Shown piece after piece: positions 1 to 64,000 of a stretch of 64,000 bases of DNA. A program made the translations under genes and the position numbers. The notes beneath the pieces were generated by a model that was not told the origin of the DNA, searched no databases, and saw only the letters and a program-made list of their open reading frames with translations. Positions within the stretch are counted from its first letter, which is position 1, and every line of letters begins with the position of its first letter. This DNA is from Ruditapes philippinarum (lineage: Eukaryota): NCBI RefSeq assembly GCF_026571515.1, contig NW_026861864.1, forward strand, positions 62,001-126,000, given 5' to 3'.

Positions 1-509
1 TTGATCTGAATGTTTTATGTTTCATGACTTTTGTCATAGTTGTTAGTTTTGTGAGATGGTGTTTTTTTTTCTCGAGTATGTATGGTTTTAAATGAAAAAG
101 GTTTATTGTTTGAAGGATAGATAAGACAATTTCAGATACTACCCCAATTTGTTCAATTGATTCTACGCATTTAACGACAATATCAATTTCATAATAAAGT
201 GTGTTTTCTTTCTTTTTTTTAAAGGTTATGAGAATTTATACAAGTTTATGCAATGGTTTGAGTGATTCCTTTCATCCCATAATGCAGTTCTTTACCTGTG
301 AAATCCTTGAGAATTTTTTTTATATGTGTTCACATATATATTTTCTTCATATTAAAAAAAATGAACAGAAAAAAACATTGTTATTTTTGTTGCATCAACA
401 TTTTTTGATATTCTACACTATTGTCATTATTTTGACAACCTTGTTTTATATTTTTGCTTTCAATAAATCATTTTCTATGATAGCCATGTCTTGTTATGAT
501 GTAGCTTAA

Positions 510-829
510 AGCAGCATGCCTCCAGATTCATGCTAGTGTTCTAGAAAATTTTGAAAATGTTTTCTAAAAGTTAACTATTGTGAAGTGAACAAAGAATGTA
601 TTTTATACACTGCAAGCAGCACTAACAATCCATGTTATACCCAAAACAGTTAAAAAATACGCAAAAAATAGCCCTTACTGTGTTAGTCACACAATAGAAT
701 TGTGTTAATAAATCCTGCCAAATTAGTCAACTTGTGACTAATCATTTAAATCTTGAATCTTTTCTTAAAATATTTTTTCTCAAGTTTGATTTTCTTGAAA
801 TAGATTGGCTCATCTGGAGGTATGCAGCT
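510..829. mobile_element. TTAA-flanked non-autonomous DNA transposon (Kolobok-like), family A
   Basis: TTAA at 506-509 and 830-833. TIRs AGCAGCATGCCTCCAGAT / ATCTGGAGGTATGCAGCT. Confidence 0.7.
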
Positions 830-2404
830 TTAACAATTAACTGAATGATTTAATTTGAAAATCCAAGAGTAAAATGGTTGAGAGGGCAATAGATAGTTCT
901 TGCACAAATGCTAAAAAAGAAAATAGTAACGTGTAAAATCGTACAACCAACAAAGATGAGTAAATGAGCGCTTGCATTGTTCAATAAGTACTAGATGTAA
1001 AGTTAAGTTGAAAGAAGTCGATAGTGCTAGAAAGATATAAAGGCAGTAGTAAGAACAGTAAGCTGAAAGAAGACAATATTGTTACAGTTGAGTACACACC
1101 TTTAGTCATAAAGAAATACAACCTCTGACAGTTGTCCGGGAATTGATTCTTTGGCCCATTGCTTATTAAGAAACTCTAAGAACAGTAAGAAAATTCACAA
1201 AAATATTGACGAGGATAATAAGAGCAGTTAACCCAATAGAAGTCAAAGTTAGAAGGCAGTCATTAAGAAGGCATCAGTAAAACATGTTAAGGTGGCAATA
1301 AGGACGAAGGCTGGAGTAACGCAAACATTTAAGGGGGTGGTAAGTACAGTTTGGGACAAGTAAACCATAAAGAAGTAGATGTAACGTAAGATGTGGGGGG
1401 ATAACAATTATTGGCAGTAAATATGGCAGATTAGAATGAGGACAGTAAGGCGTAAAGACAGTAGTGCCCAATAAAGTGAACAATAGGAACAGAAAGTCGT
1501 AAAATAAGGAGTACCTAATAGTAACTAAAAGATGTAAAAGGATGTAAAGAGGTAAATCGATTAAATATTTTGGTGAATGCAAGTCATTTTCACAACTGGA
1601 CTTGTACCTATTGTCAATAATTCCCTATAATTGCGGATTTTTGTTTTACGAGTATCTTAAAACCCAAAATAATAACCATCAAGTTGACCAAGTCAAGTGG
1701 TTCTAATCATCCCCAACATGTTGGGGTTTACACTTAAAGCTGCTTTTTATATTCAAAACTCATTGTAAAGATTTTTGATAGCCAATTGTTGTATTTCTGG
1801 TATGGTAAGATATCAGTACTTTATATAAACCATTAGATTATCAATTACTGTTAGTGTAGGATCAAAACTTGTCAATATATAAATGTAGGTGCTTTGGAAG
1901 TCCACTTTCAGTTTCAGCTGGTTATCTATTGATGGCACGTAAAGCAATACGAACGACTTCTGGGAACTTGCGAATGAGTAAAATGTGAACACGGCTATAT
2001 TTTTTTTTATCTTTTTTTAGCTAAGGTGTCTGCCTCTTAACCAATGGATAATTGGTTGAAGACCCACACGGGTAACGATTCTTCATATGACATCATAAAG
2101 CTAGTTCCCGGGAGTGGACCCTCAAGTGATTAATATAAGTTGCAAGAACTTGTTTCGCGATCGAGCTTAAATTCATATGTTCCAACCAAACTCATTAAGC
2201 TCAAACACAAGATCTTTTAATCAGTATGTAAAGAGGTTAGTGGTGACATCAAATTAACATTACTTATATACCTTCATATAAAAAACTATAACAATATGCT
2301 ATCATTCTAATATTTTATATAAAAATCAAAGTAACAAATACAAAAAAAGTGGACAAATTTCATTCACATGTAAAAAAAAACAAGACATGTAAACACCAAG
2401 TCGA

Positions 2405-2835
2405 TCAAGGATTGTTCGTACATCCCGAACGGTCCTGTACTTTGAAATTACTGGTATCTATTCCGAAAGCTTTAGCCTCGTTGAACAGTTTGGTTTTAAC
2501 CTCCTCCGTTATATTAGGTTGTCTGGTGAGAATCCATGCAAACTCGTAGTGGGTTATACCCAATACTCCACTGCACGAGTAAATAAAGGTATAATTGTCG
2601 TAGTCTGTGTCAAGAACCCAGTAATTACCGTAGGGAGCCACTGAAATGACAGATCAATCAATCAATAAAGGTTTAATGCGTACAATCAAGTACATTGCAG
2701 TTCTTATCAATAAGCAAACATTTCCAACGTAATTAATGCTATTATAAATTACACACGTTGAGACAACCACTTTAGCAAGGTCAAATCAGACTCGAAGTTG
2801 GTGCGCATTTTTAATTAATTATTTAATTAATTAAT

Positions 2836-2870
<35 letters not shown>

Positions 2871-4741
2871 TTTTTCTATCCATTTATTTTTTTTCTATCT
2901 ATTTATTTTTCTATCTATTTATTTATTACATGGAAATCTCTTGATTCAATATCTAAAACAGAAAATGTTAACATTTGAAGAGATTAACAAGATAATTTCG
3001 TTTGTAAACGGATGCTACACAAAATCATTGACGTTATATTAACGACAAGTCCAAGTATTTTGTAGGATATGGAAAAAATAGGGCAACGAACAATGAAATT
3101 ACAACCCCCTCCCAAATGAACTGTTCCCAACTTTACTCAGTGTGAATGATACAAACAATATACTTACATGATGAGAATCTCAGTTTAAGTTTGGCGGGGT
3201 TGTTTACGGCATCAGGGACAAAAGCGTCACCAACAGCTTGAATGGCTTTTCCGTCCCTGCAATCAGAACATCACATTCTCTTACTAAGTCATTCGATAAA
3301 TGGTTTTATAAACACATGCTATAAAATGATTCTTCTATATTCAAATGAAGAATTAGACTTATACATTTTTCTCGATATGAGTTAAATTAAAAGAAATTAT
3401 AATGTACGTTTTATTCAACCACCAGCTAGTATCACACATACTGTTTTCAAATCGTTACAAATGTAATTAGAAGAAGATTTCACAAGTTTATATAAAGTAA
3501 CATGAAAAAAATATTCATACTTGAATCCACTGTTGACAATTTTGATGTGGCCATCAGGCTTCAGTTCATAATGGGCTTTAGCACATGACTGACCGCTCTC
3601 GAAGGCCGCGTAGAATTTGTACACTTCGTACCAGTCCCCTAAATACTGTAAAAAAAAATGAGCCGCGTCATGACAAAACCAACATAATGGGTTTGCGACC
3701 AGCATGGATCCAGATCAGCCTGCGCATCCACGCAGTCTGATCAGGATCCATGCTGTTCGCTTACCAACCATATTACATGTAGAGAAACTGATAGCGAAAA
3801 GCACGGATCCTGATCTATGCTGGTCGCAAACGCACTATGTTGTTTTGGCGTGACGCGGCTCAAATCAAGTCTATGCTTTGTCCAAGAATCGTCTTTTCGG
3901 TTGGGTTCTACGTCGCATCAATACAGTATAGACCATATGCGACTTGCCAGTTTTACTGATGGAGGAAGACCTAAGGTGACCTTTCATGCATTATTTCAGG
4001 CACGAACAGAAAGTAGAACCAACGACATTTGGTAATCTAGCTGGATAGCTTCTTCACATAAAATAATCCAATGTCACTGTCGGGATTCGAACCCATAGCG
4101 GTGAACTTAACTAAGGACGCCCTGAACACATCGTATTTTAAAGGCCAATTATGCCAAAGTTTGCTTACAATTTCATTTTTCAAAAGCTTTTCATATTTAA
4201 TATCCCGTTCTAGTTTTCAAATAATTACTTAATTACTGACCAGCTTTTGCTAATGTTTTTTTTAACAATTTATACGATTATAGTGATCTAATATATATGG
4301 AAGTCAAATACTATTTTGTTTATATTTTGCTACATTTATGACAAATAATTTCACATTCAGCGTTTTTTCTTCTGAAAAAAAAACACATTAAACATACTTT
4401 TAAACCTTGATTTTGACGTTAAAAGCTCGTGTTTGCCCTTTCTTATGAACGACAATTGATTCGTTTCTGAGACATAATGTGCTGTTAATAATTATTGTCG
4501 TAAAAATAATCCAAAACATATTAAAATACAAAAAACAACAACCTATGTCACGGTGCCATCACTTTATTTTTAACCAATGAGGAAAAAGTATTAATGTATT
4601 AGGAATATCGCTAAACTGACTTACCCTATTTAAAGTGAAATTCTTTTGTGCGTTAACATTTGGGCATCCTCCAGATGAAAACACTTGCGCACTGGAGTAA
4701 CCGGCAAACAAGAGCAAGCAAGCAAACTGTACGGCGTTCAT
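2405..4741 (-). CDS. APOD: Apolipoprotein D-like lipocalin 1 (4 exons, 188 aa, secreted)
   Basis: Exons 4741-4625, 3645-3521, 3256-3168 and 2640-2405, all GT-AG with consistent phases 0/2/1. Protein MNAVQFACLLLFAGYSSAQVFSSGGCPNV...YLGDWYEV...PAKLKLRF...YWVLDTDYDNY...AWILTR...GC. It has a signal peptide, the lipocalin motifs GxWY, TDY and WILxR, and four ApoD-type Cys. Confidence 0.93.
3660..3861. mobile_element. Palindromic MITE with GAG..CTC ends and AAAT target duplication (Sola-like), internally deleted copy
   Basis: AAAT|GAGCCGCGTCATGACAAAACCAACATAATG...GTGACGCGGCTC|AAAT. Same family as 31778-32012. Confidence 0.75.
3895..4122 (-). mobile_element. tRNA-derived SINE (Meta/MESC-like core)
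   Basis: B-box GGTTCGAATCCC on the minus strand. Core GTGCCTGAAATAATGCA...GGTCTTCCTCCA shared with the other copies. Confidence 0.7.
4140..4490. mobile_element. TTAA-flanked element, family B (in ApoD1 intron 1)
   Basis: TTAAAGGCCAATTATGCC...AATGTGCTGTTAA. The internal ATTTTGCTAC.TTTATGA block is shared with 48695-49051. Confidence 0.5.
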
Positions 4742-4786
4742 TGTGATGAGTGTTGTACTGAAGTGATTGCAGCTAGAGTGCGACAT

Positions 4787-4793
4787 TTTTATA
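4787..4793 (-). promoter_or_regulatory. TATA box of ApoD-like 1
   Basis: TATAAAA on the minus strand about 46 nt upstream of the ATG at 4741. Confidence 0.5.
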
Positions 4794-5619
4794 AGAACGA
4801 CGTGTTTCGTAACCATTCCCTGGTAAACAAAACAAAAAACTGTCACACTTACACCTCTCATCTTTACTTAGGCACTAAGTTGGGAGAAGCTAAAATTGAA
4901 ATTAAAATTTCATAGCATGGTTATGTACCTGATCATTTGTTAATAATCTATGTAAAGTTTATATGGCCCGACTACCTTGATCTAAGATTCTTGGCAGAAG
5001 TATTTTTACTACAATACTAATAAATTGGAGGAACACACATCGTCACAAGGTCGGGTTTGACTATCATAATTTATTCCATTAGTTTCGGTTACCAATACCC
5101 TTCATAAGGACTTCAAATATAACGTTTGTTTTTTTTTTGTTTAAGGAAATTAAAAGGAAATGCTAAAATAAATAGGCTTATGAAAGATACATTGTGTATT
5201 TCATACGTGTTTGTCAATGACTCGTCGCAAACTTATTTTTTGATCACTTTTCAATTTTCGGTCTAAAATTTTCAAACTAAGAAAAATGAATAACCAAAAT
5301 GTTTTGATTAACCACTGTTCATATTATATTACTATTGAATACCAATTATTACAACTAATTAAACCGATCATAGATTCCATTTATAATTATAGCAGATCAT
5401 GTTTAAAACTGAAATACAATGTATACATTTTTCATCTTATCAACTCATCTTAAATACATATGTACTTTTATTGTTAGATATATAACATGTCTTCCATATT
5501 TACTTTTAATTATAAAATGGACAAACTTTAATATGTGGTCAACATATGAAACACAGAACATAATTCAACGCCAAAGACGAAATTTGAACCCACTTTGCTA
5601 AAAAGCAAGCGATTCGAAA

Positions 5620-6388
5620 TCAAAAGCTCTGAATCGAGCTACATTGGAAGTCAATAGCTCTGAATCGTGCTACATTTAAAGTCAACAACTCTTAATCGAC
5701 CTACGCTTGAACAAAGCATCTCTTAATCGAGCTATATGTACATTTGCAACCAATAGTTCTGACTTGAGCTACACTTGAAGTCAATAGCTCTTAACCGAGC
5801 TACACTTGAAGCTTATAGGGCTAAATCGAGCTACATTTGAAGCCAATAGCTCTGATTTGAGCTACACTTGAAGTAAAAAGCTCTTAATGGAGATATCGAG
5901 CTACACTTGAAGTCAATAGCGCTAGATCGAGCTACACTTGAAGCTAATAGGGCTGAATTGAGCTATACTTGAAGCCAATAGCTACTGAATCGAGTTACAC
6001 TTGAATCCAATAGCTCTGAATAGAGCTACACTTAAAACCAATAGCTACTGAATCGAGCTATACTTGAAGTCAATAGCTGAGCTATACTTGAAGCAAATAG
6101 CTACTGAATCAAGCTACACTTGAAGCTTATAGCTCTGAATCGAGCTACACTTGAAGCCAATAGCTCTGAATCAAAATAGGCTTAGAGCCAATAGCTCTGA
6201 ATGGAGCTAAAATGAGGCTAAAATCTCTGAATCAGCCAATTGCTCTGAATCGAGAGCTACATTTGAAGCCAGTAGCTCTGACATGAACTACATTTAAAGC
6301 CAATAGCTCTGACTTGAGCTACACTCGAAGCAAGCAGCTCTGAATCGAGCTACATTTGGAACAAATATCTGTGAATCGAGCTACACCG
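5620..6388. repeat. About 31-bp tandem repeat (GAAGCCAATAGCTCTGAATCGAGCTACACTT)
   Basis: About 24 imperfect units between the divergent ApoD1 and ApoD2 start codons. Confidence 0.9.
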
Positions 6389-6716
6389 TTATGATCAGTC
6401 CACTTTGAATATCTTTCGAGTGGTCAAAGTAGCACCGACAGTTATACTCGTATATACTTGATATTCGACGGCCCTATCTTTTGTTATAAACTATACAACA
6501 GGTTATTCAAATATTGTTAATTTTAGGACAACTGACCACTGGTTTGTAGATTATCTATCACATGGAACAAAATGTGAGTCAAATGATAACGACTTTAGAG
6601 TTTTAACTATTTCTGCCACATGTGTATTTTTGTTACCTAAACTTATATAGATAACTTAGAGAATTTTAGAACATTGGAACATAATTTTATCTCTGGCCGC
6701 ACTACAATACACCAAA

Positions 6717-9284
6717 ATGGCGCTGATGAAATTTGCTGCTTTTATTCTAACTTTAAGCATTGCTTACACACAGGAAGTACACTTTGGAAAATGCAAAAAT
6801 TTTACAACGCAACCAAACTTTGATGTTAAAAGGGTACGTTTTCTATAGAAATATGCTAAACTTACTTACATTTAGGATAAAAGTTTATGTAATTTTAAAA
6901 ACTGTCACCTCAGTCGGAAACGGGGTCAAATTTAGTCACAACCTGACTAAAGTTCAGATCTATACTTAAGTAACTTCTGGTCTATGTAGGAGCTGATTTT
7001 AATCAAATTGATTAAGTCAAAAGTGACGAATATTTGCCCAAAGTTATTCGTTAAGTAGTCAATCTTCTGTTTTTTTCCATTCTTTTATAGTATAAACCTA
7101 TATATGTATATAGTCAAGTATTTAGTGAATTTGATTATATGAGTGGTGTCATGATCCGGTCTAGATAAGAAAAATAAAAAAATGAAATAATTCGTAACAA
7201 TGCCAACATGTTTAGAAATGTGACCGATGACTTCATTTGGCCTAAACAAATATTTGTATACTTCATTTTGCATTGACTACAACCCAGCCATTAATGCATA
7301 CAGGATTTATGCTTGCAGTGAAATAATATATGTTTATGAAAGGCAGGAAACTAATACATAGACAAGTCATACGAAAAAGTTATCATACTTACTTATAAAT
7401 GAAAGAAATCATACTTTTATTCGTAAATGGAAGAAAATCAACCTTACTTATGAATAGAAAAATAATCATACTTACTTAATAATAGAAGAAGAAATCATAC
7501 TTGCTTATAAAAAGAAGAAATCATATTTACTTATAAATGGAAGAAATTATAATCACTTCTAAATGAACAAAATCATACTTATCAATGGAAGAAAACATCC
7601 TTTCTTATAAATGAGAGAATTCATCATAATTTCTTATAAATGAAATACATCATACTTATAAATGGAAGAAATTTATCTTTTTATAAATGAAATAAATCAT
7701 ACTTACAAAATGGAAGGAATCATATTTATAAATGGTAGAAATAAATGGAAAAAATCATACTTACTTATAAATGAATGAAATCATACTTATGAATGGAAGA
7801 AATCATACTTTCTTATAAATGGAATAAATCATACGTACAAAATGGAAGGAATCATATTTATAAATGGGAGAAAACATATTTACTTATAAATAGAAGAAAT
7901 TATACTTATAAATGGAAGAAATCATGCATACTTATAAATGGAAGAAGTTATAAATATTTTTACAGTATGCGGGAGGCTGGTATGACATAGAGAAGACTTA
8001 TTTTGCTGGTCAGATGAACAAATCTTGTGTCAAAGCTGAGTACTCTTTGAGAGATGACGGTAAAATAGACGTGCTAAACCAAGATTACACGTGCGTATAT
8101 ACCATGTACACTATAATTACAAAGTTATTCTTTATATTTTAGATGCTCAAAAATAAGATTTTTTTGGAATAAAAATTGACGGCGTTTTGAATTCATTCCC
8201 TATTCAAACATATTTAATATATATTAAGCATAATTATTAATTCCGATTTTTCTAATTTTCGTTTTCCTATTCAATTCAGTATGTTCATTTTTATCTCTTT
8301 GTTCAAATACATTATTTTTGTTTTATAAAAAATTCTTTTTATGATATAAAGACCTTTTCAATTAATTCTATTTTAATCACGTGGCTGTAAATTATTATTA
8401 GAGGATATTTGTTAATTTAATATTTTATGCTTTCTTTTCACTCAATAGGGCAGAATTACACGAAGAAAATACGACAGGAATTGCATTTTACAAAGATCCA
8501 AACGTTAAGTCCAAGTTAACTGTCAAACTGGGAAGTGAGTATAAATTATTTCTTTGAAAATTTAAAGGCCCATTATGGCAAGCAATTCAGATTTAAAGTT
8601 TCATTTCTCATTTTAGGGAGGGGAGGGGCATAAGAAAATGATATAATAATGGACGGTTTTATATGGGACGGCTTTTTAATATCATGTCATTCCCAAGTAT
8701 TTTTATTTATCATTATTTTGTTATGCTATATTCCGTCTAGGCCAGTTATTGCTTTCTGCGTAACCATAATAGCGGAGTTGTACAGTTATATACTCTGTTT
8801 GGTTTTACGGCGCACCAACACAGATTAGGTCATATGGCGCCGAAACAAGAAAGATAATTTTGGCTAACCTCGGGAGATGCATAGTCTCCAATAATTCGAA
8901 CTCATTCAGTCGCCTCTTACGATCACGCAGGGTTAAACGCTGGCTGCAATAGTGATTCCTGAGTCCGTACAGGCAACCCCTCAGCCACAGGGGGGCGTTA
9001 TGGACTCTTTTCATTATTTATTTTATTATCATTTTATTTTAATTTTAGCATCTCCAGAAGCAAATTACTGGATCGTTGAGACAGATTATGACACATATGC
9101 TTTAATTTGGTCCTGCGCTGAGCTCGAGGGCATCGCACACGCTGATATTGGTTGGATACTTGGCCGAAAACAAAGACTTGACGAAAATCTCATAACGAGG
9201 CTAAAACAGAAGTTGACAAGCCTCGGTTTGAATTATGAAAAGTTCTACAGAACTAAACAACCTCTGGATACATGTCCATGGTAG
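6717..9284 (+). CDS. APOD: Apolipoprotein D-like lipocalin 2 (4 exons, 187 aa, secreted)
   Basis: Exons 6717-6833, 7966-8090, 8449-8534 and 9049-9284, GT-AG, phases 0/2/1 as in paralog 1. MALMKFAAFILTLSIAYTQEVHFGKC...YAGGWYDIEK...KSKLTVKLG...YWIVETDYDTY...GWILGR...DTCPW. AATAAA at 9313-9318. Confidence 0.92.
7365..7950. repeat. Degenerate 22-27-bp tandem repeat (ATCATACTTATAAATGGAAGAA)
   Basis: Fills the 3' half of ApoD2 intron 1 up to about 15 nt from the acceptor. Confidence 0.85.
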
Positions 9285-9409
9285 TTGTAATGAAATAATT
9301 GTAAATGTGAGAAATAAATGTAACAATCACACAAATATGATATTGTTTTATATTACTATCCCCATTATCCATCTTCGTCCATGTGTCTTTGAGTTGATAA
9401 TGCAGGTTC

Positions 9410-10960
9410 CTTTGTCTATGAGACGATCATTTAGGTCCCTATATGTCTATGGAATGACCATTTAGGTCAATATGTCTATGAGATGACCATTTAAGTCCCT
9501 ATGTCTATGGAATGACCATTTAGGTTAATATGTCTATGAGATGACCATTTAGGTCCCTATGTCTATGCGATGACCATTTAGGTCCCTATGTCTATGAGAT
9601 GACCATTCAGGTTCCTATGTCTATGAGATGACCATTTAGGTCCCTATGTCTATGAGATGACCATTTAGGTCCATATGTCTATTATATTCAGGTCCATATG
9701 TCTATGAGATAACCATTTAGGTCCCTATGTCTATGAGATGACCATTTAGGTCCATATGTCTATGAGATTCAGGTCAATATGTCTATGAGATGACCATTAA
9801 GGTCCATATGTCTATGAGATGACCATTAAGGTCCATATGTCTATGAGATGACCATTTAGGTCCCTATGTCTATGAGATGACCATTTAGGTCCATATGTCT
9901 ATGAGATGACCATTTAGGTCCATATGTCTATGAGATGACCATTTAGGTCCATATGTCTATGAGATGACCATTTAGGTCCATATGTCTATGAGATGACCAT
10001 TTAGGTCCATATGTCTATGAGATGACCATTTAGGTCCCTATGTCTATGAGATGACCATTTAGGTCCATATGCCTATGAGATTCAGGTCCATTTGTCTATG
10101 AGATGACCATTTAGGTCCATATGTCTATGAGATGACCATTTAGGTCCATATGTCTATGAGATGACCATTAAGGCCCCTATGTCTATGAGATGACCATTTA
10201 GGCCTCTATGTCTTTGCTATGACCATTTAGGTCCATATGTCTATGAGATGACAATTTAGGTCCATATGTCTATAAAATGACCATTTAGGTCCATATGTCT
10301 ATGCGATGACAATTAAGGTCCATATGTCTATATGGGATGACCATTTAGGTCCATATGTCTATGAGATGACCATTTAGGTCCATATGTCAATGCGATGACC
10401 ATTGAGATCCATATGTCTATGAGATGAACATTTAGGTCCCTATGTCTATGGAATGACCATTTAGGTCAAAATGTCTATGGAATGGCCATTTAGGTCCATA
10501 TGTCTATGAGATGATCATTAAGGTCCATATGCCTATAAGATGACCATTTAGGTCCCTATTTCTATGGAATGACCATTTAGGTCAATATTTCTATGAGATG
10601 ACCATTTAAGTCCCTATGTCTATTGAATGACCATTTAGGACAATATGTCTATGAGATGACCATGTAGGTCCAAATGTCTATGAGATTCACGTCCATATGT
10701 CTATGAGATGACCATTTAGGTCCCTATGTCTATGGAATGACCATTTAGGTCAATATGTCTATGAGATGACCATGTAGGTCCAAATGTCTATGAGATTCAC
10801 GTCCATAGGTCTATGAGATGAGCATTTAGGTCCCTATGTCTATGGAATAACTATTTAGGTCAATATGTCTATGGAATGACCATTTAGGTCAATATGTATA
10901 AGTGATTCAGGTCCATATGTCTATGAGATGACCATTCACGTCCATATGTCTATATGAGAT
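9410..10960. repeat. 29-bp satellite (ATGTCTATGAGATGACCATTTAGGTCCAT)
   Basis: More than 50 units, with occasional 23-bp deletion variants. Confidence 0.95.
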
Positions 10961-11149
10961 TAACATTCTATGAGATTATTATACATGTATACATTTGCCC
11001 AATGGAGCAGACGTCCAATTAATTTCAAAGTGAAAACTCGAACTAGTATATAGTAAAATCGGTGTTGAAGACCATCTCCAAATAAAGACTACTATGTAAA
11101 TCAAGACCACTCTTCAACAACATGCCACTGATTAAATAGAACAAAGTAA

Positions 11150-11303
11150 NNNNNNNNNNNNNNNNNNNNNNNNNNNNNNNNNNNNNNNNNNNNNNNNNNN
11201 NNNNNNNNNNNNNNNNNNNNNNNNNNNNNNNNNNNNNNNNNNNNNNNNNNNNNNNNNNNNNNNNNNNNNNNNNNNNNNNNNNNNNNNNNNNNNNNNNNNN
11301 NNN
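11150..11303. other. Assembly gap (154 N)
   Basis: Run of N. Confidence 1.
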
Positions 11304-12177
11304 TTTTCCGTATGGAAGCAACGTTGTCATGCTCACGAATGATCGTGAAAAGTAAACATTTTCCTGGATTTTTTTTTAAAATCTGAAGTTTAAACTGGTA
11401 TAATTTCTTACCTACTTAGCAGCCGTGTGTAAGAAAATAAGTTTATTATTATGATGTTCTGTTTAATTAATAATCTTGTTGCTCGTTTCTACCGTAAAGC
11501 ATAATTTTTGCACAATTACAGCGTTATTTTTACATTCTTGTATTAAGGACATGCACGGTGTATATTTTAACCCGAGTCATGTCTTTTCAAGCTTCACTGT
11601 TTATATACAAATATATACAAAGGATATGTGCAATGAATGTAGATTATATGAATATCGAGACAAAACCATGGATGTCGCCAGTGCGGAATGTAATCTGCAT
11701 GACAATGACAGAATACATTTGCCACATTTTAACGAATATTTAAATATCTTGAAAACACATATACTAGTATGTGAAATAAGCATTAATACATGTATAACAT
11801 TTAAGGTAGAATTAAATCCCCGCTTGTCTTAAATTTATTTGGATTAGTTTTAGTTAAGGGCATCACAGAAATGTGATACTTTATAATTCTAGAAATTTAG
11901 ATTTTCTAAAAAAAAACAAATGAAACAATTATTATTATAGATGTACCATGTATAGACGTAAATATGTACATTATTGTCGTATGAACAAGTTACAATACAT
12001 AAATAACCCGTTTTTTGTATATTTGGTATGATTTTTATGTTTCCACGTGTGTATTTTAAGGCACCGCACAACTTTGTCAATCATAAGATTAGGGCACCGC
12101 ATTATTCCTCCTTAAAATCACCGCATTTTTCTGTCTTTTTAGCACCGTTGATTTTTTATATTAATGTTTGCTTTCAG

Positions 12178-13375
12178 AAAAAGAAGACGTTCAAACCTAT
12201 GTCTGAACAAGCCAAAGCAACGTGCGAAATTGGCAAAGCTGCAGATACTGCAGCAACTGGAGAGCCCCCAACTAAGTCTTCTGATATCAGCAGTACGCCA
12301 ATGGATCAGCGCCTCCTTGTATTTCAGGACTATATGCGTAACGCACCACATAAGAAAAAGAATATGAAGTCAAACTTTCGCAAAAGATTGTTTAAAAAAA
12401 GCACATTGGAGACGATGACTGAAGAGATTATGGAAATATTGCCCGGGTTCCTGCAAAAACTACACCATGAAAATTTGTGTTATGACTTTTGCAACTTTAT
12501 CAAATTAGTATGCAATAAGAAATTCCCATTAAGGTATTAGGACCCTAATGGGCACTATCAGGAACTAAAAAATTGACATCATAGGTCAGATGTATACCTT
12601 AAAGTACACCTGTATGCAAAATTTAAACAAAGTTTACCGTACGGAAATCAAGTTATGGCCACTTTTCTGAACTCAAGCTAGGATGTTATGAGGGCCCTTT
12701 TTTAGAAATGAGGAACCTTTAAATAATCTGCAATAACATTCTAATGAAAAATGTTTTCCCATTAATTTTTGGTAAGAAACAAATAGTACCATTCAGCTAA
12801 CAATCCACATAAGCAAAATTATGGTTTCTACTTAAAATTTATGAAATCTGTATAAAAATGTTACCCTACCCCACCCATTTTTACCACGTGTCTGACCATT
12901 TTTCTACTTAGGGAGCCTAATTTAAAAAATTCTTAAAATTTACTCAAATGAGTGCCTGTTTTCAAAGTTTCCCTAAATTTTTAAAAAAGTATATTGGTTG
13001 ATCTTGTAAAATATGAAATACTTTTACCGTCTAGTTTTGATTATATTACACTTTGAAAATATCAGGTACCATATTTATTACTAGATTTAGCATAATTTAG
13101 CCAATAAATACCTATATAAATTAAAAAATCAAAATTAAACACTTTTTTCTTTCCAAATGGGACATGAGAGATACATAAATAATGTTAAAAGAAAAAAAGA
13201 AAGAAAAAAAAAGTTGACCCTTCTGGGGATTGAACCCATGGCCCTCATTTTCAATGTAGTTAACAGTAGTTCTAGCCTACTGTATTTGAATACTCTTCAA
13301 AGCGGAGGTAATGCATTAGGGTGCTAATACATTAACAAATAGTTCATTCCTTTTGTTTCTCGATGTTGTTTGATG
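12178..13375 (+). pseudogene. Degenerate coding exon (probably transposon-associated) split by a TTAA insertion
   Basis: Acceptor TTTCAG at 12172-12177. The frame is open to KKFP at 12528. After removing 12533-13335 it continues LTNSSFLLFLDVV and then hits two TGA codons. Family not identified. Confidence 0.5.
12533..13331. mobile_element. TTAA-flanked Kolobok-like non-autonomous element (about 800 bp)
   Basis: TTAA target duplication at 12529-12532 and 13332-13335. TIRs GGTATTAGGACCCTAATG / CATTAGGGTGCTAATACA. Confidence 0.75.
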
Positions 13376-16195
13376 ACCACACGTATAGTCTGCCAAGAAC
13401 TTCAATCTTTCCATGTGGGGTTTATCAGTTTGAATAAGTTCGAAAAGGAAAAGACATCCTTATCTATATATATAGATACCATTGCACTTATCTAACTGGT
13501 AGTATTAACACAGATCAGACCTTCAGAAATTTTCCATAACATAACGTATGATATAACAGCAACATAACAGCAAGTAAACAATCTTTCATCAAATAAAAGT
13601 TATTATAAAACATATTTGTAAGACGATTGTATAATTCAAAAGAAGACGGTTCCAGTATTTATCGGTCTAACGGAAAAAGAATGCGGTGTTTGAATTCAGT
13701 GTTGTACGGTGCTCCAATATTCGGGTCAGTAGGCCTTTTTTCAACAAATATTCCCTGAAATTTACGATAGAAACACACAATTGTGTATGGAACTTGAACT
13801 TAGGGTTAACCATAATAAATATACGAGCTCGTTAGGTCATTGAACAAAGACATCGTCGTTATAACACATGTTTTTATGACAAGTACGAGTCATGTTGAGG
13901 TACACACGATCTTTTGTAAACAGTATTTCTTCGAAGTATGTGTTTTTTTGTGAATTGTATTGTGCTAGATTAACAATAAATTGTCTCAAAAATTCGATGG
14001 AATACTTAAACAATTGGAATAATCTTGCAATGTCCAGCAGTAAGATATTTTGTAAGCTATTACCTGGAATTTGTTTATCCCGCCATTAATATTTTGTCCA
14101 GAAATATACGGTGTCTCGGTCAGAAGGATGATATTTTGACGTTGCGCGGAAAAGTTGTGGTAATCGCCCTATCACCGTGTGTACTAATATTTGGATATTT
14201 TTCATTATTTTGACAACTGTTTCATTTGTTGCGCTTTAATGATTTATATTTTATATTTTTGACATACATGTACATGTAAATAGAAGCTCTCCTAAAATTT
14301 ACGCATATGGTTATGTTATTTATGCATCAACAGAAATGTATTCTTTAATTGTTATTCTTGGTGAAATAGTTTCACTCTACAAATAATGGGCTGCCCGTAG
14401 TAGGTTTTGTACTCCTATCAGTTGCGCACATGCACATGCACATAATGAGAAAACAATGCCGCAAGGAAAAGTCGGACAAAAGCTATGCACTAAGTGTCAC
14501 AAAAAGTATATCAATATTTCCCGGTAATGGATAAAGAGACAACATTTCTTTATTGGGAGGTAAAATTTATATTAAGACAGGGGCCAAACATACAATCTGA
14601 CTTGCATAGAAATAATTTCATTATTCCCTGCGGGCCGGAGCCCGCAGGGTATTGGTACGCGTTTAATTTTTGAGGCAGGAGGAGCACGTGACCTGTTTTC
14701 GGTACATGGTACATGGAGGAGCATGTGATCTGTAAACCGTACATGATTGGTTAATTGACCTATTCGAAAACCTAGCTAAATACCGTTTCCCGGTACGTTA
14801 CGGATTTAATTGTAGGGAATCATTGTATACACACCGGTCTCTCGACACAATGTTAGGGATTTAGTCCGAATTACACCTAATTAAGAACATAACACTATTA
14901 CGTGATATGTCTAATTTTCTATAATTATTTTACCGTTTAAGTTGGAAAAACTTGAATGATGTGTTTGAAAATTATCAATGTTTCTTTAATATCTATCTGA
15001 AATTTTACAAACAATAAATTGTTTAGTGAAAATCCACAGAATTAAAACATTCGTTTGTGGCATCTGCCATAATAGATAGAGATATTTTCTGCGTAAACTT
15101 GTGTGTTTACTTTATTTTATTTATTTTTTTTTGCACGGAATTATTCATACAATGGTATTTAATCATTTTCTTAAACAGAAATATTGTTTTATTTTCGACA
15201 AAGACCAAAGACCTTCTTCTATTGATCGATTATTGTCAACTATATTCCTGATACAAACGTTAATTTTTTTCTATTTTTTCCCCAAACAATGTTGAAAATA
15301 GTTAAATGAAATATCTTTAAATCATTATAAATGTTCCCCGCAGGAAACCATTTTACTTGTATACTTGATTTGAACGGGAACGACTCTAAGAAGAAAGGTC
15401 ATTTAACAATAACGCTTCGTCCATGACTTTAATTTTAAGTGTAACCCTTATCTTTTGTTGTTGTCAAGTTTTCTGTTTACCGGCTTAAATTGTGGAATGT
15501 TATTGGTCTTAATAATGGACAGATAAAAGGTCTCGTGTTTGGACATGTGGTAAGATGGTGTAACTGGAACAGAGGGGTGTTAAAAATGTTCATGCCATCT
15601 ATCCGGCCATTCTAACACCTATACTGGTCATTCATGTTACAACAAATCAAAAATTGTTTACATTATACCATTTAGCATGGTATACGTGTTTGGATGGTCA
15701 GCGAAAAAAATGACGTATAATTGCTTGTACATACTGACGGGTGAATCGCGTCGAAACTATATATATGGCCTTCTACCTCAACCGGGTATAAAAAACAACA
15801 ACAACAAACAATTCCCCCCAAACACGAACTATTTCACCAAATGATTCAAAGTCATGTGTCAGGTTTTCAATTGACGTGTTTAATATTATCTGTTTGACGA
15901 AGGTATATACAAGCTATATTAGACATTCAAATGTTTTTGATATGAAACGAGTCCTTTTGTGTGTGATAAAGTTCCATTCCGCGAAAAAAGGTACTTTCTA
16001 CAAACACGGCACTAAAAACGGACCAATACTTGAATTCACAAAATAAAGCCTAAAGAGCAAATATGTGTTTTTCATTTTTTCTAAAAAATAATGCGAATGC
16101 TTCATTATTTTATAGGTACCAAAAATGCCACACATTTTTATATTACCAATTGACCTTTTTGATACCTTTGTTGATAACCCTCGTGTTTCAACTAC

Positions 16196-16202
16196 TATAA
16201 AT
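16196..16202 (+). promoter_or_regulatory. TATA box of ApoD-like 3
   Basis: TATAAAT about 59 nt upstream of the ATG at 16261. Confidence 0.5.
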
Positions 16203-16260
16203 ACACGCTTTAAATACTCATACCTGACCAGCTATACCAGAGGTACCGACCGGATCAACG

Positions 16261-18345
16261 ATGTCACCTCTTTACGTCTTTGTAGCGTTCATCGCAGTCT
16301 GTCATGCTCAAGTGCCTCATCTTGGGAAATGCCCGGATGTTACAGTTGTTCAGAATCTCGATGTCGCAAAGGTCAGTTATCATATTTTATGAATAAATGA
16401 ATAAATAATTAAATAAATAAATAAATAAATAATAAAGTATAAAAATAGGAACGAGAGTACATATCATCTAATAATTGGTTCAATTTTTAAATTAATAACC
16501 AGTTTAAGAGTTATTTTAAGAATATTTACAATAAAGAGCTATATATAAAACTCACAATGTGTACTAGTATGTAATGGTTGCTCGTTGTCTCTAGCGAAGC
16601 ACGCCAAACAGCGCGTTGTCGTGCGGCGCGTTGTCGCGATTTCGCCCTGTCGCTTGGCTTATAAGCCAATCCTTCGATTTGAACCGAGCGACAATGTGAC
16701 ATCGCGACAACACGCCGCACGACAACGCGCCGTTTGGCGTACATCGTTAGCGACAGGACGACAAGACGAAAGTCCGACAACGCGCCGTTTGGCGCTTTGT
16801 CCTGTTGTCACTAGCGCCAACACGACGCACAAAAGCGTTCCAAATCAGCCAATATAGTATGTTGTTGTAAATTTAAACATTGCAAAGTTTAATCCAAACT
16901 TCATAGTTAAACTAGTAAATAAATTAGTATTTTATTCCAATCAAACATAAACTCTTGTAACTATAATTTAAAAACATTTTTGTTTTCAGTATCTAGGAGA
17001 TTGGTATGAGATTAAGAAGTTCTTTTTCTTCATCGAGGGCGCAGAAACCTGTATCCGTGCTAATTATAGTTTAAAAGATGACGGTCACATTCAAGTTTCT
17101 AATAGAGGTTACCGGTGAGTTAAATGATTTGTATAAATCACTTACTCTGTCATGTCTTTATGCTACTTTATCTGCAGTAGAATTTGACATTATTGGGGAG
17201 TTTTTTTCTTTGCTATTTTAGGTGTGACAGTTTATGATATTTAACTGTATTTGTATATTAAAATGTATTTCCTAATAAAGGTGGCTGCTACTCTGAACTA
17301 GTGGACTAATTTTGAGAAGTAAATCTGACCCAGTGTTGCCATGTGTTCCTCATGTATATGATTATTGAAGTATACCCAAAAATTATGTTAAAAATGGAAA
17401 AATATTTTAATATGCCAAAAGTCAGGGGGGCCCATTTTGGGGCGGGGCCGGGACGTACCCGGGGGACGCCCGCCATTGGTGTTTTTTTTACCCCCCAAAG
17501 TTTAGCAGTGCCCCTTTGAAAACAAAAGCCGTAAAATTTCCCAAGGGGTAATTTGGGGGGTTTAGGGGGAAATACAAAAACTTTTTAAAATCCTCATTAA
17601 AGTGTTTTTTTCTTTTAGTACAGCTGGGCTAAAAATAAAACATCAAACCAAAGACTGAAAAGCCCCAAGTTAAAAGGGGAAAAATTAAATGGAAACTGTT
17701 TTTATATACCGGTTGTTTTTCTAAACATCAAAAGGGTTGTCTGATTGAAGACTCAAATTGTGAAATCTTCCTAAACCCCCTTAAAACCCTTTAAATATCT
17801 AAAAATGGCCCCTTGTCCATCTTTCATATGCATGCATTCAACTATTTAGGGAAAAAATAAAATATTTAGAGACTATGCATTCAACTATTTAGGGAAAAAA
17901 TAAAATATTTAGAGACTATGCATTCAACTATTTAGGGAAAAAATAAAATATTTAGAGACTAAAGAGCAAATAACAGCGCAGACCATGATCAGACACCATG
18001 GACCTGGCTGTTGATCATGACCGGCACTGGTCGCATAGGCAGATCCATTCCCTAAAGGTCAAACTTCTAATAATAGTAACTGGTGAACTGACAAAACATA
18101 CAATATTTTCAGGGTCACCACGTGTTCCATATTGGATTGTGGATACCGACTATGATAACTACTCTCTCGTGTGGTCCTGTACTGACTTAGGAGGCTTTGT
18201 GCAGGCAGACTTCGCCTGGATCTTAAGCCGAACCAGAACACTCGACTCCCAGATTGTCGACAAACTCATTAAAACTCTCGGATCGTTTGGTGTCAACACG
18301 TCTAGTTTCCGGGATACGGTACAAGATAATTGTCCATCAGAATAA
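16261..18345 (+). CDS. APOD: Apolipoprotein D-like lipocalin 3 (exons 1, 2 and 4 intact; exon 3 not recoverable)
   Basis: Exons 16261-16371 (MSPLYVFVAFIAVCHAQVPHLGKCPDV...), 16990-17114 (YLGDWYEIKK...ETCIRANY...) and 18113-18345 (PYWIVDTDYDNYSLVWSC...AWILSR...DNCPSE*). Exon 2 ends in phase 2 and exon 4 starts in phase 1, so an exon of about 86-89 nt is required. I found no clean candidate. Confidence 0.8.
16572..16854. mobile_element. MITE with TA..TA ends and internal GTTGTCG/CGACAAC repeats (IS3EU-like)
   Basis: Flanked by direct repeat TAGTATG (16565-16571 and 16855-16861). GC-rich with inverted sub-repeats. Lies in ApoD3 intron 1. Confidence 0.6.
17832..17960. repeat. Three perfect 43-bp tandem copies
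   Basis: ATGCATTCAACTATTTAGGGAAAAAATAAAATATTTAGAGACT x3. Confidence 0.95.
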
Positions 18346-18591
18346 ACTTGTTTCTCTGTTATTGTATTTATATTTTGTTGTACTTGATGAGCTTTTTTAT
18401 ACTTGTTTTGCAATAAATATATGATATTTTTGTATGTGTTAGCAGTTATGATATTAGATATGATCATATACTACAGGATCTGTAAACACGAACATTTATA
18501 CGTTTGAGAGGGTATCCGACGATTATTTCGGGGAAAAAAAGAGAAGAAAACGTATGTGGCTTCCCGTGATTAAATTATATATTGTGCTGAA

Positions 18592-18889
18592 AGCAGCATG
18601 CTAATTTTGCTAATTTCATGACAAAAATTGAAAAGATATTTAAAAGCAAAATATTGTGAAATGAAGAAAGAAAGTGATTTACAAATTGAAATAGCAAAAC
18701 TGCAAAATCTACATAATTTACCAAAGAGGTCAAAACATGTAAAAAAAGCCCTGCAAAATAAGTCATTACGCACATGTAAGTTATAACATGTAAATTATTA
18801 CTTACAATTTTTTGAATTTTCTTTAAGTCTACATTGACCTCAAGTTTGACTTTCTTGAAATAGTTTTGCTAACCTTGAGGCATACAGCT
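18592..18889. mobile_element. Second, decayed copy of TTAA family A
   Basis: Starts AGCAGCATGC and ends CAAGTTTGACTTTCTTGAAATAG...GAGGCATACAGCT-TTAA, matching 781-833. Confidence 0.6.
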
Positions 18890-19111
18890 TTAAGATTTAT
18901 TGTCCAAACGGCATTTATTATGATATTGGTGACGTTTTCCATTTGAGATTGTATGGTATAAATTGAAAGACACAAGGATGGATGCCTAATTTACCTTTTA
19001 ACAAAAGAACCGTCACAAGTTTGAAGACATTGTCTATATTTTTGACGAAAGAGAAAAGAAACATGTCCAAAATACAGGCTTCATATTTTTCAAAATAAGT
19101 TTGCCACTGTC

Positions 19112-19330
19112 TCGCCTCGACTATTTTAGTTAAGGACGTTGATTTCAAACCACTTGTCCATAATCGCTGTGGACCAGAAACTTTGGATTCTTTCACGTGA
19201 GGAAGGTTAACAGCAAGGACACGGAAAGTCGGTGGTTCTACTCAGATGCCCGCTCGTGCCTGAAATAAATGCACAGAGTGACACCTGGGGTCCTCCACCA
19301 GTAAAGCTTGAAAGTCGCCATATAAGACAG
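19112..19330 (+). mobile_element. tRNA-derived SINE, same family
   Basis: GTTAAGGACGTTGATTTCAAACCACTTG...GGTGGTTCTACTCAGATGCCCGCTCGTGCCTGAAATAAATGCAC...CACCTGGGGTCCTCCACCAGTAAAGC. Confidence 0.7.
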
Positions 19331-19704
19331 AACTGATTTTAAGTAATATCTTGAGTGTTTTAACCTAATATGGGTATGCTGAAGACGATGAGGTGGATAC
19401 CAAGAAAATCAAATTGACCTTGACATTCAAAAGATCAATTCAAAATGGCCGCTTAAAAATACTAAAATAGGTCATTAAAACTATGATACAATATGATGCA
19501 ATTAATTATTCTTGTCAATATCAAATGACTATTCAATATGATCAGATTTTAATGAGATTGGCCACCAAATATAGCGATTATAAGCATAATGGCTCAATAA
19601 ACAGTATATACAGTACTGTTTTACTAGCAAAAACACTTTTAATGTTTTGTTTACTTGACTTATATTTAACAATAAACTTAGTTTTATAAATATTACCAAA
19701 GAAT

Positions 19705-19941
19705 AAATATTTCGTAATAACAAATTACTGTTTCGTAATTACGAAATAATATTTCGTAATAACGAATTAATATTTCGTAATTACGAAATGATATTTCATA
19801 ATAACAAATCAATATTTCTTAATTAAGAATTTATATTTCGTTACAAACGAAATAATATTTCTAATTGGGAATTATTATCTCGTAAAAACGAATTCAATTC
19901 AGGGAGAAAATGTGGAAAATGTCACTTCAGGTGTTCCGTAA
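19705..19941. repeat. TTTCGTAATTACGAAA sub-repeat array (partial MITE)
   Basis: About 21-bp period palindromic units ending in TTCCGTA. Confidence 0.5.
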
Positions 19942-21283
19942 TTTTCAACATTATTTGTAGCTATGATTTTTTAAGTTGTTCATTTTGTTTTCATAAATTT
20001 TGCACTTATTATGGTAATTATGGTTTAAAATGAATAATTATTTTGAAATGTCAAAAAATGTCATTTCAATGCCATAAACACAACACAAACCGACCCCCCC
20101 CCCAAAAAAAAAACAAAACAAAAAAAAACAGGTCTTAAAAAAGCATCAGTAGGAATCGAACACATCAGTCAATCACTTAACCGGCTGTGCTACTGCGGAA
20201 GTAACGATGACGATATCATTTTTAGCAGATATGACTTAAAATATATAAATAAGAATTTTTTTTTTATTTCATGCTTTTCAGTGGATTAATGATTTATCCG
20301 TGAAAATTATATTTGATAATTTCACAGTGAAAATTATAATTTCAAACTTTTCAATGACAAAACTACTTTCTTAAGATTTTCCCCATGTGGTACCTCAATT
20401 TTATTTTTTTGCTGACAATTTTGACAATGTCAGACTGTTTAGAGAAAAGCAAAGCCGAAATTGATAAATAAATCAAATGTAAAAAGTAGTAAAAAGAAGA
20501 AAACTTACTTCTATTCATCCAAATTACCAATCAGCAAATATCGTCACTTAATTTTTTTGTTTCATTTTAACAGTCTGAAAAATACATTTCTTCCACATGC
20601 AAAACTGCTCTTGATGACATTTGGGCATATTTAAGTTTCCGACGAGCAATAACTGCCGTATGCTTTATGAAAACTTGAAAAGCAATGACAGCCATCAACC
20701 CGAAGAATAAGTAAACAACTCAGCGTTCGTAAGGCAGCCTTTCAACAATTCCAAGTTTCCAATTCCAGTTTCCTAGCCACTTTTTAAATGTTTACACATC
20801 TGTCAACACTTATTTATTGTCTGTCACACTCCTCAAATAAGTTTTCTTTCTATTAAAAAGGTGTATGACTAACAAATCCAAATGATATCCCTCTGCATCA
20901 AACACAATTATTTTCCTCCCGTGAAATACACAACTTTTAAAAATGGCGGCCGCTTACATTTACCAGAGCAAGGTCTAATAAAAATTCACAGTAAGTAACA
21001 GAAATATGGATGGATGGTTGGACTTTTTCTCCTACTAAAATTGTTGTTTTTATTATTAAAATAAGCGATCATTCATATTTTTTAATAAAATGAATAATAT
21101 CATCGCCATTTAACGTTGATTGTCGAACTTATTTTTCAGCCCAAGACTTCTTGTATTTTATAATAAAATTGGACTAATACATGTACATAATAGAGGCTAC
21201 AATGGGGAAAAGAGATTTTAATATTAAAGTTATTATCAAGGAAATTTTGTTTTAACTTATTTTTGAGCATAAAATAAAAAGAA

Positions 21284-21433
21284 TTTGTTTGTGTCTTGTG
21301 TCAGATGTAATTTTATTTCATCTCGTGAACTTTAAAAACAGTATTCTCACTCGTGGCCACGCCACTCGTGGATATACTGTTTTTAAAGCCCACTCGATGA
21401 AATAAAATTTCATCTTACACACAAACAAACAAA
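21284..21433. repeat. Fold-back element around CACTCGTGGCCACGCCACTCGTG
   Basis: Arms TTTATTTCATC..TTTAAAAACAGTAT / ATACTGTTTTTAAA..GATGAAATAAAA. Confidence 0.7.
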
Positions 21434-22185
21434 TGTCCTCTATATACTCCATATTAATTCTCGTAAACATTACCAACGAAATCAAATTCAATTAGTGCTG
21501 TAATGTATTCATAATTGACAAAATAAGCAATGAGACTGTGTATACAAACAAATGAATTATTGTTGTTCCACAACATGCAAAAGCGGGATTAAGTATGCGC
21601 AAAATCAACACAAAATCTTTTTTCAAGGCGATGGATAATCGATAATATTAAAAAGTCATCTTAAACTTTAAAGTGTATACTTATCACATTCTTAACAAAA
21701 ATACAGAAAACAACCAATGTTTACCATCTTGTTTAAAAATAAGTGACTATTTAATTTGTAATTTAAAGTTAAAGTTAAAAACACCAACAACAACAATAAC
21801 AACACCATATTTTCATTGAGTCATAAAATGTCTGAAACTGGGAGATTGCTACGTGTGCTTGCTATACCATGGCAGCTCTCGAAAATTTTGGAATCCAGTC
21901 TCGATTTTAAGAAAATCTACAAGAAGATTATCACATCATTCGATATACATTAAAATTCCGGGTACCCTCCAATAAATTTCCAGGATATCTTAAAGTAACA
22001 GCAAAGTTATCTATAAAAATATAACTTGTAAAAAATGGAGTACTATTTTCTTTGATCATATATAAAAGTCACGTGGGTTGGCTACATAGAAGAGGGGTTG
22101 AAATATAATTGTAATACACCCTTTGTTAGCCATTGAAATAGTATTTTATGTATAAAGCATTTTCAAAAACGGTTATTATTCAGAG

Positions 22186-22260
22186 CGGGCGCTATGGTGC
22201 AGTGGTAACACTGTCTGCCTACAAGTCAAGGGGTCGTGAGTTCGATCCCCCGCTACTCCA
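22186..22260 (+). mobile_element. tRNA-like SINE head (A and B boxes)
   Basis: TGGTGCAGTGG (A box) and GAGTTCGATCC (B box). It does not fold into a clean cloverleaf. Confidence 0.55.
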
Positions 22261-22269
22261 CTGAACGAA

Positions 22270-23225
22270 TAAATGACTACAAGACTGACAAAACCAGGAC
22301 ATTGACACAGAGTGACGGCAGCGATAGAAACAAGACGAAGACCTTAACCGAACAGGAAACAAGTACCGAAAGTACAAGACCGAAGACGACGACAGATTAC
22401 AGAAGGAAGAACGGAGAAAAGAACTGACAACAAGCGAACATAGAAGTCGACCGATAACAGAAGAACGGATACAGGGACCGATGACAAAAGAACAGACAAC
22501 AAGCGGACAATGACAGGAACCGATAACAGTAGCACTGACAACAAGCGAACAGAGATGAGAACCGATAACAGCATAACAGGACAGGGACCGCTAACAGAAG
22601 AACTGGCAACAAGACAACGGAGACGAGGATTGATAACAGAAAAATAGAGACGAGGACTGATAACAGAATAACATAGACGAGAACTGATGACAGAAGAATG
22701 GAGATGGGGATCGATAACAGAGACGAGAACCGATGACAGGAGAATTAACAACAAGAAAATGGAGGACCAGGACTGATTACAGAAGAAAAGACACGAGTAC
22801 GATTACAGTAGAACGGAGAAGAACGAAGAGGATATCCGATAACATACAGGGACCGATAACAGAAGCAATGACAACAAGACAACGGAGACGAGGATTGATA
22901 ATATAATAACATAGACGAGGACTGATGACAGAAAAATCAAGACGGGGATCGATAACAGAGACGGGACCTGATATTCAGAAGAATTGACAACAACAAAACG
23001 GACACCAGGACTGATTACAGAAGAATAGACACGAGAACGGATAACAGAAGAACGGAAAAGAACAGGACCGATAACAGAATAACAGAGACGAGAACCGATA
23101 ACAGAACACCTAATAACAAAAGAACTGATACCAGGACCGATTACAGAAGAACGAAAATCACGACCAATAACAGAAGAACTGACGCAGAGAAATGCGACGA
23201 AAACCGATAACAGAAAAACGAACAC
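22270..23225. repeat. Degenerate 25-28-bp purine-rich tandem repeat (ACCGATAACAGAAGAACGGAGACGAGG-like)
   Basis: Recurrent CCGATAACAG core, starting immediately after a SINE head. Confidence 0.85.
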
Positions 23226-24612
23226 CAAAACCCAAGAGTGCCTTTTTTGTATGCACGCGTTTTAACCCCCTCACAACGCACGCTGTGCAAATATAAGTAC
23301 GCATCTGAGTGCCAGATAAAATACATGAAAGCTCTATATCATGCAGATAGGGCAGGAAAGAGTGTAATGTTCGCTGCGTAAATGCCTTAAAATTTTCAGT
23401 ACTATCTTTAATATTACTTCTATATTACTATCATATTGGCCTATAGAAAAATGTCTGACATCATGGGTTTTTCAGCCATATTGGATTGTTTTTTGTTTTT
23501 TTTTTAATTCTGTTTTGGTGTCTAATTGTCTAATTTGTTTTTACCTAAACATGCTTTGTGACAAATTTCAGGCTTTTCCTTTCCTTAAAAGTTTTATTTG
23601 AAATATCATCCATTTATGATAAAGAAATTTGGCGGCCATTTTAGTGGTCATTTTAAATGGCCATTTCAATGGTCAAGATCAAGTTTTTTAATTTGGTATC
23701 CACCTTTATCGGATTCAGCATACCTTAAATAGGTAAAATACACCAAGATACCACTTGTACTACAAAATGCCTCTAGCATCTTATAGGGAGCCAAATTCTC
23801 AAAAAATTCAAGCGCCATCAATAGTTCTGACGAGTAGTATAACAAACTCAACACAAGATGTAATATTATTTCTTTTTATTCATAACATATATATAAATAC
23901 TAAGGTAAACATGTAAATTACGCCTCAGAATATAGAAATTTACTTCTGTAGAAATATAGTAGTGTAATAACAAACTTAAATCGTAAACCATCGGGTCTTT
24001 CCGTAAACATCGTATATGAGACTATTGCGAGGAGATCAGATTGAAAGGTTCGAGCTATTCGCCTAAAGAAAACAGCGCTCAGTGTCAAATAATTTGTGAT
24101 AAAGGAGACAAAAGGAACATTTAAGCATTTTGACTTCCATACAAATTACTTAATAACTAAAACTGTACTTATTGTAAAAACGAAAAAGCTGATTCAGCAG
24201 TATGACCAATGGATTTATTTTGAAACTGTAACAATGTACATAAATAATGTTTTGAAAAATAATGATAACGACATTTTAGATTTACAGTGTATAAAACTTT
24301 ATGTCTGTTGCCAAAATTGTTAATTGAATTTTGAAAAGAAATAATTTCAAAATACCCATATGAAAAAAAGTTGTTTGTATCTTTCATTAAGAGGGGCGCA
24401 TGCATTTTTACTGTCAAAAACTCTTTTCCAATAGATATATCTTTACACCCTTTAATAGGTCATATACATATTATACATGTTTAAATAACCGTATCCTTCT
24501 CTGTATTATTTGTGTACTGTTTTGTATAAAACGGACAATAAAATAGGATTGCTTAACTAAAACCTACACATTAACTAAAATATCTTATAATTTATAACTA
24601 ACACAAAAATCA

Positions 24613-27600
24613 TCATAACTTTGACTTGAACCTGGATGATTCCTGGCTAAGTATGGTTTTGACTATTTCGGTAGCTTCAATGGCAGTGCCCCAACTCAGT
24701 GCCACCCCGTTAGCACCGTGTCCGTAATTATGCACAACCTGCAAAACCATATAGTTTTGTGAAAAAATAGTTTCTTATCATGCTTTATTTCTCGCTTAAT
24801 TATTATTTATTTATAGAGAATCACCACCTGAAATAATATTCAGGTGGCTTACTGCCTTTGAGAGGAAATAAATGTACACTTTCAATTTGGATTATGTGAA
24901 AAATGATAGTTAGGCTATCAAATGAAAGTATTGAAAGCAAAAACAAAAAACGGGTTATTATCGGTAAGTAAACCCACGGTGATAGCCTGAGGGACTGCAG
25001 TAAAGCTCATGAACACAACTCTCGGTGCTTATGGAATCCCTAACGCTATAGTATGTGCGTCTGGTACTTTTAGTTTAAAAAAAAACCTCCCCGAAAATTA
25101 TCTAAGCCTTCATAACAGAACAGAGAACAACAAAAAAGAAAGAAAAAAGGAAGAACTGTAATTGTGTATGCAATCTATGTTAGACCCAACCTTTAACTGT
25201 TTTCCATTGCATGATAGATCTTCTACTTCCAACCTAATAAATGCCCTGTGTGGTCTCAGTCCAACCCATTTGTTTATAACCTCAGAATTCTGGAAATATA
25301 TGTCATCATTGTTTGAAATTAACTAAATATTTCAGTCATAAATGGCATTTGAATTTTGAGAAACGAAATCTGAAATACATATATAATCCATCGCCCATGC
25401 ATAAAAAATATATTACGGTATTTGATGATCAGCTAGACAAATCAGTGTTGACTTGTCAGTTCCTTACTAAGTAAAACCAAGCACGAATAAAATGTTTAAT
25501 TATCCGTTCATTTAATACAGACGCCACAAAATGTGCAGACGAGATTGTAGTAGGCTTGTGTAAGAAAAAATAGCAACAGAAATATTAAATTAGAATACTT
25601 TGAGCCCGGGAAGAAGATTAACACATCTTGATTTTACGTCATCAAACCATTCCCAACCGCCAGATGTTTCATACTGGTCTTTTTGGCGCGTGCCCCCTAG
25701 TACAACATTGTCCTGTCTGCAAATATTGTTGCAAAGAAAAATATTATAAAAATTATGTATAAAAAAACAATAAAAAAAACAACAAATGGTGGTTTATATA
25801 CCATCATGCTTGTTTGTTTACTAACAACTACAGTAATTAACTTTGAATGCAACGTATATTGTAAAAGAAACAATAGTTTCGTTCCTCTAATCAACAAAAT
25901 GAAAACATTACATGACGTTTTCATGAACTCTATTTCTGCGTGCTTGTGTAGCATCATCTTTAACACGGAGCTCGAGATGGTAAGATTGTGTAGAATCATG
26001 TTTTAGATGTACCTCTAAATATACTTGATCAAACAGACTCACCCTGGGTAAATGTAACTGGAAGCATCATCCCAAACATAAAAATGCTTGACCCATGGTG
26101 CTGCAACCTGTATATACAATTTTTGAAATATAACTTAATAATTATGTTCTAGTAACAAATCATTCTCAAACACATAAATATATCCTCAGTCAGTATATAG
26201 TTATTGCTACGATTAAGAAATTTGAAATGCAAAAACTTGAAAATCACGAAAATACGACGACCAAAATGCGAAAACTCAAAAATACGATGGTGAAGATGCG
26301 AAATCATGATGACGAAAACTCGATAATTGTCGACTAGAAGTATTTATTTGTTTGTTTGTATTTTGTTTGTTGCTTTTTTATGTAAATGATTTGAAATTTT
26401 AAGAAACAAAACTTACCCTGATCAAATGTCCTCTTACAGGAAACACTTTTTTATCATTCAAGAGAGTCGACGAGCCAAAACCGGTACAGTTCACAAGCAG
26501 AGAACATTTTCCTGCAAACTATAAAAAGTTGATATTTACTTCAATTTTTGATAATGTTTACATCCACTGCACGATATACCGGTTCATTCTGATTGAATAG
26601 TTAATTAATTGGTGTATTGTTTAAAAGATAATAGAAGATATATGTGAGCAAACAACTCAAAAACATTGAATATGAGACTGTGTCAGCTTATGAGATCATT
26701 AAAAGAAAATTATGATCTTTTTTTCCCCGTCAAAATAAGGATCTTTTGATATACATTTTGTACTTACTTCAAGTATCTCGTTGACTTTCCTCTTTTCTAT
26801 GCGACCACCTCTCGAAACAAACCTATAATATCGTTAAAAATGCTTTCTTTGTTGTCCTTAACGATCTAACATTATCTACAGGTGTACTTTCAACATGATA
26901 ATACATAGTATTCTCTAACCTTACAAATATATGTTTTTACCTTCTTCTAACAACTAGTATACAAAACTGGGGTTTCTTAATCATATAATGAAATATCAAG
27001 AAGACCAGCATTGTTTACTCAACTGATAAATATAATAAATATATACTGAAAAGAACACAAACCTTTTTGTTAACCAAGGCAAGTATCTTCTGCATTCAAT
27101 CATCAAACTTGTATATTTCCACCCAAAACTTTATAACAGAAATAAATTGTTTAAAAATATAACACAAAACATCAAGCCTGTAGTAATAAAATGATATTAA
27201 CAATTTTATAACATGATTAATATATTGTTTAATACATTTAAGCAGTTACATTGAGAATCGTTCTTGGAACATCAACAAGAATGGCTTAATAAACTGATAC
27301 ATAATATGTTATTAATTTGGAGTGAAGCAGAAAAAAACGTACAGTCAAACCTGGGTTAATGACCATCTCTGAATAAAGAAAACCCTGCAAATAAAGACTA
27401 CTTTTTTTATAAAATGAAGTAACCTCCAAATAAAGACAACTTGTCTATAAAGGCCAGTATCTGTCTCTTCCCTGGAAGACCTTTGTTCACAGGTTTGACT
27501 GTATCTGGGTAATTTACGGTTACTAGGAAATTAAATAAATATATAGATCTAATTGGATAATTATATTACCTAAAATTTCCAGGCAGATCGGCAAGCTCTT

Positions 27601-30600
27601 TTTCTGTCAATTCAGTGATACCGTAGTGAAATCTTGGGGGCTAAATAAACAATGTTGTCATATTGACTGTACCAAATTTTATTAATTTACAGATGATACC
27701 TTGGTCTTTATTGCACAAAACGCCATCAACTCTTTTAAAATTATTATGATTAATGATAACTATAAATTTTCTTACAACAAACATGCACCTGTTAGTATCG
27801 GTGCATCAATCGGAGCACCTTGTTTATTATTCAAAATAACCTCGCACTTTAAGTAGTTCCAGCACGTGGTTATAGATGTAGAGAAAAACACAAGGTGGAA
27901 TCTTTGTTAAAACATAACGAATGTACAATATATATTTGACATCCAAGTTCGGTAAAATAATGATTAAACATATGTCTTACAAACATAATCAATTTAAAAA
28001 TACTCGCTGATGTACAATTAAAACCAAATCCAAAATAATGTTATCAGGACTGGTACGTACACTTCCGGTTTCTGCAACCGTCGAAATCAGTATCCGGAGT
28101 TTGACGGAAAGGGTCGAAAAGATACGAAAGTCGGTTTGTATTCAATGATACGTGACTTACAATCATTATACAATTATTTTAGTTATATGAACTTTACTGA
28201 TATTTTATTGTTATTGGAATGTAAAACGGACAATTAGATATCTATGATACTGTGCTATTAAAACTACACAATCGTAACTGAAAATGGTTGCCTGTATATT
28301 TTGTTAAAATTTTATTTTATTAATCAGAATAATTGAAATGTCGATCAACACTTGTATGTTCCTTGTAAAAATTCATGTACGTAATTAATACTAGAAAAAA
28401 ACTTTACAAAAGGTTCTTGTCTGCAAGTTAATAAAACCATTGAAGCAAAGATGTTGCTAAACTCACATTTGAGCCTTTGTTTGCAAAATGGTAGCCTGAT
28501 AGACGTATAACGCCTGTTTCACTGGGATCATCCTCTACATTCAATGTGTGATACCATTTAAATGAATCCTGACACCATGTCCTTAAAGAAGACAAGAAAT
28601 AATTAATACCAATCAGAATGCCAGTAGACATTAAGTGTGGCTACATTGATGAAATACAATAACTAGTAAACTACTTGTGTTATTACATTGATAAAAGACT
28701 ATAACCAGTTAACTACTTGTGTGGTTACATTGATAAAAGACTATAACCAGTTAACTACTTGTGTGGTTACATTGATAAAAGACTATAACCTGTAAACTAC
28801 TTGTGTGGTTACATTGATAAAAGACTATAACCAGTAAACTACTTGTGTGGTTACATTGATAAAAGACTATAACCAGTTAACTACTTGTGTGGCTACATTG
28901 ATAAAAGACTATAACCAGTAAACTACTTGTGTGGTTACATTGATAACATACATAAAACCAGTAATATTAATTTTGTGATTACACTGATGTTGCACAACAT
29001 ATGAAGTCAGTATTTTTAGTATGATAACAGGAAAATGGTAAGCTATTGATAGGTCTATACTTATCACATACAGAAAGTCAGTTAGGTGTGATTACATTGA
29101 TAACAGACAGTAAGTCAGAAAACTGGGGCGTCAAGTCGCAGACATGAAGTCACTTAACTTGAAGCAACTTCACTGATAAAAATCAGGAAACCTATAAGTG
29201 CGACTATATTTCTAAAATTATTTGTGTTATTACACTGAAAACAGACATGAAACCAGTAAGCTATAGTTGTGATTACATTGATAACAGACTCGAAATCACT
29301 TACATGTAACTATTTGTGTGATAACACGTTGATAACATAGAGAAGTCAGTTAGCTAGCTGTTGCTACGACCACATTGATCACAGACAGACAGCCAGTAAA
29401 CTACGGGTACTGCATGGATCACAGAAGGCAGTTTACTACAGGTGCAACTTCATTGATCACAGACAAAATGCCAGTAAACTGCATGTGCGACTATATTTAT
29501 CACAGACAGAAAACCAGTTAACTAAGTTTGCGACTACTTTAATTGCAGGTGCAATTTCATTGATCACAGACAGAATGCCAGTCAACTACAGGTGCGACTA
29601 TATTGATCACATATATAAAACCAGTGCGACTGCATTGATTACAGACATAAAGCAGGTTTACTACAGGTGCGACTGCATTGATCACAGGCAGAAAGCCAGT
29701 TAACTACGTATGCAAATACTTTAATTACAGACAGAAAGTCAGTTAACTACATGTGCAACTTTATTGATCACAGACAGAAAGCCAGTAAACTACAGGTGCG
29801 ACTATAATAATCACAGACAGAAAACCAGTTTACTACGTGCGCGACTACATTGATCACAGACAAAAAGCCAGTTAGCTACATGCGCAACTTCACTGATCAC
29901 AGACAGAATGCCAGTAAACTACAGGTAAGACTATATTTATCACAGACAGAAAGCCAGTTAACAACGTATGCAAATACTTTAATTACAGACAGAAAGCTAG
30001 TTTACTACATGTTCAACTTTATTGATCACAGACAGAAAGCCAGTAAACTACAGGTGCGACTACAAAATGCGACTACAATGATCACAGACAGAACACCAGT
30101 TTACTACGTGCGCGACTACATTGATCACAGACAAAAAGCCAGTTAGCTACAGGCGCAACTTCACTGATCACAGACAGAATGCCAGTAAACTACAGGTAAG
30201 ACTGCAAAATGCGACTACAATGATCACAGACAGAACACCAGTTTACTACGTGCGCGACTATATTGATCACAGACAAAAAGCTAGTTAACTACAGGCGCAA
30301 CTTCACTTCAAATAATCACAGCAAGAATGCCAGAAAACTACTGTTTCGGTTACATTGATCACAAACACGAAATTTGTACGACTATATTCATGATATTCAG
30401 AAAGCCAGTAAACTTCAGGTGCGACTACATTAATCACAGTCAGAAAGCCAATAAACTACAGGTGCAACATCATTGATCACAGACAGAAAGTCAGTAAACT
30501 ACAAGTGCGACTTCATTGATCACAGCCAGTAAGCCAAAAAAACTTCAGTTTTGACTACATTGATCACCGACACGAAATTTGTACGACTACATTGATCAAA

Positions 30601-32779
30601 GTCAGAAAGCCAGCAAACTTCAGGTGCAACGTTATTGATCACATACAGAATAACAGTAAACAACAAGTGCGACTACATTGATCACAGACAGTAAGGTGCA
30701 ACTTCATTAACCACAGCCAGAATGCCAGAAAACTACTGTTTCGACTACATTGATCACAAACACGAAATTTGTACAACTATATTCATGATAATCAGAAAGC
30801 CAGTAAACTTCAGGTGCGACTACATAAATCACAGTCAGAAAGCCAATAAACTACAGGTGCAACGTCATTGATCACAGACAGAAAGTCAGTAAACTACAAG
30901 TGCGACTACATTGATCACAACCAGTAAGCCAAAAAAACTTCTGTTTCGACTACATTGATCACCGACACGAAATTTGTACGACTACACTTATCACAGACGG
31001 AAAGCCAGTTAACTACATGTGCGACTATATTGATCACAGACAAAAAGCCAGTTAACTACAGGTGCAACTTCATTGATCACAGACAGAAAGCCAGAAAACC
31101 ACTGTTTGGACTACATTGATCACAGACAGGAAATGTGTACGACTACATGTATATTTATCACAGTTAGAATGCCAGAAAAAATATTTGTGCGGCTATATTG
31201 ATTACAGATAGAAAGTAAGTTACTAGTAAGTATTGGTGCGAATTATCACATGCAGAAAGTCAGTTATCTTAAATGCGCGACTGAACTGATTTAAACAGTC
31301 AATTGGTTATATCATATGTATACCAATGAACAGGTTTATTGTATGTTTATGCTGTATAAACGCTTGAAACTTGAAAACTTGGTCAACTATTGTAAATAAT
31401 TATCACAAGTGGAAAACCGGTAGCGTAGAACATGACTATATTTATATGAAACAATGAATCCGTACACTAGCAAAACCAGGACATTAAATTAACTTCGCTA
31501 CTTATTTTTCCCCAATTTGTTTGAACGACGTTAACTTCAAGTCCATTAAAGCAAATTGACATGTTTCCTGTGCGAGCACCGCATGACAATGAGATAACAT
31601 ACCATTAATGTGCAGCTATGAAGTCCGGTTTTTTTTGTTGGTTTCGCGATAACCGTCATGTAGCCGACACTTGTTGGCTTGTTTTCCGTCCTAGCGATAC
31701 TTCAGAAGACACCAAGAAACTAACATTAATTTAGCAGCCACAACAGGACCATGTTGCACTAAGCAGTTTTATGAAATGAGCCGTGTCATGACAAACCCAA
31801 CATAATGGGTTTGCGACCAGCATGGATCCAGACCAGCCTGCGCATCCGCGCAGTCTGATCAGGATCCATGCTGTTCGCTATCAGTTTCTCTACTTGTAAT
31901 AGGGTTGGTAAGCGAAAGGCGTGGATCCTGATCAGACTGCGCGGATGCGCAGGCTGGTCTGGATCCATCCTGGTCGCAAAGTCATTATGTTGGTTTTGTC
32001 GTGACGCGGCTCAAATGTCTTCGTCGCTATTTCGAACAAAGTGCTCAACATAATACTAGTAATATAATAAATATTGTTTTAGATTTATTGGGGTTGATTA
32101 TTTAAGATACACTTTGGGGTCAGACAGTGACCCCCTCTTGTTCAGCATTAGCTTATTCTCAGTTACTTTTAGCATATAATCCCAAGTGGGCTCAAAATTG
32201 GTTTCATTCAATTTCCACGCGAATTAAAAAATCATGTTTATAATCAATTCCCTGGGATTTTTACTTCAATATTAAGATATATGTTAAAATGATAAATGTT
32301 CTTTTTTATTGGCGAGGCCCAAGCGTATGTGCCCCTTACTGCATCTAACCCTTTAACCGGTATGTATTTGAGACATAATCGATTGATCAATATGAGAATC
32401 AGTGTTGTCAATAACAACAACAACATAAAATACAATACATGCCTTTCTTCTAAATAATAAATTTTAAATCTACGTGTGTCACTGAAATAAAATAAATGTT
32501 TAATTAAGCTACTTGTAACTTGCTTATATGCATTTTAAGATATAAAATAGAACGTGTACAGGCTGTGTAAACTATACTAAAGTACCTGTATTGTTGTAAA
32601 CATTTCACCGGTGTTTTCTCCACAGACGGTCGGAATATTCCTGCCGCTCCGTCGCTCGTTGTATCTTTAGTGAACTTGTCGGCGATTAATGTCACTTTTC
32701 TATCAGGTAACACATCCTGAATTCTTACTGCCGTTGATAAACCGACCACTCCAGCACCAAGTACAACTATATCATACAT
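24613..32779 (-). CDS. DDO: D-aspartate oxidase (DAO/DDO family FAD oxidase), 10 exons, 336 aa, peroxisomal
   Basis: Exons 32779-32586, 28581-28467, 27640-27570, 27128-27063, 26822-26768, 26518-26417, 26107-26043, 25716-25599, 25289-25191 and 24738-24613. All are GT-AG and in phase (1011 nt). Motifs: GAGVVG (FAD binding), TTSDGAAG, VNCTG, PVRG, YIYPG, LGGTRQK, GLRP, HNYGHG and C-terminal PTS1 SKL. YIYPG and GGTRQK resemble DDO more than DAO. Confidence 0.92.
28636..31280. repeat. 42/43-bp satellite in DDO intron 1
   Basis: Homogeneous 42-mers at 28636-28960. 43-mers (GTGCGACTACATTGATCACAGACAGAAAGCCAGTAAACTACAG) at 29360-31200. Confidence 0.92.
31778..32012. mobile_element. Palindromic MITE (Sola-like), full copy in DDO intron 1
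   Basis: AAAT|GAGCCGTGTCATGAC...GTCGTGACGCGGCTC|AAAT with long near-perfect arms. Confidence 0.8.
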
Positions 32780-33533
32780 TATATCACTGATCTGATCATC
32801 TCAACTTAACAATTATTTTAAGTATGTATATGAATACTACGTATGTTTAAGTATCATAATGAACTTATTATAATATATAGCTTATCAGTACATGGAGAAA
32901 AAGAAGTTCAAGGCTGGCGAGTTCACGCATATACAAGTATAGAATCCTAAATTACCGCGGTTGTTATTTTCGCGATTGATTTTCCTATAGCTAAAAGCAT
33001 AAATAGTTGATAAAAACGTCAGCAAATGCTTATCTAAACAAGAGCTACCACCGGGCGCGGGTAACGCTCGACTTATAACAAATAAACGGTTTAAAATGAT
33101 TTTAATAAATATCTCGTCGCATATCGACAATCCGCAACATATTTTGCAAAGATGACAGATCGTGCAGTTCTCACAGATGTTGCAGACAAAAACGATATTG
33201 TATTATCTGAATCAGTTGAGTTCAGATAGTAGGTAACAGCTATGTATAGATTTATGCAATTTATTTCATCCCTGGCTAAATCTTGAATCAACTGTCATCT
33301 TACATACCATCGCCAATGAACCAGTACCAGTTTCACGTAGAAAGAGCGTTTACAACAACTTTTGCGCGCAGCGTCAAAATATCTTACTTCTGACAGTGAC
33401 ACCGTATCTTTCTGTCGTACAAAATGGATGTCAAGCCTGCAGACGAGCAGAAAGATAAAGATAGTTTTCCCCAAAACAAGGTAAAATATGTCAGTTCATT
33501 TGAAGTTTATTTCTCTTTACTACATGCAAAATG

Positions 33534-33892
33534 TATGGTGGCTGATTTCTGCCAGTTCGTATCTTCGCCCCTCAAAAGTCACGATAATATGCTCACTTAT
33601 CGTGTCTCCCCCTTCGACTTTTGAGGGCGCCGATACGAAGACACGATGTATTTTAGGCGAAATAACGATATTTTAATAGCCGAAGACACGAGATTTTTTT
33701 CTGCAAAATTATCGTGCTGGCGGGTAGAAATCTTTCCATTTCGCAATTTGAGAAGAGGACACGGCGACACGACAAATATAGGGCGCCGATACAAAGATTG
33801 TCTACGCCAGTGAGGATTTTATCGTGTCTTCGCCTTCGCCTTTTTAGGGGCGACGACACGAAAACACGAAATGGCAGAAATTAGCCACCATA
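33534..33892. mobile_element. MITE with TATGG..CCATA ends and a 6-bp target duplication (IS3EU-like)
   Basis: TIRs TATGGTGGCTGATTTCTGCCA / TGGCAGAAATTAGCCACCATA, with AAAATG on both sides. Confidence 0.75.
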
Positions 33893-34412
33893 AAAATGCT
33901 TCACTAAGTACAGTTGGGGCATAGTGAGAATAATATTGCTTTGATTACGAAATATAACGCCTTTCTAGTGCGTTCAGCTCACATGACTGATCAAAATACA
34001 ATATAAATATGTATAGAATCAATATTGTAGTACCACTTTAATAATAACCTGTTTTTGTATATTTGGACACCGCATTATTCATCCTTGAAATAACCGCATT
34101 TTTCTGTTGTTTTCGTTTATTTCAGTAACGTCGGTCGAAGAAAGTTGGGTTTATGCGTTTAAAAAAATTGAAGAAAAAATTAAACGTACAGATCGACTTA
34201 CTAATATATTGAGACCATTGCACCTATCTAACTGGTACTTAAGACATAGATTGACATAGCATCATCGCAAATAAACCAGTTCCGTCATCTTGCAAAATCG
34301 CAAAGGAGCCAGTTCTGTTAGTTATGCATTTGCGCACATTTTTAGGGTATGGTTTTAACTTTCATTTTTTAAATATTTTTTTGTGAATTCTTTTATTATA
34401 ACTTTTGAAAGT

Positions 34413-34472
34413 AGGCGCCAGACCTCCCTCTTGAATCTAGGGCAATGGACCAACGGTAGAGGTCTGGCGCCT
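34413..34472. repeat. GC-rich 14-bp perfect stem hairpin
   Basis: AGGCGCCAGACCTC ... GAGGTCTGGCGCCT. Confidence 0.8.
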
Positions 34473-35851
34473 CGGCGAGAAAAGTTCGTCACGTGAGTTT
34501 CAATTATCTCTTTTATAAACCTGTAATTAATCTAATGTTTTTCACAATTGAAAGTTAAACTTATAACAGAAATGTATTTGATTTCTTTGCACTTATTGAA
34601 CAGATTGAATAGTATTTCTAATTTTATTCTACATGTATTTGAAATTCTAAATTCCATTTGCCTTATGTTGAACACAATTTCGGCTCATTTAGTCAATTTT
34701 CACCCTAATTATCGACTTCACTTTAACTCAGTCTGTTGAAAGCGAATCTGTGTAAAACTTATGTTCAAAAATCCAGTTAGTTGAAAAACATCTAAAAACA
34801 ATGAAATGAAAAATGCCTTTTCCTGAATTCGAACCAGGGTCTCCACACTCACAGAGCGATGAATAGTATGCTTTTAAAACACCCGTATTTGTCAAAAATA
34901 TTGATGTAATAATAAAAGGAATAGCAAATTCAAGCTGTAATTGTACACATAAGCAAATTAAAAAACAAAACAAAAAACAAAAAAAAAACACAAAACAATT
35001 TAAAAAACCGCACACATATGTACGCAAAGTATCGACAGTACACCGCTGATTTCAATTAATTAAAATAAGTGGCAGCTCTTCCAATAATCGAAAAGAAGAT
35101 TTTTTTATGAACGACAAAAAGTTATCGATATGTTTCAATTTAAAACGCCAGATTTATTCACTGCACATAAATAGATCGATATGTTAATTTAAAATGCACG
35201 TATTGACACTGATGATCGTATATGTGTTATGTGTTATGGCAATGAACTGTATGAGACATACATATATATGTTTATAAATAAACGTCTTCTACATAGTAAA
35301 AAGATAATGATTTTGCATACGCATGACTCGCATGTTTTACAGTAAAACTCAAGTATTGTAACTGTCTATTCTCCAGAAAAGAAAAGGAAGGTAATTATAT
35401 ATTATTAAAACGAGGTTAGTGGGTGAAAATTTAACACCGAACATGTTGATGTAAAATGACTTTCAGTTCAATTAGACGTGAAGATGTTAAAATAGAATGC
35501 ATTTATTTTTAAATGTTCGGTCTCTGTTAATATATTCATAGACACTGTCCTAAAAAAGGCCAAGGCAACCAACAGTACACAATTAAAATCCAAATTGACG
35601 ATGTATACAAGTATATGCATAATTATAAATTCTGAATCCAAAAAAAAAATATAATCAACACCCATGCACCGCCTGATACTCACGGTTGATAAACATGTAA
35701 GCAAATAAATATAAATGATTAATGTTAACGGTTCGATCGTGGGTTTCCGACCTTGCAGTTCAAGAAGCGGTTATACAGAATAATGTAGTTAATAAAGTGG
35801 TAATACCATTTACCAATGATATTGCTGTGTGAGAACAACAACAACAAAAAC

Positions 35852-36430
35852 AACAAGAGCTGTCTGTAGGACAGCACGCTCGACTATTCTTAGTGCTTGA
35901 TTGTAAAAGAGTCTAAATAATGTAAAAAATTTCTAAGTTAACAAAAGGGTCAACTTTTTCCATGTTACAGTTATAGGAGAGAGTCCTATTATAAAAGAAG
36001 TGTATAAAATTTCAACTTGTTTCAAAGTCAGGTGTCAATGGAATTTGAAAATATCTGAGTAGTTATGTGGCATGCAAACTTGAAAGTGAATTTTAAGTCG
36101 AATAAGGAAAAAAATCCGTTTGCTTGATAGAGTTACCTTCTCCTGTCTTCAGGTTTGGGGCATGATGGTGAACAAGTGTTTCAAAGTTTCAATGGACTTT
36201 GAATGTCAATGGACTTTGAAAATATTTGAGGTGGTACACAAACTTTAACATAAATTCTAAGTCGAAAAAGGGGCAAAATTCTGTCAAAATGCTTGATAGA
36301 GTTACCTTCTCCTGTCTACAGGTTGGGGGTATGATCTTGAACAAGTGTGCAAAGTTTCAAAGCCATATGTCAATGGACTTAGAAAATATTTGATGTGTTA
36401 CAAAAACTTTAACATAAGTGGTTACACCGG
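35852..36430 (-). mobile_element. Helentron/HINE-like non-autonomous element with internal tandem units
   Basis: AACAAGAG terminus with hairpin GCTGTC-TGTAG-GACAGC. About 170-bp internal repeats (TGCTTGATAGAGTTACCTTCTCCTGTCT...TGAACAAGTGT). Confidence 0.55.
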
Positions 36431-36579
36431 AAAAAGACTTTCACTAACGTCATGTAAGTCACTGATTTACTTATCAAACAGAGCGTTTTCGTTAAAAATA
36501 GAAGACAAATACACAAAATGAGATATTAATGACATATTCCGTTCAACTTTAAAATTTATGACATCTCAGTATTACATCA

Positions 36580-39093
36580 TCAACAGTGAATGTCCGACTT
36601 GGATACCAAACATTTTAAGATTAGTTTTGATGGGTCAGTGATATATTCTATAACACCCTCACGCCCTTGAAGTGTGGAGACGAAGAAACTTGCCATCACA
36701 CCCTGAACAAATTGACGATATATGTCAAGTCTTGTGTTGTTTGTCGTCTTACAGAAGTGGGTCACGTGACAACCTTTAATAGATTATAATCAAGAAATAA
36801 TATATTTCAAAAGTTATTTTATCGCTAAGTTAAGTCACTGTTTGGAGTTCGAATGTCAGGAATTATTTTACAAGTACTATCTGTCCCTGTATCTTCAATA
36901 GGGAAAATGCACATAAGCGTCCTGGTGCCAATTTAAAATGTTCTATAAAATTGATAACTCCTACTTAGGACTTTGTAACTCCTACGTAGGAGATAAAAAG
37001 CCTAATTAAGAGTTTATAACTCCTACGTAGGAGTTTTTAACTCCTACGTAGGACTTTTTAACTCCTACGTAGGACTTTTAAACTCCTACGTTATAAGTCC
37101 TACGTAGGAGATAAAATAGCCTAATTAGGAGTTTGTAACTCCTACGTAGGACTTTATAATTCCTTCGTAGAAGAGCGCTTAAAAAATCCTGCGTAGGAGT
37201 TACAAAGTCCTAATTAGACTTTTTTTTATCTCCTACGAAGGAGTTACAAACTCCTACGTAGTACAAACTCCTAATTAGGCTTTTATATCTCCTACGCAGG
37301 AGTTTATCATTTTTTTAGAACATGTTAATTTGGCACCAGAACGCTTTCGTAAAAATGCGAGTGGTGTTAGAATAAATATTAATTAGTCAATTATTTAATC
37401 AATCAATAACAAAATACACTGTTAACTAAGATAACAACACTTTTTAAAAGTACTGAGTAATGTGTCCATACATTTTCAAGCAACAAAGCTTATCAAATGT
37501 TTAAACACACCACCTTGTTCTCCAAAGAAACGTGTTTCACAAAAGTCGGAAATTCAGTAACGACATCTCCCTTAAAATATCTTATTTTCGAAGCTTTAAA
37601 GAAAACTAAAACTATACATGTAAAGTAAAAGATTTACAGAAAAAATATAGCATGAACAATAATTGACATAATACATGTATTACATAACAAATAACTGACA
37701 ATTATCTGAAATTGGTGAAATTGAAAATCAGAATTCATTGACATTATAAGATATACCAAAGACAGTTACCTTCCCAGCCAAGCGGATCCAATATGTCACA
37801 ATGACCAAAATCCTGGGAAAAAATTATCAAGAAAATAAGATATGTTTTAACTGCAAATTTAAATTTATTTTATAAAAGATAGAATGAGTTTTCATGTTAC
37901 AAGTACTTTGCAAAGCATTATTAATTCATCCATTTACCTAAACATCTTCTTAGCCAAAGTTTAATATTATAGGCATTTTGCAAAGCCATCGCCTGAAATA
38001 TGTCTTTGAGTGTAGAGAGAGAAGAAAATATAGAAATATTATATTCAGACATGCTGCGTAATGTTTCATGCGTAATACATTAATTACTATTAATGGCAAC
38101 ACCACTGTACATAACTATTCAGTAGAGAAGATAATATTCTAGGAAAAATAATCTATATTTTAACACTAACATACCGCTGCTTCTATGGCAATTCTGGGAC
38201 ATTTCCACTGTTCATAAAACTGTTCGAAATCATATCCTTTAATATTACAAGGTGGGAAACCCTCCTCGGCCAGTTGTGTACCATACATTAGACCGGGTAT
38301 TGTATAGTTTACAGGTTGTCGGATTATCTGACTGTATGGCTCCAGGAATGCCGTGGACTGTGAAATAATACATTTCATTATTTACAATTTTATTTACATT
38401 GAATTTGTAAAACTGAGTAAGTCAGCAAGTTATCTTGGACAAAGGGAGCCGGCACAGTGTTTGGGAAGCATATAAAATACTTATTTGAACACCTGAACAC
38501 ACTAGAATAAAAGTTCTTACCATTACATATTGTATAGTCTATATGATATTTAATGATAAGATTTTTTTCTAGTGTTTTCAAGTGTTCAAATAAGTATTTT
38601 ATATGCTAGCCAAATACTGTGCCGGCTCCCTATGACATTGGAGGACTACGAAAAATATTAATAGAAACGATTTGCACTCGAATTTAATCACAAACTATAA
38701 TGTCAATTATTTTACATGATAATGAAGTACGTGAAAGTGATGACATCACAGAAATACTAGAAAATCATTGGATCATTTAGAATGTGTTTCCAGGACACAT
38801 CTTAATCCTTGCTCTTTCAATACAGACTTAATTAGTGCGGACGCCACGATACACTACCAAGAAGAAAAATTAAATTCATTTGAAAACTTAAATTATACGA
38901 AATCTGTAAAATGACAAAATATTTACTAACTATAAACGGATATTTCTCCGTTTCGATCATACGAATGGAAACATCACATCCGGCTGAATGGCACATCAGA
39001 CCAACGTAGTCCCATCGTGGTACAGACACAGTTTTATTGTCCATATATTTCATTAACTAAACATTGGTAAATAAACAAGAAAATATATAAATA

Positions 39094-39127
<34 letters not shown>

Positions 39128-40600
39128 TAATAATATATAAATAATAAGTTTACGACTTTACAATTTTCGAATCGATGGTGAAATAAGCCAAACGAGAATA
39201 CATCTGATAAGCAAAAGTTTGTTTGTTCATTTTGTTGTTTATTTTTTCCTTTTTTGATTGGTTTTTACGTCGTACCAACACAGAACCACCGAACAGAACC
39301 CTCAAGAATTCAAGATAAAGAAATTCATTCCAGTAACTGTTGTTACGGTAGCTTTAGCTATTTTTTAATGGAGTCTCTCCGGCTGTATAAATTATATACA
39401 TGTACTTTTATTGCAAAAATGTTTCATTTGTGAAATATTCTTTTACACTGATATAAAAATAATAATAATGATTAAAAGGTCTTACAAATTCAATTTCTTT
39501 GAAGTACTTGTCAATGTCTTGACCAACAGTCGGATTCAATCGTAATCCACGGTGCATCAGTGGGTAATCATAGTCCACGCCAAACACGAAGAAGCCATGT
39601 GACGCTAGTTTGGTGAGAAATATACTGTAGAACTCGGCGGGGACAAGTGTGTTTAGGCCACCGAGGAAATATATCACTGCGTAGTCGCCAACTTCCAGTG
39701 GGAAATATACTTAAAAACATAGTATATTGTCATTACAGCAAAGTCAACATCATACAAACACTTGGCTAAAAGAGTGTGTGAAAATATAACTTCGAACGTT
39801 TCCGATAATTAATTTCTTTCTTTTTTGTGAGGGGGAGTACGTGTAGTTGTCAAAAGTTTCAGCAGCAATTATCGGACTATAAAATAATGAAAAAACGTTA
39901 GACAATCTTTAAAAATCAACTGAAAACTGGACCAAAGAGGTGTGTCTTTCGGCCTACTGTTTATCAAACTTATTCTTGTAATATTTGTTTTGTTTTTCAT
40001 ATCAAATTCTACTGTTTTTTTTTTTGGTTTTTTTTTTAATTTTTTTGCATCACAACGTGAATCTTATTTTTATACAGATAAAAAGTCTTACCTTTCACAT
40101 GTTTAGGGCTGGCATCCACTGTAATAGATACTGTCAACTCCCCAACTTTCAGTGGACCATCATTGTACGGAATACCTTGGTCAACATAGAGCGCTAAACC
40201 TGTCGCAATATTGAGAAAGAGATTTTTCAGCTTCGTTAATGATATTTCATATATTGAATTACTATTATACAAAAATATGTCAGTTTAAAGAGAACTTTAA
40301 ACGTAAACATAAAGCTTTGAATATACATTTGAATGAAGGGTTCACTTCTAAAAATAACGGCCGTTCCTTTGTGAACCCTTCATTCAAATGTCCATATTGC
40401 ACATGGCAATCAATAAGATTTAACTTAAATTTTAAGATTTTAAATTTCAAATAGACTTGCAACGTTAATTAAGCTATATATAGGTAGCTGTTAAACATTT
40501 TCTAAATTTAACGATGATGATTTTCATTAACAAAAATAGACAGACTTAATGTAGACTTACCGCAAGTCACCAGACTTAGAAAAAATAATATGTCCTTCAT
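36580..40600 (-). CDS. Chlorophyllase-like secreted alpha/beta hydrolase, 7 exons, 305 aa
   Basis: Exons 40600-40561, 40199-40092, 39709-39486, 39056-38931, 38357-38175, 37812-37770 and 36773-36580, all GT-AG and in phase (918 nt). Motif order matches plant chlorophyllases as I recall them: P...GDYAVIYFLGG, FYSIFLTKLASHGF, CHSAG (GHSRG-like), FLEP (IDP-like), PGLMYGT, FPPC, DFGHCDILD, CK, RQFVQGVMASFF. N-terminal signal peptide; sequons NKT, NYT and NNT. Confidence 0.85.
36910..37351. mobile_element. MITE with internal CTCCTACGTAGGAG palindrome array and a 6-bp target duplication
   Basis: TIRs ..AAGCGTCCTGGTGCCAA / TTGGCACCAGAACGCTTTCGTA, with AAAATG on both sides. Lies in the last intron of the chlorophyllase-like gene. 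Confidence 0.75.
38440..38636. repeat. Fold-back inverted repeat (about 65-bp arms)
   Basis: AGGGAGCCGGCACAGTGTTTGG..GCATATAAAATACTTATTTGAACAC and its reverse complement. Confidence 0.85.
40325..40391. repeat. Perfect 21-bp stem hairpin
   Basis: ACATTTGAATGAAGGGTTCAC ... GTGAACCCTTCATTCAAATGT. Confidence 0.9.
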
Positions 40601-41795
40601 TTCTTTAATGTTTTTAAAATTGTATTTGTATTTCAAATCTTTGTATCAAAATCTGTTGTTATAAAATCGGTAAAGTTTGTTTATCGTCTGAAGATAAATT
40701 GAGTAGTTATATTTACTCTAGATATAATTCTCGTCGTCGTTCATTTATCAACAAATGAATATCATTTTGTTTAAGCAGTTGTAGCTTACAGACTGTTACA
40801 GTGCATATAGACGTAAGACAATTTCTATTAGGCCACTTAATCTCTTACCACGCTCAATATCTTATACGAACGTGTCCATTTTTCAATCTGGACACGACTA
40901 TGCATCGTATATAGGGAAATTTTCATATGTAATGACTGAATGATGAACTGTGTCGACCATGGTCAGACAGCAATGTACCGGAATTATGACCAACTCCTCA
41001 GTCTTAATATTTTGACCCCCCGATCAACGTATTATGACCTCCCCACACGGAAAAAAAATGACCCTCGTGAAGAATAAAGACCCCTCTGGACCTCTGCTCT
41101 GGCATATTAAAAAGCTATTAGTTCTTTGCGAAAGTGGAGACTCTCGTACATGTAAAAATTTTGACAGCATGGGTGGCTAAACTGTTCTCCGGTGAATTTA
41201 AAGTGGCTTACAGCCATGATCCCGAGGTTAAACTACCACCACCACCTTGAAGTGGTTGTAAATATGTTACATGTACGGTTAATGATTAGGCTTGCAAATC
41301 TGTACAGTCTTACCCGTTTCAGCAGTGTCGGCTGCTTAAGTTTAACCTACTTTTTTCTTGCAGTCCATGACATTACCTTTTCTATTGCAAGTAGGATAAG
41401 TCATTTAAGAAATTAAATGCCGAATTTGGCAAAAAACGCCCCCAGGCAATATTTGCAAACAAAGTGTGAAAAATATCTTTCACATTTAATGCATATAAAA
41501 CGTTTTTGAAACGTTCATGTTTTGCAGAAATTAAACAATTCCCATATTGACATAAAATGAAAAGTAGAAAAAAACTTTAAAGTCAAGATTTTCCTTGAAA
41601 TTACATATGATCTTCTTGAAATTTCATAGCGAACTGAAAAGGACGAAAACTGATACCCGCTTAGTTTGCATAACTATTTTTGTATATATACCAATTCAAG
41701 ACACAAACAGGAAAACGCATATTTTTAAAGTCAGACCTTTGATAAAAGGGCGGACAGCTATTTGTCCCTTTCTCGTATGAGAAGGGGAATCATGT

Positions 41796-41867
41796 GATGC
41801 GTGTATGTGGTCGCACGGTCACTTTCCTTCCAACATGTCCTCGATGCGTGTATGTGGTCGCACGGTC
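41796..41867. repeat. 25-bp perfect direct repeat x2
   Basis: GATGCGTGTATGTGGTCGCACGGTC at 41796-41820 and 41843-41867. Confidence 0.85.
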
Positions 41868-41978
41868 GAAAATCTCTAAAAACATGACGTTTTTCGTATT
41901 GTTTCGAACCGACTAAACTTACTCTTCAATATTTTCAATTTTTGTAGTTTGGGGGTTCAGGAATTCTTTCTTTTTTTC

Positions 41979-42506
41979 TACGGAAGCGTCCTTAATTTTC
42001 TACATAAAAACTCGTAATAAGGACTTCTTTACTTTTAATTAGGAGTAATAAACGCTTAATTAGTACTTTGTTACTTCTAAACAGAAGAAAAACCTTATTA
42101 GATCTTTATGACTCCCAGTTGCAACTTATTAGGCTTTTTAACTTTTAATTAGGAGAAATCAGCCTAATTACGACCTTGTAACTCTGATAATTAGTTAGTA
42201 CTTTCATGCACTAATTAGGAGCTAAGAAATAAAATCATACTTAAATCTCTCCAACTGCTCAATAGGCTTTTAATTAGGATTTTGTTTCTACTGACTACTC
42301 ATAAGTGTATAAATTCTCCTAATACGGCATTTTAAACTTCATTGACAGTTACAAATTAAATTTTTTTTAAAGAAAATAGCACATAATCAGAAGTTTGTAA
42401 ATTCCTTAATAGGAAAAAGAAACTCGTTATCATGGGTTTGTAAGTCCTAAGTAGGATTTCTAACTCCTAAATTTTGAAAGGCTATTAAAAGTTAAGAAGC
42501 CTCCAT
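41979..42506. mobile_element. Decayed relative of the 36910-37351 MITE
   Basis: Ends TACGGAAGCGTC / GAAGCCTCCATA with degenerate TAATTAGGAG/ACTCCTAA sub-repeats. Confidence 0.5.
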
Positions 42507-42529
42507 AACATAGACAAGTTGTCATATGG

Positions 42530-42670
42530 TAGTAACACCGACACTGTAAAAGCCATATGGCGACTTTCCAGCTTTGCAGGTAGAGGAAGGTAACAGGTGC
42601 CCCTTGTAGCATTACTTAAGGCACAAACATGCACGTTAGTAGAACCACCAACATAGTTGGAAAGCTAGCT
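42530..42670 (-). mobile_element. Partial SINE, same family
   Basis: CATATGGCGACTTTCCAGCTTT...AGAACCACC...AGCTAGC. Confidence 0.55.
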
Positions 42671-42695
42671 TTGATTGGGCCTTTTCATAGACAGT

Positions 42696-43295
42696 ATGCC
42701 CTCTAGCACCGGCTTATACAGAATACAACATTTAAACATGGACATGGTGAAATTTGGAATTTTGAAACATCCGCAGATGTGTTTATAATGGTTATCGTGG
42801 AAACCTTCAATGTGACACATTAGTGCCCTTTCATGAGAAGTGACGTATCGTCAACAAGTATTAGAATACGTGAGAACTAAATAAAATGGAATTTTGAAAA
42901 GGGATCAGAGGCTTTAGATAAGCTGTCAAAAGAACAATTTAAAAATCAGACCACATATCCGTTTGGTGATTATACAGTTCTCAAGTAAGGAATACTGGAA
43001 CCACTTTAGTTAAAAAAACTAAAAAGAAGGAACTCAAAGTGCCACACACGCACGCACGCACACACGCACTGAATGTCGTGTTAGATTATCTCCAATGATC
43101 TGAATATCTCTGATTGTAAAATACTTTTTTGGATTCCAGCACTTTTAAGTGTTGAAAATTGTGTACCGCTCAAGCCGGTGCTAGGGGGCATGAGGGATGT
43201 TGCACTTTTTTTCATTATCCTTTATGTACACACTCAATCAAACCGAGTCATGTAATTTTGTTGTGAATTATGCTTCCAAGGGACCACCCTCTTTC
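42696..43295 (+). mobile_element. Composite repeat, copy A (inverted-repeat element plus attached flank)
   Basis: IRs ATGCCCTCTAGCACCGGCTT / AAGCCGGTGCTAGGGGGCAT (42696-43191) plus about 100 bp also found, inverted, at 53160-53315. Confidence 0.65.
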
Positions 43296-44938
43296 CAGAT
43301 CTCCATGGCATAAGAAAGCGGTATTCACAAAGACACCAACGTTGTATTGTGTGCGGCAGAAAATCTTTAAAAAAATGTACTTGACGTTGACCCGCTAATG
43401 ACGTTGTTCATAAAAACGTACAGACATTGTGCCATGTACGGATATCATGTAATGTGTTGGTTATTCGAGTAAAATTCACAGGACTTGTTTATTTGTTTTC
43501 GCTGTTCTCAAATATGTCTTTTGATAGTCCAGCACATTTGGTAAAAATTTCCTCTTCACCCGCACATATTTTATTGAACCATACGCATATATCTCCAGGC
43601 GAATATGTTGGTGTAACATCATTTCCTCCAAAATGTAAAATAATCCATCAGCTTCAGAATAAAGGTCTGCATCCATTTGATCTGTTCTTATGTGACCCTT
43701 ACCAAGGACTTTAACATTTCTTGTTATACACATTATATTTGTATTTTTGCAGAACTTCATTAGCTTGTTCATGAAAGAGCAAAATAAAGTTACGCAGACA
43801 AGAAACAACGAATCAAATCTAAGGTCCTTTTCTTTTTTTTTTTTTTTTTTTTTTTTGCCGGAGCACATCTTACAATGCATGTGGCGTTAAGGATTTCTTT
43901 GCTTAATCGTTTGTTTTTGTTAGACATGAGCTTGTAAATACAAAACTTCATAGTACATGTATTCAATAAAGAGAATAATTCAATGTAGCTTGAAATACGT
44001 TTTTTTTAAAAATATTTGTGGAGCTGTTTCAAGAGAGTGAAAACAAAATTCGATCAATTCAACGATTTAAATCTTTATTACATATAATAAAAACTGTGAT
44101 AAAAACTTACATTCATACATCATTCGGATATAAAAAAAAACATTTTGCACCCTTGCTGGACAAAATTATATCAAAATACAAAATGTATATATATGTACAC
44201 GTTTACACATAACGACATCTAATAATACTGACTTAAGTGTAAATAAATGAACGTATTGCAAGGTTGCACGAGTTATCACAATTGTTATCACATAGTTATC
44301 ACATAATAACATTTATATGTATTGATAGGATAATATAGAAACTTTTGTCACATCACTCATGTTATCTCCAGGTCATACATTCATCAATATCTTGTTTACA
44401 TAAGGCAAATTCATCGCGTTCCGTTCCTGATTTATTTTGAGAAAACGTCTGCTTAACATGATTTGTGTTGCTCTGATTAGAGCACCTAACTTTATAAGAT
44501 ACACGGAAAGACTATTAAAAGACAGTTTCTAAGATAATTATGATGAATGTATGACCAGAATGGACAAAGCCAAACATCTTGACGTCACAGATATGAAATT
44601 GTAACGTCAAAACTTTATTTTGCTGGGACGTCAAAAAGAAGCCAATAACTTTTTAAAGCATTACTCGTTTTCGCGTGATCTTTAAAAAATATGGTTCTGA
44701 AGAAAAGATATATGAACGTTTTCAGTTATTGTGTCTGATTTTGTTGTTGTTGTTTTTTCTTGTTTCATCTTTATTGCTTTCTTCGATGCTCTGCAGAAGA
44801 TATTTAAATCTTGTTGTTTCTTGAAAACAGTCTACAAAGAACGACGGCACTTGGCATTGTCCATTTCACACTTGCAACAACTAGTAACATATAAGCACAA
44901 TAAATATAAAATTATAGATAATCTAAATAGAGTTTATA

Positions 44939-47900
44939 TTAGGAAATAGCCTCTGATGGCCAGTTTAGCTGGCGCACGAGACCACCCTTTGGATTAGCAT
45001 ATCTTCCATATTTATCCAGCGCGTGCTCTCTGTGTGATGACCGCCAGCCGATATTTTGTGCAGTAGTTTTCGGATATGGTCTAGGAGACGGATCAACTTT
45101 GATATACTTTTCTATTGGTGTAACAGGATGGGCTTCCATCGGTTCCACATCTTTGTGTCGTTTTTCTTTTTTTGGCATATCGTCTTTTACTAACTGTAAG
45201 GCAAGAAATGTAAACTATACAAAACAGAAAACGCACAGCATATTACTTTTATAATTGTTTAGCAAACATATCTATATGTACATCTACTTCAATAAAATTC
45301 AATGATGAAAAATTGTACAATATGATATGTGCTTCACTGATGATTTCTTTTTCCTAGCAAACAGTGTTTCGCCAAAACATTAAAACTTTCAAGCAATTAA
45401 TATTTATATTCAAAGAAATTTCAGCTTTTTACTTTGGGGGCGGGGGTAGGTTGCGCCAATTAAGAAGAGGTCGTATGGCGACTTTCCAAGACCTCGGGTG
45501 CCATTACATGCACGAGCGGGGCCTGAGTAGAACTACTGGCATTCCGTAAGCTAGCTGGATAGCTTTCTCACAAGAAAGAAGCCAAAGTCCCTAGCGGATT
45601 CAAACCTGCAGCGGTGAGGGCCAAGTGGTTTGAAGTCAACGACCCTAAATCAATCGGCCATGGGCATCCCGTATTCTAATGATAAATGCAATATTTATCT
45701 GGTTCTGTACATATTTGTTTGTTTCAATAAGTTTTATTAGTTTACACAAAGCATTGTAAATGAACAAATTATTGAAGGACCCTTAACCTGCGATTTTGCT
45801 GAAACAGAACTTTAGCCACATGTGTTTGGTTCTAAGTAGAGTCATTTTTTTTCTTCACATGATTGATTTTTGTCAATATTTATGATGTTTGGATGATTTA
45901 AGGGTTTGGGTTGTAGAGGGGGAACAAGGGTATAATGCAAGTCACGCCGAACACCTGTAATTTCAGTTTTAAGGAATTTAAACGATAAAAGGCTTATAAC
46001 TTCTGGCAAGGGCTATAATAAATAAACTTTCGAACTTTCTAGACTTGATTTTCCCCTCAAGAGACAATTTTTTTGATAATTGGCAGCTTTAATTATTTAT
46101 CATAGATAAATGTATTTAAGTTCTAGCATTTCAGTATGTGAACTTACGTCCTCGTATTTGGTGGTCAGGAAATTCCAGTTGTCTGGCCAGTACTTAGCTG
46201 CCGTTTCTTCCAGCTTAACATGGTCTTTCCTGGAATAGTGTAGATCGTATAATATACATTAGTTTTGTCATACAAACGCTTATATGATATATCATGAAAG
46301 AAAAAAAAGTTAATATAATCCGTTTTGAAAAAAAAATCATATTTCAACATCTATAATAATACACACATTTATTATAATAGATGTATAGGTTGTATTATTA
46401 TAGATTTTGAAATATGATTTTTTTCTTCCAAAACGGCTTATATTTAAGGTTTTTGATATATATGATCAGTACATGTGCTTGCGGATTGACAAATATGTAT
46501 TTTATTTGATTTTAAAGGCGTTTTGAGCTCCCAAAACCCCAGTGTCGTTGGGAATATATAAACTTAAACATATAGAAGGATATTTTATTATTGAAAACAT
46601 TCTTTAAAACGGAAAGTGAATCCATCTGCTAGCTATTTATCGGCTTGGCTCATTTGTTTATTTCAACTGACCTGTTTAATTAACTAGATATCAAATGTTG
46701 TTGACCTTTCATTATTTTATGCATATTATATGTCTGAATTATGTTTTACATCTTTTTTAACATAATATATCAATTGATATAATCCTTAGAGTGATGAAGC
46801 GTTTCTTCTGATTATTTTTACAATAATAGAATCTCCGAACACACATTTCAAATGAAAACGCTTTTCTTAATACAAATACATAGGAATGTTTGAACTTTAA
46901 AAAGTCAGACAAGAAGTTGATTGTAATACATGTTTGTACATTAATTTCACTTCAAAATTATTCATGGAAAAATCTAAAAATTAGAATTTAGAATTGGAAA
47001 TTAGAAAAAAAGTGATAATGCAAAACTGCTATAAATTAGGTAAACTGGTACTGTCTATTAGGTTTAAAACGATGTTTGAGAAAAGTTATTCACCAATATC
47101 GTATTTTACATTGGATTATTTTTTATTTGCAAGTATCAAGGTTATAAAAATAGCTACACATAAATTCTTTCATTTTTTTTTCATTTTTTTAAAGAATAGC
47201 ATACACATGCATGAAATTATTGAAATATCTTTTGATAAACTTACGATAGAAATATGTAACCCTAAATATTGTGTTAGTGAGATTCCTGATACGAAAAGTA
47301 AATTACAAATACTGCTGCTATAAATGTTGGGGGTATGTTTACCTATACACATAGATAGTGGCCCAAATAAATATTAGACATCTATAAATCTCATAAATAA
47401 TCCCCGTAAATTATCAGATTATAAATGGTTCTAATCCATATTGTAAATTGCGAACGAGTGGCTAGATAAACACACAGCCTTTTCAACGGAATTAATGTTT
47501 AAACTGACTGATACCCCCCCCCCCCTTCTTTATATAGCCGCAATAGCAGGATTATCCTAAACGAAAAACATTTCCCCAGTCGTCTGCTAATCTATTGACA
47601 ACTATAATGTGTTAAGAACGAATCGTTTTAAATGCTTATCGAAATAATTCAAATGAAAGTTTTATGAACCGTTCATTGTACAATTGTTATGAATTAATGT
47701 CAGTATTTGACTATATGACCACTTGACCGTTGTGTTATGCAACGAGTGACGTTTGCAACGATGCCTTATTGCATTTTAAATTCAGGTTTTCAAATTTATC
47801 TTAAATTTGAATAATATATATGTTGTCTAAAGAGAGCTTCAGAGTAAATGATTAATGGTCTACATTTTCGGTCATTTTCTCTAAGTAATAATCATAAATG

Positions 47901-49169
47901 CACGAAACTTCTAACTGACTTTCTTCCCCTCTGAACAAATCTACTTTAGCGTACGCAACTTTGCGTTGTTTTATTAAGTTGGTTCATGTTGGGTACTTTT
48001 AGATTCCATGTTAATATACAGCATACATGTAAAAATGGCAAACTACAGGAATGGATGTCATTTGAACAGATTTTGGCATTACTAAGTCAATCGAAAATAA
48101 TGCGACAAAATTATTAATTTGAGTTCTACCGCGTCCACACGCGTATGACGTGATTGTCCTCCCTAAACTTTATTTTTCCGAATAGTTATTAAAAATTCAT
48201 GGTAGGGAAGAGAAATATAATGCTATGCATAGAAGTTAACTTGATTAACAATAGGTCTATATATAGCATGAATATAAAATTGGCATTATAAGAGAGGGAC
48301 ACATCAATAATGGTTTGTTTACCGGATTGATTTCGTATATCTGTCTTCCCAGTCTCGCACTAAACATTTCACTACGATCAATGTTTTAAACAAACATACA
48401 GTATGATTCTCGATGTATAGAGACATGTATATATAGTAGTTTCTAAGTTCATGGGCCAGTTGCTAAATAAATTAATGATATCTCTTGGTTCGATTATTTT
48501 TCCTGTTTCCAATGATTTGGTCACCCACTAATTTGCTTGATATAAAAAAACTAGTTTTTTTTTCATTAAAATATTTATCCTTCTGTTCATTTTAATTTCC
48601 TAATACATATAAAATAGTAGTTTCATTCATGTTTAAGGTAAACAATAAAACACCAGAAACTAAAACAACAACAGAATTAACGTTAGTTTTATACTTAAGG
48701 CCCAATATGCTCCAAAATAAGATAAACTTTTATTTCTCAAAACTTTTATGTATAATAATTGTTGTCTAAAAGTTATCACTGGCCATTTAGATTAGCCATT
48801 CTTTGCTTCTTTTACATTTTAGAATTTAGCATAGTTATGCTGATTAAGATTTTTTTTGGCAGCCAAAATACCACTTTGTTAACATTTTGCTACTTTTATG
48901 AGAAGTTATTTTACATTTGTTAATACTTTTTTCAAGTGATAAACATCTAACATGCTTAAAATGTATTACTTAAACAGTATAAAACACGTACATATTTGCC
49001 CTGTCTCAAAAAGAAACAAACATTCACATGTGAACCTTAATGTGCCTTTAATGCATTAAAGACATCGATTAAGAAATTAAGATACTAACCAAATTTGATC
49101 CTGTGCCACAAAGTTGCACTTCGAAGCTGCGTTAGAAGGAGCTGCGCCCCCTTTCCCAGCTGCCGCCAT
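44939..49169 (-). CDS. CIMIP1: Ciliary microtubule inner protein 1 (C20orf85/LLC1 family), 3 exons, 138 aa
   Basis: Exons 49169-49090, 46229-46148 and 45193-44939, in phase. NFVAQDQIWKDHVKLE...WPDNWNFLTT...PVTPIEKYIKVDPSP..PKTT...IGWRS...L.WP follows the C20orf85 motif series. Confidence 0.88.
45445..45670 (-). mobile_element. tRNA-derived SINE, same family (CIMIP1 intron 2)
   Basis: TATGGCGACTTTCCA...GCACGAGCGGGGCCTGAGTAGAAC...GATTCAAACCTGCAGCGGTGAGGGCCAAGTGGTTTGAAGTCAACGACC. Confidence 0.7.
46285..46465. repeat. Fold-back inverted repeat
   Basis: CCGTTTTGAAAAAAAAATCATATTTCAACATCTATAATAATACA and a near reverse complement. Confidence 0.75.
48695..49051. mobile_element. TTAA-flanked element, family B (in CIMIP1 intron 1)
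   Basis: TTAAGGCCCAATATGC...AATGTGCCTTTAA, homologous to 4140-4490. Confidence 0.5.
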
Positions 49170-49337
49170 TTTGTTCCGAATTTAATCCAAAAGTTGTGTC
49201 AGAATATTCTTTAAACACATTCAATATTTAAAACCAATCCTTTGTTCAAAAACTGTTTTTCAATGTGTAAGATTTATGTTTACGTAACTTCCTCCAATAA
49301 AATAAAAGAAGAGTTTGTTGAACGCGACAAACGCCCC

Positions 49338-49349
49338 GTACCTAGCAAC
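49338..49349. promoter_or_regulatory. RFX X-box-like motif upstream of CIMIP1
   Basis: GTACCTAGCAAC, with a perfect TAGCAAC half-site, about 170 nt upstream of the ATG of a ciliary gene. Confidence 0.5.
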
Positions 49350-50038
49350 GCGTACTTCACAATAGCAAATACTTATACTTTACGACAACACACTTTCCAT
49401 TTCCAATTAGGTATGTACGCATAAATTGGTATTGAAGTATTTTACTACCCGTGGTTAAGGTTAAGTCATACATTTAAAGTCCCAAGTTTTTGTTTGTAAT
49501 GTATAGTTTGTATACATTAATCGATAACCGATATTAAAATCTTATTGTCCAAAAATCAAATGTTTTGCACACTTAAAGCAAAACTAAGCGTATTATTTTA
49601 AATGCTATCTATGTTTCTGTATAGATTACGGCCATTCATTTCAAACAATATACATTATAGTTAAATTAAAAAAGATTGTTTCTAAATCCTTGCCAATTTT
49701 GGTTGGTAATGAAGCAAAGGTTATTGTCAAGGAGTGTTGAAACAAACTTAATATTATGATATATTCCTGATAAGCATTTGTCATTAAATTTTGCCAACGA
49801 TTGTCAATTGAATTTATTTTCCATTCTCCGCTGTTTAAAATCTTCTGTTTTATCAAGCTTAAGTTAAATGCAATAGTGGTTTCAAGCGCGCGCAGCTCCC
49901 CCTTTTTTACATTTGCACATAAATAATTATAATAGGTTTATTTCAAACAAGTATACACATTTACAATTTACAAATGAAATAAAACAACACATGAAATGGA
50001 TGAAAATGATGATGAGGATGACGATGATGATGATGATG

Positions 50039-50072
<34 letters not shown>

Positions 50073-50224
50073 TGATATCTTTTTAAAAAGGTAACACATG
50101 GAAATATACCGTCATAAAAAGCGTCGTGGCCTTCTAAACATTTCAGTATTTTTCATAATACTTACTTTGTAGTTATTCTTTTCCCTCCCTTACATTATTG
50201 GGACTGTTTTACCTAGCACACAGA

Positions 50225-51430
50225 ATAAATCATTTGATACAATTTGGCAACAGGTGACAACGTAGGAGAAAGGTAAAAGAGAATTTATTTCATGCATGGT
50301 ACAAAGATGTGGCAACGTGCGGGATATATACTTATATGAGAAATTTTTTGTTACACTGGCGCGTAGGGATAAAGAAGGAGAAATTATTTGATACAATGTG
50401 GCAACGTGCAGGATATATACTAATATGAGAAATTATTGAAACACTGGCGACATGGGGATATAAAGGAGAAATTATTTGATACAATGTGGCAACATGGGGA
50501 TACAGAAAGGAGCAAGTATCTGATACAATGTGGCAACATGGGGATACAAAAGGAGCAAGTATCTGATACAATGTGGCAAAATGGGGATACAAAAAGGAGC
50601 AAGTATCTAATACAATGTGGGAACATTGGGATACAAAAAGGAGCAAGTATCTGATACAATGTGGCAACATGGGGATACAAAAAGGAGCAAGTATCTCATA
50701 CAATGTGGCAACATGGGGATACAAAAAGGAGCAAGTATCTGATACAATGTGGCAACATGGGGATACAAAAAGGAGCAAGTATCTCATACAATGTGGCAAC
50801 ATGGGGATACAAAAAGGAGCAAGTATCTGATACAATGTGGCAACATGGGGATACAAAAAGGAGCAAGTATCTGATACAATCTGGCAACATTGGGATAAGA
50901 AAAGGAGCAAGTATCTGATACAATGTGGCAACATTGGGATACAAAAAGGAACAAGTATCTGATACAATGTGGCAACATGGAGATACAAAAAGGAGCAAGT
51001 TTCTGATATAATATGGCAACAATGGGATACAAAAAGGAGCAAGTATCTCATGCAATATGACAACAACGGAATACAAAAAGGAGCAAGTATCTGATACAAT
51101 GTGGCAATATATGGATGCAAAAAAGGAGCAAGTATCTGATACAATGTGACAACATCGGGATACAAAAGGAACAAATATCTGATACAATGTGGCAAAATGG
51201 GGATACAAAAAATGAGCAAGTATCTGATACAATGTGGCAACATTGGGATACAAAAAGGAGCAAGTATCTCATACAATCTGGTAACATTAGGATACAAAAA
51301 GGAGCAAGTATCTGATACAATGTGGCAACATGGGGATACAAAAAGGAGCAAGTATCTCATACAATCTGGCAACATTAGAATACAAAAAGGAGCAAGTATC
51401 TGATACAATGTGGCAACATGGGGATACTAA
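50225..51430. repeat. 44-bp satellite (GATACAATGTGGCAACATGGGGATACAAAAAGGAGCAAGTATCT)
   Basis: About 25 units with degenerate edges. Confidence 0.95.
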
Positions 51431-53159
51431 TAGAAGACATTTTTTGATACAATGATGCCGATATATATATTCAGGAACCATTATTTTGCTGCAATGCAGA
51501 AATTATTTGATACAAACCTTATTAAGTTTAAGATATAGATCATAATGTATAACATATGTATATTTATCATATACTCAGCTGTAAAAATAGTATTGCATGG
51601 CCGTGACGTCATTTGCGAAATACAAACGTAAAGACACGCTAAATGTTAGCGTTACACTATAAGCGTGTCAATGAAAAAAGTACTAGTATGTGGTAAATAA
51701 AATATGATAATTCGTTATATAACTCATTCAATAAATTCAGTTTAAACTATATAACATTCATTCAATATCCTATATATATTTGACATTCAAAGGAATACAA
51801 AGTATATTTCAGTATCATTATGATGTATGTATGTCTGACTGACTGTCTGTGCGTGCGTGCGAGAGTACGGACCCCGGACACGTCACCAGTCATGCGAGTA
51901 TACTCATGTGCTTAAAGGATTTATTTTGAAGCACAAAATGGTGATAATTTACCCCCATGCAATTTCCTCAGAGTACTAGCCAAAGATATGAATTTTGAGC
52001 CAAAAATAGATTATGTGTCGACGGTCAGTGAGAACCAAAATATACACTAATTAATCTGAGATAATAGCCCTTCAAAGGTTTGTTAAGCCAACTAGGTCCT
52101 ATCTTTCAAGCTGTCACACTCTGTGATATGGGCTCACCGTAGCACACTTTCCTCGTCGTCTCTGCTTACTCTGTAGAGCCACTCCCCTCGACTTTAGTCA
52201 GGTCATCGGCAGCTGAGTCGTAGGTTGCGGTTGTTGCTTAACTCCTCAGCGACGAAGGAGTAGTTTGGTATCCGGGGCCTGCTCTCTATATAAAACAACA
52301 GCACTCGGATCTTACCTTGGTGATGAGTAGTCTGTGATGAATCAGACAAGCTCCAAATATTTTGCCGAAGAGAGAAGTACTTATATCTAATTACATTGTA
52401 GTTTGTTTTGTTTTTTTCGTTTTTTGTTGTTGTTTTTTTCATAAAAACAAACAAATTTATTGTAAATAATTGCACAAATAGTATAGTTATATACTTTTCC
52501 GCGAGTAATATTATACGCAAAATTGCGATAATTTCCTATTGTGCGCCACTTGCAATATTTCTTGCTGTGTAAATATATTAAGCGCAGAATTAAGAATTAA
52601 GCGCAGCTGTGCAACTTCTATATGCTTAATATTCTGTGCCTTAGCAAGAAACGTTAACATTTTGCTGTTACTAGAACGGGCACAGTGTACTCGTGGCAAC
52701 AACGTCTAACTACAAAGTCAAAGGCTGCGAGTTCCATACCTATCAGATACCGGGAGATGGTTTGCACATCAATGGCACATTCATCCATGAAAGACAGATC
52801 AGGGCTACATCAAAATGACAAATGGTTCAACGAGACAAGCAAAGAACACTTATAGATCTAAATGTTATTATTCAAGACAAAAAAGGAAATTTGTCATCCA
52901 TTAGTTTAATTTTTTTAAACTTTAAATTAGAATAGAATGTTATATATTATAATATATTATACAAGGTAGTATATTAGATTAGAATATTTTGATTGTGAAT
53001 GTATGTTTATGAGCAAATGAATACAAAATCACAGCGATTCTTCAAAAGATTGTTCACAAATGTACATTTACTAATGTTGGCTTTTTTTTTTGTTTGTTAA
53101 ACATATTGATAAATTAAAGGTTAGAATATATTATTCATCACATTTTGTTTTCAATAATA

Positions 53160-55461
53160 TTTATAGATAATAGTCTATTTTGTTTACAAAAAAAACCCAA
53201 AAACTATATACATGTATAAAAGATTGGATCACTCGTAAACAAAATTACATGAAAACTGCAGACTCGGTTTGGATGAGTTCGTATATGAGGGATAATGAAT
53301 CAGCAACAGCCCCCATGCCCCCTATAGCACCGGCTTGAGCGGTACTCAATTTTCAACGCTTATAAGTGCTGAAATTAATGAGTGAATCAAGAGACTGGAA
53401 TCAACTTTTATTATTATAGGGGGGGGGGGGATAAAAAAATCAGAAAAAGCTTGGAACATATGGTGAAAATTGATATTCATGGATATTTTACATCTTAAAG
53501 ATTATGTAGAAACAACGTCATACATGGGAAATTACTAAGCGAAGATGATATCCATTACAGACCTTACTTACTAAAGTTGTGGCCAACAGAATGGGCGATC
53601 GTATTTATATTCAATTATAGTTATAGATAATAGTTTCTAGAGTATATTTTGTTTACGAAAGAGTGATCCCTCCCTGGAAGCATTAATCACAACAAAATTA
53701 TATGAAAATTGCAGATTGTGTTTGATTGAGTCTGTCTATTCGGGATAATGACGCCAATAGTGCAATAAGTCATTACCTGTCAATTGAAATCGAAACATTT
53801 TGCAAACTATTGCTTATTTATAAACTATATAGAATAGTCTTTAAATAGTATCAATACATTCAATTATTCTATTGGATATGTGTCAGGTATTAGTCCGGAA
53901 AGAGTTATTCTTACATAAATTCTAATGCCCAAGAAAAGATGTTAAGGGGCAACCTTACACTTCTGAAAAGGTATAGTAGATTGAAATATTGATCATACGC
54001 CATTAACCTGACTGTGTCCCTTTGACGTCTTTCATATCTCCATGTTTAATCCAGGTGTTCTCATGCCTGTGCCATTTGTCAGTGTCTCTAACAGATGGTA
54101 TTGGTTTGTGTTGGTAGTTTTCACTCCGGATCACGGCAGTAAGCCGCATTGAATTTTCTAGAGTACAGTTCATCCACCGCGCATCGTTACTGCAGGCTGT
54201 CAAGCAGTTTACCAGTACCATTAAATTTTGCCTTCATTTTCGCAAGGAACTGAAACTTCTGTGTATATACATACCAAAGAAGAGGTAAAGTGCGAATGAC
54301 CGTAGAAAAGATTTCATGTTCAATCACAACGAAAGTGACCTGCACCGTCCGGGGAATCGAAACCGTGTTGCCTCTCCTTAACAGACTATTGATCCCTACA
54401 GTTTTGGGAATCGCATCATCTCGGTCTTTTCCGTCAAAATAAAAGCCGCTGGCTCCCGGTTGGTGATCCGGCAAAAAGGGAATGCTTTGGCTGTTTGTAT
54501 AAAATACGTTTAAGCGATTACAATGAAGATCCTCGTAGTATGTCATATCTTTAAAAAATTCCCATAAAACTCTAAAAAAGCTATTTTTATATTATCTGTA
54601 ACGGAAAAAAAGCGTGACATTGCTATGAATATGAAAACAATAAAACGCTATTGAGAATGTCTCCAGAAGAATCGCAAAAAAAAATGGTCAAAAAGTTGTT
54701 GAAATGGCTGATCAAAACTGATAATGTCATCATGTACCTCTTTCCTTCTTTTATGGAACAAGATCATTGCCTTTAAACAGGCTACAATGACTTACAAATT
54801 AAAAATAAAGAGTGTATATATATAAAAAAGGAGACTATGTGATATAAATGGTTGTTATTAAATCTCTGTGCGAATTTAATTGGTGCAAGAGTAAAGAGTA
54901 AACTCCTATGTCCCATAATCCGTAGATTGTGGGCTCGAATACCGCTAGAAGTATGATTCTGGTGCGATCACTGGTAAAGACATTTGACGTGTAATAACTT
55001 ATTGTGTTTGGCTCCCCAACAATGACGTGGCATTAAATAACATGGTAAGAAAAAAACTATAAATTGCAAAAGACAATAATGTTCATTTATCGGAAATTAA
55101 AATTCTTTGCTAAATTGGATCAAAGCAATCAAGAAATATAGGTTTAATATGAGTACTGTAATAATCACCTTTAGGATATGTTGAATGGCTTTTCAATCTG
55201 TCTTTTGACAGCTAGTCTATGATATGCAGCGTTCTCCTTTTACGATTTAGTGTCACCCATTGATTTCACGTTCATGACACGAGCATTCTATTACTTGGGG
55301 ACCATACGCCGCTTTTCATGGAATGGCACGAAGGTGTCATGTTGAAGGTTCCATGATAACCGCAGTATTAATACATTTGCATATGTTTCTTCATTCAAAA
55401 TTATACCATTTTCATATCTTTAGAAATATTGAATTCTTATAAAGCCGGTGCTAGGGGGCGT
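53160..55461 (-). mobile_element. Composite repeat, copy B (inverted relative to A, about 1.7 kb of extra internal DNA)
   Basis: IRs at 53315-53336 and 55442-55461. 55160-55440 is the reverse-complement homolog of 42715-42980. Confidence 0.65.
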
Positions 55462-57269
55462 GGACGGTACATAGCTTGCACTTTTCAGAAATATCCATGA
55501 ATATGTTTATTAACATTTTTCAATTTTGCTGTCTTAGTCGTTTTCTAGGAATTCTATTATTTCTATTTGATAAGTTATAAACAGGACTTGGTATTAAAAG
55601 ACATTATTTTCATTCAAAATGATGAACAATCTGGACAAAACATGCACCAAAACATGACAACGTCAGAGCTTGTGGGATGTACGTAGAATGTCCATCGCTT
55701 CAGGTAAGATTATTTTAATTGCCTCATGAGAAAAATAAAGAAATGGCAAGGTTGTCTGACTTGTTCCCTATTTATAATTTATTTGATTTGAAGCTTCTTC
55801 CCGATTATTAATAGTGTCTTTTGATGAGCTTTTCAGACATAAAGTGTAACTATATTGTTCAGTAAAGAATTACCGTTATTCGTTTTCTTAGAAGATGAAA
55901 AGCGTTTCTATAATGTTAACTTTTGACGATATTCTTGTATAGTGCTCTTGCATACAGAGAACTTTAATTAAGTGTTTTCTGTAACCATACCATACCATGA
56001 TTGCCGTTCTTTAATTACAATTATGAAATAGATCTATTTTCACCAAAACTAAGATTGTTTTTAACTAAAGGGAAGTAATTCAAATAAGCACATACTCAAT
56101 TTTCAAACAGAGTTTTTCATCTTGATTGTGTATGATATCGCTCGCAAAAAAGCAATTAATTTATGTGGGAACTACGTTTAATAATTTTGCTGACAATATA
56201 AGCAGACGCACACTATCATAATATGATGATGGATGATAAAGTAAATAAAGTAAAAACTGCTTGATATAAAATTAAAAAACTATAAATCATAGGCAGATCC
56301 ATTCTCAATGCTAGATAGTAGTGCACTTTGGTGTGCTAAAAAAGAGAAATATATTGTAGAAATTAAAAAAGAGGATAAAATCCAAACAAAATCTGCACTT
56401 TAGTGTCCTAATTAGTTGTATCACGGATTTATATGTAATTAATTAAGATCCGTGGTTATATATACGTATTACAACTGACACCTTTGATAGTTTAATTAAG
56501 TTTAAAACAATCAATTTTTTTTAATTCAATAAAGTAGATCTATACTGATTTTTCTGTGATATTTCAATTTAATTCATGTATCTGTGGTTAACGACTTCCA
56601 TTTTCTTAATTTGGGAAATGAATCCTTTTACTTGTATATACATGTAGCCTTATGCCAAGAGACAGCCCTAGATGATATAATTATAAATGTTCATGGAGGA
56701 CTAGATACGTATTATTAAACATAAAAATATCATAATAGATCTAAATATATTTCGATTTATTTTCTTAGAAATTATTAAATATGTATCTATATTAGAGTTT
56801 ACTAGGGAATTAACGCTGAATATATATAAGAAATGGAGATTCTATTAACGTCATCAACATAGATAGATTTACTAAAATTTATCAATTGATCTATTTAATA
56901 GATTTTAGAGATCTTTTCATTTTTTTTTAAACAAAAATAATTAATTTATGCGCATATGATTTGAGCAAAAGGGCTGGCAGCGTAATTTTCATTGATGGTT
57001 CTTAGAGTGTCTGATTGGTCCCTGGCGTACGCCTTCCCTGCCCTGAAGACCTAGTGACATGTTGGCCTACTTCCAATTTTCCCAACTTTTTCCAGGTGCC
57101 AACACAGGACACGATATTCATCAATAAATAGAAGAAAAGATGATATTGTCAATATTAACTTATAAATCAAAACCGCCATCAAATTAAAACAAAAATGCAG
57201 TCAGGACGTTTATCAACTAACTTAAAATTAAAACGCACGAACTGTTTTGAGATTGCGCAAAACGCAGTT

Positions 57270-57643
57270 CTTCACTCGCAGACACACGTGCGCAGTGAGA
57301 CGTCTGCGCATATGCACAGTGATGAGGATAATGCACTTAGAGTGAGCTACTGTCAATGTCAATGAATTTCATGACAGAAAACAAGCAATTTGAGGCTCCA
57401 TGCGATACCAAATTGGACGTGGAGTGGCTCATTTTGCGTCGACATGCTTGTTTGTTTTGGACTATTTGGTAATTTTGATAAAACTTTTAAATTGATGTTC
57501 AGTTCGTTCAATTTTTACCACTTCCGGTTTACAAAAATAACTTCCTGTTTGAGTTGCAGATATTTTTTTTGCGAGTTTTTACAAGAATTTATCTATATTT
57601 GCAGGATTATTGCTGTACAACACAGTGGTAGCCAACGGTAAGT
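57270..57643 (+). promoter_or_regulatory. Candidate promoter plus short exon of an unidentified plus-strand gene
   Basis: Locally CpG-richer, with CACGTG, TGCGCATATGCA (NRF1-like) and CTTCCGG (ETS-like). Followed by TTTGCAG, a 33-nt segment (57605-57637) and a strong donor GTAAGT. Confidence 0.35.
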
Positions 57644-60600
57644 TATATTTTTGGTTGTTTCCATGTACTGTCATGTTACAGAAGTGCGAATAACAAGAGC
57701 CGGTCTGTTAAATAGGTCAAGAGGTCAGTAGCTACAGACACTGACAGTCGTTTAATGTAAAGTATGCGGACTTGCTCTTGGTTAAACATTATTATTGTTG
57801 ATTATCATAAGTTGGATTTACTCTGAAAATGCATTTATTTTGGATACTGCAAATCAGGTTTGTGTTTCAGTTTCATACAATACAAACGTGACAATGTCAG
57901 AATTTTGGAATTCCATGGTCTGTTGATTAGATCATTACAACTGTTCAATGTAATGTTAATATGTGCATATTATGCTAGGAAAATCTTCATGAAACACGGT
58001 GACATCAATAAGTATTATTTGCTCTTCAATGCATGAGAATGCTAAAGCAAATTGAAACTTAAAAGATTTGATATCAAATAAAGGAAAAGATATGCAAATA
58101 TGCATTTCTCCATCTGTTGTGTGTAAATGTATGAGTTGCTGCATATACTCTTCATCTTATTGCAGGTCAAGCATATTTGCAAGAAAGTGACTCTGAATAA
58201 ATTTTTAAAAGATTAAGTCTTTTGATGTTAAATCCAAGTACATCTATTCATTTAGCCATTTGTAGCACTACAAAGTAGTAGTTAACATTCTGATGTGCAT
58301 GTTAATCATTATTGTACATGTATTATTGTCTTGTACTGGTACATGATATAGTACTATTTGTTATTACTACTTCTGCAGTGCTGTAGATAAGCATCATTTT
58401 ATTGTTTTTAATGAATTGATTTTACAATAAATATTTGAAATGTGTCAAACAATGTCAAATTCATAATACTGAAAATGAATTACATAATATGATCAAGTTT
58501 TCACCGGTATTTGTAGTTGCAATATTCAACAAGGCAAAAAATACACTGTTGAAATGTTTCTGCAGCAATAACAAAAGGATGTTGAATGAAAACACACATT
58601 GCACTAATTAATGAAAACATTTTCTCTTGCATTTAGTCCCCCTTTTTCACCTATAGATGGCGTTTGCACAAAATTTGTAGGATCTTATTGCAACAGCAAG
58701 TGATCTTGTTCTTTACCAAGAAACAGTTCCAAAATAAGTTTTCATTTTACTTCAAGGATCAAGTAATTTATCTTAAATGTTTTATGTAAATGTTATTGTT
58801 AACCTTTATTAGTGTTGATATGATTTTTTTTAAGTGTTGTTCAATTGACATCAGTGTATATTTTTTGAAACACATACTTTTAACATGTTCAGAAGAAATT
58901 ACTTAAATCATTTCAGGAATGTTAAATCATGATATTTCTTTCTGGTGTAGTGTCGGAGCAAATAGCTTTTTAAAACTGCAATCACGAGTTTACAACATAT
59001 GTTCCACAAGACACTTTTTTCACTTTCTGACATTTTAAATTGAATTGCATTTGATTCTTTGTCAAGTTGATTTAATGTAAGAGAAGGTTGCTGACAGACT
59101 ATATTATCATATTGCATTGTAACAATAACCTACAAAGAACACATGTAATTTTCTAAGATAAATTATTTATGTTTTAAAATTTTAGTATCATACCCAGACT
59201 AAAACATTGACAAAATAGTTGCATAAAAAAAAATTAATGCTACTGCCTTTGTCTATAGAAATTTATTGCCTGATACTGTGTAAATGTCACTTAACTTGAA
59301 TTGAGATTTTATTGAAAGTACATGTAAGAGCTCAGTTGAATTGGAGGTTGTTTATTTCAATTTATCTTTGCTGGAAAATCTTAATCAAGATAAGTGTTAC
59401 ATTTAAATGTATACATGTAACATTTATTTGATAAAAAGCAGCTTTTACTGGACTTAGAGGGGAGGAGGTAGGCCAAGCTTAAGACAGAGGTCACCTGGGT
59501 GGTCACCTGGGTTAAACCTTAACATAGATTGAACAGGGCCTCCATCAAGTTCCAAAATTTGGAAGTCATAGACTGAAAATGTCTGACATTGGAAGTCACA
59601 TTATATAGATAAAGAAGAAAAAGCATTATATTTTGCAAGTCACAAGCCAAAATTAGAAGTTAATGACTCGGTAACTTCCACTTATGGAAGCCCCTGTAGA
59701 GGGATTCCAACTGAGAGAGGTTGGAGTCATTGCGTAACAATACTTTATCAAATATATTTAGACTGGAGATACTTATTTATAACCGGGGTTTTGATAAAGA
59801 GAGCATACAACTAGCTGATTAATCCTTATTTATGCAATTGAAGTATTTGCAAGATTTAAGTAACGTCTTTGTTGTTGTTTTTTCTACCCCTATAAATTCA
59901 AGATTTTATTACCTGCTGTGAAGTTGGTGATAACATTCATTTTAACATTTTATCTTGCTTGAACAAACTATCAACAGATTTTGTGTGACTAGACAGTTAC
60001 GTAAATAGTTGCTATCTTTCCTCACTGTGTAAATGCTACCTTGTAAATTATTTGTATATATCAGTTTAAAATGTTTGTACGCGGGTAGCTGTACACTTAT
60101 GATTAAAATCTGTTACTTGATATATCTTTTTCACCATTATGCATTTTATGCAAAATATGATTTTTTTTTTCTCTCTCTCCAAAAATGGAAATAATTTTAC
60201 TCTGTCAAAGTGTTAATACTGCTGGGCTCTTAAGCTGAGCGTATATCGCATTTTAGTCTCGGATATTCCTTAAAATGTAAACCTCTGATTTATTGTAATT
60301 ATTTCTCGGAGAACGTCTAGACACTGGGATTGTGAATGTGCTTTTTTGCTGAAGAGCAATATATCTAACTATTATCCATACATTAAAGCTTAATATTTTA
60401 TTTGTGGAAAGCGATAGAACATCAATTTTATCACTTGCAGAGGTGAGACAATACATACGGATTAGTCTGGTGATTTCAGGGAAGATTTCTCCAGGCTTAA
60501 AAAAAAAATTAAATTTTTTCTTTCTCCCCTTTAAAGGTGCTTTTTTTTCTTTTCTATATAATTTGCTAATGGAAGGAATTGGAAATCCTTTATGATAAGA

Positions 60601-61907
60601 AATTCTTTGAAACTCATTGTTGGTTAACTGTTATGGACCAAAATTTTCTAATTGTAACATATTAAAATGCTTCATAGAATATAAAAAAAACATGTATGCT
60701 TAGTATACATTGACTTATATAAAATATTTTGACTACCAACAGATTATGTGACTGCTTTTTGATAAAACAAGTATGATCTGACTCTAATGTACAACAAATA
60801 GCTAATGAATGCTAGCTAGGGGTATGTATATAGGGTTTTAACCCTGTCGGGCAAATCTTTGTTTCCTTCAGCAAGAAACATTACACTCATTGCTCAGTAC
60901 TGATTGGTTGCAGGTACGGATTCCAAAGTGTGTCTATAAGCTTATAGCTCCCTATATATTTGGAATAAAAAGCAGAGGTTTGTCATGTTTATAACTAAGA
61001 ACTAGCTGAGTGTGTATTTGAGCAGAGCTAGATGGATAGGGTTCCAATATTAAATGATGGGTATGATAAGACTGACCAGTAATAACCGCTGCTTTAAATT
61101 TTGTTTAAATCTGCATTGAAAAGCCCAGTAAAAGGGATTGAATTAGATTTTGCTAGTTGAATGTTTATTTTTTTTTCATTTTGATTTATCAGAAAACAAA
61201 AGTTTGACAGTCAAAGAAAAAAAGAGACTGACCAAATCTGCTTTACATAATTTTTCCATATAAATAGATTAACATTCTGTTGCGAGAAATGGGTATCATG
61301 AGAATAATTCACAATCAGTTTGTACAAATACAGAATTCGAATTTATCTTTAGATCGTTGGTTAGGTAAACAGTGGCCTGTGTGCTGACAATATGTTATGT
61401 TAACGAGTGTTTTTATTTTTTTTTTCATGTTTATGTAACTTTGCAGCACGATGCAGATATTTATTTTATATGTTGTTAAAGTGCAGGAAATTTTGCCGTC
61501 TGGTGTGTGGATCGATGAGTGAGTGGCATATTTGTGGTTATATAAGCTGTACACCTTGCCAGACACATTAACAGCGAGTACACGCAAGGCAACATTCCAA
61601 AAAAAAAAAAATGATGTTCTTTTTTATCCGAAATTGGGTTCTGTCCCAAAAAAGATCGATATATAAATATATATAAATCAAATTGCTATGAGATACATAA
61701 ATAGATCTGTATATATAAATAGATCAGGTTGTTTGAAATGGGACTTTCAGTGGTAAAAGACAGTGAATGTTTTGTTGTGCTTTTTGTATGAAACTGTGTT
61801 TGATTTATATGATAAATATATATTAAGGCCAATATGCATGGAAAATCTAAACTTTTTAAAATGGATCTGACATTTTTATTGCATCTTGCAGTGATTTTAG
61901 GTTCGAA

Positions 61908-62215
61908 ACAATTTTTGTGCTCCCACTATGAGGGGTGTCATTTAGATTTGCCTATATAGGTCCGTGTGTCCATTTGTCTGTCTGTCTGTCCATTCTCGTA
62001 TTGTGTCGCATCTAAAAGTGTGTGAGCTAGAGTCGACAAAATTTAAAGAAATATTGATCAGCATCAGTTGTGCACTTGGGATTTTGCTTGGGATAAATTC
62101 TGTTCTATCAGAGTTATTGCCCTTGACTTAATAAAGTTGGCAATTTTCAATTTGTGTCGAATGTATCCCAAAAAAGTTTGACCTGGAGTCAGGTAGATTG
62201 ACAAAACATGGGAGT

Positions 62216-62252
<37 letters not shown>

Positions 62253-62957
62253 CGGGCAACCGTGTGCTATGGACACATTTTTAGCTCACCTGTCACAGGG
62301 TGAGCTTTTGTGATCGCTTTTCGTCCGGCGTCCGGCCGTCGTCCGTAAACTTTTACTTTAAATGACATCTCCTCATAAACCACTAAGCCAATCTTATCCA
62401 AATTGGCCCTGCCCCGGGGGTCATTGATTTTCCTTATATGTATATAGCAACAACTAAAAAAATCTTCCTTGAAAAAACTCAAATAGCTAGAGTTTAGATA
62501 TTAAGCATGAAGCATCTTCTAGTGAGTGTCTACAAAGTTTGTTCAAATAAAAGCCCTGGGGTCAAAATTGGCCCCGCTCGGGGACATTGATTTTCCTTAT
62601 ATGTGTATAGCAAAAACTTCAAAATCTTCTTTGAAAAAACCCGAATAGCTAGAGTTTAGATATTAAGCATGAAACATTTTCTAGTAAGTGTCTACAAAGA
62701 TTGTTCAAATAAAAGCCCTGGGGTCAAAACTGGCCCTGCCCCAGGGGTGTCAGTGTTTTTAACTATATGTGTAAAGAAAAAACTTTAAAAATCTTTTAAA
62801 AAACCCAACGAGCTAGACCTTAGATGTTTAGCATGAAACATCGTCTAATGGGTGTCTACCAAGTTTGTTCAAATAAAAGCCCTGGGGTCAAATTTGGCAC
62901 CGCCCCGGGGGTCATTGATTTTCCTTATATGTGTATAGCAAAAACTTAAAAAATCTT
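61908..62957 (+). mobile_element. Two adjacent Helentron/HINE-like elements
   Basis: The first has a (GTCT)n microsatellite and poly-G. The second starts TTTTAGCTCACCTG at about 62279 and has about 165-bp tandem units (TTGTTCAAATAAAAGCCCTGGGGTCAAA x3). Confidence 0.6.
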
Positions 62958-63670
62958 GGGATGGCACCTCGGGTCTTACTCCTCAAAAAAACTGAAATAC
63001 TCTGGTGCCCGTTGGTGCCTGAAATAATGCACAGAATGGCACCTGGGGTCTTACTCCTCAATAAAGCTGAAATACTCTGGTGCCCGTTGGTGCCTGAAAT
63101 AATGCACGGAATGGCACCTGGGGTCTTACTCCACCAATAAAGCTGAAATACTCTGGTGCCCGTTGGTGCCTGAAATAATGCATGGGATGGCACCTCCGGT
63201 CTTACTCCTCAATAAAGCTGAAATACTCTGGTGCCCGTTGGTGCCTGTAATAATGCACGGAATGGCACCTGGGGTCTTACTCCACCAATAAAGCTGAAAT
63301 ACTCTGGTGCCGTTGGTGCCTGAAATAATGCATGGGATGGCACCTCGGGTCTTACTCCTCAATAAAACTGAAATACTCTGGTGCCCGTTGGTGCCTGAAA
63401 TAATGTACGGAATGGCACCTGGGGTCTTACTCCTCAATAAAGCTGGAATACTCTGGTGCCCGTTGGTGCCTGAAATAATGCACGGAATGGCACCTGGGGT
63501 CTTACTCCACCAATAAAGCTGAAATACTCTGGTGCCCGTTGGTGCCTGAAATAATGCATGGAATGGCACCTGGGGTCTTACTCCTCAATAAAGCTGGAAT
63601 ACTCTGGTGCCCGTTGGTGCCTGAAATAATGTACGGAATAGCACCTGAGCTCTTCCTCCACTAGGAAAGT
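62958..63670. repeat. 75-bp tandem repeat derived from the SINE core
   Basis: About 9 units of ATGGCACCTGGGGTCTTACTCCACCAATAAAGCTGAAATACTCTGGTGCCCGTTGGTGCCTGAAATAATGCACGGA. Confidence 0.92.
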
Positions 63671-64000
63671 CTATTGATCTCCCATTGAGACCGCAGCATA
63701 TTATTAAAGATTGCACTTGTCTTGTGTTATTATTTGCTGATTAGGGAATGTTGACTGTTTAATGAATAAGAATTAAGTTGTCTGATATAAGACAAGAGGC
63801 TTATGAGGTGAATATTCTATTGGATATTATATTAATAATAATATAGTATTAAGATTTATCATAAAAGTAGAGCAAACAGCAGTCCTTGTTCAAATAGCTG
63901 GGAGGTCTATAAAAGTCTGGTAATTAGGTGCATTTTATTGTCCTACCAATTAAATCATCTTTAATTATATCACCTTTTGAAATCAAAATATAAACTTGTC

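What the first reader, a model, noticed from the sequence alone, without database searches (positions are those of the whole stretch)
2405..40600. Candidate dietary-pigment handling locus: chlorophyllase plus three ApoD-type lipocalins (and a peroxisomal oxidase)
Seen: within 38 kb lie three secreted ApoD-like lipocalins, DDO and the chlorophyllase-like gene, with no other intact gene recognised between them. Known: invertebrate ApoD-like lipocalins bind tetrapyrroles and carotenoids (insecticyanin/bilin-binding protein, crustacyanin), and the silkworm gut chlorophyllide-binding protein is a multi-lipocalin. Chlorophyllide and pheophorbide are phototoxic, and pheophorbide-type compounds accumulate in molluscan viscera. 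Inference: the hydrolase may generate chlorophyllide/pheophorbide and phytol while the lipocalins sequester or carry them. Gene adjacency in animals is weak evidence, and DDO has no known role in such a pathway.
Basis: inference. Interest (0 to 1): 0.7.

Follow-up and report, generated by a model that had tools for sequence, protein, structure and literature searches.

The report
Clam chlorophyllase-like enzyme beside lipocalin genes
In the Manila clam, a gene for a likely secreted, chlorophyllase-like enzyme lies next to three lipid-carrier (ApoD) genes and an amino-acid oxidase, but other clams appear to keep these genes well apart, so the grouping is likely an accident of gene shuffling; the enzyme, which may strip the tail off dietary chlorophyll, is the part worth testing.

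Summary
All five genes are real. Four have complete reading frames with GT-AG introns. ApoD3 lacks exon 3 in this assembly, in a homopolymer-garbled patch, but an RNA contig carries it. RefSeq matches name the species as Ruditapes philippinarum (21, 27).

The pathway-cluster reading is not supported. The ApoD trio is an old tandem array. The chlorophyllase-like gene shares its chromosome in 6 of 6 chromosome-scale clam and oyster records, but lies 28 (Mactra), 551 (Mya) and about 3,500 (Dreissena) records away; record order is only a proxy for position (27, 32, 33, 38). At least four more ApoD-like genes lie elsewhere (71). Co-expression stayed inconclusive.

The hydrolase is the better lead. 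Its predicted fold best matches wheat chlorophyllase (TM 0.81). It has a Ser-Glu-His triad where plants have Ser-Asp-His, keeps the active-site cysteine pair, and has a changed pocket. It occurs across molluscs, Lingula and lancelets. Animal chlorophyllase-family genes are already noted in print (PMC12804077); my ten searches found no activity test. Chlorophyllone a, a pheophorbide-related pigment, was first isolated from this clam (PMC7281735).

Odds: chance adjacency about 0.8; digestive dephytylase about 0.45.

The parts
2405..4786 (-). ApoD1, likely secreted ApoD-like lipocalin. Exons 4786/4741-4625, 3645-3521, 3256-3168, 2640-2405. RefSeq XP_060556542.1, 188 aa from the second ATG.
   Evidence: (PF00061 41.2 bits, cut-off 23)
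6717..9284 (+). ApoD2, likely secreted ApoD-like lipocalin, 187 aa. Exons 6717-6833, 7966-8090, 8449-8534, 9049-9284.
   Evidence: PF00061 37.6 bits; identical to the RefSeq protein P0041
16261..18345 (+). ApoD3. Exons 16261-16371, 16990-17114 and 18113-18345. Exon 3 is unreadable in this assembly but present in an RNA contig.
   Evidence: PF00061 38.9 bits; run X1, record 1
17401..17800 (.). Homopolymer-expanded low-quality patch, likely an assembly error hiding ApoD3 exon 3.
   Evidence: 92 and 109 base runs per 200 nt against a mean of 140; contig depth of run X15 is 15.7 in bin 17263-17683 against 49-108 in the DDO-gene bins 24420-27366
24613..32779 (-). D-aspartate-oxidase-like flavoprotein, 10 exons, 336 aa, C-terminal SKL (a peroxisomal signal, recalled).
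   Evidence: PF01266; exon 1: human DDO 6RKF E 1.4e-12 against DAO E 4e-7; spliced contig in X1
36580..40600 (-). Chlorophyllase-like alpha/beta hydrolase, 7 exons, 305 aa, hydrophobic N-terminus, predicted triad Ser148-Glu172-His231. RefSeq XP_060556545.1 / LOC132717156.
   Evidence: (PF07224 79.4 bits, cut-off 26)

Best explanation
The window holds an old three-gene ApoD array, a D-aspartate-oxidase-like gene and a chlorophyllase-like hydrolase gene that likely became neighbours through rearrangement within one ancestral bivalve chromosome, not because they form a pathway; the hydrolase is likely a secreted digestive esterase that would remove phytol from dietary chlorophyll or pheophytin. 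Shown: gene structures, family assignment, spliced transcripts for the hydrolase, ApoD3 and DDO, and same-chromosome placement in six bivalves. Inferred from record numbers: the genes are far apart in other clams. Predicted: secretion, a chlorophyllase-type fold, and a Ser-Glu-His triad. Untested: substrate, tissue and ApoD ligands. The ApoDs most likely act as general hydrophobic-ligand carriers, and DDO as an ordinary peroxisomal D-amino-acid oxidase. Confidence splits: chance adjacency about 0.8; dephytylase role about 0.45.
For: Synteny. Orthologues of ApoD1, 2 and 3 carry consecutive accessions in Mya (XP_052817966-968), and two of the three are adjacent in Mactra (ACF0H5_006366/7) and Dreissena (KAH3774984/87). 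The hydrolase is ACF0H5_006395 (28 tags away), WAR12211 against WAR11660 (551 away) and KAH3771470 (3,514 away). In Ruditapes the true neighbours are 3 accessions apart. Same-length chromosome records hold both genes in 6 of 6 species with a cluster-type ApoD and a chromosome-scale record: Mactra, Mya, Dreissena, C. virginica, O. edulis and S. echinata. Linkage without gene order is the published norm (PMC8809688, passages). At least 4 further ApoD-like genes sit on 2 other contigs. Enzyme. Best solved match is wheat chlorophyllase 8FJD by sequence (E 4.6e-42, next hit 1.3e-15) and by fold (TM 0.81, next 0.68; model pLDDT 92.5). Ser and His are kept in 27 of 27 rows of the mollusc, brachiopod and lancelet set (26 named, 1 unnamed), and Glu in 26 of 27. 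Cys203 and Cys249 align to the wheat active-site disulfide Cys220-Cys264. Full-length protein on contigs of about 1.0-1.2 kb implies spliced mRNA. Chlorophyllone a was isolated from this clam (PMC7281735, passage). The family is lost repeatedly in land animals, with a dietary shift suggested (PMC12804077, section 7).
Against: Record-number distance is an indirect proxy. RefSeq XP numbers can be about 34,000 apart on one chromosome (S. echinata), so only GenBank tag order was relied on, and it was not checked against coordinates. In Mactra the gap is only 28 tags, so regional linkage persists. No other venerid could be tested (no Mercenaria hydrolase record), and DDO synteny was not tested. Both the hydrolase and ApoD3 are silent in run X24, which fits co-expression as well as anything else. 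Against the dephytylase role: identity to wheat chlorophyllase is only 23%; the GHSxGG motif, Arg146, Phe71 and the Ca-site residues are replaced; the gene is kept with a full triad in Babylonia, a carnivore (diet recalled); homologues occur in amoebae and bacteria; and even plant chlorophyllases have disputed roles and may have other substrates (PMC8702186, passages). Pheophorbides in clams could also come from algal enzymes in the food.
Confidence: 0.6

Rival explanations
1. One reading: a functional pigment-handling cluster, in which the hydrolase makes chlorophyllide, pheophorbide and phytol and the neighbouring ApoDs bind them, with the adjacency held by shared regulation and perhaps recently assembled in venerid clams.
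For: Only DDO lies between the hydrolase and the array. The genes share a chromosome in 6 of 6 testable species and are 28 tags apart in Mactra. Sandercyanin is the second-best solved match to ApoD1 (E 4.6e-27); that it binds biliverdin is recalled. This clam contains chlorophyllone a. The hydrolase and ApoD3 are both undetected in run X24.
Against: Not adjacent in Mactra, Mya or Dreissena by record order. The ApoDs are single-domain and score best to human ApoD (E 1.1e-32) against crustacyanin 3.4e-13, bilin-binding protein 2.2e-12 and insecticyanin 7.9e-12. There are at least 7 ApoD-like genes at 3 or more loci. In X2, DDO contigs were laid but none on the first and last ApoD3 exons (contigs cannot prove absence).
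Confidence: 0.08
2. The hydrolase is a general secreted lipase or esterase (galactolipids, phytyl or wax esters, cutin-like polyesters, or a defence role) of an old eukaryotic family, named chlorophyllase only by similarity; the neighbourhood is incidental.
For: Pocket and oxyanion-hole residues differ from wheat. Cutinases and PETases are the next structural matches (TM 0.6-0.68). The gene is kept in a carnivorous snail (diet recalled), and homologues occur in amoebae and bacteria. A Biomphalaria gene labelled chlorophyllase-1 is down-regulated 4.7- to 37-fold in a schistosome-infection study (PMC13619432, table passage; orthology not checked).
Against: Chlorophyllase is by far the best sequence and fold match, and the chlorophyllase-type acid position and active-site cysteine pair are kept. 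Repeated loss in land animals fits an algal-diet role.
Confidence: 0.4

Closest known systems
Wheat chlorophyllase (PDB 8FJD; PF07224; Jo et al., PMC10011514)
   Same: Alpha/beta hydrolase fold (TM 0.81); Ser, acid and His at aligned positions; His before the nucleophile; cysteine pair aligned to Cys220-Cys264; C-terminal GH-x-D-x-LD segment.
   Different: 23% identity; Glu for Asp; C-H-S-A-G-C for G-H-S-R-G-G; Phe71 and Arg146 replaced; no His76/Asp255 Ca site; no Cys270 equivalent; extra cysteines; activity unknown.
Database-annotated animal chlorophyllase-like proteins (e.g. C. virginica XP_022337363, M. gigas K1QVM5, Lingula, Branchiostoma; family noted in PMC12804077, PMC13163145, PMC4169597, PMC12897141)
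   Same: Same clade and the same Ser-Glu-His pattern; 47-68% identity across named bivalves.
   Different: Nothing substantive: this is the clam orthologue. No biochemical test turned up in my searches. The spiny-lobster protein falls in a separate clade of the quick tree.
Human apolipoprotein D (2HZQ) and sandercyanin (5EZ2)
   Same: Single lipocalin domain, four core cysteines, hydrophobic leader; best solved matches to ApoD1.
   Different: The clam genes are bivalve-specific paralogues, 34% identical between ApoD1 and ApoD2; ligands unknown.
Insect polycalin / silkworm chlorophyllide-binding protein, bilin-binding protein, insecticyanin, crustacyanin
   Same: Lipocalin fold; pigment binding in these proteins is recalled, not tested.
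   Different: Polycalins are 600-1,800 aa multi-domain proteins that top the search only by summing repeats. The single-domain pigment binders score 20 orders of magnitude below ApoD.
Human D-aspartate oxidase (6RKF)
   Same: Best solved match for exons 1 and 8, including the GGTRQK segment; C-terminal SKL.
   Different: Substrate untested; three other DAO-family matches lie elsewhere in the genome.

Membership tests
Chlorophyllase (PF07224, EC 3.1.1.14) | Pfam score above the curated cut-off | tested here: met
   79.4 bits against a cut-off of 26
Chlorophyllase (PF07224, EC 3.1.1.14) | Fold closest to chlorophyllase | tested here: met
   AlphaFold model pLDDT 92.5; 8FJD ranks first, TM 0.81
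Chlorophyllase (PF07224, EC 3.1.1.14) | Ser, acid and His at the chlorophyllase positions | tested here: met
   S148, E172 and H231 align to S145, D172 and H248; geometry not measured
Chlorophyllase (PF07224, EC 3.1.1.14) | Asp as the catalytic acid and a G-H-S-x-G-G motif | tested here: not met
   Glu in 26 of 27 rows of the animal set; motif reads C-H-S-A-G-C
Chlorophyllase (PF07224, EC 3.1.1.14) | Active-site disulfide cysteines (wheat Cys220-Cys264) | tested here: met
   C203 invariant and C249 at least 90% conserved in 52 rows, aligned; the bond itself is not shown
Chlorophyllase (PF07224, EC 3.1.1.14) | Pocket and oxyanion residues Phe71, Arg146; Ca site His76/Asp255 | tested here: not met
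   Leu68, Ala149, Glu76 and Leu238 at the aligned places; the paper says the Ca site is poorly conserved among plants too
Chlorophyllase (PF07224, EC 3.1.1.14) | Hydrolyses chlorophyll or pheophytin to phytol plus chlorophyllide or pheophorbide | not testable with these tools
   needs an assay; filed here as chlorophyllase-like, not as a proven chlorophyllase
ApoD-like lipocalin | Lipocalin domain, GxW and TDY motifs, four core cysteines, hydrophobic leader | tested here: met
   (leader judged by hydropathy only)
Tetrapyrrole- or carotenoid-binding lipocalins | Closest kinship to BBP, insecticyanin or crustacyanin, or a polycalin multi-domain build | tested here: not met
   ApoD1 only: best hits are human ApoD, then sandercyanin; all three genes are single-domain
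Tetrapyrrole- or carotenoid-binding lipocalins | Pigment binding | not testable with these tools
   needs binding assays
D-aspartate oxidase | Closer to DDO than to DAO; peroxisomal C-terminus | tested here: met
   (two exons tested; the exon 8 match is weak, E 0.14)
Functional (pathway) gene cluster | Close linkage conserved in relatives | tested here: not met
   0 of 3 clams with ordered GenBank tags show adjacency (28, 551 and 3,514 records); proxy only; DDO not tested
Functional (pathway) gene cluster | Co-expression | tested here: inconclusive

The most novel reading that the evidence does not exclude
Aquatic invertebrates have their own true chlorophyllase, a secreted Ser-Glu-His enzyme that makes the pheophorbide-type pigments of shellfish viscera, including chlorophyllone a in this clam; in venerid clams it has been drawn next to the ApoD array, whose products carry or shield the phototoxic products. 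The enzyme half alone has about 0.45 probability; the figure given is for enzyme plus functional cluster.
Probability: 0.08. Interest if true: 0.75.

Novelty: new member of a known kind. Interest (0 to 1): 0.3.

Why it matters
If the hydrolase dephytylates chlorophyll, it would be an animal-encoded chlorophyllase; my ten literature searches found none tested. It would supply a candidate host enzyme for pheophorbide-type pigments in shellfish and give a mechanism for the published loss of this family in land animals. It is a small protein with a confident model and an obvious assay. The cluster claim matters much less: as things stand it is an ordinary case of conserved chromosome content with shuffled gene order.

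Tried and rejected
1) Other chlorophyllase copies in the genome: the two PF07224 hits on C14653 and C12235 are PAF-acetylhydrolase exons (PF03403 E 1e-25) on two near-identical contigs. A search with exon 5 finds only this locus, so the gene looks single-copy, within the limits of that search.
2) More ApoD genes next to the window: none in contig positions 2,001-62,000 or 126,001-186,000.
3) Runs X21 and X22 are labelled RNA-Seq but show GATC-ended chimeric joints and thin cover over introns. They look like Hi-C and were dropped. X23 and X24 (one study, tissue unknown) show no hydrolase signal.
4) X1-X14 hold 0.13-0.17 of the words of the hydrolase stretch.
5) Mytilus: the hydrolase and the ApoD found lie on different chromosomes in 4 of 4 species. 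That ApoD falls outside the cluster clades, so it is not counted against linkage. S. cucullata has them on different small scaffolds, and Mercenaria gave no hydrolase record.
6) RefSeq XP distances were rejected as a measure of adjacency.
7) Transfer from plants, suggested for crustacean genes in PMC13163145 (passage), was not tested: the quick tree (the careful run did not finish; 102 rows of 280-600 aa plus named hits) included no identified plant sequence.
8) No complex prediction was run: adjacency alone is no reason for it, and chlorophyll is not an offered ligand.
9) Literature: 10 searches. Gene-ID search gave 0 papers, and chlorophyllase plus digestive gland gave 0. Searches were swamped by papers lacking the word chlorophyllase. 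PMC4348758 was not held. Most subscription papers and unsearched supplements could hold tissue data.
10) The scan's own notes: nothing on this sequence or place.
Full report
Observation. The window is G000:C10351:62001-126000 of a 1.41-Gb genome. Proteins encoded here match RefSeq records named Ruditapes philippinarum on a contig of the same length, 636,749 bases. Exon models from coordinates give complete frames with AG/GT boundaries for ApoD1, ApoD2, DDO (336 aa, ending SKL) and the hydrolase (305 aa). Pfam supports each. ApoD3 has three good exons, but exon 3 falls in a homopolymer-expanded patch at 17401-17800. An RNA contig from run X1 is spliced across exons 1, 2 and 4 and has 84 unmapped letters in between, about 86 after boundary overlap, which is the length the frame needs. 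So the gene is most likely intact. A Pfam scan of 138 further ORFs found nothing above cut-off between the five genes.

The hydrolase. It scores 79.4 bits on PF07224. The closest solved structure is wheat chlorophyllase 8FJD, by profile (E 4.6e-42, against 1.3e-15 for the next hit, a cutinase) and by fold (TM 0.81, 23% identity, against 0.68). Against the wheat numbering in PMC10011514 (passages), S148, E172 and H231 align to the triad S145, D172, H248, and C203 and C249 align to the active-site disulfide. The elbow reads C-H-S-A-G-C instead of G-H-S-R-G-G. Phe71, Arg146 and the Ca-site residues are replaced. Ser and His are kept in 27 of 27 rows of the mollusc, brachiopod and lancelet set and Glu in 26 of 27; Nucella has Lys. 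The N-terminus is hydrophobic and there is no later membrane segment, so secretion is predicted. Relatives occur in clams, oysters, mussels, scallops, unionids, abalone, caenogastropods, Lingula and lancelets, and more distantly in amoebae and a spiny lobster. The nearest Atlas cluster has 91 members, all eukaryotic, most often molluscan. Proteins of full length on contigs of about 1.0-1.2 kb show that the gene is spliced and transcribed. It looks single-copy here: the other two PF07224 hits are PAF-acetylhydrolase exons.

The lipocalins. Each clam gene has its own orthologue group in other clams: ApoD1 is 69-78% identical to Mactra, Mya and Dreissena proteins, ApoD2 is 78% to Mercenaria and 61% to Mya, and the ApoD3 pieces are 68-80% to Dreissena, Mya and Mactra. 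ApoD1 and ApoD2 are 34% identical to each other. The array therefore predates the split of these clam lineages. ApoD1 is closest to human ApoD, then sandercyanin, and far less to crustacyanin, bilin-binding protein or insecticyanin. Insect multi-lipocalins head the homologue search only because repeated domains are summed. At least four more ApoD-like genes lie on C5739 and C5885.

No relative genome could be searched, so I used record lengths as chromosome labels and GenBank tag order as a proxy for position. Both genes lie on records of the same length in Mactra, Mya, Dreissena, C. virginica, O. edulis and S. echinata, 6 of 6 species with a cluster-type ApoD and a chromosome-scale record. 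In the three with ordered GenBank tags the hydrolase is 28, 551 and 3,514 records from the nearest ApoD, while the ApoDs themselves are adjacent. In Ruditapes, ApoD1 and the hydrolase are 3 accessions apart. Conserved linkage with scrambled order is the general animal pattern, and those authors found no shared function among genes of a linkage group (PMC8809688, passages). Limits: the proxy was not checked against coordinates; Mactra retains regional linkage; no other venerid and no gastropod was testable; DDO synteny was not tested. In four Mytilus species the ApoD found is on another chromosome, but it is probably a different paralogue.

Expression. Four raw-read runs were laid on 31300-40800. 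Two behave like Hi-C and were dropped; X23 and X24 show depth of 0.06 or less over 37323-40800 and none on DDO exon 1. On 16000-28620, X24 shows no ApoD3 and two DDO junction reads; X1 holds spliced ApoD3 and DDO; X2 holds DDO but nothing on the first and last ApoD3 exons. Co-expression is neither shown nor excluded.

Literature. The existence of chlorophyllase-family genes in animals is in print. PMC12804077 (section 7 and supplement passages) lists the family among those lost in terrestrial lineages and suggests dietary shifts. PMC13163145 (passage) reports it in five crustaceans and speculates on transfer from plants. PMC4169597 (passages) notes an oyster SNP in it. PMC12897141 (passage) mentions it in a mussel shell-colour study. 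PMC13619432 (table passage) lists a snail copy as down-regulated. PMC7281735 (passage) records that chlorophyllone a was first isolated from this clam, probably diet-derived. PMC8702186 (passages) shows that the role of plant chlorophyllase is itself unsettled. Ten searches gave no enzymatic test of an animal member and no link to ApoD; subscription papers are mostly not covered.

Mechanism and verdict. Most likely the ApoD array and the hydrolase have ridden on one bivalve linkage group and were brought together, with DDO between them, by local rearrangement in the Ruditapes lineage (about 0.8). The hydrolase most likely works as a secreted serine esterase; my best single guess is removal of phytol from dietary chlorophyll or pheophytin in the gut (about 0.45), with a general lipase or esterase role close behind (about 0.4). 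A functional pigment cluster is not excluded but is unlikely (about 0.08). The locus as proposed is ordinary. The enzyme is a new member of a known, untested animal family with a cheap decisive assay. Interest 0.3.

Noticed in passing
window 44942-45214 (-): Last exon of an LLC1 (PF14945) family gene, E 4.2e-20; the next recognised gene beyond the hydrolase.
   Followed up: no
window 58420-58608 (+): Weak match to the SYCP2 armadillo-like domain (PF18581, E 0.0067, below cut-off); possibly an exon of a synaptonemal-complex gene in the 45-62 kb stretch.
   Followed up: no
window 12007-12540 (+): A 177-aa stop-free frame between ApoD2 and ApoD3 with no Pfam match; possibly a decayed mobile-element fragment.
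   Followed up: partly
window 17401-17800: Homopolymer-expanded patch that hides ApoD3 exon 3; likely why no RefSeq ApoD3 protein for this species appeared.
   Followed up: yes
window 31774-32018 (a similar element near 3660-3860): Very high-copy interspersed repeat in introns, with read depth above 12,000 in X21 and X22.
   Followed up: no
window 5621-6386, 7382-7952, 9377-10953, 28635-31147, 50366-51427, 62400-63659: Minisatellite arrays with units of 31, 22-26, 29, 42-43, 44 and 75/162 bases; they produce spurious long ORFs.
   Followed up: no
L018/L019 (C5739) and L020/L021 (C5885): Two further ApoD-like pairs; the C5885 pair is an inverted near-duplicate.
   Followed up: partly
L008:2866-3456 and L011:4676-5098: PAF-acetylhydrolase exon that cross-matches PF07224, present on two contigs 85-97% alike, probably uncollapsed haplotypes.
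   Followed up: yes
L003, L004, L005 (contig positions 12,001-42,000): Upstream neighbours: exons matching Sec5, RMP (PF14996) and an MSP domain; useful anchors for a coordinate-level synteny test.
   Followed up: no
P0235 (Nucella lapillus): Lys at the catalytic-acid position in this predatory snail (diet recalled), whereas Babylonia keeps Glu; it may be inactive or a gene-model error.
   Followed up: no
P0167 (Panulirus) against the mollusc clade: The crustacean chlorophyllase-like protein has a different acid motif and falls in a separate clade of the quick tree, so animals may hold two lineages.
   Followed up: partly
P0076 (Haliotis rubra) and P0281 (H. asinina): Abalone have a second, more divergent chlorophyllase-like paralogue besides the orthologue.
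   Followed up: no
runs X21, X22: Labelled RNA-Seq but look like Hi-C libraries.
   Followed up: yes

What the first reader, a model, noticed from the sequence alone, without database searches (positions are those of the whole stretch)
36580..40600. Intact, intron-rich, secreted chlorophyllase homolog in an animal genome
Seen: seven in-phase GT-AG exons give a 305-aa protein with a signal peptide and three N-glycosylation sequons. Its introns contain local repeats, including a MITE with a relative elsewhere in this window, which argues against algal contamination. Known: plant and algal chlorophyllases carry, in order, a G.YPV..F.HG segment, FYS.L..H..SHGF, GHSRG, IDP, PxLxxGxG, FPPC, DYGHxDxLD, CK and MRRFVGG. 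Each has a recognisable counterpart here in the same order. Inference: an alga-eating animal encodes its own enzyme for removing phytol from dietary chlorophyll or pheophytin, an activity usually attributed to ingested algae or microbes. Similar invertebrate genes may already carry automated annotations, but I know of no biochemical characterisation.
Basis: partly seen in the sequence, partly recalled or inferred. Interest (0 to 1): 0.85.

Follow-up and report, generated by a model that had tools for sequence, protein, structure and literature searches.

The report
Clam gene for secreted chlorophyllase-family esterase
The window holds a real, expressed, single-copy clam gene for a secreted enzyme of the plant chlorophyllase family; such animal genes are already in databases and papers, and nobody has yet shown that they remove phytol from dietary chlorophyll.

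Summary
On the minus strand, seven GT-AG exons (40600..36580) join in phase into a 918-nt ORF. It encodes 305 aa with an N-terminal signal-like segment and three N-x-S/T sequons.

The joined translation is 100% identical to RefSeq XP_060556545.1, "uncharacterized protein LOC132717156", of Ruditapes philippinarum. Intron-less public contigs of about 1-1.2 kb carry the same ORF, so spliced mRNA exists.

Family assignment is firm:
- Pfam Chlorophyllase PF07224 scores 79.4 bits (cut-off 26); PAF-AH scores 10.5 and PETase gives no hit.
- The family profile hits wheat chlorophyllase 8FJD at E 3.6e-30, against about 1e-12 for cutinases.
- The AlphaFold model (pLDDT 90.8) matches 8FJD best (Z 35.0 against 27.1).

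The catalytic Ser148 and His231 and the active-site cysteine pair are invariant. The acid is Glu172 rather than Asp, and the nucleophile elbow reads C-H-S-A-G-C.

The gene is single-copy. It carries genome-wide clam repeats in its introns, and its tree follows mollusc taxonomy, so it is neither contamination nor a recent transfer.

Orthologues are already labelled "chlorophyllase-like". A 2025 Nature paper and a Gammarus gut proteome already mention animal chlorophyllases. Activity on chlorophyll is plausible but untested. Read-level and tissue evidence could not be obtained.

The parts
40561..40600 (-). Exon 1: start codon and signal-peptide h-region (MKDILFFLSLVTC + first base of G14)
   Evidence: splice model; hydrophobicity, upstream in-frame stop; identity to P0104
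40092..40199 (-). Exon 2: end of the signal peptide and the N-terminal strand region (LALYVDQGIPYNDGPLKVGELTVSITVDASPKHVK)
   Evidence: the YVD.G.PY motif is conserved in the family alignment
39486..39709 (-). Exon 3: oxyanion-hole loop (FLGG-L68) and the FYS..L...ASHGF helix
   Evidence: Pfam Chlorophyllase, 21.3 bits on this exon alone; 70 homologues found with this exon; alignment to 8FJD F71 region
38931..39056 (-). Exon 4: sequon N131 and nucleophile elbow C146-H147-S148-A149-G150-C151 (Ser148 codon at 38985-38987)
   Evidence: H147 and S148 invariant in 49/49 family members; aligned to wheat H144-S145
38175..38357 (-). Exon 5: acid residue Glu172 (38340-38342) in FLEP, sequon N183, FPPC with Cys203
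   Evidence: Glu172 aligns with wheat Asp172 and Cys203 with wheat Cys220; conservation
37770..37812 (-). Exon 6: catalytic His231 (37801-37803) in DFGHCDILD
   Evidence: G230-H231 invariant; aligned to wheat His248
36580..36773 (-). Exon 7: Cys243, Cys249-Lys250, sequon N253, YRQFVQG helix, C-terminal Cys305 and the TGA stop
   Evidence: Pfam Chlorophyllase 14.2 bits on this exon alone; Cys249 aligns with wheat Cys264
36915..37346 (.). Intron-6 MITE-like element: 43-nt terminal inverted repeats (88%) and internal 21-bp palindromic units
   Evidence: at least 207 matches on other contigs of the same genome
38440..38634 (.). Intron-4 hairpin element: 73-nt arms, 90% complementary, 49-nt loop
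   Evidence: about 20 further places in the genome at 70-89% identity

Best explanation
This is the single-copy nuclear gene LOC132717156 of the Manila clam. The species is inferred from a 100% protein match. It encodes a secreted, probably N-glycosylated and disulfide-rich alpha/beta-hydrolase of the chlorophyllase family (Pfam PF07224). Shown here: the exon structure, the existence of spliced mRNA, family and fold membership, conservation of the Ser148/His231 pair and of the active-site cysteine pair Cys203/Cys249, and vertical descent within molluscs. Inferred: it works as a serine carboxylesterase using a Ser148-Glu172-His231 triad. Glu takes the place of the plant Asp, on the loop after strand beta6, and the backbone NH groups of Leu68 and Ala149 would form the oxyanion hole. 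After secretion, most likely into the digestive tract, it would hydrolyse a bulky hydrophobic ester from food. The leading candidate reaction is removal of phytol from chlorophyll or pheophytin, giving chlorophyllide or pheophorbide. Identity and catalytic competence are near certain. The chlorophyll substrate is the best single guess, at roughly 40-45%.
For: Gene model and transcript:
- One search gives seven GT-AG exons and 305 aa.
- Searches show the joined translation is identical to XP_060556545.1 (P0104).
- Four further variants differing by 1-3 residues sit on contigs of only 988-1169 nt, far shorter than the 4-kb gene, so they are intron-less cDNA.

Family:
- PF07224 scores 79.4 bits, E 2.7e-22, against a cut-off of 26. 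PAF-AH scores 10.5 bits, and PETase gives no hit (for P0076).
- Two exons hit the same profile separately and collinearly.
- The only PDB sequence hit is chlorophyllase 8FJD, at E 1.1e-10.
- The 30-sequence family profile scores 8FJD at E 3.6e-30 and 108 bits over positions 29-293 of 317. The best cutinase reaches 9.4e-13 over the N-terminal two thirds only.

Fold:
- The model has pLDDT 90.8 and pTM 0.90.
- Foldseek ranks 8FJD first (TM 0.81/0.83, E 1.4e-18), with PETases at about 0.65.
- VIA-align gives Z 35.0, rmsd 2.0 A and 273 residues for 8FJD, against Z 27.1 for the best cutinase.
- The protein-atlas neighbours after its own mollusc cluster are plant chlorophyllase clusters.

Active site:
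- H147, S148, G230, H231, C203 and C249 are invariant or nearly so in 49 relatives.
- They align with wheat H144, S145, G247, H248, C220 and C264. The roles of those wheat residues are given in PMC10011514.

Physiological context:
- Relatives occur in filter feeders and grazers: bivalves, gastropods, Lingula, amphioxus, Daphnia, a sponge and the alga-eating amoeba Dermamoeba.
- The family is reported lost in terrestrial animal lineages (PMC12804077).
- A host chlorophyllase is among the abundant gut proteins of Gammarus and falls on a chlorophyll-free diet.
- A pheophorbide-related compound was isolated from this very clam species (PMC7281735).
Against: - No enzymatic, tissue or read-level data were obtained.
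- Identity to the only characterised relative with a solved structure is 22-24%.
- Functional residues differ from wheat: Asp172->Glu, Arg146->Ala, Phe71->Leu, Leu249->Cys and the first elbow Gly->Cys.
- Phe200, the equivalent of the wheat substrate-contact residue Phe217, is not conserved in the animal clade (9 of 34).
- The family persists in carnivorous snails, in Solemya and in Capsaspora, which do not live on algae.
- In Biomphalaria the homologue appears in an infection-response list, not a feeding context.
- Plant and algal sequences could not be brought into a tree.
Confidence: 0.5

Rival explanations
1. It is a secreted digestive or lipid esterase of the chlorophyllase family whose natural substrate is not chlorophyll. 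Candidates are xanthophyll or sterol esters, wax esters, galactolipids or polyester-like material. The family name would then reflect only the plant members.
For: The next-closest structures are cutinases and PET hydrolases at Z about 27. One Haliotis orthologue is auto-named 'cutinase 1-like' and some relatives also pass the PETase profile. Substrate-contact residues of wheat chlorophyllase are poorly conserved. The family is kept by non-herbivores.
Against: Chlorophyllase stands well above cutinases in sequence (108 against 51 bits) and in structure (Z 35 against 27). The Gammarus protein responds to a chlorophyll-free diet. The family is reported lost on land.
Confidence: 0.33
2. It has a non-digestive role. 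Examples are humoral defence or detoxification, such as clearing phototoxic tetrapyrroles or microbial esters in haemolymph or mucus.
For: A Biomphalaria 'Chlorophyllase-1' is differentially expressed after schistosome exposure. Capsaspora, a symbiont of snail haemolymph, has a homologue. The protein is of secreted type.
Against: There is no direct evidence in this species. The taxonomic pattern and the Gammarus gut data point to feeding.
Confidence: 0.1
3. It is a catalytically dead or binding-only homologue (pseudo-enzyme), because the canonical G-H-S-R-G and Asp are altered.
For: The elbow reads C-H-S-A-G and the acid is Glu.
Against: Ser148 and His231 are invariant in 49/49 relatives, and Glu or Asp occupies the acid position in 32 of 34 clade members. 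From general knowledge of alpha/beta hydrolases, Cys is small enough for the elbow position and Ser-Glu-His triads are active in cholinesterases and some lipases.
Confidence: 0.04
4. It is algal or microbial contamination of the assembly, or a recent horizontal transfer from an alga.
For: The family name alone; nothing found here supports it.
Against: The gene has six spliceosomal introns with 29% GC. Intronic repeats are spread over hundreds of places in the same 1.4-Gb genome. The neighbours are lipocalin and DAO-type exons. The protein tree follows mollusc taxonomy: Ruditapes with Mactra, then Dreissena plus Mya (support 100), then other bivalves and gastropods. Homologues reach amphioxus, Lingula, a sponge and Capsaspora.
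Confidence: 0.02

Closest known systems
Plant chlorophyllase (Triticum aestivum CLH, PDB 8FJD; Pfam PF07224)
   Same: It is the best sequence, profile and fold match. It has the same order of nucleophile, acid and His, with the acid on the loop after beta6. H-S in the elbow and G-H-x-D-x-L-D are conserved, as is the FPPC...CK cysteine pair that forms the active-site disulfide in wheat (Cys220-Cys264; PMC10011514).
   Different: Identity is only 22-24%. The acid is Glu172 instead of Asp172. The elbow is C-H-S-A-G-C instead of G-H-S-R-G-G. The oxyanion loop reads G-G-L instead of H-G-F. Clade-specific cysteines are added (C146, C151, C232, C243, C305). The protein has a signal peptide and conserved N-glycosylation sequons. 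The wheat metal-site and dimer-disulfide residues do not align (H76, D255, C270). It is animal-encoded and its activity is untested.
Bacterial cutinases / PET hydrolases (LCC, TfCut, IsPETase; Pfam PF12740)
   Same: They share the alpha/beta-hydrolase core at Z 26-27 and rmsd 2.6 A, and an active-site disulfide near the catalytic His (PMC10011514 discussion).
   Different: The profile match covers only the N-terminal two thirds, at 51 against 108 bits. PF12740 gives no hit for this protein.
Annotated metazoan 'chlorophyllase-like' proteins (e.g. Crassostrea virginica A0A8B8ECU..., Pecten maximus, Lingula anatina, Branchiostoma floridae)
   Same: They form one orthologous clade at 34-78% identity. 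They share length, signal peptide, C-H-S-x-G-C, L-E-P, G-H-C-D and a C-terminal Cys.
   Different: None in kind. The clam entry is merely labelled 'uncharacterized protein'.
Second animal/holozoan clade (Daphnia 'Chlorophyllase', Capsaspora CAOG_06009)
   Same: It also passes PF07224, with the same Ser, His and cysteine pair.
   Different: It is a separate deep branch (support 100). It has a P-V-D-G-x-D-P loop, lacks the extra cysteines, and carries G/S/A at the first elbow position. No copy of it is found in this clam genome.
PAF acetylhydrolase (Pfam PF03403)
   Same: There is a weak local match around the ASHGF helix (10.5 bits). PAF-AH exons elsewhere in this genome also touch the chlorophyllase profile.
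   Different: The score is below the cut-off of 20. The two other genomic hits are separate PAF-AH genes, not paralogues of this gene.

Membership tests
Chlorophyllase family (Pfam PF07224) | Whole-protein score above Pfam's gathering threshold (26 bits), and best among related hydrolase profiles | tested here: met
   79.4 bits, E 2.7e-22 for P0104, which is identical to the spliced model. Exon-wise scores are 21.3 and 14.2 bits at collinear profile positions. PAF-AH scores 10.5 bits and PETase gives no hit.
Chlorophyllase family (Pfam PF07224) | Fold closest to a solved chlorophyllase | tested here: met
   8FJD ranks first: TM 0.81/0.83; Z 35.0, rmsd 2.0 A over 273 residues, against Z 27.1 for cutinases.
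Chlorophyllase family (Pfam PF07224) | Nucleophilic Ser preceded by His in a G-H-S-x-G elbow | tested here: inconclusive
   H147-S148-A149-G150 are present and H-S is invariant. The first Gly is Cys146 (C in 29 of 34 clade members). It is a small residue, so probably compatible, but the canonical motif is not met to the letter.
Chlorophyllase family (Pfam PF07224) | Catalytic Asp (wheat Asp172) after strand beta6 | tested here: not met
   The aligned residue is Glu172. In the clade it is Glu in 28 of 34 and Asp in 4 of 34. An acidic residue is kept, so a Ser-Glu-His triad is inferred, not shown.
Chlorophyllase family (Pfam PF07224) | Catalytic His in D-[YF]-G-H-x-D-x-L-D | tested here: met
   DFGHCDILD; G230 and H231 are invariant in 49/49 and align to wheat His248.
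Chlorophyllase family (Pfam PF07224) | Active-site cysteine pair (wheat Cys220-Cys264) | tested here: met
   Cys203 (FPPC) and Cys249 (CK) align with Cys220 and Cys264 and are conserved in 48-49 of 49 relatives.
Chlorophyllase (EC 3.1.1.14) as an enzyme activity | Hydrolysis of the phytyl ester of chlorophyll or pheophytin | not testable with these tools
   It needs a recombinant-enzyme assay. No paper in the searched library reports such an assay for any animal homologue.
PET hydrolase-like / cutinase (Pfam PF12740) | Score above the gathering threshold (28 bits) | tested here: not met
   No hit up to E 10 for P0104. The Mactra orthologue scores 13.7 bits.
PAF acetylhydrolase (Pfam PF03403) | Score above the gathering threshold (20 bits) | tested here: not met
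   10.5 bits, E 0.22, on residues 57-95 only.

The most novel reading that the evidence does not exclude
Aquatic grazers and filter feeders carry their own secreted gut chlorophyllase. It would be an ancient holozoan clade with a Ser-Glu-His triad and a cysteine-flanked nucleophile. This enzyme, rather than algal or microbial enzymes, would produce much of the chlorophyllide and pheophorbide seen in their guts and faeces. In this clam it lies beside lipocalin and FAD-oxidase genes that might handle the products.
Probability: 0.35. Interest if true: 0.6.

Novelty: already known. Interest (0 to 1): 0.35.

Why it matters
Dephytylated chlorophyll derivatives such as pheophorbides are widely used as tracers of grazing (my own knowledge). 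They also accumulate in shellfish digestive glands. The enzyme that makes them is usually assumed to come from the algae or from microbes. An animal-encoded, secreted member of the chlorophyllase family is an obvious candidate and makes the question testable with one recombinant protein. The candidate is not a discovery of this scan, however. The protein is in RefSeq. Its orthologues already carry chlorophyllase names. The family's presence in aquatic animals and its loss on land are published, and a host chlorophyllase has been seen in an amphipod gut proteome. What remains open is the biochemistry, including whether the Glu-for-Asp, Cys-flanked active site of the animal clade still accepts chlorophyll.

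Tried and rejected
- Exon-wise Pfam alone was not discriminating. PAF-AH exons elsewhere in the genome (L001, L002) score 26.4 bits on the Chlorophyllase profile, more than the window's own exon. They are separate PAF-AH genes, not paralogues.
- Paralogues were sought in the genome with exon 3, exon 5, a Haliotis paralogue and a Daphnia protein. Only this locus was found.
There is therefore no read-level junction evidence and no tissue evidence.
- Two profile searches of the large protein collection returned only animal, protist and unnamed sequences. No plant, algal or bacterial chlorophyllase was returned, so the planned cross-kingdom phylogeny could not be built. The tree has no outgroup and is rooted at the midpoint.
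- A second copy of the intronic MITE in the window was sought. Nothing was found at E 1e-6, and only a degenerate stretch at E 4.6e-4.
- No AATAAA or ATTAAA lies within 500 nt downstream of the stop, so the polyadenylation site is unassigned.
- The literature search with six terms at min_terms 2 was badly framed and gave nothing useful.
- Contamination or recent transfer was rejected (see rival explanations).
Triad geometry and disulfide pairing in the model were therefore not measured.
Full report
**What is there**

The gene lies on the minus strand. A script that anchored each boundary on the sequence gave seven exons: 40600-40561, 40199-40092, 39709-39486, 39056-38931, 38357-38175, 37812-37770 and 36773-36580.
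- Every intron begins GT and ends AG.
- The phases fit, giving a 918-nt ORF of 305 codons.
- An in-frame stop lies 48 nt upstream of the ATG.
- Residues 4-17 are strongly hydrophobic (mean Kyte-Doolittle 2.55). No later 19-residue window exceeds 1.31. This fits a cleaved signal peptide and a soluble mature protein.
- The three sequons are N131, N183 and N253. Those at 131 and 253 are conserved in the family consensus.
- CDS GC is 43% and intron GC is 29%.

**How the spliced model was handled**

I searched the public tools exon by exon, by reference. The joined sequence was never typed or sent to a search tool. It was built only inside scripts from /data/window.fa and compared locally with proteins that the tools had returned.

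That comparison showed that a database protein equals the model exactly. P0104 is RefSeq XP_060556545.1, [quoted passage not shown], 305 aa with 0 differences. All full-length analyses then used P0104, or P0076 which differs at 2 residues, by id.

The species name rests on this identity. The genome has 1.41 Gb in 15,874 contigs.

**Expression**

P0076, P0105, P0106 and P0107 each carry the whole 305-aa ORF with 1-3 substitutions. They sit on assembled public contigs of 988-1169 nt. The gene spans 4 kb, and the genome holds no second, intron-less copy. These contigs must therefore be spliced cDNA.

**Family**

*Profile evidence*
- On single exons, Pfam Chlorophyllase PF07224 is the best hit for exon 3 (21.3 bits, profile 36-72) and exon 7 (14.2 bits, profile 244-287).
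- That alone is weak. PAF-AH exons elsewhere in the genome reach 26.4 bits on the same profile.
- The whole protein settles it. PF07224 scores 79.4 bits, E 2.7e-22, against a cut-off of 26. PAF-AH scores 10.5 bits, and PETase gives no hit.

*Solved structures, by sequence*
- The only sequence hit is wheat chlorophyllase 8FJD, at E 1.1e-10.
- A profile of 30 relatives scores 8FJD at 108 bits, E 3.6e-30, over nearly its whole length.
- Cutinases and PET hydrolases come next at about 51 bits, over the N-terminal two thirds only.

*Predicted structure*
- The AlphaFold2 model built on that alignment has mean pLDDT 90.8 and pTM 0.90.
- Foldseek ranks 8FJD first (TM 0.81/0.83), with PETases near 0.65.
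- VIA-align gives Z 35.0, rmsd 2.0 A and 273 residues for 8FJD, against Z 27.1 for the best cutinase.
- In the protein atlas, its own mollusc cluster is followed by plant chlorophyllase clusters.

**Active site**

The wheat paper (PMC10011514) defines these features:
- the triad Ser145-Asp172-His248;
- the oxyanion residues Phe71 and Arg146;
- the active-site disulfide Cys220-Cys264.

The HMMER alignments use the same numbering. They put clam His147-Ser148 on His144-Ser145, Glu172 on Asp172 and His231 on His248. Cys203 (FPPC) falls on Cys220, and Cys249 (CK) on Cys264. Leu68 falls on Phe71, and Ala149 on Arg146.

Conservation across 49 full-length relatives:
- H147, S148, G230, H231 and C249 are invariant, and C203 nearly so.
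- Within the mollusc/brachiopod/amphioxus/sponge clade (34 sequences), the acid position is Glu in 28 and Asp in 4.
- In that clade the first elbow residue is Cys in 29 of 34.
- Cys151 (29/34), Cys232 (34/34), Cys243 (34/34) and the C-terminal Cys305 (29/34) are clade-specific additions.

The protein looks like a competent serine hydrolase with a Ser-Glu-His triad and several disulfides. That is what one expects of a secreted enzyme. Triad geometry and disulfide pairing were not measured, because model coordinates are not exposed to scripts.

**Is it the animal's own gene?**

- Two intronic elements are dispersed repeats of this genome. The 432-bp MITE-like element at 36915-37346 gave 207 reported matches from 911 candidates. 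The 195-bp hairpin element at 38440-38634 has about 20 other places.
- In the window itself only a degenerate relative is visible, near 41985-42500.
- Neighbouring exons encode lipocalin domains (8952-9284 and 17998-18345, plus strand). Another encodes the N-terminus of a DAO-type FAD oxidoreductase (32504-32779, minus strand).
- A maximum-likelihood tree of 52 relatives places the clam protein with an unnamed 78%-identical sequence, then Mactra. Dreissena plus Mya follow (support 100), then scallops, oysters, mussels, unionids and gastropods. The gene tree thus follows mollusc taxonomy.
- More distant members come from Lingula, three Branchiostoma species, a sponge, Daphnia, Capsaspora and the amoeba Dermamoeba.

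Contamination and recent transfer are excluded. An ancient transfer cannot be judged, because no plant, algal or bacterial sequences could be retrieved for the tree.

**What it probably does**

Evidence for dietary chlorophyll or pheophytin as the substrate:
- Family membership.
- A taxonomic range dominated by aquatic filter feeders and grazers.
- The published statement that the chlorophyllase family is among those lost in terrestrial animal lineages, read there as a dietary shift (PMC12804077).
- An amphipod gut metaproteome in which a host chlorophyllase is abundant and drops on chlorophyll-free granules (bioRxiv 10.1101/2024.11.06.622251).
- A report, cited in PMC7281735, that a pheophorbide-related compound was isolated from Ruditapes philippinarum itself.

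Evidence against:
- Identity to the characterised enzyme is only 22-24%.
- Several pocket residues are changed.
- The gene is retained in carnivorous snails, in Solemya and in Capsaspora.
- A Biomphalaria homologue turns up in an infection-response list.

I put chlorophyll or pheophytin dephytylation at roughly 40-45%. Another dietary ester gets about one third, a non-digestive role about 10%, and a dead enzyme a few per cent.

**Novelty**

- The exact protein is in RefSeq.
- Orthologues are named "chlorophyllase-2, chloroplastic-like" (Crassostrea virginica, Pecten maximus, Mizuhopecten), "chlorophyllase-1" (Lingula, Branchiostoma) or "Chlorophyllase" (Mytilus, Dreissena, Sinanodonta, Daphnia).
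- The animal family is mentioned in at least three papers.
- I found no biochemical characterisation of any animal member in the searched library. Much of the subscription literature is not covered by that library.

The finding is therefore real and correctly read at the family level. As an observation it is already known, with one open and easily testable functional question.

Noticed in passing
window 8952-9284 (+) and 17998-18345 (+): Two lipocalin-domain exons (Pfam PF00061, E 4e-9 and 1.3e-9), apparently tandem ApoD-like genes 18-28 kb from the chlorophyllase-like gene. Lipocalins bind hydrophobic ligands, so a link to pigment handling is imaginable but untested. Another first-reader note (s1-804191) already flags this cluster.
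   Followed up: partly
window 32504-32779 (-): An exon encoding the N-terminal FAD-binding part of a DAO-family oxidoreductase (PF01266, E 9.6e-9). It belongs to the next gene downstream on the same strand. The rest of that gene was not modelled.
   Followed up: partly
window 36915-37346; many contigs of G000: The intronic MITE-like element belongs to a large family, with 911 first-look candidates in the genome. Copies often sit in clusters on the same contig (e.g. C10489, C12307, C15483). They carry 21-bp palindromic CTCCTACGTAGGA units.
   Followed up: partly
L001 (G000:C14653:1558-4671) and L002 (G000:C12235:103407-106520): Exons of PAF-acetylhydrolase-type genes (…MSHGIGGNRTTYS…ASHGFIVV…). 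They score above the Chlorophyllase Pfam cut-off on their own, a reminder that single-exon hits to this profile are not specific.
   Followed up: partly
window 50332-51408 (-): The longest ORF of the window (358 aa) has no significant Pfam match. It may be a single-exon gene or a transposon remnant.
   Followed up: no
window 36080-36579 (-): No AATAAA or ATTAAA within 500 nt downstream of the stop codon, although transcript contigs imply UTRs totalling only about 70-250 nt.
   Followed up: no
proteins P0111 (Pinctada imbricata, 556 aa) and P0116 (Mytilus edulis, 472 aa): Database models in which a chlorophyllase-like domain is doubled, or is fused to an ion-transport domain. These are probably merged gene predictions of tandem or neighbouring genes.
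   Followed up: no
window 11150-11303: A run of 154 N (assembly gap or masked stretch). It was left untouched.
   Followed up: no
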